From Spirochaetia bacterium (GTDB lineage: Bacteria; Spirochaetota; Spirochaetia; SZUA-6; Bin103), in the NCBI GenBank assembly GCA_965208575.1, contig CBDBOV010000005.1:128001-192000 (forward strand): DNA of 64,000 nt, in the 5' to 3' direction. The first letter of the stretch is position 1; each line of letters starts with the position of its first letter. The notes under the pieces are model-generated. The model was not told the origin of the DNA and did no database searches. It worked only from the letters and a program-made list of their open reading frames with translations. This document shows, one piece after another, positions 1-64,000 of the stretch. The position numbers and the translations under genes were made by a program.

Positions 1-64
1 AGGTCAGGATCGCCGCCAACAGCGTTACTCCGACGCCCAGCACCGCGATGGTATCGCCGCTCAT
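1..64 (-). CDS. Partial small membrane-anchored hypothetical protein (N-terminus only; runs off window)
   Basis: ATG at 64 preceded by GAGGTGA RBS; reads MSGDTIAVLGVGVTLLAAILT (hydrophobic helix). Confidence 0.45.
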   Translation of the reverse strand, partial: MSGDTIAVLGVGVTLLAAILT

Positions 65-216
65 GCCGTCATCACCTCATCCACTCCTGATGATCACAGC
101 ATATACCGATGGGAGGATAGCGTCACGCCCGTACAGGCGAACGAAGGCGAACGAGGCGAACCCACCATCCAGCCATGCGCGAGGTCTGCCGCCGCAGCGC
201 CCCGACCGGTAGCGCT

Positions 217-401
217 GGCCACACCGCCAGCCGCGGCGCGATCTCCATGTACTGGTGTCCCTCCCGGCTCAGCACGCCGCCCCAGCTCGGCACCGTGGTC
301 GGCAGCCCGAACCCCAGGAACAGCGCGTACGAGAGGTCGGTAACGAGATTGACCAGCACCACCACGGCGGCGAACACCAGGTTGACGCCCGACACGATCG
401 G
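217..401 (-). pseudogene. Fused fragments of OppC-like (217-320) and OppB-like (321-401) permease genes
   Basis: Matches segments of intact permeases at 7269-9172; the translation joins ...VTDLSYAL to FLGFGLPTTVPSWGG. Confidence 0.85.
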
Positions 402-618
402 CGCCTCGTTGCGGCTGCACACCGATGCCGGCCGCTACCGGCGCGACGTGCAGGTGACCAGCGGCTACCTGTCGAGCAACCCGCCCCGAGTCCACTTCGG
501 CTTGCCCGCCGGCGAGCGCCCGAGGCGGCTCACCATCCGCTGGCCGGACGGGTCCGAGGACGTGGTCGACGCGGCGCACGGCCTGGCGGCCGACACGCTG
601 CTGACCGTCACCCGGTAA
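397..618 (+). pseudogene. CRTAC1-family C-terminal (ASPIC/UnbV) fragment
   Basis: IGASLRLHTDAGRYRRDV...TLLTVTR* matches the end of 17018-18754; ATCGG microhomology with the oppB fragment. Confidence 0.85.
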
Positions 619-741
619 CACCCCACCGGGGGACCTGCAATCTTGCCTGCCCCCGAGGATACGAGGATGAGTCAGGCGCCAAGTTGGAGTGGGTTGCGCC
701 GCCGCTGCTCGACGTGCTGGCGAAGCGCGAGCCGTGGACGA

Positions 742-1686
742 TTATCCCCGATCCCTCACCAGCCGCAGAAAGTCCGCTTCGTCCCGGCACTCCAGCGCCG
801 CCCGCACCAGATCCTCGGCCGAGACGCCGTCAAGCTCGGCCAGCCGCCGTGGCAGCGCGGCCGACACCGGCACGCCCCGGGTCTCGAATACCTGCAACAC
901 CGCCGCGGTCAGCGCCTCCACCCGACCTTCCCGGCGCTCGGCGCGCAGCAACGGGTCGTCTTCCGGCCCCGTGCCTTCCGCCGCACCCAGCGTTCGCCCC
1001 ACCCGGCGCAACGCCGCGATGGTTGCGTCCGCCAGCTCGTCCTCGTTCAGCGCGATGTGAATCTCCGCCGCCGTCCAGCCCGGAAACGCCCGGCTACTCG
1101 ACGCCGTGCGATAGCCTTCGTCCGCCAACAGGTGAATCGTCAAGCCGGGACGCAGCCCCGCCGGACGGCTCGGCGACGCCGTGTCTGGCACCTCCACCCA
1201 CACTTCCGGAAACCCCCACGACTCGTAGAGTTCAAGCTTGCCGCGGCGTACGTCGGTGGTGTTGTCCACCTCCAGCACCACGTCCGGCAGCACGTCGCTG
1301 CCCACCTCGATGGCGGGACCCCAGGGCCGCGTCGCGCGCGGCCGCAGATACACCGTCTGGTCTGCCTCAAGGATACGCAGATAGGCGCCGTCCGCATCGC
1401 GCATCAGCAGGTCCGCGGCACCGAACGTCTCAATCGGCGAACCCCGCGTCTGGGCGATCAGCGTGAGCAGCGCCGCCAAGCGCTGCGGTGGCCGTTCGTG
1501 GTAGGTGCTGACCGGCTCGCACACCATGGCGACTTCCGTAGCGGCGTCCCAGTACTCGATGCGACCGTCGTAAGCGGCAATCTCATCACGCGATATACGC
1601 ACCGGCCGACAGCCGGGAAACTCCGGCCGCTCCGGCTCGCGCCCATCCGCCGGCCGCGGCACCGCGGTCACACTGTACTCAGCCAT
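742..1686 (-). CDS. Uma2-family PD-(D/E)XK endonuclease (type A)
   Basis: Motifs HERP..RL, EADQTVY, PDVVLEVD, KLELYESWGFPEVWV; start MAEYSV at 1686. Confidence 0.85.
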   Translation of the reverse strand: MAEYSVTAVPRPADGREPERPEFPGCRPVRISRDEIAAYDGRIEYWDAATEVAMVCEPVSTYHERPPQRLAALLTLIAQTRGSPIETFGAADLLMRDADGAYLRILEADQTVYLRPRATRPWGPAIEVGSDVLPDVVLEVDNTTDVRRGKLELYESWGFPEVWVEVPDTASPSRPAGLRPGLTIHLLADEGYRTASSSRAFPGWTAAEIHIALNEDELADATIAALRRVGRTLGAAEGTGPEDDPLLRAERREGRVEALTAAVLQVFETRGVPVSAALPRRLAELDGVSAEDLVRAALECRDEADFLRLVRDRG

Positions 1687-1848
1687 GGCGCCGATCTTAA
1701 CACATGGCGGCTCCTGCAATGCAGGCGCTATGACGCGCGGCACGCGGCTGAAATCCCTCGGCAGCTTGGTTGTATGAACGGGGCGATGCTTTGCGTTTGA
1801 CAACTACCGTCCGCCGCCGTGATTATCGGTGCCATGCATGGAGGCGCC

Positions 1849-2688
1849 ATGAAAGACTATAGAGACAAGGTAGCGGTGATCACCGGCGCAGGGCGCGGCA
1901 TCGGCCGAGGGATCGCCCTCCGTTGTGCCAAGGAGGGGATGAAGGTCGTCTTGGCCGGATTCGGGATGGAACCCCTCACCAGGACCGCCGCCGACCTGGA
2001 GGCGCTGGGGGCGGAGACGCTGATCGTCCAGACGGATGTATCCGAGGCAGCACAGGTGGAGAACCTGGCAGCAGCCACGATCGAAGCCTTTGGCCACGTC
2101 GACCTGCTGGTGAACAACGCCGGGGTCGCCCAGCCGGGCAAGACACTGGAGCTCACACTGGACGACTGGAACTGGGTAATGGGGGTCAATTTCTACGGAG
2201 TGCTTCATGGCCTGCGTGCATTCGTCCCCCGCATGATCGAACGGAAGCAACCCAGTCACGTGGTCAATGTCTCATCCCTTTCCGGCGTGCTCCCGGCGGG
2301 CGGGTCGTACGGGGTCTCGAAACATGCCGTACTGGTGCTGACCGAGTCGCTATATCGGGAGTTGGCCGAGTCGGCGCCCCACGTCAAGGTTTCGGTGCTC
2401 TGCCCGGGTTGGGTGGCGACCGAGTTTTACCGCGTGGATCAATCTCGTCCCGAACGTTTCAAAGGGGCGACGACCGAGGTCACCGACGAGTACCGGGAGA
2501 CTTGGCGCGGGTGGCTGACCGCAGGAATCACGACCGACCAGCTCGCCGGGATCCTGTTCGACGGCCTGGCGCACGACCAACTGTACATCGGCGTCCAGGG
2601 CTTCCGGGCAGCGGGGCAGGATGTCGGAGAGTCGATTATGGCCCGGGCTCAGAATATCGTCCAGGAGAAGAATCCACCCATCTCGTAA
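1849..2688 (+). CDS. SDR family NAD(P)-dependent oxidoreductase (copy 1)
   Basis: TGAGRGIG, NNAG and YGVSK motifs; GGAGG RBS before ATG 1849. Confidence 0.92.
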   Translation: MKDYRDKVAVITGAGRGIGRGIALRCAKEGMKVVLAGFGMEPLTRTAADLEALGAETLIVQTDVSEAAQVENLAAATIEAFGHVDLLVNNAGVAQPGKTLELTLDDWNWVMGVNFYGVLHGLRAFVPRMIERKQPSHVVNVSSLSGVLPAGGSYGVSKHAVLVLTESLYRELAESAPHVKVSVLCPGWVATEFYRVDQSRPERFKGATTEVTDEYRETWRGWLTAGITTDQLAGILFDGLAHDQLYIGVQGFRAAGQDVGESIMARAQNIVQEKNPPIS

Positions 2689-2759
2689 CCTGATCTATCC
2701 CGTTCTCGATGTCGGCCAAGTGCTTGATCAGCGTCCGTGCGCTGGGGACCAAGGTTGCT

Positions 2760-2871
2760 GACCGCCTGTGCGCCGTAGGCGCCGAGGCGGCCGCTGCCGC
2801 CGCGCAGGCGCAGGTCGAGCAGGTCGCGCACCGCGTCGCCGACCATGTTCAGGCAGTACACCACCACCGTC
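2760..2871 (-). pseudogene. OppC-like permease 3' fragment
   Basis: TVVVYCLNMVGDAVRDLLDLRLRGGSGRLGAYGAQAV, nearly identical to the intact copies. Confidence 0.85.
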
Positions 2872-3026
2872 CGGCGATTGTCGCCCTCCGCGACATCTTC
2901 ACGGTGGTACCGCTTGACGCGCAGATTCTCGATCAATCGATCGACTCTGCCCGTGGCGACTTCGAGGATGCGATCCAGCTTCACTCGGCGGTCAGGGTTG
3001 GAGCACGCTATCTGGTGACGAGGAAC
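2872..3026 (+). pseudogene. PIN-domain protein C-terminal fragment
   Basis: DFEDAIQLHSAV...YLVTRN is the typical PIN C-terminal signature; no start or N-terminus. Confidence 0.7.
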
Positions 3027-3177
3027 AGGGCGCGTTCTCACGCCACGGCGGCATCCCCCTGCGCGTGGTCGACCTGCCGGGACGCGCGGATCGCCGCCCT
3101 GATCGGCAGATCGGCAGCACCGCCTTCATGCGCAAGCAGGCCGGCTTCGCCTGTTCCGTGCCAGGTCGCGTCGCCGG

Positions 3178-4725
3178 TCAGGCGTCGGCGGTCTCGAAGG
3201 CGGTGATGTTGCGGGAGGCGCGGCTGAACTCGACGCCGATGAGATGGATGGGGGCGCCGGCCGCGCGGTACTTGTCGGCGTAGCGGCGCTCCTGCAACTG
3301 GGCGAGCGCGGAGCCGGGCGGCGCCATCTCCGCCACCTTGAACTCGAACAGGTAGACGTGGCCGGCGGTGCGCACCGCCATGTCCAGCCGCCCGTGGCTG
3401 CTCGACTCCTCCACGGCGATGTCGTAGCCGAGCGCGGCGAAGTAGGAGTAGAACACGCTGGCGTAGAAGCCTTCGTAGTCGGCGATGTCGTTGTTGGTGT
3501 ACCAGTGGTACGGGATGCTGGCGAAGAAGGCGTGGAACAGCACCTTCAGGCCGGCGCAGTCGTGCGCCTCCAGCAGGCTTGCAAGGCGGATGCTGTTGGT
3601 GGTCTGGTGCGCGGTGTCCCGCACCAGGTGGCGCAGCAGGACCCGGTTCAGGCTCTGCCGCACCTCCCGGTTGGGATAGCCGAGCCGGTACAGCGCCTCG
3701 CCGCCCAGCCGCTCTTCGGCGGTGATGGTCAGGTAGCCGGTCTGGAACAGCAGCGCCTCGGTGCCGATCTGATCCACGTCGAACGTGGACAACAACTCGG
3801 CGGTGCCGACCATGTCATCGAGCGACACCGTCGAGACGCGGCGTTCGAACAGCTTGTCGACCAGGAACGCCGGTGTACCAGTCTCGAACCAGTGATCGGC
3901 GAACTTGCGGCGGCGCAGGAACAGCAGCACGTCGTAGGGGTTGTACACCTTCTCCGTGCCCAGCCAGCTATAGCCGTTGTACCACTCGCGCACCCGCTCC
4001 CGGTCCACCCCGCCGAACTCGGGCGCGAACACCTCGTCCAGGTCGTCCTCCGTGTAGCCACAGATCGACGAGTACACCGGATCGAGCGTGATGTCGGTGA
4101 GGTTGTTCAAGTCCGAGAAAAGGCTCACCTTGGTGAATTTGCTCACTCCCGTCACGAACGTGAACCGTACGTGGGCGTCGCTCGACTTGATCATCCCATA
4201 GAAGCCGCGCAGGAAGTCGCGGTTGGCCACTGCCATCTCCGGGTCGGCGAGCGCATCGAGGATCGGCTTGTCGTACTCGTCAACCAACACCACGACCCGC
4301 TGCCCGGTCCGGCGATGCATGGTCTGCAGAAGTCGCCGTAAGCGTCCCGGCGCGCCCACCTCGCGCGCCGGAACACCCGCCGTCTCTTCCAGGTACTCCA
4401 GTTGGAGCGTCACGTCCTCGTTCAGACTCCCCGGTTCCTTGAAGCTGCCGCCGGCGAAGTCCAGCCGCACTACCGGGCAGCGTTCCGACCAGTTCCAGCG
4501 GTCGTGCACGTGCAGGCCCCTGAACAGTGGTTCGTTGCCTTCGAACAGTTCCTTCAGCGTGTCCAGGAACAGGCTCTTGCCGAACCGGCGGGGACGTGAC
4601 AGGAAGTAATGGGCGCCTTCGTCGAGCAGACGTTCGATGAAGTTCGTCTTGTCCACGTAGTAGCAGTCCTGCTCCCGCAGCTTGCGGAACGTCTGCATGC
4701 CGATCGGCAGTCTACGCCTGGTCAC
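3178..4725 (-). CDS. AAA-ATPase-like protein with C-terminal PD-(D/E)XK nuclease domain
   Basis: LPIGMQTF, YVDKT, RPRRFGKS (Walker A), LVDEYDKP (Walker B), GRLDM...LFEFK, ALAQL..RRY. Confidence 0.9.
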   Translation of the reverse strand: MTRRRLPIGMQTFRKLREQDCYYVDKTNFIERLLDEGAHYFLSRPRRFGKSLFLDTLKELFEGNEPLFRGLHVHDRWNWSERCPVVRLDFAGGSFKEPGSLNEDVTLQLEYLEETAGVPAREVGAPGRLRRLLQTMHRRTGQRVVVLVDEYDKPILDALADPEMAVANRDFLRGFYGMIKSSDAHVRFTFVTGVSKFTKVSLFSDLNNLTDITLDPVYSSICGYTEDDLDEVFAPEFGGVDRERVREWYNGYSWLGTEKVYNPYDVLLFLRRRKFADHWFETGTPAFLVDKLFERRVSTVSLDDMVGTAELLSTFDVDQIGTEALLFQTGYLTITAEERLGGEALYRLGYPNREVRQSLNRVLLRHLVRDTAHQTTNSIRLASLLEAHDCAGLKVLFHAFFASIPYHWYTNNDIADYEGFYASVFYSYFAALGYDIAVEESSSHGRLDMAVRTAGHVYLFEFKVAEMAPPGSALAQLQERRYADKYRAAGAPIHLIGVEFSRASRNITAFETADA

Positions 4726-4847
4726 CAGTTCATCCTACCCCACCGCGCGGCGGCACGAAACCGGGCGCATCGCCTCACGCCAATCCACACGAACGGTAAC
4801 CGTCGCCGACCGGCAGCGCTTGCAGCCGGGACGACGGGCTCCGTGGG

Positions 4848-5112
4848 TCACCTTCGTGCGGGAGGTGTAGTCGCCCCTCCTTTTCCGACCGCCTGGGCGC
4901 CGTAGGCGCCGAGGCGGCCGCTGCCGCCGCGCAGGCGCGGGTCGAGCAGGTCGCGCACCGCGTCGCCGACCATGTTCAGGCAGTACACCACCACCGTCAG
5001 ACACAGGCCCGGCCACACCGCCAGCCGCGGCGCGATCTCCATGTACTCGCGCCCCTCCCGGCTCAGCATGCCGCCCCAGCTCGGCACCGTGGTCGGCAAT
5101 CCGAACCCCAGG
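4848..5112 (-). pseudogene. OppC-like permease 3' fragment
   Basis: LGFGLPTTVPSWGG...GAQAVG... matches 7269-7530. Confidence 0.85.
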
Positions 5113-5136
5113 ACCACGGCCTTGAAGGATGGCACC

Positions 5137-6156
5137 ATGACCTCACCGATGTTCGACCTGGAGCACGTCGAGGTCTCGCCCAGCGGGCGCTACCAAGCAG
5201 CGCAACCCCGGCCCGCCCAGCCCGCCGAGCCGCCGGCGTTCCCGGGCTGCACGCCGGTGCACCTGCCGCGCACCGAGATCGACCGCTTCGAGGGGCGGCT
5301 CGAGTATTGGGATTCGGCCACCGAGACCGCCTGGATCAGCGAGCCCACCACTTCCTATCACGAACGCCCGTCGCGCCTGGTGACCCGCTTGGCCGAGATG
5401 GTTGGCCGGGTGCGCGGGTCGCCGATCGAGTCGTACGGCTCGATGGACCTGCTGCTGCGCGACCCCGACAGCGAGCCGCGGCGCATCATGCAGGCCGACG
5501 AGTCGGTGTACCTGCATCCGGCGCGCGCCAAGCTGCCGGGGGCCGCCATGGTGGTAGGCGAGGACGACTTTCCCGACGTGGTGCTGGAGGTGGATCACAC
5601 CACCGACGTGCACCGCGGCAAGCTCGCGCTGTACGAATCGTGGGGCTTCCCGGAAGTGTGGGTGGAGGTGCCGGACACTCCGTCGCCGAGCCGGCCGCAC
5701 CGGCGCCGCCCGGGACTGACCATTCATGTGCTCGAGCACGGCCGGTTCCGGGTTGCAACCGAGAGCCGTGCATTTCCCGGCTGGCGGGCCGAGGAGATTC
5801 ACTTGGCGCTGAACGAGCCGGTGCCGTCGGCGCAGACGAGCGCGGCGGTGGAACGGGTTGCAACGGCGCTCGGTGAGCGCGAAGGCACCGGCCCGGACGA
5901 CGACCCGCTGCTGCGCTCGCAACGGCGCCAGGGGTTCGAGCGCGGCCTGGCGGAAGGTCGCTTACGGATGGTCCGCCAGATTCTGCGGTCACGGGGCATT
6001 GCAGTGTCGGCGCGGTTCTCCGCCGCTGCGGAAGCGCTCGCCGCGGCGTCCGAGGAGGCGCTGCTGGCGGCGGCCAACCTGCAGTTGCTGACCGGCGGCC
6101 GCTACGGTGTTCGGCATCGGTGCCGGATGGGTCGAGCGCGAGTACCACGCCTATGA
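5137..6156 (+). CDS. Chimeric Uma2-family endonuclease (type B body; N-terminus from dhp-like gene, C-terminus from LLM gene)
   Basis: MTSPMFDLEHVEVS (dhp-like) in frame with a Uma2 body nearly identical to 60510-61405, then ANLQLLTGGRY (LLM). Confidence 0.6.
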   Translation: MTSPMFDLEHVEVSPSGRYQAAQPRPAQPAEPPAFPGCTPVHLPRTEIDRFEGRLEYWDSATETAWISEPTTSYHERPSRLVTRLAEMVGRVRGSPIESYGSMDLLLRDPDSEPRRIMQADESVYLHPARAKLPGAAMVVGEDDFPDVVLEVDHTTDVHRGKLALYESWGFPEVWVEVPDTPSPSRPHRRRPGLTIHVLEHGRFRVATESRAFPGWRAEEIHLALNEPVPSAQTSAAVERVATALGEREGTGPDDDPLLRSQRRQGFERGLAEGRLRMVRQILRSRGIAVSARFSAAAEALAAASEEALLAAANLQLLTGGRYGVRHRCRMGRARVPRL

Positions 6157-6375
6157 CTACGAGTTCCCGAAGCCGGCCGTGCGCATCGCCCAACTGGACG
6201 AGGCCGTGCAGATCGTCAGAAAGCTCTGGACCGAAGCGCCCGCCACCTTCCACGGCAGCTACTACCGGGTCACCGACGCCTACTGCGAACCGCGGCCGGA
6301 CCCCGCACCGCCACTGTTGATCGGCGGTGGCGGCGAACAACTGACCCTGCGGGTGGTGGCCAAGTACGCCGACTG
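6067..6375 (+). pseudogene. LLM-class oxidoreductase internal fragment
   Basis: Matches ~12402-12708. Confidence 0.85.
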
Positions 6376-6378
6376 CAC

Positions 6379-6457
6379 GTACTGGCGCCCCTCGCGGCTC
6401 ATCATGCCCCCAGCTCGGCACCGTGGTCGGCAGCCCGAACCCAAGGAAGCTCAGCGA
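6379..6457 (-). pseudogene. OppC-like permease internal fragment
   Basis: SLSFLGFGLPTTVPSWG; diverged copy. Confidence 0.75.
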
Positions 6458-6474
6458 TTCTCCCGGGCGGGCGT

Positions 6475-6837
6475 TCACCCTGTTCGAAGTCGGACGCGGC
6501 CTGCTTCGACAACTGCTAGTTTGCCCTCAATCATCGACAGTATTTCTTCCCGTCGGAGGAATGTCGTCAGCAACCTTAGTATGAAGGAAGTCGTTGCGTG
6601 ACGAGGTAGACGCAAGACCACGATGCCAGCATGACTTGACGGAGGATATCGCCGGACATCCCCGAACCCCGAATCGCCAGTGAGTAGGCATAACTCTTTC
6701 GACCGCGCATATTCCGCGATCTGCTCGTCACTGGAGGCCGCCATCCCTATGTCCCGAACGTCAACCGACTCGTGACCGCTAGCGGCGATCACACTACCTA
6801 CAGCGCGGGGTAGATCCGCGTCGATGATGAATCGCAA
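6475..6837 (-). CDS. DUF5615 PIN-like toxin
   Basis: MRFIIDADLP...ASSDEQI..YA...LLTGDSGFG...GIVVLR; directly downstream of DUF433. Confidence 0.85.
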   Translation of the reverse strand: MRFIIDADLPRAVGSVIAASGHESVDVRDIGMAASSDEQIAEYARSKELCLLTGDSGFGDVRRYPPSSHAGIVVLRLPRHATTSFILRLLTTFLRREEILSMIEGKLAVVEAGRVRLRTG

Positions 6838-6842
6838 ACCGA

Positions 6843-7067
6843 TCAGGTTGCAGGTAGAGGAAAAACCTCTTCTGCTTCGACGAGTTCCTCGGCGTACTCA
6901 AGAGCGGCCCGTACATCTGCGTCTACAACGTCATATTCTTCGCAAATCTCTTTTCGCGTTGCCCCACCTGCAAGGCTTCCAATAATTCGATGCACAGGCA
7001 CCCGAGTCCCTCGCACCACCGGCTTCCCATGACGGATAGAGGGGTCGATCATTATTCGTTCATTCAT
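6843..7067 (-). CDS. DUF433 antitoxin
   Basis: MNERIMIDPSIRHGKPVVRGTRVPV...DVRAALEYA; GGAGGTGA RBS. Confidence 0.9.
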   Translation of the reverse strand: MNERIMIDPSIRHGKPVVRGTRVPVHRIIGSLAGGATRKEICEEYDVVDADVRAALEYAEELVEAEEVFPLPAT

Positions 7068-7268
7068 CCTGTCACCTCCATGCGAGTGAGACGTTGCAAC
7101 TCTCACAACAGCGGAAACCCATACGCCACGCTGGGAGGCTCTGCTTGTATCTGCTTGTACCAGCGTAACACCGCAGGGACTCTCCGCGAGTGATTCGGCT
7201 GCCATACTACGCTTCAGGCGGCACCTCAGCAAGCGCGCCGGCCCTCCCTGGACTGACCGCTCGGTGGT

Positions 7269-8189
7269 TCACTTCCGCGCGGGCCGTGCGGTCGAATCGG
7301 CTTGTCCGACCGCCTGCGCGCCGTAGGCGCCGAGGCGGCCGCTGCCGCCGCGCAGGCGCGGGTCGAGCAGGTCGCGCACCGCGTCGCCGACCATGTTCAG
7401 GCAGTACACCACCACCGTCAGACACAGGCCCGGCCACACCGCCAGCCGCGGCGCGATCTCCATGTACTCGCGCCCCTCCCGGCTCAGCATGCCGCCCCAG
7501 CTCGGCACAGTCGTGGGCAGGCCGAACCCCAGAAAGCTCAAGCTGGCCTCGCTGATCACCACCGCGCCGATGTTGATGCTGTAGATCACGATCAGCACCG
7601 GCGCGATGTTGGGCAGCAGGTGGTGCAAGAGGGTCCGCCAGCGCGAGCTGCCCACCGCCCGCGCCGCCTCGAAGTAGACCTGCTCCCTGGCGCCGATCAC
7701 CGCGCCCCTTACCACCCGCGAGCCGCCGATGCCGCCCAGCACCCCCAGCACCACGATGATCTGCAGCACCCCCCGGCCGACCACCGACATCACCGTCAGC
7801 AGGATCAGCAGGCCGGGAATCGACATCCAGGCATCGACCAGCCGCTGCACCGTCGGGTCGAGCCGGCCGCCGATGAAGCCGGACGCGCCGCCCACGACCA
7901 GCGCCACCAGCACGTTGACGGCGGTCGCGGCCAGGCCGACGCCGAGGGTGAGGCGGGCGCCGTAGATCAGCCGGCTGGCGAAGTCGCGGCCCAACTGGTC
8001 GGTGCCCAGCGGGTAGCGCGCCGAGGAGCCCTGCAGCCGGTCCATCAGGAACACCTCGTTGGGACCGAAAGGGGCCAGCACGTCGGCCAACAGCGCCACC
8101 AGGATCAACAACAGCAGCACGATCCCGAGCACCACCGCCAACGGCTTCTCCCGGCGCAGCCGGACAAAGAAATCGGCGAACGCGCCCAT
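7269..8189 (-). CDS. Peptide/nickel ABC transporter permease, OppC/DppC-like (copy 1)
   Basis: LGTDQLGRD, EAARAVG loop, HLLPN, LSFLGFG..PSWG. Confidence 0.9.
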   Translation of the reverse strand: MGAFADFFVRLRREKPLAVVLGIVLLLLILVALLADVLAPFGPNEVFLMDRLQGSSARYPLGTDQLGRDFASRLIYGARLTLGVGLAATAVNVLVALVVGGASGFIGGRLDPTVQRLVDAWMSIPGLLILLTVMSVVGRGVLQIIVVLGVLGGIGGSRVVRGAVIGAREQVYFEAARAVGSSRWRTLLHHLLPNIAPVLIVIYSINIGAVVISEASLSFLGFGLPTTVPSWGGMLSREGREYMEIAPRLAVWPGLCLTVVVYCLNMVGDAVRDLLDPRLRGGSGRLGAYGAQAVGQADSTARPARK

Positions 8190-8200
8190 CGGCGCCTTCC

Positions 8201-9172
8201 CTACCGATAGCGCACGCGCGGGTCGATCAGCGCGTACGAGAGGTCGGTAACCAGATTGACCAGCACCACCACGGCGGCGAACACCAGGTTGACGCCCGAC
8301 ACGATCGGGTAGTCCCTGATCGAAAGCGCATCCACCAGCAGCCGCCCCAGCCCCGGCAGGTTGAAGATGTTCTCGATGATCACCGAGCCCCCCACCAGGA
8401 TCGGCACCTGCAGGGCGACCAGGCTGACCACCGGGATCAGGGTGTTCTTGACGGCGTGGCGCAGGATCACCGATCGCTCCAGCAGGCCCTTGGCCCACGC
8501 GGTCCTGATGTAGTCCTGTCTGAGCACCTCCAGCATCATGGTCCGCGTCATCCGCATGGTGGCCGCGGACAGATAGGTCCCGAGGATCAGGCTGGGCACG
8601 GCGAATCCCGCCAGGCTCCCGAGCGGGTCGTCCGCGAAGGAGACCAGCACCAACGGTGGGGACCAGCGCCACCAGATGGCGGGAAACAGGATCACCATGG
8701 TGGCCAGCCAGAAGTTGGGCGTGGCCAAGCCGAGGATGGCCAGCGAACGGCCCACGTAGTCGGCGGCGGTATCCTGGCGGATCGCCGAGTAGATACCGAC
8801 CGGCACGGCGATCACCAGCCCGATGACGATCGCCATCAGGCCGAGCTGAACGGTCACCGGCAGCCGCTGGGCGATGCTCTGCTCCACGGTGTCGCCGCCC
8901 ATCAGTGGCTCGCCGAGCGTGCCGCGCAGCACGATCCCGCCCACCCAGCGCCCATACTGGACGTAGACCGGCACGTCCAACCCCAGCCGGCGCTCCATGG
9001 CTGCGCGGTCGATCCCCTCATGCCCGAGTCTCGACCAGGAGCGTTCCATTTGCATTTGCATGACGTCGATGACATCGCCCGGGAGGAAGCGGACCAACAG
9101 AAACACCAGGACGGTCACGAGGAACAGGGTCGGGATGACCATCAACAGCCGCCGGACGGCATACGCCCTCAT
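8201..9172 (-). CDS. Peptide/nickel ABC transporter permease, OppB/DppB-like (copy 1)
   Basis: PGD, LGLD.P..QY, QDYIRTAWAKG, RDYP, DPRVRY. Confidence 0.92.
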   Translation of the reverse strand: MRAYAVRRLLMVIPTLFLVTVLVFLLVRFLPGDVIDVMQMQMERSWSRLGHEGIDRAAMERRLGLDVPVYVQYGRWVGGIVLRGTLGEPLMGGDTVEQSIAQRLPVTVQLGLMAIVIGLVIAVPVGIYSAIRQDTAADYVGRSLAILGLATPNFWLATMVILFPAIWWRWSPPLVLVSFADDPLGSLAGFAVPSLILGTYLSAATMRMTRTMMLEVLRQDYIRTAWAKGLLERSVILRHAVKNTLIPVVSLVALQVPILVGGSVIIENIFNLPGLGRLLVDALSIRDYPIVSGVNLVFAAVVVLVNLVTDLSYALIDPRVRYR

Positions 9173-9294
9173 GCATTACGCTCCATCGTTTGTGGGGGAC
9201 TGAGCTAGCAGCCCGTGGCGAAACTCCGGCTGCTAGGAGCAGGGCCGGCCGCCGGCCGTGCGCGACCCCACCCCAACTGCACACGCGCCGCGCG

Positions 9295-11040
9295 CTACGG
9301 CTTCAGGCTGCTGTCGAACCAGATGCGCCAGAAGACTGCTCTGGCCCATCCCATCGTGGACTCGCCGTTGAATCCCGCGACCCACGGCTGGACCACGTTG
9401 AACTGCGGCCCAATTGGCCCGAACAGCTGCCAGAACTGCTCGATCGAGTACATATCCAGCTCGCGGAGCGCTGCGTTTTGCTCGTCCAGCGTGGTCGCGC
9501 CAGCGGCCTCGTCGAACTTGGCCTGGTACCACTCGTCGTCGACATTGGAGGTGTTCCATCCTGCCGTCGGAAGGAATTTCCCCAGAATCTGGATTGCGGG
9601 GCACTTGCACGCCCCTTCCGCGGTGATGAGCTCATATTCTCGTGCGTTTCTTCTCGCCCCGTACTCAGCTCCCCCTCGCACCTCGGCCTCTACCTTGACG
9701 CCGATGGCGTCCCAGTAACTGATCAGGAGCTCTGTGTGGTTCAGGTCGAATCGCTCCTGGTGCAGAATCTCGGTCTTGAATCTGACGCCGTCGTCGCCGC
9801 GCGGATAGCCCGCCTCGTCGAGCAGCGCCTCGGCACCGGCCGGGTCATACTCGAATACCTTCCTGACATCTGCCGGCCAATCCTCGAACGGGACCGCGAC
9901 GGCCGCATTGAAGCGGCTGACCTGCCCCTGCGGGATGGTATCTGCAAAGCCCTTGTAGAATCCCTGGTCGATCTCCTCGAGGTTGATCGCCATCTGCAGC
10001 GCCTTGCGTACCCGGATATCGCCAAAGGGCTCCACCTGGGTGTTCGGGGCCACCGCATTGTCCGACCGCAGGCCATACGGAGACGGCACCAGCTCCGGGT
10101 TGGTCCGCTGCAGGCTCTCGAGCTGATCGATAGTCCGCAATTGGGTGAGCGTGAGCGCCCCCACGTAGTCGAGCTGGCCGGTGCGCAGCGCCGACAGGTA
10201 GGTCGCCGCTTCGGGCATGATCAGCCCGCGTAACTGGTCGAAATAGGGGAGGCGGTTGTCCGGAAACTTCTCGTCGAAGCCCCAGTAGTCGGGATTCTTG
10301 TCATAGGTGATTGAACTGCCCTTGGTCCAGTCGGTCAGGGAATAGGGTCCGGTGCCGACCAGATCCCGCCAGTCCTCGCCGTCCCCCTCTGCCCGGATGA
10401 CCTCGGGCGGGTAGATAAGGTTAATCGGCCCCTGGATGATCTTGGCAAGAACAGAGACGCTTGGCCTCGCCAGCTTGAACTCCACTGTCGAGTTGTCGGT
10501 GGCCGTTACCGACTCGACCTCGACGCCGGCCAAGAGATCGGATCCGTACAACCGCTCGGTGAAGCCGCTGCCGAGGCCCATCATCCGGTGGTAGTTGAAT
10601 TCGATGTCCGCGGCGGTCAGCGCGCGACCGTTCATCGGCGCCTTGTCATGCCAGCGAACGCCGTCGCGGATGTTGAGGATGATGGTGAGTGGGTCGGGTT
10701 GCGACCAGCTTTCAGCCAACGCCCCCGTCGTGTTCGCCGGCGCGACGAGCACGTTGAAGTCGAACTCATCTCTCGGCAGCGCCCAATCCGCGATGCTCAC
10801 CAGCTCCAGCACGTGACTGACTATCGTAACCGCTCCGAAGCTGTCGGTGCTGGCTGGCTCTTCCTTGAGTGCAAAGGTGAACGTGCCGCCGTACTCGGGC
10901 GCGCTGATCATCTCGCCGGTGGTGGGGTCGAGCACCATCTCCTTCTCGACCGCGGCCGCCTCCTCGCCGGCGGGGGCGGCAAACGTAACGGTAGCCACCA
11001 GCGCGAACACCAGCGGCAGCACCATGAGTCTGGGAGTCAT
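9295..11040 (-). CDS. ABC transporter substrate-binding protein, family 5 (OppA/DppA-like; copy 1)
   Basis: Signal-like N-terminus after GAGGAGG RBS; LAESW, VGTGPY, DIRVRKA, YDPAGAEALLDEAGY. Confidence 0.9.
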   Translation of the reverse strand: MTPRLMVLPLVFALVATVTFAAPAGEEAAAVEKEMVLDPTTGEMISAPEYGGTFTFALKEEPASTDSFGAVTIVSHVLELVSIADWALPRDEFDFNVLVAPANTTGALAESWSQPDPLTIILNIRDGVRWHDKAPMNGRALTAADIEFNYHRMMGLGSGFTERLYGSDLLAGVEVESVTATDNSTVEFKLARPSVSVLAKIIQGPINLIYPPEVIRAEGDGEDWRDLVGTGPYSLTDWTKGSSITYDKNPDYWGFDEKFPDNRLPYFDQLRGLIMPEAATYLSALRTGQLDYVGALTLTQLRTIDQLESLQRTNPELVPSPYGLRSDNAVAPNTQVEPFGDIRVRKALQMAINLEEIDQGFYKGFADTIPQGQVSRFNAAVAVPFEDWPADVRKVFEYDPAGAEALLDEAGYPRGDDGVRFKTEILHQERFDLNHTELLISYWDAIGVKVEAEVRGGAEYGARRNAREYELITAEGACKCPAIQILGKFLPTAGWNTSNVDDEWYQAKFDEAAGATTLDEQNAALRELDMYSIEQFWQLFGPIGPQFNVVQPWVAGFNGESTMGWARAVFWRIWFDSSLKP

Positions 11041-11324
11041 AACGTACTCCTCCTCGTTGTCGGGATCGGGACCGCGCCCCGTTGCCCGTGGTTCTCTTGG
11101 GCCGAAGACTTCGGCCTTCTCGCATGGTCGTGGTAGTGGTCGCACCCGAAGCGGGAGACAGCGCCGCGAGCGCCGGTTTCTCGGCGAGCGAGACGAGCGG
11201 TCAGTTACCGGGTGCTTGGTTTGTTTCGGAGCAGGACGGAGCAGGACGGAGCGCTTAGCGTGCGCGGCTAACGGGTGGCTGCGGTGGGCTGTGTGATCGC
11301 GCTTCATCCGCGTACCAAGCCGCC

Positions 11325-11352
11325 ATTCTACCACGCGCCCGGCACCCGTCAA
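11325..11352 (-). promoter_or_regulatory. Putative sigma70 promoter of opp operon copy 1
   Basis: Minus strand TTGACG-16 nt-TAGAAT with extended -10 TG; identical copy at 59057-59084. Confidence 0.5.
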
Positions 11353-11374
11353 GCACGCGGAATCTGTCGGCTGG

Positions 11375-11512
11375 AACGAGGCCAAGTCGCAATACCTGCC
11401 GCGCCTGCGCTCCGGTGCCGCCGCCGACGCCGGCGATCGGTCGCTGCAGAAGATGGCGCAGACGGTCACCCCGGAGGACCTGTTCGCGCCGGTGATCCTG
11501 GCCCTGGTCTGA
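11375..11512 (+). pseudogene. dhp-like gene 3' remnant
   Basis: Matches 59868-60105 with internal deletions. Confidence 0.8.
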
Positions 11513-11551
11513 GCGAGCAATCCGGGGCGAGACCCAATCAACCCGTTGGTA

Positions 11552-12007
11552 CTACGTCTCAGACGCTCGAAGCGGAGTCAACGCCCTATCTCCCACGATC
11601 AACCCGCGGCCAACCGCACGCAGGCCGGCCTCGACTTGGCCGATGTGCGAACGGTGACGCACGTCCAGCAGGCGGCGTACCGCAGACTGGCTTACCCCAA
11701 GCCGTCTTGCAAGCTCAACCTGGGTCACGTTCTGCCGCCGCATCGCCGTGTACAATGCGAGCTTGGCCGCCACAACCGACGGCACTGCTACCAACTCCTG
11801 GCCGGCGACGACATCACTCGGAACGGGGATCTCGCGGCGCCCATCCACGTAGAAGCTCAGCGCGACGGCGAGCGCATCCGTGGCCTTCTCAAGGGCTTGG
11901 GCTCGATCATCGCCACACGTCAACGCTTCGGGCACGTCGGGGAACGACACCGAGAAGCCTCCGTCGTCCAATTCCGGGGTCAGTACGCAGGGGTAGGTGT
12001 ACCGCAT
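11552..12007 (-). CDS. hicB: HicB-family antitoxin (copy 1)
   Basis: YP.VL...DGGFSVSFPDVPEALTCGD plus C-terminal HTH (TQVELARRLGVSQS). Confidence 0.9.
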   Translation of the reverse strand: MRYTYPCVLTPELDDGGFSVSFPDVPEALTCGDDRAQALEKATDALAVALSFYVDGRREIPVPSDVVAGQELVAVPSVVAAKLALYTAMRRQNVTQVELARRLGVSQSAVRRLLDVRHRSHIGQVEAGLRAVGRGLIVGDRALTPLRASET

Positions 12008-12058
12008 CAGAACTCCTCCTTGCTGATCCCGAGTTGTTTGAGCATGGCATGATAGGTT
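12007..12058 (-). pseudogene. hicA: HicA toxin 3' remnant
   Basis: TYHAMLKQLGISKEEF* identical to the end of 40131-40337. Confidence 0.85.
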
Positions 12059-12112
12059 TACAACCGTCAGCCAGGTGCTTGATCAGCGTCCGGGCGCGGG
12101 GGACAATCGGTC

Positions 12113-13054
12113 ATGAGCACGTTGAGATTCGGCTGGCATATGCCCTCGTTCCCGGTCGACGGCAGCAGCGGGCCCCGGTTCGTGGAGCAGGTTCGTGCTT
12201 CCCTGGACCGGCTGCATCCGCACTTCGAATCGGTCTGGGTCGACGACCACCTGTGGCCGTGGGCCAGTTGGCAGCCTGCCGACACGCCGTTCCTCGAGTG
12301 CGTCAGCACTATCGCCCACTTCGCCACCGTCTATCGCGACCTCACCTTCGGATCTTTCGTGTTCTGTCAGAGCTACCGCACCCCGGCCGTACTGGCGAAG
12401 ACGGCGGCCAACCTGCAGTTGCTGACCGGCGGCCGCTACGTGTTCGGCATCGGTGCCGGATGGGTCGAGCGCGAGTACCACGCCTATGACTACGAGTTCC
12501 CGAAGCCGGCCGTGCGCATCGCCCAACTGGACGAGGCCGTGCAGATCGTCAGAAGGCTCTGGACCGAAGCGCCCGCCACCTTCCACGGCACCTACTACCG
12601 GGTCACCGACGCCTACTGCGAGCCGCGGCCGGACCCCGCACCGCCACTGCTGATCGGCGGTGGCGGCGAACAACTGACCCTGCGGGTGGTGGCCAAGTAC
12701 GCCGACTGGTGGAACGTCACGGCGGGCACGCCCGAATCTTACGCCCACAAGCTCGAGGTGCTGCGCGGCCACTGCGCCGCGGTCGGACGCGACTACCACC
12801 GGATCGTCAAGACCTGGGCGGCGGAGGCACTTGCCGTGGCCGCCACCGAGAAGCAGGCGCGGCGCATCGCCGAGGCCTCGCCTCACAAGAGTGATCCGAT
12901 CGTCGGCACCCCGGAGCAGGTCGCCGAACGGGTGCAGGCCTACATCGATGCCGGCGTGCAGTACGTCATCGTGCGCGCCATCGACTTCCCGAGCACCGAG
13001 GGCATCGAGCTGTTCGCCCAGGAGGTGATACCGCGCCTGTCGCTCCCGCGCTGA
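12113..13054 (+). CDS. LLM-class flavin/F420-dependent oxidoreductase (copy 1)
   Basis: SVWVDDHL, YRTPAVLAK, GIGAGW..E, LLIGGGGE, ADWWN, GTPEQV. Confidence 0.9.
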   Translation: MSTLRFGWHMPSFPVDGSSGPRFVEQVRASLDRLHPHFESVWVDDHLWPWASWQPADTPFLECVSTIAHFATVYRDLTFGSFVFCQSYRTPAVLAKTAANLQLLTGGRYVFGIGAGWVEREYHAYDYEFPKPAVRIAQLDEAVQIVRRLWTEAPATFHGTYYRVTDAYCEPRPDPAPPLLIGGGGEQLTLRVVAKYADWWNVTAGTPESYAHKLEVLRGHCAAVGRDYHRIVKTWAAEALAVAATEKQARRIAEASPHKSDPIVGTPEQVAERVQAYIDAGVQYVIVRAIDFPSTEGIELFAQEVIPRLSLPR

Positions 13055-13078
13055 GGTCTCAGCTTCCGGTATCGGGTA

Positions 13079-13366
13079 TGCGGCTGGACACCGATGCCGC
13101 CAACTACCGGCGCGACGTGCGGCCGTGGAGAGGCGCTGAACTCGACGCCAATGAGATGGATGGAGTCGCCGGCGGCGCGGTACTTGTCGGCGTAGCGGCG
13201 CTCCTGGAGCTGGGCGAGGGCGGAGCCGGGGGGCGTCATCTCGGCCACCTTGAACTCGAACAGGTTGACGTCAAGCGCGCGGAATCACGCTACCATGAAG
13301 ATTGGAGTTATGAAGATTGGAATTCAGCACATGGAAAGATGCCCAGTCCGGTTCTGCGTACCGCGA
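13079..13366. pseudogene. Patchwork of CRTAC1 (13079-13120), AAA-ATPase C-terminus (13133-13265), opp promoter and dhp-like 5' fragments
   Basis: Each piece matches a longer copy elsewhere in the window; includes a short tandem duplication ATGAAGATTGGARTT. Confidence 0.75.
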
Positions 13367-13370
13367 CCCG

Positions 13371-13601
13371 TCAACCCGTTGGTACTACGTTACGGCTGCC
13401 TGACGCTTCGTTCACGAATGTCAGGAAACCCTCGCCGGCGAGTTGCCGATTGGCATCCAGCAACTCGACTCCGTACACCTTCCCGTCGGGCGAAAGGTCA
13501 ACATGCAAACTTTCGCTCACCTTGATCGTCTCAACTTCCCCCGTAGACTCGCGAAATCGGATATAGCCGATATTATAGCGTGGGTCATAGGTGACGGTCA
13601 T
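13371..13601 (-). CDS. DUF2283 domain protein
   Basis: MTVTYDP..NIGYIRF...TIKVS...HVDL..DGKVYGVELLDA. Confidence 0.85.
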   Translation of the reverse strand: MTVTYDPRYNIGYIRFRESTGEVETIKVSESLHVDLSPDGKVYGVELLDANRQLAGEGFLTFVNEASGSRNVVPTG

Positions 13602-13630
13602 GTTGCTCCCTGATCGCACTCAATAGAACT

Positions 13631-13699
13631 TCAACATCCGCCGGGGCGCACCGCCGGCAGCTCGAAGCCGGCACGCCAAGAGGTGTCGAGGCGGGTTGA
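13631..13699. repeat. GC-rich hairpin; interior inverted relative to the copy at 41618-41683
   Basis: TCAAC(AT)CCGCC...GGCGGGTTGA stem, followed in both copies by GAACGCATGYAGATCAGGATTCGTA. Confidence 0.7.
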
Positions 13700-13890
13700 G
13701 AACGCATGTAGATCAGGATTCGTAGAGAGTAGTAGCATTCTCAAGCCCGCTTCCACCAACACCGCACGAGGACGCGTGCAGGGTGATCCCATGCTGACGG
13801 AGGTGATGGAGGGACAAACGCCGGCTCGGTGAGCAAGCAAGTTCGTGACGGCGAATTCGTCGGGCCTCAGTCTCCGCCTGCGCACGGCCG

Positions 13891-14907
13891 TCACCCCGAC
13901 AGGACGCGCCGCACCTCGTCCGCATCCACCGCCAGCGCCCGGGCGATCGCCTCGGCATCCTGTCCCAGGCCATGCAGGCGGCGGATCGCCTGCGCGAGCA
14001 GCAGGCGCCGCTGCTGTTCCGCCTGCTGTTGCGCCTGTTCCGCCTGCTGTTGAGCCCGCTCCGCTCGCCGTGCCCGCTCCCGCTCCTGCTGCGCCTGCTG
14101 CCGCTCCTGCTCCGCACGACGCTCGTGATGCTCCACCTGCCGCGCCAGCAGCATCGAGTCCCGAAACAGCAGGTCCTCACCCTCCATGTTGCGGCGCACC
14201 CCCTCCTCCGCCATCGCCTGCCGCAACTGCCGCAGCACGAAGGCGCACTCCACCGGGTACTCCCCTTCCTCGATCGTCAGCACGTGCGCGTCCCCCCGCC
14301 CGTTGCCTTTCACCAGGCCTTGGTCGAAGATCGCCAGCAGCCGCTCCAGCTCGTCCCGCCGCCGGCTCGCCAGCCGCGGGATCTGGATGATGTGGCTGCG
14401 GTGATGAATCCCCTCCACCAGCGGATGGCTCGCCTCAAGCTCCCGCCCCGTGCGCCGCTCGGTCACCTGCGGGCACACGTCGATCACCGCCTCGTCCGAC
14501 AGGTCATCCAGGGCGTAGCCCAGGAAGTAGATGGTCACGATCGGCACCGCCTCGGTGCGGCCCGACGGATGGGTAAGGATGTTGTCGCCGCTGCCGATCT
14601 GCTGGCCCAGGTAGCGCCGGAAGCGCTCGATCACGGTCGGCGCGTTGGCCTTCTGAATCTCGATCAGCACCTGCCGCTCACTGCCGTCGCGGGTCTGAAC
14701 CCGAGCAGCGAAGTCCATGCGCAACAGCGTCAGCGGCAGGTCGTGCTGCGGGTCTTCGGGGGTGCGGCGCACGGCGGTCTCCTGCGGGCTGACGGTGAGC
14801 GACTGCACCGCGAGGCCGGTGATCCTGCCGATCAGCAGGCGGGCGACGCGCTGGTCCTGCATCAGGTACTTGAACACCACGTCGTAGATCGGGTTGGCGA
14901 CGTCCAC
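13891..14907 (-). CDS. Rpn-like PD-(D/E)XK nuclease-family protein with coiled-coil tail
   Basis: ANPIYDVVFKYL, RMDF, LIEIQK, RFRRY, PIVTIY; QE-rich coiled coil; C-terminal HTH-like tail. Confidence 0.75.
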   Translation of the reverse strand: MDVANPIYDVVFKYLMQDQRVARLLIGRITGLAVQSLTVSPQETAVRRTPEDPQHDLPLTLLRMDFAARVQTRDGSERQVLIEIQKANAPTVIERFRRYLGQQIGSGDNILTHPSGRTEAVPIVTIYFLGYALDDLSDEAVIDVCPQVTERRTGRELEASHPLVEGIHHRSHIIQIPRLASRRRDELERLLAIFDQGLVKGNGRGDAHVLTIEEGEYPVECAFVLRQLRQAMAEEGVRRNMEGEDLLFRDSMLLARQVEHHERRAEQERQQAQQERERARRAERAQQQAEQAQQQAEQQRRLLLAQAIRRLHGLGQDAEAIARALAVDADEVRRVLSG

Positions 14908-15054
14908 GCCCGCATTGAACCTGCGCCCCGCGCGGTCAGTCAATCGCCGTGCCCGTGTTGCGGATGATCGGTGCGGCGTATGAACGGGGCGATGCTTTGC
15001 GTTTGACAACTACCGTCCGCCGCCGTGATTATCGGTGTCGTGCATGGAGGCGCC

Positions 15055-15894
15055 ATGAGAGACTACAGAGGCAAGGTCGCGGTGATCACCGGCGCAGGGC
15101 GCGGCATCGGCCGGGGGATCGCCCTCCGTTGTGCCAAGGAGGGGATGAAGGTCGTTGTGGCCGGATTCGGGATGGAACCCCTTACCAGGACCGCCGCAGA
15201 CCTGGAGGCGCTGGGGGCGGAGACGCTGATCGTCCAGACGGATGTATCCGAGGCAGAACAGGTGGAGAGCCTGGCAGCAGCCACGATCGAAGCCTTCGGC
15301 CAGGTCGACCTGCTGGTGAACAACGCCGGGGTCGCGCAGCCGGGCAAGACACTGGAGCTCACACTGGACGACTGGCACTGGGTAATGGGGGTCAATTTCT
15401 ACGGCGTGCTCCATGGCCTGCGTGCGTTCGTGCCCCGCATGATCGAACGGAAGCAGCCCAGTCACGTGGTCAATGTCTCATCCCTCTCCGGCGTGCTCCC
15501 GGCGGGCGGGTCGTACGGGGTCTCGAAACATGCCGTGCTGGTCCTGACCGAATCGCTGTACAAGGATTTGGCCGAGTCGGCGCCCCACGTCAAGGTTTCG
15601 GCGCTCTGCCCGGGTTGGGTGGCGACCGAGTTTTACCGCGTGGATCAATCTCGTCCGGAGCGTTTCAAAGGGGCGACGACCGAGGTGACCGACGAATACC
15701 GGGAGACTTGGCGCGGGTGGCTGACGGGTGGAATCACGACCGACCAGTTGGCCCAGATCCTGTTCGACGGCCTGGAGCAAGACCAGTTGTACATCGGCGT
15801 CCAGGGCTTCCGGAAAGCGGGCCAGGATGTCGGAGAAGCGGTTGTGGCCCGGGCTCAGAATATCGTCCAGGAGAACAACCCACCCATCTCGTAA
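15055..15894 (+). CDS. SDR family oxidoreductase (copy 2)
   Basis: Close paralogue of 1849-2688 with the same motifs. Confidence 0.92.
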   Translation: MRDYRGKVAVITGAGRGIGRGIALRCAKEGMKVVVAGFGMEPLTRTAADLEALGAETLIVQTDVSEAEQVESLAAATIEAFGQVDLLVNNAGVAQPGKTLELTLDDWHWVMGVNFYGVLHGLRAFVPRMIERKQPSHVVNVSSLSGVLPAGGSYGVSKHAVLVLTESLYKDLAESAPHVKVSALCPGWVATEFYRVDQSRPERFKGATTEVTDEYRETWRGWLTGGITTDQLAQILFDGLEQDQLYIGVQGFRKAGQDVGEAVVARAQNIVQENNPPIS

Positions 15895-15963
15895 CCTGGT
15901 CGTTCCCGTTCTCGATGTCAGCCAGGTGCTTGCTCAGCGTTCGGGCGCCGGCGACAATCGGTC

Positions 15964-16906
15964 ATGAGCACGTTGAGATTTGGCTGGCATTATGCCCTCG
16001 TTCCCGGTCGACGGTAGCAGCGGGCCCCGGTTCGTGGAGCAGGTTCGGGCTTCCCTGGACCGTCTGCATCCGCACTTCGAATCGGTCTGGGTCGACGACC
16101 ACCTGTGGCCGTGGGCCGGTTGGCAGCCTGCGGACACGCCATTCCTCGAGTGCGTCAGCACTATCGCCCACTTCGCCACCGTCTATCGGGACCTCACCTT
16201 TGGATCCTTCGTGTTCTGTCAGAGCTACCGCACCCCGGCCGTGCTGGCGAAGACGGCGGCCAACCTGCAGTTGCTGACCGGCGGCCGCTACGTGTTCGGC
16301 ATCGGTGCCGGATGGGTCGAGCGCGAGTACCACGCCTATGACTACGAGTTCCCGAAGCCGGCCGTGCGCATCGCCCAGTTGGACGAGGCCGTGCAGATCG
16401 TCAGAAAGCTCTGGACCGAAGCGCCCGCCACCTTCCACGGCACCCACTACCGGGTCACCGACGCCTACTGCGAGCCGCGGCCGGACCCCGCACCGCCACT
16501 GCTGATCGGCGGTGGCGGCGAACAACTGACCCTGCGGGTGGTGGCCAAGTACGCCGACTGGTGGAACGTCACGGCGGGCACGCCCGAATCCTACGCCCAC
16601 AAGCTGGGGGTGCTGCGCCGGCACTGCGACGCGGTCGGCCGCGACTACCACCAGATCGTCAAGACCTGGGCGGCGGAGGCACTGGCCGTGGCCGCCACCG
16701 AGAAGCGGGCGCGGCGCATCGCCGAGGCGTCGCCCCACAACAGTGATCCCATCGTCGGCACCCCGGAGCAGGTCGCCGAACGGGTGCAGGCCTACATCGA
16801 TGCCGGCGTGCAGTACGTCATCGTGCGCGCCATCGACTTCCCGAGCACCGAGGGCATCGAGCTGTTCGCCCAGGAGGTGATGCCGCGCCTGTCGCTCCCG
16901 CGCTAA
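15964..16906 (+). pseudogene. LLM-class oxidoreductase (copy 2) with +1 frameshift near the start
   Basis: GGCATTATG versus GGCATATG in copy 1; the rest is in frame from ATG ~15992 (re-initiation or a sequencing error is possible). Confidence 0.7.
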
Positions 16907-17017
16907 GGTCGATCGACCCGCGGCGGGCCGGCCGGGCGTCCGCCAGCGCGAACTGCCGACCGCCCGCGCAGCCTTGTAGTTGTAGGCGTACCGGCGCGTG
17001 TGGTCTCATGTCCGCGT

Positions 17018-18754
17018 ATGCTGGGACGTTGGAGCCGGGCGATGTGGGCAGTGACGGCGGCGGCTCTGCTGGGCGCGGGACAGCTCGGCGCGGCTCCCCA
17101 CGTGGCAGTTATCCCGGTCAGCACCGAGACGAGTTGCGCGGGAGCGTTCGTTGCGCGCCCGCTGCCGCACTCGGTGGAGCCGATGCCGAACCTGCCGATG
17201 CCGTTCGACAGCAACGGCTCGGGGGTCGCGATCGCCGACCTCGATGGCGACGGCTGGCTGGACGTGCTGCTCGGCGGGCTGCACGGCCCGGCGACGGTGC
17301 TCTGGAACCGCGGCGACCCGGGCGGTCCGGCGTTCGATGCCGTGGCGCTCGAACTGGTCGGGGCGCGCGCGGTGGCCATCGTGGACGTGGACGGCGACGG
17401 ACACCAGGACATCGTCGCCACCCGGCCCGACGAACGTCCGCGGTGGCTGCGGGGAAGCGGCGGACGCACCTTCCGGATCGTGGACGACGAACGGTTCGTC
17501 GCCCGCTATCCCATCTACACGATGGCGTGGGACGATCTCGATGGCGACACCGACCTCGACCTGGTCGGCGCCACCTACGACGCCGAGTTGGAGCGATACG
17601 AGGCGATGGAGGCATACCGGAACTTCGTGACGACCAACGTTTCCACCGCCCGCACCCGGCAGCGGGGGGTGTGGTACTACGAGAACCTCGGGCCGCGCGA
17701 CCGGCGCAGCGCCTTCGAGCCGGGTGAGTTCCAGTTCCTGGCATGGCCCCTCGCCGCCGGCGCGATGGCACTGGCCATCGTGCTGACCGACGTCGACGGC
17801 GACGCGCTCAGCGACATCGTCGTGGGCAACGACTACGACGTCCCGGACAACGTATTCCTCCGCACCCCCGATCGGGTGCGCCCGCACCGGTCGTGGTGGC
17901 GCCCCGGCAGTCCGTTCCCGGTGACCACCCGCAACACCATGGCATTCGCCACCGGCGACGTGGACAACGACGGCCGCATCGAACTGTTCGCGGCGGACAT
18001 GAGCCCGTACCGCGCGGGTGCGGACATCGACGAGGCGTGGGGGCCGCTGCTGCAACCGGGCGGCGCGGCGACCCCGGTGGGCGACGGCGTGCAGGCCGCG
18101 GCCAACGTGCTGCAGACCCGGCAGGAGGACGGCTCCTACCTGGACACCGCCGGCCGCGCCGGGGTGGCCGCCACCGGCTGGAGCTGGTCGGCGCAGTTCG
18201 GGGACTTGGACAACGACGGCGACCTGGACCTGTACGCCGTCAACGGCATGGTCGGCGACCCGTTCCGCAAGCTGGCGAACGCCGAGTTGGTCGAGGAGAA
18301 CCAGGCGCTGCGCAACCTGGGCGGAGGGCGCTTCGTGGCCGCGCCGGAGTGGGGGCTGGGCGCCACCGAGAGCGGGCGCGGCATGGCGCTCGGCGACCTC
18401 GACCGCGACGGCGACCTGGACATCGTGGTCAACAACTACCGGGCGCCGTCGCTGCTGTTCGAGAACCGCCTGTGCGGCGGGGCGAGCGTGCAGGTGGACC
18501 TGGTCTGGTCCGGCACGGACAACCGGTTCGCAATCGGCGCCTCGTTGCGGCTGGACACCGATGCCGGCCGCTACCGGCGCGACGTGGAGGTGACCAGCGG
18601 CTACCTGTCGAGCAACCCGCCCCGCGTCCACTTCGGCTTGCCCGCCGGCGAGCGCCCGAGGCGCCTCACCATCCGCTGGCCGGACGGGTCCGAGGACGTG
18701 GTGGGCACCGCGCACGGCCTGACGGCCGACACGCTGCTCACCGTCACCAGGTAG
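17018..18754 (+). CDS. CRTAC1-family protein (FG-GAP/VCBS repeats + ASPIC/UnbV), secreted (copy 1)
   Basis: Repeated D.DGDG..D motifs, GRGMALGD.D.DGDLD, GYLSS..P.VHFGL...IRWPDG. Confidence 0.9.
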   Translation: MLGRWSRAMWAVTAAALLGAGQLGAAPHVAVIPVSTETSCAGAFVARPLPHSVEPMPNLPMPFDSNGSGVAIADLDGDGWLDVLLGGLHGPATVLWNRGDPGGPAFDAVALELVGARAVAIVDVDGDGHQDIVATRPDERPRWLRGSGGRTFRIVDDERFVARYPIYTMAWDDLDGDTDLDLVGATYDAELERYEAMEAYRNFVTTNVSTARTRQRGVWYYENLGPRDRRSAFEPGEFQFLAWPLAAGAMALAIVLTDVDGDALSDIVVGNDYDVPDNVFLRTPDRVRPHRSWWRPGSPFPVTTRNTMAFATGDVDNDGRIELFAADMSPYRAGADIDEAWGPLLQPGGAATPVGDGVQAAANVLQTRQEDGSYLDTAGRAGVAATGWSWSAQFGDLDNDGDLDLYAVNGMVGDPFRKLANAELVEENQALRNLGGGRFVAAPEWGLGATESGRGMALGDLDRDGDLDIVVNNYRAPSLLFENRLCGGASVQVDLVWSGTDNRFAIGASLRLDTDAGRYRRDVEVTSGYLSSNPPRVHFGLPAGERPRRLTIRWPDGSEDVVGTAHGLTADTLLTVTR

Positions 18755-18846
18755 CACTCCACCGGGGGACCTGTAATCTTGCGCGCCCCGACGGATCTTG
18801 AACGTTCGGTTTGCATACCTTACGTGGGACGGGCTAACATGGCGCC

Positions 18847-19308
18847 ATGGCCAGCACCAAGGCACCACCCACCGGGCGCTACGAAGCGGCGCAACCCCGG
18901 CCCGCCGAGCCCGCCCAGCCGCCAGCGTTCCCGGGCTGCAAGCCGGTGCACCTGCCGCGCACCGAGATCGACCGCTTCGAGGGACGGCTCGAGTATTGGG
19001 ATTCGGCCACCGAGACCGCCTGGATCAGCGAGTCCGCCACGGCCTACCACGAGCGCCCGTCGCGCCTCCTGACGCGCTTGGCCGAGCGCATCGCCGAAGT
19101 GCGCGGCTCGCCGATCGAGTCGTACGGCTCGACGGACCTGCTGCTGCGCGACCCCGGCGGCGAACCGCGGCGCATCATGCAGGCCGACGAGTCGGTGTAC
19201 CTGCATCCGGCGCACGCCAAGCTGCCGGGGGCCGCCATGGTGGTCGGCGAGGACGACTTTCCCGACGTGGTGCTGGAGGTGGATTCCAACACCATAGCGT
19301 ACCAGTAG
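18847..19308 (+). pseudogene. Uma2-family endonuclease type B, truncated at PDVVLEVD by the integrase island
   Basis: Homology to 60490-61473 ends at ~19284. Confidence 0.85.
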
Positions 19309-19370
19309 ACCCCTCATAGTTCCTTTAAGTTACTGTATATCAGCCCTTTAGACCCTACATAGTTCCTTGA
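19266..19370. other. Putative attL: imperfect core palindrome plus arm-type direct repeats
   Basis: TGGTGCTGGAG-N5-TTCCAACACCA; direct repeats TAGACCCCTCATAGTTCCTT and TAGACCCTACATAGTTCCTT; a diverged copy precedes the second integrase remnant at 31565. Confidence 0.5.
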
Positions 19371-19469
19371 CGTTTCATCGATTCTTGCTTAGAATACCAC
19401 TAATGGTGATACTTAAGGTTACTCTCCATCAGACTGCTTGAACCGCTCTTCGTCCTGGAGGAACTGATC

Positions 19470-20657
19470 GTGAAACGTCCCAAGAGACTGTCCGCTGCTT
19501 TCGTTCGCACCGTCAACCGTCCCGGCCGCTACGGCGAGGGACGTGGCGGGCTCGGTCTGTCGCTCATGGTGAAGGAGCGGAAAGGTGGTGGCCTGGCGAA
19601 GTCATGGAGCCAGCGGCTACGCATCAACGGCAAGCCGTCCAACGTGGGCCTGGGCCGCTATCCCATCGTGACGTTGGCGGAGGCACGTGAGAGGGCGTTG
19701 GAGAATGCGCGAGCGGTCGACCAAGGGCGCGACCCACGCGACCGATCGCGGATCCCTACGTTCGAGCAGGCCGCCGAGAAGGTGATCCGACTTTACGAGC
19801 CGACATGGCGCACCAGCGGCGCCGACTCGTCGGCCGCGGTATGGCGTTCGTCTCTGGAGCGATACGTGTTCCCAAAGCTCGGCAGGAAGCCGGTGAGCGA
19901 GATCACCACTGCCGACGTGCTCGCGGTGATCGTGCCGATCTGGCACACCAAGGCGGCGACGGCGAGCCGGGTGAAGGGCCGCATCTCGTCGATCATGAGA
20001 TGGGCCATCGCGCAGAACTACATCGAGAACAACCCTGCCAGCGACGTGGTGGCGGCGGCGCTGCCGCGAGCCAGAACCCCGAGACAGCATCACCTGGCCC
20101 TACCTCATGAGGAGGTCGGAGCAGCTCTGCAGAAGGTGCGCCACTCGGACGCCAGCCCGGCGGCGAAGCTGCTGTTCGCGTTTGCTACTTTCACGGCGAG
20201 TCGAACCGCCGAGGCTCGGCTCTCTCGTTGGTCCGAGGTCGATCTTGAGAAGCGCGTCTGGACCGTCCCGGCGGAACGCATGAAGGCCAAGCGGGAACAC
20301 CGGGTGCCGCTGGCCACGCAGACGTTGCAGGTACTGGCGAACGCTCAGGACTTGGCTGACGGCTCGGGACTGATCTTCCCGTCGCCCACCCGACCGGGAC
20401 CGCTGGGCACGAATACCCTGAGCAGATTATGCAACCACCTGCGCCTGGGCTGCACACCGCACGGGATGAGAAGCAGCTTCAGGACGTGGTGCGGCGAGAC
20501 GGAGCAACCTCGCGAACTGGCCGAGCAGGCACTTGCACATGTCAATCCGAACCGCGTCGAGGCAGCCTACATGCGCTCTGATCTCTTCGAGCGACGAAGG
20601 GAGTTGATGGAAGCCTGGAGCGATTACCTCGTCAACCGATTGGACAGAAGGGGTTGA
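19470..20657 (+). CDS. Tyrosine recombinase/integrase, P4-like with N-terminal arm-binding domain
   Basis: GLG.YP.VTLAEARE arm domain; catalytic R (SRTAE), K (MKAKREH), HGMR, LAH, Y (AAY). Confidence 0.92.
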   Translation: MKRPKRLSAAFVRTVNRPGRYGEGRGGLGLSLMVKERKGGGLAKSWSQRLRINGKPSNVGLGRYPIVTLAEARERALENARAVDQGRDPRDRSRIPTFEQAAEKVIRLYEPTWRTSGADSSAAVWRSSLERYVFPKLGRKPVSEITTADVLAVIVPIWHTKAATASRVKGRISSIMRWAIAQNYIENNPASDVVAAALPRARTPRQHHLALPHEEVGAALQKVRHSDASPAAKLLFAFATFTASRTAEARLSRWSEVDLEKRVWTVPAERMKAKREHRVPLATQTLQVLANAQDLADGSGLIFPSPTRPGPLGTNTLSRLCNHLRLGCTPHGMRSSFRTWCGETEQPRELAEQALAHVNPNRVEAAYMRSDLFERRRELMEAWSDYLVNRLDRRG

Positions 20658-20771
20658 CCAATCGCCGTCTACGAGGTAGGACAGGGTTCGGCGGACGCAA
20701 GGCAATGATTTGGCCCAAAACATCGTGCCGACCGGTCGACAGAATCGGTCGTATCTTCGTCTATTGTAATC

Positions 20772-20954
20772 TTGAGGAAGCCAGATGTACTGAAGCTGAT
20801 CAGTTTATCACCGACTACGTTGCGGCGCGCCGGGTACGTGCCGGGGACTTTCCGGCACCTGTCCGGCTCGGGGGCCGGGGGTCACGCGCCGTCGGCTGCG
20901 ACGCGCGGACGTAGAGCGATGGTTGGAGGAACGGCCGAAAGCTTAGTGCTCTGA
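20772..20954 (+). pseudogene. AlpA-family regulator/excisionase, frameshifted
   Basis: RKPDVLKLISLSPTTL.R in one frame, FPAPVRLG...AVG in another. Confidence 0.65.
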
Positions 20955-21070
20955 TTCGTAAGTTCGGTGACGTATTCTCGACCGCGTGGCCTCATGGCTA
21001 GCATCACGGTGCCGACGCGATGCGGCGATCATGCAATATCCAATCGCAACCATACTTACGAAATGCACTA
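20944..21070. mobile_element. ~127-bp MITE with IS630-like ends (copy 1)
   Basis: TAGTGCTCTGATTCGTAAGT...ACTTACGAAATGCACTA; near-identical copy at 22439-22447 plus 23890-24010. Confidence 0.6.
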
Positions 21071-21394
21071 AGCTAAGCGTTCAGACGAATCCATGATTCG
21101 GTCGGTAGTCGGTCCGCATCGATGGCATCTGTGTTCGAAGTACTGCGTAACGGGCAGAGTACCGGCAGGGCACCTCTTCTCTGCCTCTCAGGCGTATCGG
21201 GTCAGAGCAATCTCGTACCGCCTAGTGGGTTGTTCTTCGCCGGGAGTTCTCACTTTGACAAGCGATCCCTTAGGAGTCAAACATGCCGTATCGGTTGACA
21301 TGTCTTCGCAAAGTTTCGCCAGGCCGCGACGTCCCGCGGACCGTTCTGGCTCCATCTGTACCGTGCTGCTCTCTCTGCCGCCGAAGAGACAATC

Positions 21395-22390
21395 TTGAGG
21401 AGTCCGGTAGTGTTGGTATCGCCTTGGTTGCAACTATTCCAGGCACATCTGAGCGTTCTGCAGCCACGAACGCTGACTTGGCGTTGCGATCTCGGCACAG
21501 GCGCAGAAATGAGGCGCGCATACTCTGGCTTGTATGGCCGTTACTTTGCCCGTGCGCTCCTCGCGAGCGTACTCGGGTTCACGGACTTCATCCCGCTAGA
21601 GAGGAATCGCACCAATATAAACGGAGGCGTGACGGTGAACCGTGTCGCGAATGGTGATATCCCGGACTGGATCGCTTGGGATCCGCAGGGAAAAGGCTAT
21701 GTACTTGGTGAAGCCAAAGGCAGGTTGACGGGTAATCTGCAGGACTATCTTCTTGGGACGCCAGTGTGTATCACTAATGGGAAACAACAATTCGGGCGAG
21801 TCGAAGTGAGAGACTCTGCGAATAGAGTAATTTCGACCCGCGATTGGGTTGCGGTGAACCGTTGGTCGACCGACCGGCGTGGCGAGCCGCCAGTCTCGCT
21901 GTTGTGGGATCCACCGGGTGATGGCGAGCCCCTCACGGGTGAGGAGGCAAGTCGCCATGCCACCGCGATCCGCCGGCACCGCCTTGAGGCAATTGCCCAG
22001 CGGCTGGGACATTCAGATTTTTTCGTGCGGATCGGCGCAACGGGTTCCACAGACGGTCCGCCGTTGTTGGACACTGGTGACGAACAAGAGAATCCCTTCG
22101 GACAGTTTGATCGACAGTCCGCCGAACCGTACGAGGACTACTACCAGGCGGCGATCGTGACGGCGCTGGGGATACGCCCGATACGTGACCGAAATGACTT
22201 CGAGGACGCTTTGACCATCCAGGTACGCACGTCCGACAATGACGAGCCCGCTATGATTTTTGGCTTGGCGAAAGGGGCATCCACGATGTCGGAACGTGGA
22301 CAAGCACCATGGTTATCGGCGAATGGGATCGCATCCACTGATGGCTCGGCTCTATTCGACCTGAAGAGCGTGGAGATCGAGCGTGCATAG
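21395..22390 (+). CDS. Hypothetical PD-(D/E)XK-type nuclease (N-terminus probably frameshifted)
   Basis: IPDW...GEAKG...KQQ motif pattern; lower GC than the backbone. Confidence 0.55.
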   Translation: MRSPVVLVSPWLQLFQAHLSVLQPRTLTWRCDLGTGAEMRRAYSGLYGRYFARALLASVLGFTDFIPLERNRTNINGGVTVNRVANGDIPDWIAWDPQGKGYVLGEAKGRLTGNLQDYLLGTPVCITNGKQQFGRVEVRDSANRVISTRDWVAVNRWSTDRRGEPPVSLLWDPPGDGEPLTGEEASRHATAIRRHRLEAIAQRLGHSDFFVRIGATGSTDGPPLLDTGDEQENPFGQFDRQSAEPYEDYYQAAIVTALGIRPIRDRNDFEDALTIQVRTSDNDEPAMIFGLAKGASTMSERGQAPWLSANGIASTDGSALFDLKSVEIERA

Positions 22391-22514
22391 GTATGCCCAC
22401 TTTGTGCAATGCTCATCCTGATCGCGTTCCACTTACTAAGTGCTCTGTGAGCTGGTCCCGGAAAAACGGACGGTATGGTAGAGTGTATCCAAGGCCACGA
22501 GGAGGGCCAGCAAG

Positions 22515-22799
22515 ATGGCGACGAAGAGGCGTCGGTTCACAGCGGAGTTCAAGGCGAAGGTAGTGATGGAGGCGCTGCGGGGAGACCGGACGATCCAGGC
22601 GATCGCGGCCAAGCACGAAATACATCCGAACCAGATCAGCAGTTGGAAGCGGCAGGCTCAGACCGGTCTGCGGGACCTGTTCGCCGACGGCCGGAGCCGG
22701 CGGCAGAAGGAGCACGATGAGACCATTCACGACCTGCATGCCAAGATCGGGGAGTTGACCGTGGAGCGCGATTTTTTAGCACGCGGGCTCGGGCGCTGA
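22515..22799 (+). CDS. IS3 transposase OrfA
   Basis: KRRRFTAEFKAKV...IHPNQISSWK...KIGELTVERDFL; T-run at ~22772. Confidence 0.9.
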   Translation: MATKRRRFTAEFKAKVVMEALRGDRTIQAIAAKHEIHPNQISSWKRQAQTGLRDLFADGRSRRQKEHDETIHDLHAKIGELTVERDFLARGLGR

Positions 22800-22819
22800 G
22801 CCGGGCCGAGCGACGAGAG

Positions 22820-23656
22820 ATGATCGACCGCGAGCACGAGGGTCTGAGCATCAGCCGGCAGTGCCACCTGATCGGGCTGAACCGGTCGACGCTGTACTAC
22901 CGAGCGGTGGGCGAGAGCGCTGACACGCTCGCGTTGATGCGCCGCATCGACGAACTTTATCTGGAATGTCCGTTCTACGGCAGCCGGCAGATGATGCGCC
23001 ATCTGGCACGCGAGGGAAAGCGGGTCGGTCGGCACCGGGTGCGGCGGCTGATGCGGCTGTTGGGGCTGGAGGCGATCTACCGCAAGCCACGCACCAGCGT
23101 CGCGCACCCGGACCATCGGGTGTATCCGTATCTGCTGCGAGGGCTTACGATTGAGCGCCCGAACCAGGTGTGGTGCGCGGACCTGACCTACATCCCGGTG
23201 CAGGGAGGATTTCTGTACCTGGTGGCGATCATGGACTGGGCGAGCCGGCGGGTGTTGGCCTGGCGGCTGTCCAACACGATGGACACCTCCTTCTGCCTGG
23301 AGGCGTTGGCGGACGCTCTGGAAGACTTCGGCATTCCCGAGATCTTCAACACCGATCAGGGCAGCCAGTTCACCAGCATCGCGTTCACCGGCCAGTTGGA
23401 GGCGACCGGGATACGGTGCTCGATGGACGGGCGCGGTCGTTGTCTGGATAACGTATTCATCGAACGGTTGTGGCGCTCGCTGAAGTACGAGTCGGTATAC
23501 CTGCACGATTTGGAGGATGGCTTCGAGGCGCAGCGGGTGATCGACGGGTGGATGGCATTCTACAACGAGACCCGACCACACTCGGCGCTCGGCGGGCGTA
23601 CGCCCGCGGAAGCGTACCGCGACGGGGTGGCGGAACAACAGCAGGAGGTGGCGTAG
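22820..23656 (+). CDS. IS3 transposase OrfB (DDE)
   Basis: WCADLTY, FNTDQGSQFTS, DNVFIERLWRSLKYE. Confidence 0.92.
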   Translation: MIDREHEGLSISRQCHLIGLNRSTLYYRAVGESADTLALMRRIDELYLECPFYGSRQMMRHLAREGKRVGRHRVRRLMRLLGLEAIYRKPRTSVAHPDHRVYPYLLRGLTIERPNQVWCADLTYIPVQGGFLYLVAIMDWASRRVLAWRLSNTMDTSFCLEALADALEDFGIPEIFNTDQGSQFTSIAFTGQLEATGIRCSMDGRGRCLDNVFIERLWRSLKYESVYLHDLEDGFEAQRVIDGWMAFYNETRPHSALGGRTPAEAYRDGVAEQQQEVA

Positions 23657-23886
23657 CGAACAGGAACGGCAGGCGCTTGGCATGGGGTGCAAGGGCATCC
23701 GAGGACCAACGGGAGCGCGAGCAGTGGGGACGAAGTATCCACATATCCACAGGCTCGCTCACCCCCTCCCCGGACCCCACCCCCATTACCGCCGCCTGAT
23801 CATCTCGACCAGGAGGGTGGGTTGACAACGAACGAGATGCACTCTACAATATCCCATCCACTGTCCAACCTATCGGGTCCACGTCA

Positions 23887-24010
23887 CTGATTCGTAAGTT
23901 CGGTTACGTATTCTCGACCGCGTGGCCTCACGGCTGGCATCACGGTGTCGACGCGATGCGGCGATCATGCAATATCCAATCGCAACCATACTTACGAAAT
24001 CGTGTACTTA
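23887..24010. mobile_element. IS630-like MITE copy 2 (left end split by IS3)
   Basis: Near-identical to 20951-21064; AGTGCTCTG left tip lies at 22439-22447. Confidence 0.6.
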
Positions 24011-24150
24011 GGCCGATGCCTTGTGTGCACAGCGGACCGGATGTGACCCTATCCTGTGTCTTCATCAAACGTCAGAGGGTCGGCACGACGACCATTGTGC
24101 CAGCCTGCCAGCGCGCCCGTGATGCTCGGACACTCGTGACTGGCCATCCA
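24009..24150. repeat. Diverged ~140-bp direct repeat (second copy ~28625-28768)
   Basis: Shared TAGGCCGATGC, GATGTGACCCT, TCAAACGTCAGAG and CCGTGATGCTCG blocks. Confidence 0.6.
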
Positions 24151-25176
24151 TAGAGTGCGTCCGAACTGCGCGGGCTCCTCCATCCGGACGATACTCACCA
24201 TGGCCGGTTCGGCGGTGCACCTCGCAATGCCCGCAGCGGTCGAGTGCTCGCGCGGCGTGCCAAGCCCTGGAGAACAGAGATCGTCCCGGCGCCGTCGCAT
24301 AGGTGCTGAATGCCACCTCACCGGGCCGCGACTTCGTAGTTGCTCTCATAGCGGGTCGGATTCGCGGGAGTCTCGTCCTACCCTGTACTCGGATCCGGCG
24401 GGCGTCTTGAGATGATCCGTTTGCCTTAGGCTGTTCGACTACGCCATTATCTTATCTATTTGTAATATCTGTAAGGGTTTACCTGTTGTACCAATATCCC
24501 GTTATTGCTTTCGCAACCCCTTGATCGTTTCGGATCATCCTTGATTCGCTTCGAGCTGGCGCCGTGACGCGTGCGTAGCCGGTAATCGCAACCGTGGCCG
24601 GCTCCACCATCGCGGCGCCCACAATCCCTGAACATCTCGCACGCGACTTGGGACACCGTCAAGACGGTCGACCTGAGCGGCCTGAGCGGTCCGACGCTGA
24701 CGTTGTACCGCCGTCGGCACCGACTACAGCGGCGGCGTGAGCGAGCCGTAACATGAGCCTTCGCGGCAACGGCCGGAGGCTGCGCCGGTGGCGGCACTCG
24801 ACGACGAGCTGGCGACCTCCGTGCGTCTCGACTACTTTCGTGATAAGGGGGGGCGACTCTCCGCGGCCGTCAGGCTCGGGGGTCGGGGTCACGCGCAGTT
24901 GGCTGACACCACGCGGACGTAGAACGGTCGTGAGAGACGCTGTATCAAGCGTAAGCGATCGCTGTGGCCGGAAGCGGAGGAACCCGATCCGGGGGGCCTG
25001 TCAGACATCAGCGAATGGGCACGGCTGCCATTCGAGATTTTCGTCCAGATCAGCCGCACTCGCTTGAACCCAGGTCTACCGGTCTAAGCGCGCGTGTGGC
25101 GTCCGGGTAGCCCAGGGCGGTTGCCCGCCCCAGGCCCCCACAGTCCCGTGCGAGCGCGATTGACGCACACGGTTCC

Positions 25177-26493
25177 TCAGGTCGTAGAGTTCGCTGCATA
25201 GATGGACTGGACGACACGAACGGCCGGCAGCGGATATCGGGCCAGCAACCGCGCAAAGCAGGCCCACGTGAGGCGTCGTCCACCGCGCCGGTTCAGCCAC
25301 TTCAACCAGAGGCGCTTGGCGGCGTCGTGGAAGTACCCCAACGAGCGCCCATTGCCGGTAATGCCGTAATACCCATAGTGGCCCAGCAGCTTGCGCCGGA
25401 GGGCCGCTTGCTGCGCCCGCAGAGGCTCGTGCCGATGGCGCTTACACCACACGGCGAGTGCTCGTAACGCACGGGTCAGCCGGTCGGAGGCGGTTTTCCG
25501 CTTCACGATCCACTTCCCGTTGCGCGAGCGCCCCCAATAGTGCGTGAATCCCAAGAATGGAAAACTCGCCCCGTGGTGGGCTGTCGCGTTCCCTCCCGGC
25601 GGTCGAAACTGAAGCATCCGTGTCTTTTCCTCGTGCACGGTCAACCCGTACTTCGCGAAGCGCTTTGGTAACACGCGCAGCACGTTCTCGGCATCGCGCC
25701 GGTCGCTGAACGTCAGTACCGCATCGTCCGCAAAACGCACCAGGAACGCCCGCCCCCGCAGGCGCGGTCGGACCACCTCATAGAACCATCGGTCGAGTAC
25801 CTCGTGCAGATAAACATTGCTGAGCAACGGCGATAGTACGCCACCTTGCGGTGTCCCCTGCTCCGGGTAGGTCACTGAGCCATCTTCCATGACCCCTGCC
25901 TTTAGCCATTTTCCGATCAATCGTGTGATCACTCCATCTCGCATCCGCTGTGCCAGAATCGTGCGCATGGTAGCGTGTGACAGCGTGTCGAAATACTTTC
26001 GTATGTCCAGGTCTATCACCCAACCGCCCCCTTGACCCATCATCTGGTCCCAGAGTGCTTGCAGCGCCGTGTGCGGCGATCGCTTCGGGCGAAAGCCGTG
26101 TGCACAGCTTAGAAAGTCTCGCTCGTACAGGGGCTCAAGCAGCATCTGTACCGCCCGCTGAAGTACCTTGTCCTCGAAGGTCGGTATCCCGATCGGGCGG
26201 GTTTCTCCGCCCTTCCCTTTCGGAATGTGCGCCCGCCTTACCGGCGGCGCGCGGTACGTTCCCGCCTTCGCCCGCTCCAGCAGTGATTTCAAATTCTGCT
26301 CCAGGTTCTCCCCGTACTGCTCGGCAGTCTGTTCGTCAACTCCAACTGCACCATCCTTCCGGGTACGCCGGTAGGCTTCGTACAGCCACTCCAGATCCAT
26401 GTGATACGCCAGCGACGTGAATGCCACGCCGGCGTGGATTCTCGCGTTCTCTGCTATCTGCTGCTGTTTCGTTAACACGTTCCCGGATTCCAT
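25177..26493 (-). CDS. ltrA: Group II intron reverse transcriptase/maturase, no endonuclease domain
   Basis: GVD, RPIGIPTFEDK, GFRP, GTPQGG.LSPLL.NVYL, RFADD, FLGF, maturase GHYGYY. Confidence 0.93.
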   Translation of the reverse strand: MESGNVLTKQQQIAENARIHAGVAFTSLAYHMDLEWLYEAYRRTRKDGAVGVDEQTAEQYGENLEQNLKSLLERAKAGTYRAPPVRRAHIPKGKGGETRPIGIPTFEDKVLQRAVQMLLEPLYERDFLSCAHGFRPKRSPHTALQALWDQMMGQGGGWVIDLDIRKYFDTLSHATMRTILAQRMRDGVITRLIGKWLKAGVMEDGSVTYPEQGTPQGGVLSPLLSNVYLHEVLDRWFYEVVRPRLRGRAFLVRFADDAVLTFSDRRDAENVLRVLPKRFAKYGLTVHEEKTRMLQFRPPGGNATAHHGASFPFLGFTHYWGRSRNGKWIVKRKTASDRLTRALRALAVWCKRHRHEPLRAQQAALRRKLLGHYGYYGITGNGRSLGYFHDAAKRLWLKWLNRRGGRRLTWACFARLLARYPLPAVRVVQSIYAANSTT

Positions 26494-26971
26494 CGCATCC
26501 TCCATGTTTCCCCGCACCAGTTCTACGACTTGACGCCCTCCTTCCCTCCGCCGGGTCCGGTGCGGCGACCGTTCCCCCGCTTCCTCGGTACTATGGGGGC
26601 GCTAAGACTGCTCGTTGCCCTTCCCGCCGCGCTTCGTTGCCTTCGCTTGGCGGTACCACGACCGCACCCGCTGCTTCGCTCCTGCACGTTCACGGGCGCT
26701 CTCCCGTGCAGGCCCGGACGTTGGTGTGCCGGCGTCCCTCCGGCTCTCCCGTCATGGAGACATCGAGCTCTCCCAGGTTCCTGGGCCACCCGCTCCGCAT
26801 CTGCCCTGCTCTCCGACCCCGACCGGGCCGCCGTGCCTCGCCATTTCGGCACGTACGGTGCTGCCCCCGCATTTGTCGACTACGAAGGCCCCAGCGAGCA
26901 TTCTCCTTTCGAGGCTCAATCACACGGCTTCTGCGGTCGCTGTCTACGCTTCGCCCTCAGGGTCGCCCCTG

Positions 26972-27541
26972 GGGTGCCAATGCCAAAAGCGGCAACAGGG
27001 GTTGACACGATCAGGCGGCTTTGATCTGGCAGTCGTCAGGAGGACTGAAGTAACGCTTGAGATCGCCGTTGAGCAGAGCCAGACGGGTGCGTAGCACGCA
27101 GCGGTTGTCGTGCGGTCGCCATCTCATCCCGTTGCCCTTGAAGCGCCGACCGACAACCAATTTGCACTGCCCTTCGACCAAGCCACTGCCGATCGGCCAC
27201 CCGAGATCGCGGTAACGGGCATAGTCCATACGGTCCTGGCCACCTCACCGCCAACCGTGATCTGGTTGGCGGATGTCGGCTCAGCGAGTCCGGCAACCAC
27301 TTCCTGCACCATCTCGTCGCCGATCCAGTTCACCATCTCAAGGATCTTGGCTTCCGCCTCCTGGAGATCCATCCGGCCGCCGTTGATGCGCCCTTGCAAC
27401 TCCTTGACAAGGCCCTCGGCGGCCGCTATAAGTCCTTCCGTATTCATGGTCTACCTCCCCATGGTGTGGTGTCGTGGGGTAGGTAGACCTTTTTTCTGCC
27501 CCAGAGTCAATGATTTGCTACCGCTTTCGGCGTTCGCACCC
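26972..27541 (-). mobile_element. Internally deleted ISKra4-family element (570 bp)
   Basis: IRs GGGTGCCAATGCCAAAAGCGG / GGGTGCGAACGCCGAAAGCGG; 9-bp TSD TCGCCCCTG; transposase N-terminal and C-terminal (GWPIGSGLVEG...GMRW) fragments only. Confidence 0.85.
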
Positions 27542-28348
27542 TCGCCCCTGCCGACGCAAGACTCGCTTCCGGCTGCTTGCTATGCTTTACCGGATGGGAT
27601 TGGCTACCCACGGGGTGGCTAAGAAAGGTTTCTGATGTCTATTTCATCTTCCTCCTTCCCCAGGCTTGGCCTGGCGCGACGACAATTAGGATGAGAATCA
27701 GTGTCGCAACGAGACACAGGGTGGGCGTAGGTTGGTTGCGTTGTGCAAGGGGCTCCAAATGTACAGTCCCTGTCGCTGAGCGCGCCGGTCAAGAATGAGC
27801 CAGAATGCCGGTCAGGCGTGCATTTTATTGCATAAATGCTCAGGACATGGGGGTATCGGACCCCAGCCCGACTCGTGGAGGGGCCTTGGCGGGCCGCTGA
27901 GAGCGATTTCGCTTCGTCGGCGGGCGCCGATATGCAGATATGCAGTGCACGGGTCACTGATGGCCGCCCGGACCAAGTTGTCGGCGTTCTCCAACTCGCC
28001 GCCGGTGGCGCCGGCGCGGTCATCCCTGGCTTCCAGGAGTTGTCGGACCAGTTCGGCAGTGACCGTGAGGAATCCCGGTCGGCATCGTAGCGGTCCCAGG
28101 GCCGCCGGGGGCGGCCAGGTCAGGACTTGAGGAGCGCAGCGTACGTGCGGCGGGTTCGCTCAGTCCCGCCGGAACCGGCGGGCCGGTTCGACGCCCTCCA
28201 GTGTGGCAAGATCAAGGGTGCCAATCGCGTGCTGTGCGGGCGCGGACTCCAGGAGACTGTCGAGCAGGCCGTCGAAACCACGCTTGGTACCCATCCTGAA
28301 GGTGGAGCAGGGTCGTGCTGCATCTGCCAGAGTTGCGGTCGAGTCGGA

Positions 28349-28564
28349 TCAAGACCATCGGTCACTGTCGACCTCGGCAGCCGCTGCGCGCCGGCGTTTG
28401 TTTTCGATGGCGGTGCGCCGGCGTTTGTTTTCGACGTTGAGTTCAAAGATGGTGGCCCGGTGCACCAAGCGGTCGATGGCGGCGACGGTCATGGAGGGCT
28501 TGGGGAAGATCTTGTCCCACTGGCCGAACGGCTGGTTGGCGGTGATCAGCGGGGAGCGCTGTTC
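28349..28564 (-). pseudogene. istB: IS21 IstB C-terminal fragment
   Basis: YEQRSPLITANQPFGQWDKIF...AAIDRLVH; short tandem duplication (ENKRRR twice). Confidence 0.75.
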
Positions 28565-29326
28565 ATAACGTGTACTGATCACAGCTCGAACAGGACGCTG
28601 GTCTCGGCGTGATCCTTGGTGACGTAGGCCGATGCGTTGCGTCACAGGGGACCAGATGTGACCCTGTCCTGCGTCTTATCAAACGTCAGAGAGTCGATAC
28701 GACAGCCATCCCAATGGGCCAGCCCTGCCCGCGCGCCGTGATGCTCGAACATCCGTGACGGGCTATCCTCGAGCGCGTCCGAGGCGGACCCGAGGGCGGC
28801 CCGCACATTCCAGCCGCAGCCGCCGTGCGTGCGTATCTGACGTGGCGGCGAGCCGAATCAGGACGGAGCTGTGCGGGCGCCTCCATCCGCCGATACCCAC
28901 AGCCGGTGCGGCGGTGCACCTCCCGAAGTCCGACAGCGGTCGAGCTCCTGTTCGGCGTACCTGGCAGCAAGTCGACGCTCGCACGAGGCCGTTCTGCCCA
29001 AATGCTCCGCAGAACGGAAATGCAACGGGGACGGTGACACTGAGCGACGTGCGCTCTGTTTGACGTAAGCGCCGGACCTACCACACGATAGGCCTCATGA
29101 GAAAGTTTGACCAAACCGCAAGAGTAAGGGGCGGACGCCTACATGAAGGAAGAGCGGCGGCCCACACTCAGCGTATCGCGAAGGCAGAGGACGACGCCGC
29201 GGCCTCAAACGTTCAACGGGCCGCATCGACACTCAGTGCACCGGCGGTCGCCGTCGCTCGCCATTTCGCGGATGCCTCATCGCGTCTGTAAAGCCTCCGT
29301 GCCGTAGGCCCTACGGTGTCCCCAAG

Positions 29327-29962
29327 ATGAGCAACGATCCAAAAGCGCCGGAGATCACGATTGACGAGCTCACAAAAAGCGTCGACGAAATTGCTCAAAC
29401 CCAAAAGGCGAGCAAGAAAACGGAACGTCGGAGGTTCGTAGTCCTCGCGATAGCGCATCTTGTAGTTGCCGCATGCACGGCGTTCAGTCTCTATCTTCAC
29501 TACGACGAAAAGCGAAGGTTAGAATCCCAAATACAGAGGACGATGCGTACCGACTTGGAGCTCCAGATCCTACCATATAGCATAGTAAAGAGCCGCATGA
29601 ACGGTAACTCATTCGAATGGCGCGATGCCATCGTTGATCTTCCCGATCACCTCAACACGACAGAAAATGAGGCTGTCATCGTGGTTGTAAATCCTAGTGA
29701 CGTAAGCACAGGAGATGGATGCATCCGCGGTTCTCTGTGGGTTCCCCCAAAGCCGAAAATAACACTAGGCGATATGTTCAAAACTGAGATGGCGTTCTCA
29801 CCAAAGAGGGGCGAGGCTTATTTCACTGGGTATGTTTATGACAAAGACTTTAAGTCGGAGAATCTCCGGTTTCTTAAAGATTGCAAGAAAGAACAACCAC
29901 TCGTAAGGGTCAAGTTTATCCCATTCACACCACCAACAACCTCGAAGCCGAAAGAAGGGTAG
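29327..29962 (+). CDS. Hypothetical protein with one N-terminal TM helix
   Basis: FVVLAIAHLVVAACTAFSLYL; low GC; 6 bp upstream of the next ORF. Confidence 0.6.
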   Translation: MSNDPKAPEITIDELTKSVDEIAQTQKASKKTERRRFVVLAIAHLVVAACTAFSLYLHYDEKRRLESQIQRTMRTDLELQILPYSIVKSRMNGNSFEWRDAIVDLPDHLNTTENEAVIVVVNPSDVSTGDGCIRGSLWVPPKPKITLGDMFKTEMAFSPKRGEAYFTGYVYDKDFKSENLRFLKDCKKEQPLVRVKFIPFTPPTTSKPKEG

Positions 29963-29968
29963 TAGAAT

Positions 29969-31147
29969 ATGTCGATAAAGAGCGTATTATTGTACTTCAC
30001 AGTCGCCACCTGGATTACACACGCAGTCATCGCGGACGATCATCAGTTCCTTTACACACCGCACAACAGTGCGGCCGTCCAAGATGGCTTGATTGTATAC
30101 TACACACAACAGCGATCCGAGCAAATCGATAGGATAACTAGACATCCGATAGACGCTGACTTTTACCTAAAGCGCCTTACGGTTAGGAGTTTCCATCACT
30201 TGACCTCGGTCGACATTGTATCCGTGATTTATGATGTTGCTAACTTCTATGGGTCTGATCGGTTAAACGAACTTGGTATCACCCGGTTGAATATCCTCTG
30301 GGGGTCTCAACAGACATCGGACGGAGTCTTCAGCTATGATGGCGGCGTGGTCGTTGAACGCGAACTTCTTGATGCGATGTTGTCGAACACAGAGCAAGTT
30401 GCGCAGATTAGAGAGTTCGCGAATGGAATCAGACGTATCGTTCCGCCTGATAGCTTCGATCCGATAGATGATCAGTTCTCAGGGGCGAACGAGAAGCTTG
30501 GGACAATACATACACTGAATGAGGAAGATGAGGATTGGTTCAGTTATCGAATAGCTCAAGGAGGATATTATGCTGTAGAGACGTTACCGGTCGAAAGCAG
30601 GCAACGGGTAGACACAGTAGTGGAGGTTCGTACCGACGATCAGACAATTGTAGACGACGATGGGAGTGACGAGTTTCTATACTCTCGCGCGTTGATAGAG
30701 GTAGTTGACAACGCGGCGGTGGTAGTGAAGGTGACCAGCTACGGTACAGCTGGGGGGTACTACGTCCTCAGTATAAGCTCCGTACCGTTGGATGAGATTC
30801 TCATAGATCCGTACGAACCGAACGACACGATTGAAACAGCAAAAGATATAGTCTCGGGATCTGAGATCACGGCGATGCTGAATTCGAATGAAGATGTCGA
30901 TTGGTTTGAAGTCCAAGGCCTAAAGAGAGGACGGACGTACGAACTTCTCATTTTTTCCGACGACTATGATACGACGGCAACTCTCTTCGTGGGAGATCGC
31001 GCTGGGCCGTCGCTTGAATTCTCTGAATTTTCGCCATCAGGGAGGTTTCAACTCGAGTCGAAGGGGCGGATTTTTTTGATGGTGGTCGGGGGATGGAGCG
31101 GCGAGTACACGATCGTTATTCAGGAGGATGACCCGCCAAGACTGTGA
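29969..31147 (+). CDS. Secreted protein with two PPC-like (pre-peptidase C-terminal) domains
   Basis: Signal peptide; DEDWF..., DTVVEV...DDDG, DPYEPND...A..I, DVDWF. Confidence 0.65.
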   Translation: MSIKSVLLYFTVATWITHAVIADDHQFLYTPHNSAAVQDGLIVYYTQQRSEQIDRITRHPIDADFYLKRLTVRSFHHLTSVDIVSVIYDVANFYGSDRLNELGITRLNILWGSQQTSDGVFSYDGGVVVERELLDAMLSNTEQVAQIREFANGIRRIVPPDSFDPIDDQFSGANEKLGTIHTLNEEDEDWFSYRIAQGGYYAVETLPVESRQRVDTVVEVRTDDQTIVDDDGSDEFLYSRALIEVVDNAAVVVKVTSYGTAGGYYVLSISSVPLDEILIDPYEPNDTIETAKDIVSGSEITAMLNSNEDVDWFEVQGLKRGRTYELLIFSDDYDTTATLFVGDRAGPSLEFSEFSPSGRFQLESKGRIFLMVVGGWSGEYTIVIQEDDPPRL

Positions 31148-31564
31148 TACCGGATGCAAAACTGGAAGCCCATCATTCTATTCTATATGGACCGAAATAG
31201 TCCGTCTCGACGACGTCGAGACTGAGAGTAGCCAGACGTTCGAGGCTGTGGTGCCGTTAGAGTTAGAGGTTGCGGGGAGGTGCGCGCCCAGCATAGGTTG
31301 GGATTAGCTGTTACGGGCAGCTTTTGCACGTTCTACACGGTGGCTGAATCACCGCATCGTTGAGCTTAGTGGAGCGGCCGCGACGCCATCCGGCGTATCC
31401 TAACTAAACGGAGATTGCACCGCACAGCCAAGCGACTGACGACAACCTAGTGGCAGTTCCCGCGACGAACGCGAACACGCCATGCAGGTCAGCCAGATAC
31501 TTTTTCGCTGGCGCCCACCACCGCGGGGAGCGAGATCGAGGTAAGCAGTGACACGCGGCCCGGG

Positions 31565-31920
31565 CGTGGTGATGGAGGAATACTCCACCACCATGACATG
31601 CCACTAGGTCCCTCATATTTCCGGTGGGTTACCTAATAGCAGCTCGTCATACTCGATGTCTGTTACTTGACGTTTCATCAACTCTTGTCCTAGTGTGATG
31701 CCGAAGATTACTTTCCCATTCGAACGCTTCAGCCGCCACTTCGTTCTCGAGAACACCTGTCGTGAAGCGTCCCAACGATTCTCCGCTGCTTTGTTCGCCC
31801 CGGCAGGCGAGGCTCGTCGCTGTTGGTGAAGGAGCGGCAACGTGTTGGACCGGCGAAGTCCTGGCGCCGACGCTGCGCATCAACGGCAAGCCGTCCAACG
31901 TGGGCCGGGGCGTTATCTCA
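31565..31920 (+). pseudogene. Degenerate second copy of the integrase 5' region and its att-like leader
   Basis: Aligns with 19266-19665 (GTGAAGCGTCCCAA..., CGCATCAACGGCAAGCCGTCCAACGTGGGCC). Confidence 0.75.
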
Positions 31921-32229
31921 CCGGGACGCTGGCGGCGCAGACGGCCGACATAAGGTCGCGCCCGGTATCGGCTTGTCATCTCGTTCGGCCGCATGGCCAG
32001 CCGTATGTTGCTCTCCGTAACTGCCGCCGCGATCGCCTGGGCGTCAACAAATCCATCCTGCTGACCAGGTCGATGCCGTGCCCAACAGTTCGTGTAGTCC
32101 CACGGAACGAGCAGATCGAGGATCCATCGAACGCGTTGACCAAGCCGGTGATGATGTCGGGGAAGGGGGGCGGGATTTCGTACCCCGCCGGCCCAGGCTG
32201 ATCCTCGCAGATTACCGGTTGGCGCGAAT

Positions 32230-33001
32230 CCGCCACCGACGGGGCTTCCCGTGTTGCCGCTGTCGCACTCTTCACGCATGCCGCCGCCAATACCCCGGCG
32301 GAACCGATCGGTGCCCGCGTCGCTCGCTTCCCGACCGCTGTCAGCGTTCCCCGTATTAACGGCGGGTCGGCTTCCGCGTTACCGGTTTCGGCTGTCAGTG
32401 CCCGCGCTCTGGTGAGCGATTCGGGCCGATATTCCCGAATTGACGTAGTTCAACTTGCGAACCCCGACAACCACAGTGCGGGAGTCATCGACAGTCCACA
32501 GGAAGTTCAGCTACCGCCCTCGGGTGATGCGACATCGATCCGCAGCATCGTCGCTCTCATGCCGACGAGCCCGTCGGTCGCCCTGGGGTCCTTCTAGGAC
32601 CCCAGGGGGCGTACTGCGGGTGACCCGCGCTTTGCTCCTTCACCTACCCGAAGCGAAAGAGCATTGTCGGTCCTCTGTGAGCGTGGCTGACGCCGTCCAG
32701 CATGCATGAAGCGAACGCGGCTACCTCACTCAATTCGGGAATTACTACCGGACAGCGGGAATCATCGCCGACGAGATCGCGGCATTCCCATCTACCAGAA
32801 TGCGGGCGTCAACACCTGCTCGGCGTTCACTCACGTTGCGGCCTGCGTATTCGCTGAATCTCCCAACGGCGATCCTTCTTCATCGGAGTGCTTCAGTCCA
32901 ATTCGTTACCTCCTTGCACCGCTCCGACTGCTTCCGGCTGGAGCGACAGTTGCCGTGCGGGGTTCGCACCCGCTGGGTTACAGCGCCTTTCCACGGCGCA
33001 C
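32230..33001 (-). mobile_element. Group II intron 5' (domain I) remnant, interrupted
   Basis: Starts GTGCGCCGTGGAAAGGCGC at 33001; typical domain I blocks (GGCCGCAACGTGAGTGAACG, GGAAGCCGACCCG); no ORF. Confidence 0.65.
32393..32814. mobile_element. 422-bp MITE with TGT...ACA ends (IS21-like)
   Basis: TGTCAGTGCCCGCGCTCTGGT vs reverse-complement end TGTTGACGCCCGCATTCTGGT; splits contiguous intron sequence; no TSD seen. Confidence 0.55.
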
Positions 33002-33323
33002 GCCAATACACGGGTCACCGCTACGGGTGGTCCAGCGTCGCCTTCCTCGGCATGCACTTCCATCAGACGTACGCTTTCGCTTCTCCCCTTGGGTTCGTGG
33101 GTCGAGCGTGTACATGTGGTGGGCTTGCGTAGGTCCGTGCTTCATGTAAGATGTAGATAATCCGCTGTTGTAACTACACAGGAGGTCTCAATTGGGGACC
33201 TTAGTACCCCATACACTGGCATGGTACCCTCCTAACCTCGCTTGGTACCCAGTTAACCAAGGCACTGAGAAGGTAGATAGGTTTAGCAACCGAGATGTTT
33301 TTGCGAGTTTTACGGAGCTACCC

Positions 33324-33353
33324 TTGACACGGATTCACGATCTGTGCTATAAA
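33324..33353 (+). promoter_or_regulatory. Near-consensus sigma70 promoter
   Basis: TTGACA-18 nt-TATAAA with TG extension. Confidence 0.55.
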
Positions 33354-33714
33354 GACTCTACCCGGCTGAAAAAGGGGCAGCCGGCCATAACCGCAAGACG
33401 TTAACAATCCACCGCGTTAATACGGTGAGAAGAAGCGCCGAAGCATGCATTCTGCCCAAGGGGAAAAATTTCTCCAAACCACTCTAAAGGCCACTAACGG
33501 CCCACGTACTATTTAACTAACGTAACTAAGTACCTAAGCGATTTATCGCGGTTAGAATAAGACGCTCCCCGCAGCGTCAATAGACCGCGCCTTATCATTC
33601 AAACGTAATAGTACGTTTCAACAATCTACTCGTAATAGACAATTTAAGCAAGTAAGAGCCGGCGTCTGTTAGATTGCCGAAAATCATACTTACCAAATCG
33701 AGGAGGTGCTTCAA

Positions 33715-33798
33715 ATGAAAATCCTCTATATGGTTGGTTGGTTCGGAAACGACTGTATAGCCATCTACGCTATCGGTCTATCCCGATCCGCTATCTAA
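33715..33798 (+). CDS. 27-aa hydrophobic peptide MKILYMVGWFGNDCIAIYAIGLSRSAI
   Basis: AGGAGGTG RBS 6 nt upstream; followed by hairpin GCCCGAACCTC...GAGGTCGGGC. Confidence 0.4.
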   Translation: MKILYMVGWFGNDCIAIYAIGLSRSAI

Positions 33799-34139
33799 GA
33801 ACCTGAATTGACACGCCCGAACCTCTATGCGGGAATGAGGTCGGGCCTCTGTCGCCATCTTACATCTGCCGCCCAGCCCCGAACCACCTCCTCACCCTCT
33901 CCCACCAAGCCACCTTTTCGGGCTCAATAGCCCTCTGTAGCCCCCTTGTTTTCCGCGTTACTAAAGAGACCCTTAGCGACTTGCTCCATTCGCGCCATAG
34001 TCGGATGGGTTTCGCCCCCGTTACGATCTGCCATTTTGTACCTCACATTTGAGTGCCCACTTGGCCCTTTATGCAAAGACCCGGTGCGGGATCGACCTGA
34101 ACGGGTGGAGCGGACAACGTGATCTGCTCGCCGCGGAGA

Positions 34140-34498
34140 GCGAGCTACGCAGACGTTGGCATGACGACGTAAAGGATACGGGACGCTGGCTGGGACGAGT
34201 GTTGCGTGGATGGTTTGACTATTACGCGGTACCTACCAGCTTTCCCTACCTGCAACAATTCGTGTGGCGTCTGCGCAGAATCTGGATACGGGTCCTCCGC
34301 CGGAGGTCCGAGAAGGACCGCTTCTCCTGGAATTGGATGCTGGCGCTCAGTAACAGGCTGTGGCCCAAGCCCCGCATTGTACACCTATGGCGACTGCACG
34401 CTTTGCCGTCAACCACCGAAAGTAGGAGCCGTATGCGTTAACGCGCACGTACGGATCTGTGCGGGGGGCGCCGGGTAAACCGACGTTCCCGCCGCGAT
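34140..34498 (+). mobile_element. Group II intron 3' remnant (maturase end, domains V-VI)
   Basis: ELRRRWH...RGWFDYYAVPT...LRRRS; GAGCCGTATGCG...CGCACGTACGGATCTGTGCGGGGGG. Confidence 0.8.
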
Positions 34499-34709
34499 AC
34501 GTGGTCGCCAAGCGCGTTTTTTTTTGAAGCAGAGCGGGATGAGGTGGTCGTTGGACGGGGCCAAGGAAATGCTCCAGCTACGCGCCTCCGTGATGAGCCG
34601 TCGCTCCTGGGACGACTACGAACGCCTGCTCCCCTCATCGCCCACACCAGAATCCGACCAGACCCAGCTCGAGGCCGCCTGACCGCTACCACTTTGGCGA
34701 AATGGACCC
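34499..34709 (+). pseudogene. ISKra4-family transposase C-terminus and terminal IR
   Basis: LKQSGMRWSLDGAKEMLQLR...EAA*, then GCTACCACTTTGGCG..GGACCC, similar to the IR ending at 27541. Confidence 0.65.
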
Positions 34710-34725
34710 CCGTGCAAAGACCCTC

Positions 34726-34754
34726 TTGACACGGAAGGGGTAATGTGCTATACG
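34726..34754 (+). promoter_or_regulatory. Second, related sigma70 promoter
   Basis: CTTGACACGGA...TGTGCTATA shared with the 33324 promoter; 17-nt spacer. Confidence 0.45.
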
Positions 34755-35170
34755 GTATCCGCGCTTCACCAAAGCTCACGGTCGCAGTAGAGGGTACTGA
34801 CGTACAAAAAGGAATCTTTGCTTGCGTCAATCGACGCGCAAAGAAGGCAAGCGGTCTTAAAACAGCGGATCACCTAATGCAAGCTGGTACATTCATTTCC
34901 GATAATCTCGACAAGCTCAGGCGTGGAGATTTTTCGCTAAATACTATCGTTCTTTAACTCTTCGCAATTTTTCATCGACGTAATTAACAAAGAGTTTTTT
35001 CTGTCTTTGGTAATGATTACCCATTCTTGTGTCTCTCGCATTACGAACAACTGGCCACGATCTTGTTTGTCCGTTTGTTCTTCTTTGGTCGCTTTCACGT
35101 TGTACCTCCCTGTGATTACACTGAGCGGATTGAGATATACTTGATAAATAGCGTTCGTTTTGTTTAGAAC

Positions 35171-36040
35171 ATGACACCAAAAGAATACGAAGTCTTTGTT
35201 GCCACGCTTACTCAAGCCGTTGCGAAGTTACAAGACCTGACTACGAATTTCCACAGCGTGGAGATACGGAAGCTTCTTCAGACCAAGTATGGACTGAAGA
35301 GAGAATTCGACATCTACTGGGAATACGAAATTGATGGTGAGAACCACAAGGCCGTAATCGAATGTAAGAATTACAAACACCGAGTCTCAGTTGATCGTGT
35401 AGACGCACTGGTAGGAAAACTGACTGATTTTCCCGGTGTGCATCCGATCTTAGCAACAACAAGAGGATTTCAATCGGGCGCACAATCAGCCGCCGAGAGC
35501 CACGGTGTGGAGCTCCTGGTAGTCAGAGAACAGAATCTATCTGATTGGACTGCTAAGGACGGCAAAGCTCTAGTTCGGAATCTTGTAATTACGGTTGAGT
35601 GTCCACCGCCGGCGGAGATACACCATTTTCTCCCTGTTCTCGATGCGTCCTGGGTGGAACGAAATACCAACATAGACACCTCACAATCGATCAAGAAGAT
35701 GCTTTGGTCTCCAAACACCTTTATAGACAATGTTGAAGATGATGACCGGTATTCACTTCAAGAACTCAGCAGCAGACTTTCTGATAAGGATGCTGGAAGA
35801 CACACTGATAACGTAGTTTTCAAGGATGCTTACTTAGTCGATCCAGAGCTTGGACGACTGAAACTTCTAAATTTCACTGTGGAGTATTCTGCTTTTTTAC
35901 CGTTGTCATCACGAATGGAGATCGATTTCGGTGAGGCGCTTGTTGGAGTGATCGAGTATTTGCAAAAAGGAACAAAGAAACTGATATTCCACGATAAGGT
36001 GAATACGGGAGATATGTGGATTTGGAATCGTGCGATTTAG
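35171..36040 (+). CDS. Mrr-like restriction endonuclease
   Basis: YEVFV, REFDI, IECKNY, V..L..K..D, GFQSGA: Mrr_cat-type motif set. Confidence 0.8.
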   Translation: MTPKEYEVFVATLTQAVAKLQDLTTNFHSVEIRKLLQTKYGLKREFDIYWEYEIDGENHKAVIECKNYKHRVSVDRVDALVGKLTDFPGVHPILATTRGFQSGAQSAAESHGVELLVVREQNLSDWTAKDGKALVRNLVITVECPPPAEIHHFLPVLDASWVERNTNIDTSQSIKKMLWSPNTFIDNVEDDDRYSLQELSSRLSDKDAGRHTDNVVFKDAYLVDPELGRLKLLNFTVEYSAFLPLSSRMEIDFGEALVGVIEYLQKGTKKLIFHDKVNTGDMWIWNRAI

Positions 36041-36129
36041 ATACTTTGTAGAGTTCCAAGAATCCACCGGTCGCGTTTGAGAAGTGGTTAACAGGGTATT
36101 CATGGGTATTCAGCGTCCAATAAGGAAAC

Positions 36130-36705
36130 ATGATGAAGTCGATTACCGATCTATATGACGAATTCGTGGCACTATACGGATATTACTTGGAAGTCCGCGA
36201 GGCGGTCCGTAAGTGGCGCGATTTCTTAACAAATCATATGCAGTCTAGAGACAAACGCTTGTTTTTTGGATCGGGAGATCCTAATCACCCGAACTCCACC
36301 TATCAATATGTTAGAACTTTCGGGTGGTTAATTGATGCATCGGATGACAACGGCACAAACGTAAGCATACACAGAAGGAGTGTAATCGCGTTTTCCTATG
36401 CTCTTTGGGAAGATCAATATAGAGGGCGTATAGCTCATGAGTGCAAACGCGCAAACAAGAATGAAATACAGAGTGATGTATTCTACGATCTAAACAAATA
36501 TCGACAAGCTATTCTGCACTCCGGCGGGAGATTGACTGCTGACCCGAGAGTTATCCGATTCTTCAATCGGGGTGAAGAAGTGTTGCTTACGGACGATCAT
36601 ATGTATGAACTGTTTTCACTGCTTGTTGGCGAACTCAATAGGATTGGACGAGAATACTATCAGCCAGATCCTCAGTTTGCGCTAGACAGACCGCTAAACG
36701 GCTAA
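36130..36705 (+). CDS. Hypothetical protein, possible HEPN RNase
   Basis: Apparently helical; upstream E (ALWED) and R-x4-H motif RQAILH followed by SGG. Confidence 0.5.
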   Translation: MMKSITDLYDEFVALYGYYLEVREAVRKWRDFLTNHMQSRDKRLFFGSGDPNHPNSTYQYVRTFGWLIDASDDNGTNVSIHRRSVIAFSYALWEDQYRGRIAHECKRANKNEIQSDVFYDLNKYRQAILHSGGRLTADPRVIRFFNRGEEVLLTDDHMYELFSLLVGELNRIGREYYQPDPQFALDRPLNG

Positions 36706-36919
36706 GCTATTGTATTAGGAGGTACCAAGCGAGGTTAGGAGGGTACTATCCGAGGTTAGGAGGGTGCCTCTATGTTATTGGGGTACTAAGGTCCCTCAAT
36801 TGATGGGAGTGTTCCACCACCGTAAGACAACGGAACTCGGCACTGCCGTGTTCGTTTCGTGTAGGGCTCTATTGGCGCTCACCCTAGCGTTCAGCTCGCC
36901 AACCACTGAGGCCACGGAG

Positions 36920-38177
36920 TCCGACGGTAAGCCCGTGGAGTTGACCTTCACGTTCTGGGGATCGGCGTTCGAACGGGAGGCGGTCGAACTGATGGTCCAA
37001 GCATTCAACGACAACCATCCCGGCATCAAGGTGCGAGGCCAGCACATCCCGGACGCCTACCACGAGAAGATCAGCACCATGGTGGCCGGCGGCACGCCGC
37101 CGGACCTGGGCTACCTGAACGAGCAGCAGGCGTTTCTGTGGGCCGAGGAGGGCGTGATCCTGGATCTGACGCCGCACTTCCGGGCGGATCCGGAGGCCAG
37201 CAACCGGTTGGCGGCCTCCTACTACAACTACGACGACGGCACGCGCACCATCGGCACCAATACGGCCGCCGAGACCATGATCCTGTACTACAACAAGAAC
37301 CTGTTCGATGAGGCCGGGTTGGACTATCCGCCCTCCCCGGCTGCGGATGCGTGGACCTGGAGCGAGTTCGTGGCGGTGGCCAGGCAGCTCACGGTCGACC
37401 GCAGCGGCAACACTGCCGACAGCGATGCGGTTCGATCCGGAGAACATCGACGTGTTCGGCATTTCGTTCCCCACCTGGTGGGCCGGCTACCTGCCGATGA
37501 TCCACAGCAACGGCGGCCAGCTTGCCAGCGACGATGGCACCGAGCTGCCGCTCAACCAGCCGGCGGCGGTGGAGGCGCTGCAGGCGATCCAGGACCTGAT
37601 CTACGTCCATCACGTGGCCCCGACGCCGGCCCAGTCCGAGGCGCTGCCCTCCGCATCGGTCATGATGCAGTCCGGCGGCGATCAACGGGCACTTGGGCGA
37701 TCCTTGGACCACAGCCAGCTCGGATTCGACTGGGGCATCGGCGTGCTGCCCTACCACCAGGAGCCGGCCACGATCCTGCTGGGCTCGCCGACGGTGATCT
37801 ACGCGGCCACCGAGCACCCCGACGAAGCGTTCACGTTCTACAAGGTCCACAACGACCCGAGCAAGGTGGATCTGTACGCGAAGGGGCTGTGGATGCCGCT
37901 GCGGACTGGAGTACTACACCAACGCGTCCAAGACCGCCGAATGGCTCGACGCCATCCCCGGAGTCTATCCGCCGGAAGCGCGCGGGGTGCTGATCGACTA
38001 CACCATGAACCACACGACGCGGTAGCCGCCGGCGTACTGGGTGAAGAACGCCAACCAGATCTTGTCGGAGGCGATCAACCCGGCGATCAGCAAGCTGTGG
38101 ACCGGCGAGGTGACCGCCCAGGAGCCGATGGGCCAGGCGGTGCGCGATGGCGCGCCGCTCATGCAGGGACGCTGGTA
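36920..38177 (+). pseudogene. Sugar ABC transporter substrate-binding protein, multiply frameshifted
   Basis: FWGS, F...HP.I.V, PD, LYYNKNLFDEAG..YP, WTWSEF; split over three frames with an internal stop. Confidence 0.8.
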
Positions 38178-38317
38178 GCCGCCGGCGCGCAGCCCTGACG
38201 GCGCGCCGGCACGTCGGGTCACGGCCGGCCATGCGGCCGCGGCCCCCGGCGGTGCGCCGTATGGACATGGCCACGGCACCGAGTAGCCGGCCGCGGTTGC
38301 CGCGTACCCGCCCCGGA

Positions 38318-39111
38318 TGCGTATTCCGGTGAAAAAAGCCACCCATTCCGGAAATAAAAAGCCACCGGGGAGTGGTCCGATCCTGAGACGGCGAGTATAG
38401 CGGGGTGGCTTTTTTGAATCAATCTGACGGAGTGCGCGAAGGGAGTTCGGAGCGGTAACGAAGTTCCGGCCAGAGTGTCCGCGGGTGGCCTGTCGAGAGG
38501 AGGCCTGGCAGACCACGGTGGCGGAGGGAACCGCATCGACGGTGCCCCGGAACGGTGTGTGAGCGCCGCGTCATAGGGCGGAGAGTGCCCACGTCGCCGA
38601 TGGAGCGCCGACGCGGCGGTGCGCCCGCCGCCGCTGCTGCCGCGACCTCGACCGGGTGGTCCGGCGGCCGGCAGCGGCAGTTGGCTGGGAACAGCAGTGC
38701 GACGGATTGCCCGTGGGTGCCTCGATGCGGCCATGCGCATGCCGGAGCGGTGGAACGCGCGGAGCCCGCGGCGCTGAGAAAGCGGTGACTGCGGTCACGA
38801 TACGGATTTTCCGGGGGATGCCTGAGGAACTCTCGCAGGTTGGAGGGCCGGCAGAGAGGCCGACTCTGACGCGAGCGGCCCCGCTGACAGCCAGGCGACT
38901 GGCCTGACACCCGTGGAGGGGCCGGAATGCCGGCGAGCACCGTCGCGACGGGTGCTCATGGTGCGCGCCGCGTGGTCGGGCTCGATGACTGAGCGCGAAC
39001 TCGCCGGCAAGTAACCCGGCGGTTGAAAGCGAACCGCACCCCGGCGCAGGGTGGGCGACCGAGCGGTGGGCCGTGCGCATGGAGTTCGGCACCCGCGGCG
39101 CGGACCGGCAG
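38318..39111 (-). mobile_element. Solo IS21 right end (~790 bp), inverted near-identical copy of 52982-53775
   Basis: Begins TGCGTATTCCGGTGAAAAAAGCCACC. Confidence 0.85.
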
Positions 39112-39635
39112 CCCGAACCCCAGGAAGCTCAACGACGCCTCGCTGATCACCACCGCCCCGATGTTGATGCGGTAGATCACGATCAGCACCGGCGCGATGT
39201 TGGGCAGCAGGTGGTGCCCCAGCGTCCGCCAAGTCGCGCTCCCATGCAGATCGGAGTTCGGTGGATGGAACAGATGCCCAGTCCGGTGCTGCGTACCGCG
39301 ATAGGAAACTATGGCCATATCACGGCCTTGAAGGATGGCACCATAACCTCCCCGATGTTCGACCTGGAGCACGTCGAGGTCTCCCCCGTGCCGATGATCT
39401 TCCGCCGCATGGTGCGCGGCCTCGAGTTCGATGTCGCGGAGATGGCGCTGGCGACCTGTTTGTGTGCCTGCGGAAGATGGCGCAGACGGTCGGCGGCGAC
39501 CCCCTGCCCTACGGCTTCGAGAGTTCGCGCAAGACTCTGGAGACCTTCATACGCTACAACGTTGACCAGGGAGTGATACCGCAGACGGTCGCCCCGGAGG
39601 ACCTGTTCGTGCCGGAGACCCTGGCCCTGGTCTGA
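39106..39635. pseudogene. OppC fragment (-) followed by internally deleted dhp-like gene (+, 39265-39635)
   Basis: Match to 7515-7640, and to 59161-59365 joined to 59938-60105. Confidence 0.8.
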
Positions 39636-39681
39636 GCGAGCAATCCGGGGCGAGACCCGGTCAACCCGTTGGTACTACGTC

Positions 39682-40131
39682 TCAGACGCTCGAAGCGGGC
39701 GTCAACGCCCTATCTCCAACGATCAACCCTCGGCCAACCGCACGCAGGCCAGCCTCGATTTGGCCGATGTGCGAACGGTGACGCACGTCCAGCAGGCGGC
39801 GTACCGCAGACTGGCTTACCCCAAGCCGTCTTGCAAGCTCAACCTGGGTCACGTTCTGCCGCCGCATCGCCGTGTACAATGCGAGCTTGGCCGCCACAAC
39901 CGACGGCACTGCTACCAACTCCTGGCCGGCGACGACATCACTCGGAACGGGGATCTCGCGGCGCCCATCCACGTAGAAGCTCAGCGCGACGGCGAGCGCA
40001 TCCGTGGCCTTCTCAAGGGCTTGGGCTCGATCATCGCCACACGTCAACGCTTCGGGCACGTCGGGGAACGACACCGAGAAGCCTCCGTCGTCCAATTCCG
40101 GGGTCAGTACGCACGGGTAGGTGTACCGCAT
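39682..40131 (-). CDS. hicB: HicB-family antitoxin (copy 2)
   Basis: Nearly identical to 11552-12007. Confidence 0.9.
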   Translation of the reverse strand: MRYTYPCVLTPELDDGGFSVSFPDVPEALTCGDDRAQALEKATDALAVALSFYVDGRREIPVPSDVVAGQELVAVPSVVAAKLALYTAMRRQNVTQVELARRLGVSQSAVRRLLDVRHRSHIGQIEAGLRAVGRGLIVGDRALTPASSV

Positions 40132-40337
40132 CAGAACTCCTCCTTGCTGATCCCGAGTTGTTTGAGCATGGCATGATAGGTTCCCGTCTTCAGCTCGCCT
40201 CGGCTCACGGTCGTCTCACCGGTACCGAGGCGAAGCTTGCCGTGACTGCCCTTACCCCTGGCGGGCTCGAACTCGTAACCGAGCTGATTGCGCTTCGCGT
40301 AACGCTTTGCCCGTCTCAGGAACTCGCGATCGGTCAC
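40131..40337 (-). CDS. hicA: HicA-family toxin
   Basis: GKGSH motif; ELK.GT...MLKQLG; stop overlaps the hicB start. Confidence 0.88.
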   Translation of the reverse strand: MTDREFLRRAKRYAKRNQLGYEFEPARGKGSHGKLRLGTGETTVSRGELKTGTYHAMLKQLGISKEEF

Positions 40338-40357
40338 AGGGAGAACGTCACCGGGAG

Positions 40358-40386
40358 ATAATAGTACACAAATGTAGTAATAGCAA
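40358..40386 (-). promoter_or_regulatory. hicAB promoter with imperfect palindromic operator
   Basis: TTGCTA-17 nt-TATTAT; spacer holds TACTACA-TTTG-TGTACTA. Confidence 0.5.
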
Positions 40387-40411
40387 CCGATCAGGTCGTG
40401 TCAGTCGCACT

Positions 40412-41604
40412 GCCTTTTCCGACCGCCTGGGCCGTAGGCGCCGAGCCGGCCGCTGCCGCCGCGCAGGCGCGGGTCGAACAGGTCGCGCACCGCGGCGCCG
40501 ACCATGTTGAGGCAGTACACGGCGCCTGCGGCGCCCGCCCGATTGGAGTGCAGCCTTGCGGGTGCACCGGCGCGCGCCGTCGCTGCTGTTCGAGCACCGC
40601 CTGTGCGGCGGGGCGAGCCTGCAGGTGGACCTGGTCTGATCCGGCACGGCCAACCGGTTCGCGATCGGCGCCTCGTTGCGGCTGCACACCGATGCCGCCC
40701 GCTACCGGCGCGACGTGGAGGTGACCAGCGGCTACCTGTCGAGCAATCCGTCCCGCGTCCACTTCGGCTTGCCCGCCGGCGAGCACCCGCGGCGGCTCAC
40801 CATCCGCTGGCCGGACGGCGCCGAGGACGTGGTGGAGACCGCGGACGGCCTGGCAGCCGACACGCTGCTGACCGTCACCCGGTCACGTTCCACCGGGGGA
40901 CCTGCAATCTTGCCTGCCCCCGAGGATACGAGGACGTGCTGGCGAAGCGCGAGCCGCGGACGATATCCCCGATCCACCACCAGCCGCAGAAAGTCCGAGT
41001 TGCGGTACCACCGGCGCAGCGGTATCCGGGAGCCGAAGGATCTCGAAGGCCGCAAGGTGGGTGTGCGCAGCTACACGTTTACCCCCGGCGTCTGGACGCG
41101 CGGCATCCTGGCCGCCGAATACGGCGTCGACCTGGATGCGGTCACCTGGGTCCTGTCGGGAGACGAACACGTGCAGGAGTACGTCGCGCCCGCCAACGTG
41201 GTGTCGTCGCCCCACAACGACCTCGTGTCGATGCTGCTTGCCGGCGAGATCGACGCCGCCATCGCGCCCGGCCCGGTCGCCTCGCCGGACATCCGGCCCC
41301 TGTTTTTGGAATCCCGGCAGGCCGACGGCGCCTGGCACCGCGGGACCGGGATCTATCCGATAAGCCACCTGCTGGTGGTGAAGGACGCCGCGCTGGCGTC
41401 GCACCCCGGTCTCGCAACCGAACTGTTCCGCCTGTTCAACGAGGCCAGGTCGCAATACCTGCCGCGCCTGCGCTCCGGCGCCGCCGACGAGTGTTCGCGC
41501 AACACTCTGGAACCTTCATACGCTACAACGTCGAGCAGGACGTGATACCGCAGGCGGTCGCCCCGGAGGACCTGTTCGTGCCGGAGACCCTGGCCCTGGT
41601 CTGA
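40412..41604. pseudogene. Patchwork: OppC 3' (40412-40520), CRTAC1 leader and C-terminus (40548-40882), Uma2-A end (~40960-40996), dhp-like 3' part (40997-41604)
   Basis: Each piece matches longer copies; CRTAC1 and dhp-like pieces read in one frame (ORF 40676-41545). Confidence 0.8.
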
Positions 41605-41617
41605 CCACCCGAACCGT

Positions 41618-41683
41618 TCAACCCGCCTCGACACCTGGCGTGCCGGCTTCGAGCTGCCGGCGGTGCGCCCCGGCGGATGTTGA
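41618..41683. repeat. GC-rich hairpin between convergent genes (possible terminator)
   Basis: TCAACCCGCC...GGCGGATGTTGA with inner GCCGGC/GCCGGC stem. Confidence 0.55.
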
Positions 41684-41712
41684 GAACGCATGCAGATCAG
41701 GATTCGTACCCT

Positions 41713-42396
41713 TCACCCTCCGAACAGCCCTGGTGGCAAAGGCCCGATCGGAGGCGGACACTCCCGGTTCGGCTGCGCCGGCAGCCCGGACAGGATCTGA
41801 CGGGCACGCTGTTCATTGTCGGCCTCCAGGCGGAACCAGGTGCGCACGAATTGCTCGGGGAACAACTCGTCGAACTCTTTCCTGAAGCCGTCGTCGATGA
41901 TCACGAACCGCTCGATCTCCGGATGCGACTCCAGGTACTCCTTGACCTCTCCCGCGCGGTAGAGCGGCGGCCCGCCGCTCTCGTTGGTCGCATCGGTCAC
42001 GTAGTGATGCAGTTCGTACACTCGAAACAGTGCCTGGAGTCCACGAGTGGACTTGCTTCTGCGCCAGTCCGAGCTGATCACGATGCCCGCGCCGAAGTCC
42101 TTGCACAGCGAGCGCAGCCGTTCGACCGCTTTGCTGTCCCAGTCAAAGCAGACCGCCCCAAGGTCGTACTTGTCCATGCCCAGGTAGATCTCATCGGCGA
42201 ATCTGTCGGCCAGCGAGCGCCGCAGTTCCTCCAAGTCATGCTTGAACCGTCTTTGGCTCGAGGGCCGCTGCAAGACGCCGTCGATGTCGAGAAATATGAC
42301 GGTGCGCCGAAGTGCCTCCTGCTGCGTGGGGATGTCTCGGTTCTCCGGCTGCGCGGCTGCCGTGGGTAGTAGGTCGAGGTTCATTGCGGGGATCAT
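41713..42396 (-). CDS. HAD-domain protein (Swiss-army-knife RNA-repair-like HAD)
   Basis: IFLDIDGVL, IVISSDWR, R..EV..YL, FVIIDD. Confidence 0.82.
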   Translation of the reverse strand: MIPAMNLDLLPTAAAQPENRDIPTQQEALRRTVIFLDIDGVLQRPSSQRRFKHDLEELRRSLADRFADEIYLGMDKYDLGAVCFDWDSKAVERLRSLCKDFGAGIVISSDWRRSKSTRGLQALFRVYELHHYVTDATNESGGPPLYRAGEVKEYLESHPEIERFVIIDDGFRKEFDELFPEQFVRTWFRLEADNEQRARQILSGLPAQPNRECPPPIGPLPPGLFGG

Positions 42397-42511
42397 ATGC
42401 CCCGACCTCAGGGCAATCAAGACCGAGGCCGGCTCCCGCCGGTTCCGACCATCCCTGCGGTGCCGTGGCGGTGGCTTTGCGGTCTTCCGTCAACCTCGCC
42501 GTCCACGTCAC

Positions 42512-43551
42512 CAGGGTGATCCCATGCTGACGGACGTGATGGAGGTGATGGAGGGACAAGCGCCGGCTCGGTGAGCAAGCAAGTTCGTGACGGCGAATTC
42601 GTCGGGCCTCAGTCTCCGCCTGCGCACGGCCGTCACCCCGACAGGACGCGCCGCACCTCGTCCGCATCCACCGCCAGCGCCGCGGCGATCGCCTCGGCAT
42701 CCTGTCCCAGGCCATGCAGGCGGCGGATCGCCTGCGTAGATCGGGTTGGCGACGTCCACGCCCGCATTGAACCTGCGCCCCGCGCGGTCAGTCAATCGCC
42801 GTGCCCGTGTTGCGGATGATCGGTGCGGCGGCGGTGTCATGCACTGACGCGCGTGCTCCCTGGTCTATTGCCGGGGGCGGGCGCCGCCGGACGCCGGCGA
42901 GTGCTCCTGGCGCGCTTCACGCCCCGCCTCGGATCGCGACTGACCGCCTGCGATTCGGTAGCGAGGGATATTCCTGAGGACGCGTGGCACGCGCGGCTGA
43001 ATATCCCTCGGCAGCCTGGTGGTATGAACGGGGCGATGCTTTGCGTTTGACAACTACCGTCCGCCACCGTGTGTCAGCACCATCGCCCACTTCGGCACCG
43101 CCTATCCCGACCTCACCTTCGGATCGTTCGTGTTCTGTCAGAGCTACCGCACCCCGGCCGTGCTGGCGAAAACGGCGGCCAACCTGCAGTTGCTGACCGG
43201 CGGCCGCTACGTGTTCGGCATCGGTGCCGGATGGGTCGAGCGCGAGTACCACGCCTATGACTACGAGTTCCCGAAGCCGGCCGTGCGCATCGCCCAACTG
43301 GACGAGGCCGTGCAGATCGTCAGAAAGCTCTGGACCGAAGTGCCCGCCACCTTCCACGGCACCCACTACCGGGGCACCGACGCCTACTGCGAGCCTCACG
43401 CAAGACTCTGGAAACCTTCATTCGCTTCAACGTCGAGCAGAGCGTGATACCGCAGGCGGTCGCCCCGGAGGACCTGTTCGTGCAAGCACCGCCTACCGGG
43501 CGCTACCAGGTAACGCAACCCCGGCCCGCCCCACCCGCTCAGCCCCCGGCG
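42512..43551. pseudogene. Patchwork: deleted Rpn-like gene, Uma2-A/SDR intergenic piece, LLM fragment (43070-43394), dhp-like end, Uma2-B start
   Basis: Matches 13780-13993 joined to 14883-14977, then 1738-1820, 12300-12622, 59996-60080 and 60503-60570. Confidence 0.8.
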
Positions 43552-43553
43552 TA

Positions 43554-43873
43554 TCAAGATTTCGTGACATGGCGTAGATTCCGTTCCACCATGGTGCGAC
43601 GGTGTCGTGACGGGATGCGGAGCAGGAGTCTTTCGGCGTTCCTGATGCTGAAGCCAGCGGAAAGATCCAATTCCGGCAACGCAGCGAACAGCCTCGTCTT
43701 GGTAGAACTCAGGTAAAGAAAATCCAATAGCGCCTTCTCTGGAGTCGCCATCTGCACTCCCTTTACGCCATGTTGTTCATAGGCGCAGAAGAACGGCGCG
43801 GATATGTGATGCACAGAGAACCTACCCACCGGGGTAGCGTAGACCCGTGTTCGGGTAAGTGAAACGCAATAAA
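43554..43873 (-). pseudogene. AbiEi-family antitoxin, C-terminal half (split by IS21)
   Basis: CVSLTRT...MATPEKALLDFLY; joins in frame to 53776-54069 across TSD ATAAA. Confidence 0.85.
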
Positions 43874-44040
43874 TGCATAATCCGGTGCAAAAGAGCCACT
43901 GATCCGTTTTAAGGAAGCCACCCGTCCGGAAATAAAATGCCACCCGTCCGGGGGAAAAGAGCCAATCTGAGGCTGCCGCCCGGACAGGATCTGGTCCGAT
44001 CCTGCAATACGCTCTCCCGATCCGCACAGGAGGGAGAGGC

Positions 44041-44802
44041 ATGGCACGCAGGAGGATCAGCGTGGAGAAAATCAAAGAGGTCATCCGCTACGGGGTGACC
44101 ACGGATCTGAGCGCGAGGGCGATTGGCCGCGCGCTGCAGGTGTCGCGAACCGCGGTGGCCAAGTACCTGGAGTGGTTCCACGGCAGCGGACTGACCTGGG
44201 AGCAGGCACAGGAGCTGCCCGACAGCAAGTTGGTGAGCGTGTTGGAGGGCCATCGAGAGCCGCGGACGAACGCGCGCTACGAGCGGCTGGCCGAGCGCTT
44301 TCCGACGATGGTCAAGGAGTTGCGGCGCAAGGGAGTGACGCTGCAGTTGCTCTGGGAGGAGTACCTGCGCGACCACCCGGACGGCTATCAGAACAGCCAG
44401 TTCTGCTACCACTTCCACCGCTGGCGGCAGAGCGCCGAGGTGGGCATGCACATCGACCACAAGGCCGGCGAGAAGCTGTTCGTCGACTACGCCGGCGACC
44501 GGCTGGCGATCGTGGACCGGGAGGGCGGCAAGGAGCAGCCGGTGGAAACGTTCGTGGCGATCCTCGGGGCCAGCGAGCTGACCTACGTGGAGGCCAGCGC
44601 CACGCAGCAAAGCGCCGACTGGATCCGCTCCAACGAGCGGGCTTTACGCTACTGCGGCGGCTGCCCGCAGGCGATCATCCCGGACAACCTGCGCAGCGCG
44701 GTCAGTCGGTCGGACCCCTACCAGCCGGGCATCAACCCGCAGTTCGACGCGTTCGCCGAACACTACAGGGTGGTCATCATGCCCGCCCGCGTCCGGCAGG
44801 CG
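44041..44802 (+). pseudogene. istA: IstA N-terminal part
   Basis: HTH; LLWEEY...GY..SQFC; H.AGEKLFVDYAG; PDNL; ends PARVRQA. Confidence 0.88.
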
Positions 44803-44859
44803 TGGAGTTGCCCCACTTTCGTGGACACATTAGGAGTGAGGCGGAATGAGGAGGCAACG

Positions 44860-45171
44860 ATGCCGAAGACACATCGACCATACGCGCCTGAGTTTCGCCA
44901 GCAGATGGTCGAGCTGGTGCAGTCTGGGCGCACGCCCGAGGAGTTGGCGCTGGAGTACGAGCCGTCCGCGGGCGCGATCCGCAACTGGGTGGCGCAGCAG
45001 GAGCGGGACGCTGGACGCCGCGAGGACGGGTTGAGCAGCGATGAACGCCAGGAGCTGCGCCGACTGCGGCGAGAGAACAAGCAACTGCGGATCGAGCGCG
45101 ACATCCTAAAAGCAGCGGCCTGGTTCGCACGGGAGAGCGACTCGATCCCCGAGCGGGGTTCGAGTTCGTGA
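44860..45171 (+). CDS. IS3 transposase OrfA
   Basis: MPKTHRPYAPEFRQQMVELV...ELRRLRRENKQLR.ERDILK. Confidence 0.88.
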   Translation: MPKTHRPYAPEFRQQMVELVQSGRTPEELALEYEPSAGAIRNWVAQQERDAGRREDGLSSDERQELRRLRRENKQLRIERDILKAAAWFARESDSIPERGSSS

Positions 45172-46019
45172 AAGCCAACCAGGCGCGCTGGCCGGTACGC
45201 ACGATATGTCGAGTGCTGGGTCTCTCCGCCAGCGGCTACTATGCGTGGGTGCACCGCGAGCCGTCGGCGCGAGAGCGGCGCGACAAACAGTTGCGGGAAC
45301 GTATCACGACGATATGGAGAGCCAACCGCGAGGTGTATGGTCGGCCGCGCATCCACGCCGAGTTGCAGGCTGAGAACGAGCGAGTCGGGCACAAGCGGGT
45401 GGCGCGGCTGATGAAGCAGGCCGGCATCGAAGGGGCCAGTCGCCGCCGCGGGCCCAGGACCACAACGCGTGGCGCGGCGACCCGACCGGCGCCAGACTTG
45501 GTGGATCGGAACTTCACCGCGGCCGGGGCCGACCAATTGTGGGTGGCCGACATTACGTACGTGCCGACGTGGGCGGGGTTTCTGTACTTGGCGGTGGTGC
45601 TGGATACCTGGAGCCGCCGGGTAGTGGGCTGGTCGATGGCCGGTCATCTGCGCACGGAACTGGTGCTGGAGGCGCTGGACATGGCGCTCTGGCAGCGGCG
45701 ACCCGAGCAGGTGATCCACCACAGCGACCAGGGCTCTCAGTACACCTCGATTGCGTTCGGGATGCGCTGCAAAGAGGCCGGCGTGCGTCCCTCGATGGGC
45801 TCGGTGGGCGATGCATACGACAACGCGATGTGCGAAAGTTTCTTCGCGACCCTGGAGTGCGAGTTGCTTGATCGGAGCCGATTTCGCAGCCGTGCCGAGG
45901 CGCGCTTGGCAATATTCGAGTTCATCGAGGGGTTCTACAACCGTCGCCGGCGTCACTCGGCGCTGGGCTACCAGTCGCCGGTCGCGTTCGAGGCCACTCG
46001 GACAGGAGCGGCAGCATGA
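45168..46019 (+). CDS. IS3 transposase OrfB (DDE)
   Basis: WVADITY, HHSDQGSQY, DNAMCESFF. Confidence 0.92.
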   Translation: MKANQARWPVRTICRVLGLSASGYYAWVHREPSARERRDKQLRERITTIWRANREVYGRPRIHAELQAENERVGHKRVARLMKQAGIEGASRRRGPRTTTRGAATRPAPDLVDRNFTAAGADQLWVADITYVPTWAGFLYLAVVLDTWSRRVVGWSMAGHLRTELVLEALDMALWQRRPEQVIHHSDQGSQYTSIAFGMRCKEAGVRPSMGSVGDAYDNAMCESFFATLECELLDRSRFRSRAEARLAIFEFIEGFYNRRRRHSALGYQSPVAFEATRTGAAA

Positions 46020-46215
46020 GCATCGTCGTGGTGCCGATGCTGGCGCTCGGCCCCCTCCAGGGACAATATTCGTCGGCAATTGGCCCTCTCCGGACCGCTT
46101 GGCGTCCGAGTCGGCTGCGCGCGCCGACCGGCGTCGCGGTGAGCACGCAGCGCAGCGGGGATGCAGCGTCTGAGGTGCTGGACCAGGAGCCGTTACGTAA
46201 CGGTGATCAGTGCCC

Positions 46216-46503
46216 ATGGCGTTGACCAATGCGCAACGCCAACGGCGCTATCGAGCGCGGCGCAAGGCGCAGCAGCCGCGAGCGCAGTACCGCCGACCGC
46301 ACGACCGGCGCTCCCGACCGCAGCGCTGGCAGGATGCGGTGCGCACCCTGCTCGACCTCCAGGGAGAGTATCAAGCGTGGCTCGACAACCTGCCCGAGGC
46401 GCTCCAGGAGACCGCGCTCGGCGACAAGCTGGAGGCGATTTGCGCGCTTGATCTTGGCGCTCTGGAGAGCGTCGAGCCGCCACGCGGGTATGGGCGCGAC
46501 TGA
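46216..46503 (+). CDS. Small hypothetical passenger protein
   Basis: MALTNAQRQRRYRAR...PPRGYGRD; basic N-terminal helix; lies inside the IS3 ends. Confidence 0.65.
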   Translation: MALTNAQRQRRYRARRKAQQPRAQYRRPHDRRSRPQRWQDAVRTLLDLQGEYQAWLDNLPEALQETALGDKLEAICALDLGALESVEPPRGYGRD

Positions 46504-47579
46504 GGCAACCTGCTGCCGACCCGTTGCGACGGCTGCATAGTTTCCAAGCGGCGCACCGCTCGCGGGTCCGTCCCCACACGGGCGCCCCGGACCGGCTCGA
46601 CCGCGCCGCTCCCGGCGGCTGCAGCCCCACCCGGGCCGACATCTTGCCGGTGCGGCGCGAACTGGCGCTCTCAGCGGCCCTGTAAGGCCGCTCCTCGCGA
46701 GCAGGTGGTCCCGGATACCCTTGCTGAACCCCGAATCGTCCCTCAGGCGCTCCGTTTCGACTCCCGGCACCCGCTGTCCATGCCGCCAGCACTGATCACG
46801 GTCGTGCGATCTCCTGACCGCGCACACCGGCGCCGCTCACGGCCATCCACACCGCCACCACCCCCAGCTTGATGCGGACTTGTCCACATATCCACAGGCA
46901 AATCCCACCCCTCCCCCGGACCCCCACCCCCTTTACCGCCACCGTTTATTTGCCGTGGAATCTCGGGAGGCGTCGTGTCGTGGGGGTCGTGGAGGCGCGG
47001 GCCTATTGCCTCACGTAAAAATCTAACCTTACGGTGAGCGTGCCTCACGTAAGAATCTAACCGAAAGGGAGGCGGAGAACGAGGGGGGAGCGCGAGGGGG
47101 GAGACTCATAAATTGTGGATAAGTGGATAGGCTGCTGGGCGACCGGCCGGGTTGATTCAAGCACACCAACGCGACCGGGGGCGTATCTGGTTGGTCGGCG
47201 CGGATGAGGAGGCGTCAACGGCAGGGAGGTGGTCGGTGCCGTGTCGTGTCGCTGACCGAAGAGGGGGCGGACGGGTCTGGAGGCGACTTCGGTGCTGGTG
47301 ACACGGGGATGTCCAGACACCACCTCGTGTCGCGGAGAGGCCTTACAGCGCGGCTGAGGCGACATTTCTTGACGCCGACCGTCTGGCTCACGGATATACG
47401 GGCGTCAGAGACGCTCAGAAGTCATTTGCCGAGCCGGGTGATGCCGCCCACGCCGCGATCGGCGCGCAGGTTGCTGCGGAGCGCACGGAGCGAGGCGCCC
47501 CGGACAACTGCACCGAGGTGCGTTGCCCGGGGCAGGGTCATGACAATTCCCCACCGCCGGGACGGGGTAGGCGACGAGG

Positions 47580-49253
47580 TTGCGACACCGGAGCCGTCGG
47601 GATCGAACGGGGCGGAGGAGATGCTGTACCCCGCTGACGGACGGAGGGCGTAGCCCGACCGGAGTCAGCCGGCGCGGTGCCGTGGAGGCCACCGTGGACG
47701 ACGCCGAGATGGCGGACCAGGCAGCCAAGCTGCTCGCTTCCGGGATGAGCGGCTCAGCCTGCGCTCGCGAACTCGGCATCCCGGTGAGCACCTTCAACGA
47801 GAACCGCCGCGCCGGCGTCATCACAGATCCCACCCGGGAGCCCGCCGCCAGCGCCGAGGTTGCGCCGGCGGCCACCACCACTGATCACCCGGTCAGCACC
47901 GCCGCCGCGGTCAGCGACCCGGCGGTCGCCACTGAGCGCGCCAGCCGCGACGCCCGCGACAAGCACGCGCCCATGGGCCGCGCGGCGCGCGACGTGGAAC
48001 GCCGCACGCTCGCCAGAGCCGGCCTGCTGACCGAGGCCACACCAGCGTTCGTCGAGCCCGCCCACGCGGTCGCTGGCGGCGGCGTGCTGGCCGCACTGGC
48101 GATGCTGCTGCGCGAGGGCCTGCTCACCGCCGCCAACCGCCTGTTCCGCCTGCCGGCCGGATTCTACGGCCTGACCACCATCCTCCTGTTCGTCGCCTGC
48201 ATGACCCTGGCCCGGGTGCGCAACCCCGAGAGCCTGCGCTACCAGGCACCCGGCGAGTGGGGCGCCATCCTCGGCCTCGACCGCTGTCCGGAGACCAAGA
48301 CGCTGCGCCGCAAGATCAGGCTGCTGGCCAGCGCCGAGCACACCGTGCGCGATTGGCAATCGGTACTGGCGCGTACCTGGGCCAGCGAGCACGACGACGA
48401 CTGGACGACGCTGGCCGTGGATGGCCACGTGAAGGTGTACACCGGGCGCAACGGGCGGTTGCCGAAACACTTCGTCGCACGCCAGAAGCTGTGTCTGCCG
48501 GCGTCGGTGAGCTACTGGATCAACGCCCTCGGCGGCGCACCGCTGCTGTGCCTGCACAAGGCGCTGGACCCGAAGCCGGTGAATGCGATCAAGCACGACG
48601 TGGTGCCGCAGTTGCAGCACCTGGGGGTGGTGACCGAAGCGGCCCCCGACCTGACCGGAGCACCGGCCGGTACCCCGCAGCTGACCCTGGTGTTCGACCG
48701 CGAGGGCTGGAGCCCGGACCTGTTCAAGCGCCTGGCCCGGCGTGGCATCGCCTGCATCACCTGGCACAAGAACTTCAACGGCGCGGACTGGCTGCCGGAA
48801 GACTTCCACACCTTCGAGGTACCGATCCATGGTCCCGCCGGCACCAGCACGACTGCGGTTGATCTGGCCGAGCAGCCGATCATGCTGCGCAACGGGCTGG
48901 TGGTGCGCCAGATCCGGCGGCGTCTGGCCAACGGTCGTCAGGTGGCGGTGATCACCACGCACCCGCAGATGCCGTTGGCGCAGGTCGCCGGCGCCATGTT
49001 CTCGCGCTGGTCGCAGGAGAACTTCTTCAAGTACCTGCGCGAGCAGTTCAACCTTGACGCGCTGCCGAGCCATGACCTTGCGCCGCCGGAGCCCGACGCA
49101 CGGGTCGTGAACCGGTGCGCCGGGCCCTGGAAAAGAGCATCAGGCGGGTACGCAGCCGGCTGGCAGCGGTCCGCAATCGCCTCGCCGAGGCACTGCAGGG
49201 ACGGCACCGGGACTCCGCCACCCGGCTTACGGTCGCGGATAAAGTTGCACTGA
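47580..49253 (+). pseudogene. Large putative DDE transposase, frameshifted and truncated
   Basis: LGLDRCPETKTLRRK, VDGH.KVY.G, VFDREGWS, RWSQENFFKY; frame change ~49112. Confidence 0.7.
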
Positions 49254-49395
49254 ATTGCATGGTTATGCATAGACACGGGGGTATCCAGACACCACCTCGT
49301 GTCGTGGAGGGGCCTTACAGCGCGGCTGAGGCGACGTTTTCTCATCGCTGACCGCCCATTCTCCGATTATCGACCGTCAGACCCGCCTGAGAGGG

Positions 49396-50670
49396 TCATT
49401 TTGCCGTGCGACCGCTGCCACCACGCTCCTCGCTCGGTGTTTGCACCGTGCTTGGTGCGGCCTTGGCGGTCTTGCTGACGTTCAGCTGCAGCAGATCCTC
49501 GGTCAACCTGGTCAGCTCGCGCTTGAGGGCGACCGGATTCAACGTCGCGTACTGCTGCTTGAGGCGGTTCTTCACCTTCTCGCTCACCGACTCGGAGGCC
49601 AGCATGCGGTGATACGGCGTCTGCGGGTCGTCATAGATGCGGCGCACCTTGCTGCCGGTGCGGGTTTTCTTCACCAGCTTCACCGAGGGATAGAAGAAGT
49701 TCACCAGCAGGCACAGCGGGCGGTATATCGCGTTGAGGGCAGCCAGTTCCCGGTCGGTGTCGTAACGCAGGTGGCCGACCGCCCGTCGCACCACGTGGCC
49801 ATTCTTCTGCTCGACGTAGCAGGTGTCGTTCTTGCGATGCGGGCGACCCCGAGTGAACGTGATGCCGTGCGCTTCGCAATAGCGCAGCAAATGATGATTG
49901 ATGAACTCGCTGCCGTTGTCGGTGTCGATCCCCCGCATCACGATCGGCAGGCTCTGCCGGGCAGCGTCGATCGCCTCGTGGGTCCAGCGCTGCGCCTTGT
50001 TCTGCACGCCGTACAGGTCGACCCAGCCGGTGTCAACGTCGGTGATGGTGAGCGTGTGGCAGAAGTCGCCTGACGCGTTGCCGCCTTCATGGCCCACCAA
50101 GTCGATCTCGAAGAAGCCCGGCTCCTGCTCGTCCCAGTCAGCGAAGGTTCGGATCGCGATCTGATCCTTCAGGAGGGTGCCCGGCTTGGTGTGCGTGCGA
50201 CCCTTCAGGCGCAGCCGTGCGCGCTCCTGCTGCAGCAGCCGGTCGATGGTCGCGGCGCTGATGGTCTGCAGCTTGCCGCGCACCGCTGCGGTCAGCTCGA
50301 TCTCGCCGAACGACTCCAGCGTCGGCAGCATGGTGCGCAGCACGACCACCAGGCGCTTGCCGCACATGCAGTCGAACACGTACCAGATCAGCTTCAGAGC
50401 GACCAGCACCTCCTGGTCGTAGCGCCGCGGTCGCACGCGGCGCTGGGCAGGCCGCGGACGCCCGACCACCAGCTTCACCAGTGTGCCGTCGACTCGCACC
50501 ATGCGGGTCCGTCCCCACCAGGTCAACAGATGGATCGCGTACTTGCGCTGGTACCCGGTCGACTCGACGAACTCGTCGAGTATGCGCCCCTTCTCCTTCT
50601 TGCCCGCCCGACGATACCGCTGCGCGTGCTGCTCGGTGAGCTCTCGCCTTGAACTCATCTTCAACCCCAT
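49396..50670 (-). CDS. Integrase-catalytic-domain transposase (ISNCY-like)
   Basis: RY..A.KKEKG.ILDEF, SAATIDRLL, PGFFEIDLVGH, DTDNGSEFIN, KND..VEQKN. Confidence 0.88.
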   Translation of the reverse strand: MGLKMSSRRELTEQHAQRYRRAGKKEKGRILDEFVESTGYQRKYAIHLLTWWGRTRMVRVDGTLVKLVVGRPRPAQRRVRPRRYDQEVLVALKLIWYVFDCMCGKRLVVVLRTMLPTLESFGEIELTAAVRGKLQTISAATIDRLLQQERARLRLKGRTHTKPGTLLKDQIAIRTFADWDEQEPGFFEIDLVGHEGGNASGDFCHTLTITDVDTGWVDLYGVQNKAQRWTHEAIDAARQSLPIVMRGIDTDNGSEFINHHLLRYCEAHGITFTRGRPHRKNDTCYVEQKNGHVVRRAVGHLRYDTDRELAALNAIYRPLCLLVNFFYPSVKLVKKTRTGSKVRRIYDDPQTPYHRMLASESVSEKVKNRLKQQYATLNPVALKRELTRLTEDLLQLNVSKTAKAAPSTVQTPSEERGGSGRTAK

Positions 50671-50892
50671 CTCCTCCGGAACCTCCTCACGTCCCTCGGA
50701 GAGGCTCCAACCGGACCCGGAAGGTCCAGCCCGTTCGGTTAGATTTTTAGATGAGGCATGCTTTCGCTACGGTTAGATTTTCGATGAGTCAATGCGGCGG
50801 GTTGACAACCAACCGAATACACCTCAACCTGCCATGCACTACCCCGCCACCTCAGTAGTTACCTGTCCACCGAAACGGGGCACCCTCAGGCG

Positions 50893-51687
50893 CGCGACAA
50901 GGCTCTGGTCGAGAACGCGGTACGGTTGGCGTATCAACGCATCTACGCGCCGTTGCGGGATCGTACCTTCCACTCCCTGGAGGAATTGAACGCGGCGATC
51001 AGACCGCTCCTGGAGGAGCACAACGAGCGCCGCTTCCAGCGCCTGCCCTACTGTCGGCGCGAGCTGTTCGAGCAGATCGAACAGCCGGTCCTGGCGCCGT
51101 TGCCTCGCCACCACTTCCCGCTGCAGCAGATCCGGGAAGCGACGGTCGGGTTCAACTATCACGTCGAGCTGCGCGAAGACCGGCACCACTACAGCGTGCC
51201 GTATCACCTGCGCAGCCGCGATCCGCGCACCAAGGTCAAGCTGCTGTACGACGAGCGTACCGTGTCGATCTACTACGACAACGTGCGCATCGCCGAGTAC
51301 CAGCGTGACCGCCGTCCGGGTCGCTACACCACGCTGCCCGACCACATGCCGCCGCAGCACCGATGGTATGCCGAGTGGACCCCGGAACGGTTCTTGCGCT
51401 GGGGGCGGGCGCACGGCGCCAACGTCGAGGCGGTGATCGAGCAGGTGCTGAAGGACGCCAAGTACCCGCCGCAGGGGTTCCGTTCCTGCCTCGGCATCCT
51501 GAACCTGGAGAAGAGCTACGGCGCCGCGCGGCTTGATCGCGCCTGTGGGCGCGCGCTGCGCTACGGGCTGTGCTCCTACCGCCGCATTCAGAACATGCTG
51601 AAGCTGGGCCTGGAGGAGGAGCAACAGCAGCAGTCGCTGAGCTTCCCCAGTCATGACAACGTCCGCGGCAGCGACTACTACAACTGA
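50893..51687 (+). pseudogene. istA: IstA C-terminal part
   Basis: RDKALVENAV..., HHYSVPY, HDNVRGSDYY*. Confidence 0.88.
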
Positions 51688-51700
51688 GGAGACCCCGACG

Positions 51701-52462
51701 ATGACCAATAACCAAGCCACCCTCGACAAGCTCGACCGGATGCGCCTGCACGGCATGGCGCGGGCATTGCGCACCAGCCTCGACAGCCAGGCGCAGTGTA
51801 CGACCGACGAGTTGCTGGCCCGCCTGGTGGATGCCGAGTGGGACGACCGCCATGAGCGGCGTCTGCAGCGGTTGCTGAAGGCGGCCCGCTTTCGCTACCC
51901 GGCCGCCATCGAGGAGGTAGACTTCTCGCTGCGCCGCAACCTGGATCAGAACCAACTGCTGCGGCTGGCCGACTGCCGCTGGGTGCAGCACCACCAGGAC
52001 CTGATCATCACCGGCAAGTGCGGCTCCGGGAAGAGCTTCCTGGCCTCCGCGCTGGGCCACCAAGCGTGTCTGCGCGGGTTCCGGGTCGGCTATCATGCGT
52101 CCTCCCGGCTGTTCGGGGAACTGCGCCTGGCGAAGGCTGACGGCAGCTACGTCCGGGAGCTGGAGAAGATCAGCAAGCAGGCGCTGGTCATAATCGACGA
52201 CTTCGCGCTGGAGCCACTGGACGGACTGGCGCGGCTGGCCCTGCTGGAGATGCTCGAAGACCGCCACGGTCGCGCCTCGACCCTGATGGTCTCGCAGTTG
52301 CCGGTATCGTCCTGGCATGAGGTGATCGGCGAGCCCACCATCGGCGATGCGATCTGTGACCGCATCGTGCATGGCGCCCACCGCATCAACCTGGAGGGAG
52401 ATTCGGTGCGCAAGCTGTATGCCGAGCGTGCCCGGCGGGACGCGGCCGAGCGGCTGGGATAG
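51701..52462 (+). CDS. istB: IS21 helper ATPase IstB
   Basis: GKCGSGKS, IIDDF, DAICDRIVH..HRINLEG.S.R. Confidence 0.93.
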   Translation: MTNNQATLDKLDRMRLHGMARALRTSLDSQAQCTTDELLARLVDAEWDDRHERRLQRLLKAARFRYPAAIEEVDFSLRRNLDQNQLLRLADCRWVQHHQDLIITGKCGSGKSFLASALGHQACLRGFRVGYHASSRLFGELRLAKADGSYVRELEKISKQALVIIDDFALEPLDGLARLALLEMLEDRHGRASTLMVSQLPVSSWHEVIGEPTIGDAICDRIVHGAHRINLEGDSVRKLYAERARRDAAERLG

Positions 52463-53775
52463 CGCCGCCACCCCCGGCGCCACGACCGCGGCGGGAGCGT
52501 TGCTGCCGCCGCGCGTCAGCGGCGGTCGGTGCGCTACCCGGGCGGGCTCTTTGCCCTGCCATCTCAACCACGCTGCATATTGGGTGCATATCGGGTGCAT
52601 ACCGCCCGGAAACCGGCCACCCGACGGCGCAGGACGCGCCGCCGGGCGGACGGTGGTACTTGGAGACCCCCGGAATCAGGACGGATATACGGTCGGAGTG
52701 AATAACGATGCGCCGGTGGTCAGCTTCTCGGAGGTCGCGATGGCGAAGGCGCGGAGCGTATGTCGAGACGCCCGCGGTCGATACGGTCAGCCGCTCCATG
52801 CACATGGATACGGTGCCGATGATGCCGATGGCCACTCCGACCGCCGCACACACGCAAACGGTGAAGACGACACCCCTGCTGCCGATGTACCACGGCCCGG
52901 CGGCCCGTCTATCAGCCCCCCGCCACGGTTGCTCGGGTGCGCGCCCTACTGATTGCGGCGGCTCTTGCGGTTGGCTTCGTCCTGCCGGTCCGCGCCGCGG
53001 GTGCCGAACTCCATGCGCACGGCCCACCGCTCGGTCGCCCACCCTGCGCCGGGGTGCGGTTCGCTTTCAACCGCCGGGTTACTTGCCGGCGAGTTCGCGC
53101 TCAGTCATCGAGCCCGACCACGCGGCGCGCACCATGAGCACCCGTCGCGACGGTGCTCGCCGGCATTCCGGCCCCTCCACGGGTGTCAGGCCAGTCGCCT
53201 GGCTGTCAGCGGGGCCGCTCGCGTCAGAGTCGGCCTCTCTGCCGGCCCTCCAACCTGCGAGAGTTCCTCAGGCATCCCCCGGAAAATCCGTATCGTGACC
53301 GCAGTCACCGCTTTCTCAGCGCCGCGGGCTCCGCGCGTTCCACCGCTCCGCCATGCGCATGGCCGCATCGAGGCACCCACGGGCAATCCGTCGCACTGCT
53401 GTTCCCAGCCAACTGCCGCTGCCGGCCGCCGGACCACCCGGTCGAGGTCGCGGCAGCAGCGGCGGCGGGCGCACCGCCGCGTCGGCGCTCCATCGGCGAC
53501 GTGGGCACTCTCCGCCCTATCACGCGGCGCTCACACACCGTTCCGGGGCACCGTCGATGCGGTTCCCTCCGCCACCGTGGTCTGCCAAGCCTCCTCTCGA
53601 CAGGCCACCCGCGGACACTCTGGCCGGAACTTCGTTACCGCTCCGAACTCCCTTCGCGCACTCCGTCAGATTGATTCAAAAAAGCCACCCCGCTATACTC
53701 GCCGTCTCAGGATCGGACCACTCCCCGGTGGCTTTTTATTTCCGGAATGGGTGGCTTTTTTCACCGGAATACGCA

Positions 53776-54069
53776 ATAAATGACCGTGGGCATCTGCGAG
53801 ATCATTCCGTGGTGGTAGAGTGCCGTCTGAAGAGAAATGTACGAGGGAAGTGGGGCCGTCAGATAGCCGACCAGCGGAAGCGGATCCCGGGTCCTGGCGA
53901 TCAACCAGGTTCCCCTCTTCAACCGCAACAGATGTCCAGACCCAGCCAAGCGAGACAGAATCTGGCTGGCGTGGTCCTTGTTCACGTCAAGGAGCCCCAT
54001 CACGTCAGCAGTCCTCATGACCGTTTGCCCGGTCTGCTGAATTCGAGCCAGTGCCTGGTCCAATCTCAC
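53776..54069 (-). pseudogene. AbiEi-family antitoxin, N-terminal half
   Basis: wHTH (LSRL..SG.L.RLKRG.W), SYISLQTALYHHGMI.Q.P. Confidence 0.85.
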
Positions 54070-54824
54070 TGCGCTGCCTCTTCGATAGCGCCGACCACTC
54101 TGAGGACCATGTCATCCCACACGTCTCGTGAGTCATATACTGACTGGTACTCGGGATGCAGGTAAGAGAAGACCTGTCCCTTGAATATGTCGAATGTCAC
54201 CGACAGGGCGTTTGTCACGGCCTCACCGAGCCGACTGTGGAGTTTGAAGTCATCCAACTCCGAATTGACGCCCGTGGACAGCAGAAGAAACAGATCAAAG
54301 ACATCTCTCGCTTGGGGTACCGGCCTGGAAATGAGTGCCTCCACCTTCTGCTTGTATGCAGCGTGAGACGTATAGTGGTTCGCCAGAATCGGCGTTAGTG
54401 AATACGTATCGATCAGTTGCGGGTCAACAGCCTCGAAGGCGTGCTCCCGAGTAATCCCTCGTCGCGAGAACTCGGTCTTCGTGTTCAGAAGCACATCAAT
54501 GCCTCCTACGCTGAGCAGCATCTTCCATCGTTGCACCGTATCCGTCTGCTTCGGAGCGGAGAGTTTCGCAAGGGCGATTTGGTGGATCTGCAGGGCTTGG
54601 GAGAAAGACCGAGAAGTCAATATCGAGTCAACGCTGTCAGCAAGTTTCTGTTTTGAGACGCCCTGGACATCAATATCCATGTCTTCCGAATACCGAAAGC
54701 TCTTCATGAAGAACCTGAGATTGCATCCGCCCTTCAGGACACAGTATCTCTTGTCCAACTTGCGTCCGAGGAAGTCCAGAAACACCAGGTGAAAGAGTTC
54801 GACATACTGTGGCGCGTCATACAT
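54066..54824 (-). CDS. AbiEii/AbiGii-family nucleotidyltransferase toxin
   Basis: LKGG..LR.F....RYSEDMD, K..AL..R...RD.FDL. Confidence 0.88.
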   Translation of the reverse strand: MYDAPQYVELFHLVFLDFLGRKLDKRYCVLKGGCNLRFFMKSFRYSEDMDIDVQGVSKQKLADSVDSILTSRSFSQALQIHQIALAKLSAPKQTDTVQRWKMLLSVGGIDVLLNTKTEFSRRGITREHAFEAVDPQLIDTYSLTPILANHYTSHAAYKQKVEALISRPVPQARDVFDLFLLLSTGVNSELDDFKLHSRLGEAVTNALSVTFDIFKGQVFSYLHPEYQSVYDSRDVWDDMVLRVVGAIEEAAQ

Positions 54825-54841
54825 ACCAGCCCCGCCCATAA

Positions 54842-54872
54842 ACAATACGCAAAGTTGACAAATATGTCAACT
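54842..54872 (-). promoter_or_regulatory. abiE promoter with palindromic operator
   Basis: TTGACA-17 nt-TATTGT; palindrome AGTTGACA-N4-TGTCAACT over the -35 box. Confidence 0.65.
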
Positions 54873-55799
54873 ACAGGTGTTCCGTTCAGGGCGGCGCAGA
54901 CGCACCTCACTACTTCCGACCGCCTGTGCGCCGTAGGCGCCGAGGCGGCCGCTGCCGCCTCGCAGGCGCGGGTCGAGCAGGTCGCGGACCGCGTCACCCA
55001 CCATGTTCAGGCAGTACACCACCACCGTCAGGCACAGCCCCGGCCATACCGCCAGCCGCGGCGCGATCTCCATGTACTCGCGCCCCTCCCGGCTCAGCAT
55101 GCCGCCCCAGCTCGGCACAGTCGTGGGCAGGCCGAACCCCAGAAAGCTCAAGCTGGCCTCGCTGATCACCACCGCGCCGATGTTGATGCTGTAGATCACG
55201 ATCAGCACCGGCGCGATGTTGGGCAGCAGGTGGTGCACCAGCGTCCGCCAGCGCGAGCTGCCGACCGCCCGCGCCGCCTCGAAGTAGACGTGCTCCTTGG
55301 CGGCGATCACCGCGCCCCGGACCACCCGCGAGCCGCCGATGCCGCCCAGCACCCCCAGCACCACGATGATCTGCAGCACCCCTCGCCCGACCACCGACAT
55401 CACCGTCAGCAGGATCAGCAGGCCGGGTATCGACATCCAGGCATCGACCAGCCGCTGCACGGTCAGGTCGAGCCGGCCGCCGATGAAGCCGGAGACGCCG
55501 CCCACCACCAGCGCCACCAGCACGTTGACGGCCGTCGCGGCCAGGCCGACGCCCAGGGTGAGGCGAGCGCCGTAGATCAGGCGGCTGGCGAAGTCGCGGC
55601 CCAACTGGTCGGTGCCCAGCGGGTAGCGCGCCGAGGAGCCCTGCAGCCGGTCCATCAGGAACACCTCGTTGGGGCCGAACGGGGCCAGCACGTCGGCCAA
55701 CAGCGTCACCAGGATCAACAACAGCAGCACGATCCCGAGCACCACCGCCAACGGCTTCTCCCGGCGCAGCCGGACGAAGAAATCGGCGAACGCGCCCAT
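54867..55799 (-). CDS. OppC/DppC-like permease (copy 2)
   Basis: Close paralogue of 7269-8189. Confidence 0.9.
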   Translation of the reverse strand: MGAFADFFVRLRREKPLAVVLGIVLLLLILVTLLADVLAPFGPNEVFLMDRLQGSSARYPLGTDQLGRDFASRLIYGARLTLGVGLAATAVNVLVALVVGGVSGFIGGRLDLTVQRLVDAWMSIPGLLILLTVMSVVGRGVLQIIVVLGVLGGIGGSRVVRGAVIAAKEHVYFEAARAVGSSRWRTLVHHLLPNIAPVLIVIYSINIGAVVISEASLSFLGFGLPTTVPSWGGMLSREGREYMEIAPRLAVWPGLCLTVVVYCLNMVGDAVRDLLDPRLRGGSGRLGAYGAQAVGSSEVRLRRPERNTCS

Positions 55800-55806
55800 C
55801 GGTGCC

Positions 55807-56772
55807 CTACCGGTAGCGCACGCGCGGGTCGATTAGCGCGTACGAGAGGTCGGTGACGAGATTGACCGCCACCACCACGGCGGCGAACACAAGGTTGACG
55901 CCGGAGACGATCGGGTAGTCTCTGATCGTAAGCGCATTCACCAGCAGCCGCCCCAGCCCCGGCAGGTTGAAGATGTTCTCCATGATCACCGAGCCGCCCA
56001 CCAGGATCGGCACCTGCAGGGCGACCAGGCTGACCACCGGGATCAGGGCGTTCTTGACCGCGTGGCGCAGGATCACCGATCGTTCCAGCAGCCCCTTGGA
56101 CCACGCGGTCCTGATGTAGTCCTGTCTGAGCACCTCCAGCATCATCGTCCGCGTCATCCGCATGGTGGCCGCGGACAGATAGGTCCCCAGGATCAGACTG
56201 GGAATGGCGAATCCGGCCAGGCTTCCGAGCGGGTCTTCCACGAACGAGACCAGCACCAACGGTGGGGACCAGCGCCACCAGATTGCCGGAAACACGATGA
56301 CCATGGTGGCCAGCCAGAAGTTGGGCGTCGCCAGGCCGAGGATGGCCAGCGACCGCCCCACGTAGTCGGCGGCCGTATCCTGGCGAATCGCCGAGTAGAT
56401 ACCCACCGGCACGGCTATGACCAGCCCGATGAGAATCGCCATCAAGCCCAGCTGAATGGTCACCGGTAGTCTCTGGGCGATGCTCTGCTCCACGGTGTCG
56501 CTGCTCGTCAGTGATGGACCGAGAGTGCCGCGCAGGAAGATCCCGCCCACCCAGCGCCCATACTGGACGTAGACCGGCACATCCAGGCCCAGCCGGCGCT
56601 CGAGGGCTGCGCGGTCGATCCCCCCCGTCGCACCTTGCGTGGCTCGCAAGCGCGCTTCCATCACATCGATCACGTCGCCCGGGAGGAAGCGGACCGAGAG
56701 AAATACCAGGACGGTCACGAGAAACAGGGTCGGGATGACCATCAGCAGCCGCCGGATGGCATACGCCCTCAT
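55807..56772 (-). CDS. OppB/DppB-like permease (copy 2)
   Basis: Close paralogue of 8201-9172. Confidence 0.92.
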   Translation of the reverse strand: MRAYAIRRLLMVIPTLFLVTVLVFLSVRFLPGDVIDVMEARLRATQGATGGIDRAALERRLGLDVPVYVQYGRWVGGIFLRGTLGPSLTSSDTVEQSIAQRLPVTIQLGLMAILIGLVIAVPVGIYSAIRQDTAADYVGRSLAILGLATPNFWLATMVIVFPAIWWRWSPPLVLVSFVEDPLGSLAGFAIPSLILGTYLSAATMRMTRTMMLEVLRQDYIRTAWSKGLLERSVILRHAVKNALIPVVSLVALQVPILVGGSVIMENIFNLPGLGRLLVNALTIRDYPIVSGVNLVFAAVVVAVNLVTDLSYALIDPRVRYR

Positions 56773-56870
56773 GCACTACGCTCCATCATCGGCTGGGGGG
56801 AGGACCGAGCGCTGGGAAGGGGGGCCGGCCACGTCGCGGCCCCGCCCCCCAGCTGCAAGTGCCGTGCGCC

Positions 56871-58640
56871 CTACGGCTTCAGACTGCTATCGAACCACAG
56901 GCGCGCGAAAGCCAGATATTGGCCGGACTTCGTCAAAGTCGACTCGCCGTTGTATCCCGCGACCCACGGCTGGGTCACCGAGAATTCTGGCCCCACCGCC
57001 CCGGCCAGCTGCCAGAACTGCTCGATCGAGTACATCTCCAGCTCGCGGAGCGCCGCGTTTTGTTCGTCAAGCGTGGTCGCGGCTTGGTACTCTTCGAACT
57101 TGGCCCTGTACCACTCGTCGTCGACCTCGGAGGTGTTCCATGATGTCGAGAGGAATTTCCCCAAAATAGCCGCTGCGGAGCCCTTGTAAGCCCCTTCCGC
57201 CGTGATGAGCTCATAGTCTCCCTGTGTTCTTGCGGCCACGTGCTCAGCCAGTGGCAGAATGACGACCTCTGCCTTGACGCCGATGGCGTCCCAATAACTG
57301 ATCAGGAGCTCGGTGTAGTTCAGATCGTAGCGCGGTTGGTGTACGATCTCGGTCTCGAATCTGACGCCGTCGGCGCCGCGCGGATACCCCGCCTCGTCGA
57401 GCAGCGCCTCGGCACCGGCTGGGTCATACTCGAACGCCTTCCTGACATCTGCCGGCCAATCTTCGAACGGGGTCGCGACGGCAGTATTGAAACGGCTTAT
57501 CTGCCCCTGGGGGATGGCATCCGCCAAGCCTTTATAGTATCCTTGGTCGATCTCGTCGAGGTTGAGGGCCATCTGCATCGCCTTGCGTACCCGGATGTCG
57601 TCAAAGGGCTTGACCTTAATGTTCATGCCGACATCCTGGTCCGACCGTAGCGCAAACGGATAGACCTTCAGCTCAGGGTTGGTGCGCTGCAGGCTCTCTA
57701 ACTGGTCGACACCCCGCAACGTGGTAGTGCCGCCTGCTGCACCTATGTAATCGAGCTGGCCGCTGCGCAGCGCTGAGACGTACGTCGCCACCTCGGGCAT
57801 GACCAGCGCGCGTATCTGGTCGAAATAGGGGAGCCGGTTCTCCGGGAACTTCTCGTCGAAGCGCCAGTAGTCGGGATTCTTGTCATAGGTAACGGAGCTG
57901 CCCTTGGTCCAGTCGGTGAGAGTATAGGGCCCGGTGCCGACCAGATCCCGCCAATCACTCGCGTTCCCCTTTGCCCGGATGACCTCGGGGGCGTAGATGA
58001 TGTTCATGCCCCCTTGGATGATCGCCACAAGAGCACCGCTGGTTGGCGCTGGCAGCTTGATCACCACCGTCGAGCTGTCGGTGGCGGTTACCGATTCGAG
58101 CTCGACGCCGGTGTACTCGCCGGCATTAATAAACTCGCTGCGTTCGGTGTAGCCGCTGCCGATGCCAAACAACCGGTGGAAGTTGAACTCGACATCCTCG
58201 GCGGTCAGCGCGCGACCGTTCATCGGCGCCTTGTCCTGCCAGCGAACGCCCTGGCGGATGTTGAGGACGTAGGTAAGAGGGTCGGGCTGCGACCAGCTCT
58301 CGGCCAGGAGCCCGATGGTGTGCGTCGGCGGGAGGGCCACCGCAAAGTCGTGCTCGTCTCTTGGCGTTGACCAGTCCTGGATCGTCAGATTCTCGAGGAC
58401 GAGATTGTAGATGATGGATCCCCAACCACCGGCGAGCACGGCGTCGATGTCCCCCGGCTCTTCCTTGAGTGCATAGGTGAACGTGCCGCCGTACTCGGGC
58501 GCACTGATCATCTCGCCGGTGCTGGGGTCGAGCACCATCTCCTTCTCGACCGCGGCCGCCTCCTCACCGGCGGGGGCGGCGAACGTAACGGTAGCCGCCA
58601 GCGAGAACGCCAGCGTCAGCACAATGAATTTGGGAGTCAT
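56871..58640 (-). CDS. OppA/DppA-like substrate-binding protein (copy 2)
   Basis: More diverged paralogue of 9295-11040. Confidence 0.9.
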   Translation of the reverse strand: MTPKFIVLTLAFSLAATVTFAAPAGEEAAAVEKEMVLDPSTGEMISAPEYGGTFTYALKEEPGDIDAVLAGGWGSIIYNLVLENLTIQDWSTPRDEHDFAVALPPTHTIGLLAESWSQPDPLTYVLNIRQGVRWQDKAPMNGRALTAEDVEFNFHRLFGIGSGYTERSEFINAGEYTGVELESVTATDSSTVVIKLPAPTSGALVAIIQGGMNIIYAPEVIRAKGNASDWRDLVGTGPYTLTDWTKGSSVTYDKNPDYWRFDEKFPENRLPYFDQIRALVMPEVATYVSALRSGQLDYIGAAGGTTTLRGVDQLESLQRTNPELKVYPFALRSDQDVGMNIKVKPFDDIRVRKAMQMALNLDEIDQGYYKGLADAIPQGQISRFNTAVATPFEDWPADVRKAFEYDPAGAEALLDEAGYPRGADGVRFETEIVHQPRYDLNYTELLISYWDAIGVKAEVVILPLAEHVAARTQGDYELITAEGAYKGSAAAILGKFLSTSWNTSEVDDEWYRAKFEEYQAATTLDEQNAALRELEMYSIEQFWQLAGAVGPEFSVTQPWVAGYNGESTLTKSGQYLAFARLWFDSSLKP

Positions 58641-58910
58641 TGCGTACTCCTCCTCGTTGTCGGGATCGGGACCGCGTCCCGTTGCCCGTGTTCTTGGGCC
58701 GAAGACTTCGGCCTTCTCGCATGGTCGTGGTAGTCGTCGCACCCGAAGCGGGAGACAGCGCCGCGAGCGCCGGTTTCCGCGAGCGTGGTGCGATGGGTGT
58801 GGATGGCGAAGGGAGCCGCTACGTCGTCAGCGGTGCAGATGGCGACAGAGTGGCGGATGTGGCTCGGCGAGCGTAGAGAGCGGTCAGTTACCGGGTGCTT
58901 GGTTTGTTGT

Positions 58911-58985
58911 GGAGCAGGCCGGAGCAGGCCGGAGCAGGCCGGAGCAGGCCGGAGCAGGCCGGAGCAGGCCGGAGCAGGCCGGAGC
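58911..58985. repeat. Tandem repeat (GGAGCAGGCC) x7.5 in the oppA leader
   Basis: Direct count; the paralogous leader has GGAGCAGGAC x2.5 at 11228-11252. Confidence 0.95.
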
Positions 58986-59160
58986 GCTAGCGTTCGCGGC
59001 TAACGGGTGGCTGCGGTGGGCTGTGTGATCGCGCTTCATCCGCGTACCAAGCCGCCATTCTACCACGCGCCCGGCACCCGTCAAGCACGCCGAATCGGTC
59101 GAATCTGTCGGCTGGAAAGGTGCGACCGGGTCGCGCTACCATGCAGATCGGAGTCGGCGC

Positions 59161-60105
59161 ATGGAACAGAAGCCCAGTCCGGTGCTGCGTACCGCGATAG
59201 GAAACTATGGCCATACCGCGGCCTTGAAGGATGGCACCATCACCTCCCCGATGTTCGACCTGGAGCACGTTGAGGTCTCCCCCGTGCCGATGATATTCCG
59301 CCGCATGGTGCGGGGGCTCGAGTTCGATGTCGCGGAGATGGCGCTGGCGACCTGTTTCTGTGCCCGCGCCCACGGCAAGCGCTTTACCGGAATCCCCATC
59401 TTCCTGACCCGCGCCTTCTATCACGGCGAGTTGCTGTGCCACCGGCGCAGCGGTATCCGGGCGCCGAAGGACCTCGAAGGCCGCAAGGTGGGCGTACGCA
59501 GCTACACGTTTACCCCCGGCGTCTGGACGCGCGGCATCCTGGCCGCCGAATACGGCGTCGACCTGGACGCGGTCACCTGGGTTCTGTCGGGAGACGAACA
59601 CGTGCAGGAGTACGTCGCGCCCGCCAACGTGGTGTCGTCGCCCAACAACAACCTCGCGACGATGCTGCTCGCCGGCGAGATCGACGCCGCCATCGCGCCC
59701 GGCCCGGTCGACTCGCCTGACATCCAGCCGCTGTTCCCGGACGCCCGGCAGGCCGACGACGCCTGGCACCGCAGGACCGGGATCTATCCGATCAGCCACC
59801 TGCTGGTGGTGAAGGACGCGGCGCTGGCGTCGCACCCCGGTCTCGCAACCGAGCTGTTCCGCCTGTTCAGCGAGGCCAGGTCGCAGTACCTGCCGCGCCT
59901 GCGCTCCGGCGCCGCCGACGACGCCGGCGATCGGTCGCTGCGGAAGATGGCGCAGACGGTCGGCGGCGACCCCCTGCCCTACGGCTTCGAGAGTTCGCGC
60001 AAGACTCTGGAGACCTTCATACGCTACAACGTCGACCAGGGCGTGATACCGCAGGCGGTCGCCCCGGAGGACCTGTTCGTGCCGGAGACCCTGGCCCTGG
60101 TCTGA
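59161..60105 (+). CDS. 4,5-dihydroxyphthalate decarboxylase-like / ABC substrate-binding protein (dhp-like)
   Basis: G.Y.HT.ALKDG, FRRMVR.LEFDVAEM, IPIF..R.F.H, PKDL.G..VG, GIYPI.H, DP.PYG. Confidence 0.8.
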   Translation: MEQKPSPVLRTAIGNYGHTAALKDGTITSPMFDLEHVEVSPVPMIFRRMVRGLEFDVAEMALATCFCARAHGKRFTGIPIFLTRAFYHGELLCHRRSGIRAPKDLEGRKVGVRSYTFTPGVWTRGILAAEYGVDLDAVTWVLSGDEHVQEYVAPANVVSSPNNNLATMLLAGEIDAAIAPGPVDSPDIQPLFPDARQADDAWHRRTGIYPISHLLVVKDAALASHPGLATELFRLFSEARSQYLPRLRSGAADDAGDRSLRKMAQTVGGDPLPYGFESSRKTLETFIRYNVDQGVIPQAVAPEDLFVPETLALV

Positions 60106-60116
60106 CCACCCGAACC

Positions 60117-60414
60117 GAGCGGCGGCCCGCCGCTCTCGTTGGTCGCATCGGTCACGTAGTGATGCAGTTCGTACACTCGAAACAGTGCCTGGAGTCCACG
60201 AGTGGACTTGCTTCTGCGCCAGTCCGAGCTGATCACAATGCCCGCGCCGAAGTCCTTGCACAGCGAGCGCAGCCGTTCGACCGCTTCGCTGTCCCAGTCA
60301 AAGCACACCGCCCCAAGGTCGTACTTGTCCATGCCCAGGTAGATCTCATCGGCCAATCTGTCGGCCAGCGAACAGCACGATCGGCGCCTCGTTGCGGCTG
60401 GACACCGATGCCGG
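60117..60414. pseudogene. HAD internal fragment (-) plus short CRTAC1 fragment (+)
   Basis: Matches 41962-42216 and 18533-18567. Confidence 0.8.
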
Positions 60415-60489
60415 GCGTCGGCGTGCGCGCCCCGGCTGATCTGGAACGTCCGGTTTGCATGCCCGCGCGAGATGGGCTACGCTGGCGTC

Positions 60490-61473
60490 ATGGCCAGCAC
60501 CAAAGCACCGCCCAGCGGGCGCTACCAAGCAGCGCAACCCCGGCCCGCCCAGCCCGCCGAGCCGCCGGCGTTCCCGGGCTGCACGCCGGTGCACCTGCCG
60601 CGCACCGAGATCGAACGCTTCGAGGGGCGGCTCGAATATTGGGATTCGGCCACCGAGACCGCCTGGATCAGCGAGCCCACCACTTCCTATCACGAACGCC
60701 CGTCGCGCCTGGTGACCCGCTTGGCCGAGATGGTCGGCCGGGTGCGCGGGTCGCCGATCGAGTCGTACGGCTCGATGGACCTGCTGCTGCGCGACCCCGA
60801 AGGCGAGCCGCGGCGCATCATGCAGGCCGACGAGTCGGTGTACCTGCATCCGGCGCAGGCCAGGCTGCCGGGGGCCGCCATGGTGGTAGGCGAGGACGAC
60901 TTTCCCGACGTGGTGCTGGAGGTGGATCACACCACCGACGTGCACCGCGGCAAGCTCGCGCTGTACGAATCGTGGGGCTTCCCGGAAGTGTGGGTGGAGG
61001 TGCCGGACACTCCGTCGCCGAGCCGGCCGCACCGGCGCCGCCCGGGACTGACCATTCATGTGCTCGAGCACGGCCGGTTCCGGGTTGCAACCGAGAGCCG
61101 TGCATTTCCCGGCTGGCGGGCCGAGGAGATTCACTTGGCGCTGAACGAGCCGGTGCCGTCGGCGCAGACGAGCGCGGCGGTGGAACGGGTTGCAACGGCG
61201 CTCGGTGAGCGCGAAGGCACCGGCCCGGACGACGACCCGCTGCTGCGCTCGCAACGGCGCCAGGGGTTCGAGCGCGGCCTGGCGGAAGGTCGCTTCCGGA
61301 TGGTCCGCCAGATTCTGCGGTCACGGGGCATTGCAGTGTCGGCGGGGTTCTCCGCCGCTGCGGAAGCGCTCGCCGCGGCGTCCGAGGAGGCGCTGCTGGC
61401 GGCGGCGCTTGGCTGCGCGGATGAGGCGGAGTTCCTTGCCGCGCTCCGGCGCTCGCGCCACCCGGGCGGCTGA
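60490..61473 (+). CDS. Uma2-family endonuclease (type B, intact)
   Basis: HERP, QADESVY, PDVVLEVDHTT, KLALYESWGFPEVWV. Confidence 0.87.
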   Translation: MASTKAPPSGRYQAAQPRPAQPAEPPAFPGCTPVHLPRTEIERFEGRLEYWDSATETAWISEPTTSYHERPSRLVTRLAEMVGRVRGSPIESYGSMDLLLRDPEGEPRRIMQADESVYLHPAQARLPGAAMVVGEDDFPDVVLEVDHTTDVHRGKLALYESWGFPEVWVEVPDTPSPSRPHRRRPGLTIHVLEHGRFRVATESRAFPGWRAEEIHLALNEPVPSAQTSAAVERVATALGEREGTGPDDDPLLRSQRRQGFERGLAEGRFRMVRQILRSRGIAVSAGFSAAAEALAAASEEALLAAALGCADEAEFLAALRRSRHPGG

Positions 61474-61653
61474 CCTCCTAGCGCCCCGAAACCGCGCGTT
61501 CGTTGGGCCCTTCGATCAGCAACGCCTATTGGTCATGCGCGCCGGGTCGTAAAGGTCGCGGGTGTCGCTCAACTATCTGCACCACCTGCTGCTGTCGGCG
61601 CCGTGGCATGCAGCCTTGTGGGTGCACCGGCGCGCGTGGTTTCATGTGCGGCG

Positions 61654-63381
61654 ATGTCTCGAGGTTGGAGGGGGATGGCGTGCCTGGCGGCTCTGCTGTG
61701 TGCCGGCCCGCTCGGCGCGGCTCCCGGCGTCGCAGTTGTCCCGGTCAGCACCGAGACGAGTTGCGCGGGAGCGTTCGTGGCGCACCCGCTGCCGCACTCG
61801 GTGCAGCCGATGCCGAACCTGCCGATGCCGTTCGACAGCAACGGCTCGGGGGTCGCGATCGCCGACCTCGATGGCGACGGCTGGCTGGACGTGCTGCTCG
61901 GCGGGCTGCACGGCCCGGCGACGGTGCTCTGGAACCGCGGCGACCCGGGCGGTCCGGCGTTCGATGCCGTGGCGCTCGAACTGGTCGGGGCGCGCGCGGT
62001 GGCCATCGTGGACGTGGACGGCGACGGACACCAGGACATCGTCGCCACCCGGCCCGACGAACGTCCGCGGTGGCTGCGGGGAAGCGGCGGACGCACCTTC
62101 CGGATCGTGGACGACGAACGGTTCGTCGCCCGCTATCCCATCTACACGATGGCGTGGGACGATCTCGATGGCGACACCGACCTCGACCTGGTCGGCGCCA
62201 CCTACGACGCCGAGTTGGAGCGATACGAGGCGATGGAGGCATACCGGAACTTCGTGACGACCAACGTTTCCACCGCCCGCACCCGGCAGCGGGGGGTGTG
62301 GTACTACGAGAACCTCGGGCCGCGCGACCGGCGCAGCGCCTTCGAGCCGGGTGAGTTCCAGTTCCTGGCATGGCCCCTCGCCGCCGGCGCGATGGCACTG
62401 CCCATCGTGCTGACCGACGTCGACGGCGACGCGCTCAGCGACATCGTCGTGGGCAACGACTACGACGTCCCGGACAACGTATTCCTCCGTACCCCCGATC
62501 GGGTGCGCCCGCACCGGTCGTGGTGGCGCCCCGGCAGCCCGTTCCCGGTGACCACCCGCAACACCATGGCATTCGCCACCGGCGACGTGGACAACGACGG
62601 CCGCATCGAACTGTTCGCGGCGGACATGAGCCCGTACCGCGCGGGTGCGGACATCGACGAGGCGTGGGGGCCGCTGCTGCAACCGGGCGGCGCGGCGACC
62701 CCGGTGGGCGACGGCGTACAGGCCGCGGCCAACGTGCTGCAGACCCGGCAGGAGGACGGCTCCTACCTGGACACCGCCGGCCGCGCCGGGGTGGCCGCCA
62801 CCGGCTGGAGCTGGTCGGCGCAGTTCGGGGACCTGGACAACGACGGCGACCTGGACCTGTACATCGTCAACGGCATGGTCGGCGATCCGTTCCGGAAACT
62901 GGAGGACGCCGAGCTGGTCGAGGAGAACCAGGCGCTGCGCAACCTGGGCGGGGAGCGCTTCGTGGCCGCGCCGGAGTGGCGGCTGGGCGCCACCGAGAGC
63001 GGGCGCGGCATGGCGCTCGGCGACCTCGACCGCGACGGCGACCTGGACATCGTGGTCAACAACTACCGGGCGCCGTCGCTGCTGTTCGAGAACCGCCTGT
63101 GCGGCGGGGCGAGCGTGCAGGTGGACCTGGTCTGGTCCGGCACGGACAACCGGTTCGCAATCGGCGCCTCGTTGCGGCTGGACACCGATGCCGGCCGCTA
63201 CCGGCGCGACGTGGAGGTGACCAGCGGCTACCTGTCGAGCAACCCGCCCCGCGTCCACTTCGGCTTGCCTGCCGGCGAGCGCCCGCAGCGGCTCACCGTC
63301 CGCTGGCCGGACGGCGCCGAGGACGTGGTGGGCGCTACGGACGGCTTGACGGCCGACACGCTGTTGACCGTCACCCGGTAG
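61654..63381 (+). CDS. CRTAC1-family protein (copy 2)
   Basis: Paralogue of 17018-18754. Confidence 0.9.
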   Translation: MSRGWRGMACLAALLCAGPLGAAPGVAVVPVSTETSCAGAFVAHPLPHSVQPMPNLPMPFDSNGSGVAIADLDGDGWLDVLLGGLHGPATVLWNRGDPGGPAFDAVALELVGARAVAIVDVDGDGHQDIVATRPDERPRWLRGSGGRTFRIVDDERFVARYPIYTMAWDDLDGDTDLDLVGATYDAELERYEAMEAYRNFVTTNVSTARTRQRGVWYYENLGPRDRRSAFEPGEFQFLAWPLAAGAMALPIVLTDVDGDALSDIVVGNDYDVPDNVFLRTPDRVRPHRSWWRPGSPFPVTTRNTMAFATGDVDNDGRIELFAADMSPYRAGADIDEAWGPLLQPGGAATPVGDGVQAAANVLQTRQEDGSYLDTAGRAGVAATGWSWSAQFGDLDNDGDLDLYIVNGMVGDPFRKLEDAELVEENQALRNLGGERFVAAPEWRLGATESGRGMALGDLDRDGDLDIVVNNYRAPSLLFENRLCGGASVQVDLVWSGTDNRFAIGASLRLDTDAGRYRRDVEVTSGYLSSNPPRVHFGLPAGERPQRLTVRWPDGAEDVVGATDGLTADTLLTVTR

Positions 63382-63386
63382 CACTT

Positions 63387-63673
63387 TAGGTGCTGACCGG
63401 CTCGCACACCATGGCGACTTCCGTAGCGGCGTCCCAGTACTCGATGCGACCGTCGTAAGCGGTAATCTCATCACGCGATATACGCACCGGCCGACAGCCG
63501 GGAAACTCCGGCCGCTCCGGCTCGCGCCGATCCACCGGCCGCGGCACCGCGGTGACACTGTACTCAGCCATGGCGCCGATCTTAACACATGGCGGCTCCT
63601 GCAATGCAGGCGCTGCACGGCGAGAGACCATCATTGATCAGGAGGTGATGCCGCGCCTGTCGCTCCCGCGCTG
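63387..63673. pseudogene. Uma2-A 5' fragment (-) and LLM 3' tip (+)
   Basis: Matches 1502-1729 and 13019-13054. Confidence 0.8.
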
Positions 63674-63769
63674 ACCGGATCTTTTGCCGCCACCTGGACT
63701 CCTATAATGCCAGTAAATGACAGGTTCAGCACTGAGCAGCGCGCCCTGATCATCCGGTGCCGACGGGCC

Positions 63770-64000
63770 TCAAACCGACGTCACGGCGGTGGCACCCAGC
63801 CGTCCCCCGCCGCCTCTGAGCCGCGGGTCGAGCAGGTCCCTCACCGCATCGCCAAACATGTTCAAACTGTAAACGGTTACCGTCAGGCAAAGACCAGGCC
63901 AGGCAGCCAGGTGTGGTGCTTCCTCCATGAATCGACGCCCTTCGCCGCTGAGCATACCTCCCCAGCTGGGAACCTCGATGGGCAGGCCGTATCCGAGGAA
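63770..64000 (-). CDS. Third, more distant OppC-like permease (3' part; runs off window)
   Basis: FLGYGLP..PSWGGMLS...GDAVRDLLDPRLRG. Confidence 0.8.
   Translation of the reverse strand, partial: FLGYGLPIEVPSWGGMLSGEGRRFMEEAPHLAAWPGLCLTVTVYSLNMFGDAVRDLLDPRLRGGGGRLGATAVTSV

Follow-up and report, generated by a model that had tools for sequence, protein, structure and literature searches.

The 64-kb window analysed here, i.e. the whole stretch of 64,000 nucleotides, is likely the middle of a tandem paralog cluster (a 'gene accordion') shaped by unequal recombination, gene conversion and deletions through end joining or slippage, with the resulting debris retained in an IS-rich genome. The cluster spans ~86 kb (window −6.6 kb to +79.7 kb), and its mosaic extends past the window by ~6.6 kb on the upstream and 15.7 kb on the downstream side, both of which escaped the original prediction. 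Its scaffold comprises five opp-type ABC importer operons on one strand together with adjacent genes (SBP-like, CRTAC1-like, Uma2-like, LLM and SDR genes as well as toxin–antitoxin modules), the core being three sister opp operons. Altogether, the mosaic amounts to ~58 kb net, holds no fewer than 44 junctions and is found again in congeners. Outside the low-GC island and the IS stack, 28,321 of 34,299 bases (82.6%) have another copy within the locus at a minimum of 84% identity, bearing out the earlier claim of a mosaic in which some ten genes recur, intact or in pieces, on the strand of the parent gene. The host is probably a sponge-associated bacterium, and its genome is metagenome-assembled (95% complete, 5.75% contamination).

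Pfam confirmed the gene identities, with the Uma2-like genes scoring 24.6–25.6 bits, i.e. below the 27-bit cut-off, and the 'dhp-like' gene representing a weak NMT1/phosphonate-binding-type SBP. The features of the window are as follows.

211–653, plus strand: shard chain of an oppC 3′ piece (211–320), oppB (318–401) and a CRTAC1-like 3′ end (395–653), overlapping by 3 and 7 bp.
742–1803, minus strand: Uma2-like gene A (353 aa; 25.1 bits for PF05685, under the 27-bit cut-off), a natural convergent neighbour of the CRTAC1-like gene, as in the relative G006.
1772–2749, plus strand: SDR copy 1 (ORF 1819–2688) and the first 39 bp of LLM (2711–2749); 93% identical to 14978–15955.
2755–2875, plus strand: oppC 3′ shard, 98% identical to 7308–7419.
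3178–4725, minus strand: AAA-ATPase_like and PDDEXK_9 gene, with a 137-bp shard at 13135–13271.
4838–6458, plus strand: shard chain of oppC (4838–5113), SBP-like 'dhp' (5113–5181), Uma2-like B (5177–6074; 99.8% identical to the copy at +75625), LLM (6068–6375) and oppC (6373–6458), with successive overlaps of 1, 5, 7 and 3 bp.
6475–7232, minus strand: toxin–antitoxin pair, DUF5615/PIN_10 (6475–6837) and DUF433 (6843–7232).
7259–11541, minus strand: opp operon type I with oppC, oppB (8201–9172) and oppA (9295–11541); conserved leader (11180–11369) with 2.6 copies of a 10-bp repeat (11227–11252).
11377–12058: two SBP-like fragments, then a HicB-like block duplicated at 39580–40182 (HicB-like match at 11804–11995, minus strand).
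12066–13058, plus strand: LLM copy 1 (ORF 12113–13054), 96.4% identical to LLM copy 2.
13079–13366, plus strand: three small shards, CRTAC1-like (41 bp), AAA (137 bp) and SBP-like (53–57 bp).
13779–14978, minus strand: multicopy element with copies on five contigs (90–93% identity) and a deleted copy at 42512–42830; its ORF (13891–15009) has no Pfam match.
14978–16910, plus strand: SDR copy 2 (15025–15894) and LLM copy 2 (15980–16906).
16936–19293, plus strand: 45-bp oppC shard, CRTAC1-like copy A (17000–18754) and truncated Uma2-like B (18780–19293).
19470–38317: low-GC island interrupting the mosaic and lying outside the repeat set, with a P4-type integrase (19470–20657), an IS3-like element, group II introns, an Mrr-like nuclease and an SBP_bac_1 gene.
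39106–43873, plus strand: degenerate stretch in which pieces of oppC, SBP-like, CRTAC1-like and Uma2-A genes occur with the HicB block, HAD_SAK_2 (41713–42420, minus strand), an IS remnant, and SDR, LLM and Uma2-B shards.
43874–53775: mobile elements nested in one another within an AbiEi-like antitoxin gene that they interrupt; outermost, a Mu-transposase/IstB-type transposon (43874–44802 and 50887–53775) contains an IS3-like element (~44.8–47.0 kb), which in turn contains a 3.8-kb Transposase_29 and rve element (47001–50796).
53776–59101, minus strand: AbiEii toxin gene (54066–54845) and opp operon type II with oppC (54867–55799), oppB (55807–56772) and oppA (56871–58742); its leader carries 7.5 copies of a 10-bp repeat (58911–58985).
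59161–63674, plus strand: intact SBP-like gene (59161–60105), HAD shard (60117–60371), CRTAC1-like shard (60376–60417), Uma2-like B (60425–61480), CRTAC1-like copy B (61603–63381), Uma2-A fragment (63387–63614) and LLM 3′ shard (63639–63674).
63707–64000, minus strand: start of the next opp paralog, more diverged and running past the window; 98% identical to contig C84 of G006.

The repeat architecture, which can be observed directly, is almost exclusively one-directional. Self-blastn of the window returned 98 repeat pairs other than self-matches; 91 of them are direct and seven inverted. Three of the inverted pairs join old Uma2-A and Uma2-B paralogs (69–71% identity), one is an IS terminal repeat, one a partial transposon copy (38318–39120 versus 53775–52973) and one lies inside the island; the last is a lone inverted shard of 69 bp (13631–13699 versus 41683–41618). 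That fragments keep the strand of their parent gene thus holds near-perfectly. The copy numbers originally counted by eye also largely agree with self-blastn and the piece table: there are seven pieces of the SBP-like 'dhp' gene, six of CRTAC1-like, four of Uma2-B, three of Uma2-A, two each of AAA and HAD, and two minus-strand HicB-like matches (11804–11995 and 39928–40119). Five LLM pieces had been listed and five to six are present, while a 50-bp shard comes in addition to the two SDR copies. Two counts did not stand, namely nine oppC pieces, of which there are 10 owing to a further shard at 16936–16980, and two of Rpn, as none of the 14 Transposase_31 matches of the genome falls within the window. 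Likewise, the proposed loosely cycling gene order lacks statistical support, with six increases and six decreases relative to copy B in a hand count. Shard order being no more colinear than chance, 'whole units with internal deletions' are not demonstrated, and a patchwork built by many small events fits equally well.

The junctions, too, were read directly. Compared with the fetched loci of relatives, and among the matches listed (G006 being fragmented), 44 are private to the studied genome. Overlaps occur at 27 of these (median 5 bp, range 0–18 bp), with 22 of the 27 overlapping by at least 3 bp, as compared with 6.3% of simulated blunt joins (binomial p ~3e-22); the remaining 17 carry 1–25 unmatched bases. 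Microhomology was therefore rightly noted, although the 1–7 bp initially given was too short. No consensus site emerged either, in keeping with the first reading, since the maximal column information (0.17–0.23 bits) stays within the range of random sets (95th percentile, 0.25). Both junctions quoted at the time were recovered (401/395 with the 7-bp overlap CGATCGG and 6074/6068 with CGGCGGC), as was the diverged composite junction (395–776 versus 40662–40997, 82% identity by self-blastn). Contigs of run X1 agree to the base with two of the composite junctions (63385|T|63387 and 63614|24 nt|63639), and a 935-bp contig spans 6413–7347 with 0 differences. The genome further encodes Ku (151.8 bits), two LigD prim-pol domains and RecA.

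Apart from these shards, the sister opp scaffold and its homogenised permeases, neither of which featured in the first reading, add a second side to the locus. In the MAG assembly, copies B and C form a near-identical 9.6-kb pair (94.5% overall), yet identity is unevenly distributed: 53771–56470 of copy B matches copy C, 15.2 kb downstream, at 99.3–100% over 2.7 kb, and 58862–61560 at 97–100%, whereas the oppA genes share 77–89%. In trees, oppCB of copies B and C are sisters, while oppA falls into three deep types, each common to other species. Permeases and flanks being homogenised around binding-protein genes that are ~80% identical and shared across species, homologous recombination and gene conversion appear to matter as much as illegitimate joining. 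The fragment trees show copies partly clustering by genome: three Uma2-B copies of G001 fall into a clade of their own and so do three LLM copies of G000, as expected of in-situ duplication, and some paralogs are older than the G000/G006 split (dhp 40996 type versus 59427 type). As judged from sequence, the intact duplicates are constrained, with a dN/dS of 0.24–0.52 for LLM, SDR, oppB, CRTAC1 (copy A versus B) and oppA; the values for CRTAC1 B versus C (guessed coordinates, one internal stop) and for Uma2-B versus 5177 (0.97, mismatched ORF ends) are unreliable.

We infer the following order of events. First, long direct tracts between sister units (100% identity over 2.7 kb and ~99% over a further 2.7 kb) would permit RecA-dependent unequal crossing-over and gene conversion, by which units of 10–15 kb may be gained or lost and permease genes and flanks kept alike, the three old oppA types persisting despite recombination. 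Illegitimate joining at 0–18 bp of microhomology would then trim surplus copies to short gene shards, possibly through end joining by Ku/LigD, slippage during replication or template switching. Since events between direct repeats, be they duplications, deletions or conversions, leave the orientation of DNA unchanged, each piece would keep its parent's strand, and the debris would persist because the genome, rich in IS copies and harbouring further fields of this kind, tolerates junk. Toxin–antitoxin modules at unit borders may also restrict the reach of deletions. Besides the shard order, the origin of the oppC pieces counts against this scheme: all 10 stem from about the last 400 bp of the gene, an excess that simple random deletion would not predict.

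The bacterial duplication–amplification–deletion cycle consists of RecA-dependent unequal crossing-over and RecA-independent microhomology joins. The locus resembles it in direct orientation, in site-less microhomology or blunt junctions and in the loss of copies by recombination between them. The cycle is the subject of a review (PMC13732712), and spontaneous rearrangements are described in PMC3411829. Unlike laboratory amplifications, which are transient and clean, its copies have diverged by 1–20% and its debris has persisted across speciation. A second parallel is provided by the lpl/csa1 tandem paralog clusters of Staphylococcus aureus, likewise termed 'gene accordions' (Tsuru and Kobayashi 2008, PMC2568036; Belikova et al. 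2020, PMC7360770). Both systems have paralog units in the same orientation and genes facing the host environment; in both, recombination sites are provided by conserved tracts that separate the variable parts, and close relatives differ in copy number and arrangement. However, the S. aureus units are single lipoprotein genes, whereas those described here are multigene (10–15 kb) transporter operons with neighbours, retain dozens of small dead microhomology-joined shards and are seen to vary between species, expansion and contraction within a population being a candidate property here.

Homologous loci of three congeners (G001, G005 and G006) show the same strand-preserving shard pattern with differing junction sets. 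Each gene occupies a single strand in G001 (oppC 6/6, dhp 4/4, Uma2-B 4/4), G005 (oppC 7/7, dhp 4/4) and C84 of G006 (oppC 5/5, AAA 3/3), and repeat pairs of at least 82% identity are direct or inverted at 62/2, 48/3 and 12/0, respectively. The G007 locus is compact and single-unit, with only two repeat pairs. In G006, the closest relative (97–98% identity in backbone segments), the arrangement is much shorter and the junctions differ, even though the composite junctions 2873–5113, 43396–43874 (contiguous) and 395–1169 are also present. The DUF5615/DUF433 pair has three different left partners in three species, joined within 6423–6458.

Among the alternatives, replicative template switching (MMBIR/FoSTeS-like), in which a polymerase hopping between nearby templates writes each shard chain in one event instead of deletions following one another, fares best but is still unlikely. 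It would account well for chains of 45–300-bp pieces with 1–7 bp microhomologies (211–653, 4838–6458 and 43022–43552), derived from the same locus and not colinear with a unit. Template switching commonly yields inverted as well as direct segments, and only one inverted shard was found. Moreover, shard–parent identity ranges from 84 to 99.8%, suggesting different shard ages, and 43396–43874 is common to G006 when the neighbouring junctions of that chain are not.

Very little probability attaches to an assembly artefact, in which the metagenome assembler would have linked haplotypes from coexisting strains or from sister species one behind the other and so created false direct duplications. The contamination of the MAG, the 100% tracts within copies B and C and the use of short Logan contigs, which do not reach across the long-range order, would all be compatible with it. 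Yet the pattern in three congeners cannot be the artefact of one assembly, the direct-only arrangement recurring in three further species that were assembled independently, one into a single 7.0-Mb contig, and haplotype stitching cannot produce microhomology-joined shards of 40–300 bp, far shorter than long reads. Further arguing against it are the 9.9-kb nested transposon insertion in copy B that copy C lacks, the different old oppA types of B and C with orthologues in other species, and the composite junctions common to G006.

Equally improbable is additive capture of single fragments by an integrase-less cassette mechanism, such as Campbell-type circle integration via oppC homology or site-specific insertion. 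While oppC 3′ pieces do recur between others like the duplicated targets of single-crossover integration, and differing cargo (toxin–antitoxin modules, the AAA-PDDEXK gene) directly follows the oppC stop in different units, the ends of the oppC shards are heterogeneous (starts 7259–7631, ends 7361–7675 of the parent), a junction motif is absent and the inserted pieces are for the most part internal portions of genes without a function to carry. Copies also cluster with local parents rather than foreign alleles, and an Rfam search gave nothing above threshold except two group II introns. Like integron cassette arrays, the locus is one-directional and gathers many small units in one place, but it has no IntI beside the array, no attC-like boundary and no other integron-like feature, its units are gene fragments instead of complete cassettes, and the sole integrase in the window, of P4 type, belongs to the edge of the island that interrupts the array. 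Of the mechanism first put forward, tandem amplification followed by microhomology deletion is supported by kept orientation, site-less junctions with microhomology or filler, partial clustering by genome and the differing junction sets of congeners. Neither additive integration nor the idea of a 'recombination-driven cassette array' finds such support, the pieces being arbitrary fragments lacking a boundary motif. Local duplication, copy-correction and deletion around sister opp operons explain the locus best, and better than a new cassette system.

The idea that the products of PD-(D/E)XK genes bordering the units (Uma2-like, AAA-PDDEXK_9) cut locally and thereby start duplication and deletion is similarly remote: a phage homing endonuclease is described as amplifying neighbouring genes (PMC13096335), Uma2-like B adjoins oppC or CRTAC1-like ends here and in other loci and genomes, and windows with these genes hold slightly more repeat pairs (Mann–Whitney p 0.016–0.033), but this association is weak, and confounded by the genes being repeats themselves, the Uma2 assignment lies below the Pfam cut-off with nuclease activity a candidate property, and neither Uma2-B nor oppC occurs in the top hot spot (C1:128001) or in several further ones. 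The C1:128001 field has one AAA-type gene (C1:126930–128711), which starts just outside that window.

With 79 local repeat pairs against a median of 5.5, the window ranks second among 194 genome windows. Comparable direct-only shard fields, which the first reading had missed, occur at other places in the same genome.

The best-supported reading of this locus is a tandem paralog cluster, which homologous exchange between direct repeats would expand, contract and correct and which illegitimate joining would afterwards trim. The window covers C5:128001-192000 of a metagenome-assembled genome of 6.5 Mb in six contigs (G000; 67% GC, 95% complete, 5.75% contamination). Sponge metagenome runs of several studies contain some 30% of the words sampled from window 1-7300, and contigs from three sponge metagenome runs match the window at 1-3% differences. 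The mosaic overruns the window on both sides, starting at about -6.6 kb and ending near +79.7 kb (negative and plus-signed coordinates lie outside the window, in the same numbering); it has no fewer than 44 junctions and comes to about 58 kb net. The stretch 53771-63385 has a second copy at +68960 to +78502, and the repeated units all share one orientation:

7259-19300, direct orientation, repeated unit
43549-63385, direct orientation, repeated unit
+68645 to +79546, direct orientation, repeated unit

Apart from Rpn copies, which were not borne out (the window holds no Transposase_31 match), Pfam confirms the gene set:

oppC, oppB and oppA, confirmed
SBP-like gene (originally called 'dhp'), weak match of NMT1/phosphonate type
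CRTAC1-like gene, FG-GAP/UnbV_ASPIC
LLM, luciferase-like monooxygenase
SDR
AAA-ATPase_like plus PDDEXK_9 gene
HAD_SAK_2 gene
HicB-like gene
two Uma2-like types, just below the Pfam cut-off

The Uma2-like matches span positions 12-135 of the 172 in profile PF05685 and score 25.1, 24.6 and 25.6 bits (E about 1e-5) against a gathering cut-off of 27 bits. At the thresholds used, 13 of the 50 scanned ORFs of the window gave no Pfam match. Among these 13 are the plus-strand ORFs 11513-12052 and 39669-40361, the real gene there being HicB-like and on the opposite strand. Annotation of such a locus calls for caution, as many of its 'ORFs' are chimeric shards, i.e. short broken gene pieces. The six frames of the whole window contain no LSGGQ-type ABC signature, so the opp operons here encode one binding protein and two permeases but no ATPase of their own; tblastn counts 192 oppC-like loci genome-wide.

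Compared with itself, the window yields 98 repeat pairs, 91 direct and seven inverted, and once the low-GC island and the IS stack are set aside, 82.6% of the remaining 34,299 bases are duplicated elsewhere in the locus at 84% identity or more. The inverted pairs are as follows:

three matches between the old paralogs Uma2-A and Uma2-B, at about 70% identity
IS ends, a partial transposon copy, one pair within the island and a single 69-bp shard

The sole inverted shard of the mosaic is a segment of about 90 bp, 13631-13724, which matches 41618-41708 in direct and inverted orientation; as its partner is matched both ways, the segment is internally palindromic. The expectation that every fragment keeps the strand of its parent gene held almost perfectly in the window, and the homologous loci of congeners show the same pattern, with 62 direct and two inverted pairs in G001 (on one 7.0-Mb contig), 48 and three in G005, and 12 and none on contig C84 of G006. 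In each genome compared, all fragments of a gene lie on one strand. Unit number and arrangement differ among these relatives: the locus of G007 is compact and essentially a single unit, and those of G001, G005 and G006 are expanded, with other junctions. Strand preservation can be attributed to homologous exchange between direct repeats and illegitimate joining themselves.

When all 194 64-kb windows of the genome were ranked by local repeat pairs of 82-99% identity, this one came second: it has 79, the median being 5.5. Repeat pairs are mostly direct genome-wide (2040 versus 283 inverted). The mosaic is unusual in its scale, in the persistence of its debris and in its recurrence across species.

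The evidence for exchange between units comes from the opp unit that includes 53771-63385 (copy B) and its near-identical downstream repeat (copy C). Over 2.7 kb, 53771-56470, comprising AbiEii, oppC and oppB, the two are about 100% identical, and over a further 2.7 kb, comprising the leader, the SBP-like gene and Uma2-B, about 99% identical, yet their oppA genes are only 77-89% identical. The oppA tree resolves three deep types, and all three have orthologues in other species:

oppA type I: G000, G006, G005, G001
oppA type II: G000, G005 (98%)
oppA type III: G000, G001

In their own tree, oppCB copies B and C are sisters. Together with the sharing of oppA types across species, this indicates that the sister operons are old and that homogenisation is acting on their permeases and flanks. 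It is unusual for homogenised permeases to stand so cleanly apart from binding-protein types that are divergent yet conserved. Other gene trees place duplications within lineages and also before the split of G000 and G006, and the dN/dS of intact duplicates is 0.24-0.52 (two unreliable rows set aside). The type II identity between G000 and G005 suggests either recent interspecies exchange or unusually strong constraint. The type II stretch compared is 56900-58560 of the window; for oppCB and the CRTAC1-like gene next to it, identity to G005 is 90-93%.

A 10-bp repeat in the operon leaders is present in 7.5 versus 2.6 copies, and the leaders of B and C differ by 50 bases in length. The repeat lies at 58911-58985, 11227-11252 and about -1407 to -1372, and its run is longer in the G001 leader. 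Among sister operons, oppA leaders are 90-96% identical while repeat copy number varies; one leader pair, -1506 to -1265 and +73977 to +74208, is 90% identical, with coding regions only 65-72% alike.

Joining was studied at junctions from a greedy tiling in which the locus was compared with itself and with the loci of relatives; 44 of them had no spanning match elsewhere. At 27 of these the flanking pieces overlap by 0-18 bp (median 5), the overlap being 3 bp or more in 22, versus 6.3% for simulated blunt joins; the other 17 have 1-25 unmatched bases. The aligned flanks of the 44 junctions share no motif or consensus. Ku (C5:579317), a LigD prim-pol domain (twice) and RecA (451 bits) are encoded. 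The junctions, together with the Ku/LigD genes, have the features of end-joining (Ku/LigD) scars, features that do not tell which pathway acted. The shards derive from at least ten genes, the commonest being the oppC 3′ end, from the homogenised part; the over-representation of these pieces is a weak point of the reading. Since shard order relative to copy B shows six increases and six decreases, the idea of units with internal deletions is not demonstrated. Some shard chains could each be the product of one template-switching event.

Composite junctions common to G006 are found at 2873-5113, 395-1169 and 43396-43874; most junctions of window 1-7300 were not seen among the matches listed for the whole genomes of five congeners. 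The 24 runs all exist as short Logan contigs, which neither prove long-range order nor reveal population variants, and stretches without cover carry no information. Two composite junctions of the window recur without a single difference in contigs of run X1, possibly the source sample. Against window 1-20000, no piece from runs X1, X5, X7 and X8 spans more than about 1 kb, and most of the joints listed for these four runs either rest on sides 21-30 letters long or stem from another copy of the locus.

On its left, the toxin-antitoxin module DUF433/PIN (6475-7232) is joined to a different partner in each of three species, always within 6423-6458, just past the toxin's stop codon, a pattern that would fit deletions unable to remove the addiction module. 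A contribution of border nucleases to rearrangement is weakly suggested by slightly more repeat pairs in windows with AAA-PDDEXK, Uma2-B or CRTAC1 genes (p 0.016-0.033), but this test is confounded, and oppC count correlates best with repeat pairs (rho 0.40), which is trivial.

Far more speculative, and in our judgement improbable, is the idea that the locus is a recombination nursery favoured by selection and serving nutrient uptake in a host-associated bacterium. Blocks of homogenised permease, leader and flank sequence would then serve as portable homology by which old, cross-species binding-protein alleles are re-copied and reshuffled and operon copy number changes, slippage-prone 10-bp leader repeats would dial expression, and addiction modules or border nucleases would set where breaks and deletions begin and end. 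If so, the shards would not be neutral junk but by-products of a semi-programmed switch of copy number and specificity.

No feature that defines an integron or a silent-cassette system was found. Silent-cassette gene conversion of the pilS/vls type is rejected because the shards come from many genes rather than from the variable part of one expressed gene; within the window there are no shards of the variable oppA, the only oppA pieces lying just upstream (-530 to -356 and -518 to -393). An integron is dismissed, as there is no IntI-type integrase with attI at the array head, the 44 junctions show no attC-like consensus and the mosaic has one short inverted repeat.

The tandem paralog cluster, in turn, shows the marks of a gene accordion: direct units, long similar tracts between B and C with RecA encoded, and variation among relatives. 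The closest described systems are the Staphylococcus aureus lpl/csa1 tandem paralog clusters, or 'gene accordions' (PMC2568036, PMC7360770); the general bacterial duplication-amplification-loss cycle is also close. The locus is a further case of this known kind and does not indicate a new recombination system. Titles and listings of literature on sponge Chloroflexi duplication, bacterial microhomology and tandem duplication, Uma2 and the genomic accordion yielded no description of the locus or lineage. Its value is that of an unusually detailed, multi-species record of transporter-family expansion and pruning in a host-associated bacterium, with duplication, gene conversion sparing the specificity subunit and illegitimate deletion in one locus; uncultivated, IS-rich genomes can evidently keep duplication debris that free-living bacteria normally purge.

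The IS stack (43874-53775) is a nested insertion into the AbiEi-like antitoxin gene of one unit. Its 3.8-kb element at 47001-50796, which encodes Transposase_29 and an rve-domain protein and occurs about 28 times over all six contigs (99.9% identity or more), sits in an IS3-like element, itself within a Mu-transposase/IstB-type transposon. An inverted 803-bp partial copy (99.3%) of this transposon's right end (52973-53775) lies at 38318-39120, on the border between island and mosaic.

The island (about 19.4-38.3 kb) carries at its edge the only tyrosine recombinase of the window (19470-20657), of P4 type with Arm-DNA-bind_3 and Phage_int_M domains; the window has no tRNA genes that could be its attachment site. 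A second, diverged integrase 5′ region within the island (19266-19680 versus 31565-31935, 69% identity) suggests two islands integrated in tandem. An Rfam search returned two group II intron matches, both in the island, and nothing else: 25097-26971, with a reverse transcriptase ORF at 25177-26517 and four other genome copies at 99.9%, and 32831-32975, a D1-D4 match only.

Further shard fields involve other genes, e.g. C1:120-186 kb, with 193 direct and 13 inverted pairs. The strongest of the genome, C1:140000-186000, repeats a tyrosine-recombinase gene segment of about 850 bp some seven times, directly and at 92-95% identity, every 3-9 kb among many direct shards of 40-300 bp, and may reflect tandem accretion of integrative elements; an AAA-ATPase_like plus PDDEXK_9 gene lies at C1:126930-128711.

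Follow-up and report, generated by a model that had tools for sequence, protein, structure and literature searches.

A probable stranded non-autonomous transposon with iterated-unit ends and predicted nuclease cargo in a Spirochaetia bacterium

Results

An insertion with perfect ends and iterated subterminal units

In a 64,000-nucleotide stretch of the genome of a Spirochaetia bacterium (hereafter the window), we identified a 3,601-bp element (33195-36795) that is probably a stranded non-autonomous DNA transposon of the mobile-insertion-cassette type, drawn from a rare family of ends and carrying foreign nuclease cargo (Table 1). The boundaries of the element read TCAATTG/GGGACCTTAGTACCCCA ... 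TGGGGTACTAAGGTCCC/TCAATTG (33188-33211 and 36779-36802), with termini of the form GGGACC...GGTCCC. A repeat-pair search returned terminal inverted repeats of 17 nt that are 100% complementary, and a search of the window with the 17-mer at up to three mismatches gave two matches, both of them element ends, where 0.07 were expected by chance; none of 100 shuffled sequences contained two or more. Comparison of the two ends further revealed an inverted 26-mer without mismatch (33224-33249 and 36721-36746), part of which recurs at 36751-36768. For the 18-mer GGTACCCTCCTAACCTCG, three matches (with 0, 1 and 1 mismatches) compare with a chance expectation of 0.06, and a count of three was reached in 0/100 shuffles. 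The perfect inverted repeats, the 7-bp target duplication TCAATTG and the exact inverted 26-mer proposed in the preliminary description are thereby substantiated, as is the extra partial copy, which had been placed at 36751-36767.

At each end an 8-bp tip, GGGACCTT, precedes a series of 20-21-bp units starting RG(T/C)ACC. The left end has three units and the right end four, at a spacing of 20-21 bp, and the ends are near-symmetrical over ~70 bp. The units are presumed to be transposase-binding sites. Because the base preceding the left repeat (33187) is also a C, an 8-bp reading of the direct repeat is possible, which would shorten the inverted repeat by one base.

Logan contigs from four public runs of one sample span both junctions with 0 differences (for example 32963-34451 and 34607-37400). 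These runs probably come from the genome's own source sample and are therefore not independent of the assembly; because the contigs bridge both junctions, the structure is not an artefact of a single assembly. We conclude that the insertion is real, with inverted repeats and a target duplication marking its limits.

Table 1. Features of the element and its insertion site, in window coordinates
Feature	Position	Strand	Basis
AGGAGG ribosome-binding site of interrupted transporter gene, separated from its ATG	33180..33185	+	sequence
Left copy of 7-bp target duplication, TCAATTG	33188..33194	.	sequence and repeat search
Left terminal inverted repeat, GGGACCTTAGTACCCCA	33195..33211	+	repeat search; homologous tip GGGAACTTAGTACCTTA in G001
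Three iterated 20-21-bp subterminal units (L1 33203, L2 33223, L3 33244)	33203..33264	+	sequence, repeat search
Promoter-like motif 1 (putative), CTTGACACGGA-N12-TGTGCTATAAA	33323..33353	+	sequence; twin at 34725-34754
27-aa ORF preceded by GAGGAGG	33715..33798	+	sequence
Frameshifted small conserved gene (intact G001 copy, 56 aa)	33869..34034	-	tblastn, two frames, 2-nt gap
5' piece of nested ISKra4-family IS	34049..34138	+	similarity from transposase start codon; left IS end missing
Group II intron 3' fragment (maturase C-terminus and domains V-VI)	34139..34498	+	replaces IS positions 203-1331
3' piece of nested ISKra4-family IS, right inverted repeat included	34499..34709	+	81.5% to IS positions 1332-1534
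Promoter-like motif 2 (putative), CTTGACACGGA-N11-TGTGCTATACG	34725..34754	+	sequence
53-aa ORF with GGGAGG site, divergent from nuclease genes	34937..35098	-	sequence
289-aa predicted Mrr-like PD-(D/E)xK nuclease, beta-rich C-terminal half	35171..36040	+	Pfam Mrr_cat
191-aa HEPN-like protein	36130..36705	+	motifs, fold comparison
Four iterated 19-21-bp subterminal units (R1 36787, R2 36768, R3 36747, R4 36726)	36706..36787	-	repeat search
Right terminal inverted repeat	36779..36795	-	repeat search and shuffle test
Right copy of 7-bp target duplication, TCAATTG	36796..36802	.	sequence and repeat search
Interrupted ABC-transporter solute-binding-protein gene, now three frames	36803..38198	+	Pfam SBP_bac_1, 1.4e-18

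The insertion separates a transporter gene from its ribosome-binding site

Excision of 33195-36802 in silico restores AGGAGG-N9-ATG ahead of the SBP_bac_1 gene, and we infer that insertion between the ribosome-binding site and the ATG inactivated this transporter gene, to which the orthologue from G009 aligns in frames 2, 3 and 1. The four Logan runs contain no element-free junction, and the orthologous genes of G009, G003 and G006 could not be aligned over their 5' regions. The preliminary description had made its case depend on another copy or an empty site: a partial copy exists in the congeneric genome G001 (see below), and an empty site was not found.

Foreign cargo without a transposase

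The cargo is low-GC foreign DNA, with a GC content of 0.40-0.50; the flanks have 0.60-0.72 and the genome 0.67. The element is present in single copy: both matches in an end-pattern search of the genome are its own ends, and in short-word BLAST against the genome the two ends matched only themselves and each other. No transposase or recombinase was found among the eight in-element ORFs searched against Pfam, two of which gave matches passing or near the cut-off (Mrr_cat, and an intron maturase remnant below the cut-off) and a third a weak match to Translat_reg (E 0.017, below the cut-off). The only transposase-like sequence in the element is a truncated IS remnant of another family, which has kept its own right inverted repeat.

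The search for a helper covered the genome and its relatives. No similar end or unit array occurs elsewhere in the 95%-complete assembly, and the clear target duplications of the genome's abundant IS families are 5, 5, 3 or 9 bp long, none of them 7 bp. The genome's ISKra4-family IS was rejected as a helper, its ends reading GGGTGCATTC... with a 9-bp duplication as against GGGACCTTAG... with 7 bp in the element. No autonomous member was detected in 92 genomes of the order or in samples of 401 genomes each from the phylum and the class (each set including this genome), and the exact tip had no match among the genome contigs searched. One match to the tip in metagenome contigs and one in viral contigs were set aside as chance, as they have neither a partner repeat nor the unit motif. 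No IS with related inverted repeats was found in the genome, the order, the phylum sample or the public collections searched. The low-GC cargo, the lack of a transposase and the failure to assign the ends to a family thus agree with what the preliminary description had reported.

A decayed interior block that probably predates the last movement

The preliminary description had overlooked a decayed block of about 900 bp of the interior, comprising a frameshifted gene, an IS remnant and the 3' end of an intron. The protein family of the small gene has 10 metagenome clusters and no Pfam match. The IS remnant was named from a full copy in the same genome (NCBIfam NF033572, ISKra4 family, 230 bits against a cut-off of 205), and is 81.5-90% identical to the genome's 10 near-identical copies, which are 99.9-100% identical to one another. 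The intron fragment has matches to Pfam GIIM (E 6e-4, below the cut-off) and Rfam RF00029 (34424-34498, 32.4 bits, below gathering), shares 82-85% identity with introns in G005 and G019, and has ltrA-annotated matches in plasmids. We propose that a group II intron inserted into the ISKra4-family IS, most of which was subsequently lost by deletion.

The 48 nt of the ends and target duplication contain no mismatch. The combination of a diverged IS remnant with perfect ends and duplication indicates that the decayed DNA predates the last jump, which in turn implies that its movement did not rely on a self-encoded transposase. The claim that it had moved recently, made in the preliminary description, holds in this relative sense only: the ends are perfect beside a diverged IS remnant, whereas the transporter gene is already in three frames. 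Mobilisation in trans is inferred, as is DDE-type chemistry.

Alternatively, the element could have been autonomous on arrival, its transposase gene having since been lost in place by IS insertion, intron insertion and deletion, with no mobilisation in trans. The decayed block (33869-34709) lies between two low-GC modules, where a transposase gene may formerly have been, deletions did happen (the left end and positions 203-1331 are missing from the IS remnant), and IS insertions likewise occupy the corresponding place in the G001 relative. We nevertheless consider loss in place unlikely: the divergence of the IS remnant from all genome copies, themselves nearly uniform, and that of the intron remnant from the introns of other genomes should, if accumulated in place, have marked the ends and duplication too, and the G001 relative likewise has no cognate transposase.

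A related end with different cargo in a congeneric genome

G001 contains a relative of the left end, with the tip GGGAACTTAGTACCTTA and the same three units (87.5% identity over 64 nt, E 3e-17). This end adjoins different cargo, a 336-aa gene with no Pfam match, and the 7-mer outside it is GATTTGC instead of TCAATTG. A second piece common to G001 and the element is the small gene, 77% identical over 137 nt. The G001 relative has a single end, which leaves the 7-bp duplication documented once, in the window element; no cognate transposase was found for it, IS insertions are present at the equivalent place, and neither nuclease gene lies within the 16 kb read at this end. Within the order, ends of this family were detected in 2 of 92 genomes, this genome included. 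The different cargo and different flanking 7-mer support a rare family with variable cargo that moves by transposition and not by site-specific recombination.

Conservative recombination of the tyrosine-recombinase (Xer) type, with TCAATTG as crossover core, the tips as core-type sites and the units as arm-type sites, is accordingly very improbable. It draws on the length of the direct repeat, 7 bp being the usual overlap length of tyrosine recombinases, on an 8-bp palindrome in the target (TCAATTGA) and on the likeness of the iterated subterminal units to arm-type sites. Against it, the element has no recombinase gene, the G001 end adjoins another 7-mer, the target outside the core matches the tips at just 3/10 and 2/10 positions, and the near-symmetry of the ends is transposon-like.

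The Mrr-like protein

The larger cargo gene encodes a predicted PD-(D/E)xK Mrr-like DNA nuclease. Its Pfam Mrr_cat match (4e-9, 37 bits against a cut-off of 21) is accompanied by the invariance of D47, E64 and C65 in an alignment of 37 sequences, with K66 present in at least 90%. The structural model (pLDDT 85) has 1y88 as its best Foldseek match (E 1.4e-5, 111 columns), and fold matches to AF1548, MspJI, Can2 and Card1 place the protein, with its D...ExK motif, near the Mrr/type IV restriction-endonuclease fold. Classic Mrr has an N-terminal winged helix and a C-terminal nuclease domain, whereas in the window protein the nuclease domain is N-terminal and is followed by a beta-rich half, whose last 160 residues were assigned no fold from the model and Foldseek. 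Besides the window's own protein there are 76 homologues, spread over many metagenome contigs, and full-length homologues of 40-41% identity, not flanked by inverted repeats, occur on plasmids of Vibrio and Salinivibrio. No HEPN-like gene lies beside the Mrr-like gene in these two plasmid loci, both flanking ORFs having been profile-compared at the Salinivibrio locus and the Vibrio locus judged from annotation only.

Restriction-endonuclease-fold proteins act in transposition, an example being TnsA of Tn7, and no other mobility gene was found in the element. A cargo protein, such as the Mrr-like protein with its unassigned C-terminal domain, might then be an unrecognised transposase that binds the units, making the element autonomous. 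We give this very little credence, given the plasmid homologues without flanking inverted repeats, the scatter of the 76 homologues over metagenome contigs and the G001 member of the end family, which has neither nuclease gene in the 16 kb read. Chance similarity or an assembly artefact would suit a single copy supported by four runs from one sample, but is rendered negligible by the shuffles, the contigs spanning both junctions without differences and the homologous end in another genome.

The HEPN-like protein and smaller ORFs

The second nuclease-type gene encodes a HEPN-like protein, predicted to be a metal-independent RNase. HEPN domains have been characterised by Rx4-6H at a helix end with a polar residue after R, and by an upstream acidic residue in Ex3[KR] (portions of PMC3710099). 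The window protein has an Rx4H motif (R125-Q-A-I-L-H130) whose R125 and H130 are invariant in 38 sequences, and which in the predicted model (pLDDT 95) lies at the end of helix 116-129 with a polar residue after R; in the Ex3R upstream, R98 is invariant and E94 occurs in at least 90%. In fold comparison with VIA-align the best match was 5yep_B (Z 9.4, rmsd 3.7, 116 aligned), followed by further HEPN proteins (1ylm_B 8.1, 7ae2_A 7.6, 2hsb_A 7.1 and 1jog_A 6.9), all within the range of Z < ~13 that is possible for any helical bundle. Foldseek gave no match at E <=0.001, none of the 49 homologues has a Pfam domain, and the protein itself has no Pfam, NCBIfam, PADLOC or PDB-sequence match. It resembles HEPN-domain toxins (HEPN-MNT pairs and Abi-type RNases) in the Rx4H at a helix end, the upstream Ex3R and the all-helical predicted fold, and differs from them in having no MNT partner, an extra beta hairpin, a length of 191 aa and an Mrr-like neighbour. 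No Mrr-like gene lies beside the HEPN-like gene in any of three relatives' loci.

The Mrr-like nuclease and the HEPN-like gene had both been named in the preliminary description, whose gene calls are upheld by these motifs and matches. The 27-aa ORF, whose 359-nt leader has a folding z of -2.5, has no family match in PADLOC or NCBIfam, and the divergent 53-aa ORF none in PADLOC, NCBIfam or Pfam. A consensus promoter scan listed neither of the promoter-like motifs.

Discussion

If the element is, as we favour, a stranded non-autonomous transposon, a transposase encoded elsewhere would bind the 20-21-bp units arrayed beside the tips (three at the left end, four at the right), cleave the element at its GGG...CCC tips and join the cut tips to a target opened with a 7-bp stagger. 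Repair of the stagger would yield the TCAATTG duplication, and the insertion, falling between the ribosome-binding site and the ATG of the solute-binding-protein gene, would silence that gene.

Transposons of the Tn7-like, Mu, Tn402 and Tn552 types have multi-site ends, TG...CA termini and a 5-bp duplication, of 6-7 bp in Tn552. The window element is like them in its short tip followed by several units of ~20-22 bp, unequal in number (3 and 4). A Tn7-like or Mu-like element was rejected because the termini are GGG...CCC and not TG...CA, the duplication is 7 bp and not 5 bp, and there is no TnsB/MuA-type gene; the window element, moreover, is only 3.6 kb long and has no target-selection genes. 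With tips that are not TG...CA, unlike those of the known multi-site-end transposons, the DDE-type assignment is tentative. Tn7-like elements often carry defence cargo, according to the abstract of PMC8649781.

Mobile insertion cassettes consist of passenger genes between inverted repeats, with no transposase and with a target duplication showing true transposition (as set out in sections of PMC4337579). With its 17-bp repeats around cargo, no transposase and a duplication of 7 bp, the window element is like MIC231 of Bacillus cereus and the TnXax1-derived cassettes of Xanthomonas. In known cassettes the inverted repeats belong to an identified IS or Tn3-family element, which provides the transposase. 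For the window element no related IS or transposase was found in the genomes and collections searched, and its 7-bp duplication and the unit arrays at its ends also set it apart. Tn3-family inverted repeats are ~38 bp long and start with GGGG. A Tn3-family-derived cassette was rejected, the window element having a 17-bp repeat starting GGGA and a 7-bp duplication, as against the 5 bp given for the Tn3 family (in part of PMC4337579).

A bolder reading, which we hold tentatively and think possible but not probable, is that the ends define an undescribed family of bacterial DNA transposons, with a Tn7/Mu-style multi-site end made of an 8-bp tip and three or four 21-bp units, non-TG/CA tips and a 7-bp duplication, that shuttles interchangeable small cargo modules within this high-GC lineage. 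The cargo on this reading would be the nuclease pair in the window and a pair of the small protein and the 336-aa protein in G001.

The Mrr-like and HEPN-like genes together form a plausible candidate for a defence or toxin-type module. The two genes are not neighbours in the five more distant relatives' loci that were readable, and PADLOC defence models matched none of the four proteins searched at E up to 1.

Taken alone, the element is one decayed, immobile copy, and inactivation of the transporter gene is an ordinary outcome of transposition. The Mrr-like and HEPN-like pair is a testable candidate for a two-nuclease defence or toxin module absent from current defence catalogues. If the ends do represent a new transposon family, the window element and the G001 remnant would be handles for finding its transposase, and would point to a set of small, exchangeable modules of nuclease-type cargo in a lineage crowded with mobile DNA.

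Structure of the ends and of the insertion site

The 3.6-kb insertion at 33195-36795 (the element) has a left junction that reads TCAATTG-GGGACCTTAGTACCCCA (33188-33211) and a right junction that reads TGGGGTACTAAGGTCCC-TCAATTG (36779-36802), and its terminal inverted repeats are 100% complementary over 17 nt. With up to three mismatches allowed, this 17-mer occurs at two sites in the 64 kb, both of them element ends (0.07 expected; two matches in 0 of 100 shuffles), confirming the perfect repeats and 7-bp duplication proposed in the preliminary description. Since the base preceding the left repeat is C too, the duplication may also be read as 8 bp; the palindrome TCAATTGA lies within the target. 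The inverted 26-mer reported for the ends is indeed exact, and further subterminal copies were recovered as well, the 18-mer GGTACCCTCCTAACCTCG being present three times, with 0, 1 and 1 mismatches, where 0.06 occurrences would be expected (0 of 100 shuffles). End-to-end alignment resolved each end into an 8-bp tip, GGGACCTT, followed by 20-21-bp units beginning RG(T/C)ACC; GGGAMCTTAGTACC plus the RGTACCCTCCTAACC units would serve to recognise such ends. The 21-bp units are spaced two helical turns apart and are unequal in number on the left and right (Table).

Contigs assembled from four public sequencing runs of one sample (Logan contigs) span both junctions without any difference. As the genome probably derives from this very sample, the runs do not provide independent confirmation, but the structure of the element is no artefact of this single assembly. 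At 33220-33222, in the left end, three of the four runs each have one Logan contig with a 1-nt deletion and a 1-nt insertion, suggesting that the community contains another copy or a strain variant.

Excision of the element in silico (33195-36802 removed) yields ACACAGGAGGTC-TCAATTG-ATGGGAGTG, in which AGGAGG stands nine bases upstream of an ATG; the ORF that starts there encodes an SBP_bac_1 domain (Pfam, 1.4e-18) behind a signal-like N-terminus. The rebuilt AGGAGG-N9-ATG indicates that the element parted the ribosome-binding site from the solute-binding-protein gene that it served. Alignment of the interrupted gene (36803-38198) to its orthologue in another genome, G009, runs through three frames and thus reveals at least two frameshifts, which would reflect either decay or assembly indels; the Logan contigs check this gene only as far as 37400. 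Its first ~135 nt and upstream region show no relationship to those of the G009, G003 and G006 orthologues, whose 5' part could not be aligned with this genome, and no empty site was found there, nor any joint across the element in the four runs. On its left, the insertion directly adjoins a degenerate group II intron (recognised on the minus strand at ~32300-32975) that is not high-copy in this genome; this intron reaches very high depth in metagenome runs. A second low-GC pocket lies outside the element at 29000-31200 (0.47-0.52), where a 211-aa ORF (29327-29962) is followed by one of 392 aa (29969-31147).

Features of the element and its left flank
Feature	Position	Strand	Remarks
Degenerate ORF-less group II intron	31200-33150	-	RF02003 at 32831-32975, 74 bits; RF02005 fragment 32295-32391
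Left units, three	33203, 33223, 33244		from alignment of both ends
Promoter-like motif CTTGACACGGA-N12-TGTGCTATAAA	33323-33353
ORF-poor leader, 359 nt	downstream of first promoter-like motif		fold z -2.5
27-aa ORF	33715-33798		GAGGAGG upstream
Small gene, frameshifted	33869-34034	-
ISKra4-family transposase gene, start	34049-34138
Group II intron, last 360 bp	34139-34498		maturase remnant (GIIM, below cut-off); 34424-34498 matches RF00029 below gathering score
Same ISKra4-family IS, last 211 bp and right inverted repeat	34499-34709
Twin promoter-like motif	34725-34754
53-aa ORF	34937-35098	-
Mrr-like gene	35171-36040
HEPN-like gene	36130-36705		stop codon abuts unit R4
Right units, four	read from 36787, 36768, 36747, 36726		from alignment of both ends

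A related end in a congeneric genome

The 16 kb fetched around a weak internal match in the congeneric genome G001 (L088, G001:C1:3603000-3619000) contains GGGAACTTAGTACCTTATACACTGGCATAGTACCCTCCTAACCCCCATTGGTACCCTGTTAACC, which shares 87.5% identity over 64 nt with the left end of the element (E 3e-17) and carries the same set of three units, with GATTTGC, not TCAATTG, as the outside 7-mer. Inward of this end lie a 336-aa gene without a Pfam match and an intact 56-aa gene that corresponds to the frameshifted small gene of the element (77% identity over 137 nt; tblastn in two frames), then a split IS1380-family transposase and an ISKra4-family IS cut off at position 1314. No right end was found in G001, so this copy is a one-ended remnant. 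A related end with other cargo and another flanking 7-mer is consistent with transposition, in which the target would be cut with a 7-bp stagger, and recombination at a fixed core does not fit a related end beside GATTTGC. Next to the G001 remnant are a 531-aa gene that resembles a type I restriction-modification methylase (NPPF motif by eye) and a 347-aa gene (L088 10168-12761), a setting that looks like a defence island. A second tip-like site in G001 (1928173), without units and in GC-rich sequence, was dismissed as a chance match.

Searches with the ends alone returned 2 of 92 genomes of the order (the source genome and G001) and 1 of 401 genomes of the phylum sample (the source genome), and the piece of the small gene was likewise present in 2 of the 92. 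Whole-element BLAST against 61 genomes, the source genome and 60 relatives, missed the G001 end because it scored four candidates per genome. With up to three mismatches, the tip matched in 266 of 401 class genomes, a reversed-pattern control matching at least as often, and the unit motif was found at 0 of 30 fetched loci, so that tip matches of this kind carry no information. The exact tip had no match in genome contigs; its matches in one metagenome and one viral contig, which have neither the unit motif nor, within 6 kb, a second repeat to pair with, were set aside as chance. Viral contigs held no match to the tandem-unit pattern, plasmids contained no BLAST match to the left end, and the whole element matched plasmids (148 records) and phages (one record) through the intron fragment alone. 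By these searches, the end family is rare and matched to no named family in the collections covered.

Search for a transposase or helper

The absence of a transposase from the element was upheld: of eight in-element ORFs compared with Pfam, two, the Mrr_cat protein and the intron maturase remnant, had matches above or close to the cut-off, one more had a weak Translat_reg match below it (E 0.017), and none was a transposase or recombinase. The search for other copies, as proposed earlier, yielded the partial relative in G001 but neither an autonomous partner nor an empty site in the genomes and collections covered. Elsewhere in the source genome we found no element ends and no other unit array, a three-unit regular expression giving 10 matches (two of them the element's own) versus 8 in the control, a loose motif without signal. 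When the abundant repeat families were briefly surveyed, duplications of 5 bp (in 20 of the 22 full copies of a 3.8-kb family), 5, 3 and 0-2 bp were seen; none of these families, including the ISKra4-family IS (9 bp), has a 7-bp duplication or similar tips. The genome is full of young repeats, among them a 3,795-bp family (22 full copies with 5-bp duplications; for example C1:409000-412800), a 1,985-bp family (10 full copies) and families of 1.4-1.7 kb (9-12 copies).

The nested insertion sequence

The IS whose remnant lies inside the element was assigned to the ISKra4 family by its NCBIfam model (230 bits, cut-off 205), and an earlier ISLre2 label was dropped. The genome carries 10 copies of this IS, each 1,534 bp long with ends GGGTGCATTC, mutually 99.9-100% identical and with a 9-bp duplication in the one copy whose flanks were read; the remnant in the element is just 81.5-90% identical to them. 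It lacks the first ~98 bases, and an intron fragment (82-85% identical to introns of genomes G005 and G019) replaces positions 203-1331; the IS thus inserted first, the intron then entered the IS, and a deletion followed. In both family members (34049; L088:5263) an ISKra4-family IS in the same orientation lies just past the 5' end of the small gene, a shared position that could be inherited from one insertion, arise from target preference or mark a functional link.

The cargo

The low GC content of the cargo was confirmed, at 40-50% compared to 67% for the genome (6.5 Mb, 6 contigs). A consensus promoter scan returned 3 sites versus 3.6 expected, the twin motif not among them; its promoter role is putative.

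The proposal of an Mrr-like nuclease is well supported for the 289-aa protein, which matches Mrr_cat (4e-9), has D47 and E64 invariant and K66 kept at 90% or more across an alignment of 37 sequences, and whose model (pLDDT 85) resembles restriction-endonuclease-fold nucleases over ~110 residues (1y88, E 1.4e-5, followed by MspJI, EndoMS, Can2 and Card1); its beta-rich C-terminal half had no structural match. For the HEPN-like 191-aa protein, the motifs bore out the assignment. A Pfam domain was found in none of its 49 homologues. Across the aligned sequences R125-x4-H130 and R98 do not vary and at least 90% have E94, which gives Ex3R; Rx4H and Ex3R are described as the two motifs defining HEPN RNases (PMC3710099). 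In the confident model (pLDDT 95) the R125-x4-H130 motif lies at the end of helix 116-129, and the best VIA-align rows are HEPN proteins (5yep_B, Z 9.4; 1ylm_B, 8.1; 7ae2_A, 7.6; 2hsb_A, 7.1; 1jog_A, 6.9), such Z values not being decisive for helical bundles; Foldseek and sequence profiles returned nothing.

PADLOC matched none of the four element proteins. Neither an Mrr-like neighbour nor such ends occurred at the loci of three HEPN-like relatives (Nitrospira, Chloroflexota and Dehalococcoidia assemblies), and no HEPN-like neighbour at two plasmid Mrr-like loci (Salinivibrio, neighbours compared by profile; Vibrio, by annotation only). Viral contigs contained no relatives of either cargo protein. 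Metagenome contigs encode Mrr-like (P0051, P0052 and P0053; 95, 86 and 84% identical) and HEPN-like relatives (P0001 and P0002; 88 and 84%), and 10 clusters of the small protein (P0127-P0136). On the Nitrospira contig (L043, 6487-12227), the HEPN-like relative lies among integrase fragments, a transposase remnant, and 392-aa and 735-aa genes of no known function. A role of the cargo in defence or as a toxin is thus no more than a reasonable guess.

Proposed mobilisation and relation to known systems

Neither the ends nor the duplication carries a mismatch, yet the nested IS remnant has diverged by ~18%, which places the last jump later than the loss or absence of the transposase. A jump without its own transposase argues for mobilisation in trans, and we infer that a helper transposase would have moved the element in this way. 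Tn7, Mu, Tn402 and Tn552 have multi-site ends, which the unequal arrays of 21-bp units resemble; the GGG...CCC tips and 7-bp duplication of the element are unlike those known for these transposons, and also misfit Tn3 and the ISKra4-family IS. Of established concepts, the mobile insertion cassette comes nearest, described as passenger genes within IS-type inverted repeats that lack a transposase and are activated by a cognate transposase (PMC4337579). The preliminary observation thus stands and is extended, and its interpretation is upheld in part. We conclude that the element is real, foreign and transposase-less, with ends of a rare and unassigned family, and that it is now stranded as one decayed copy whose insertion inactivated a transporter gene.
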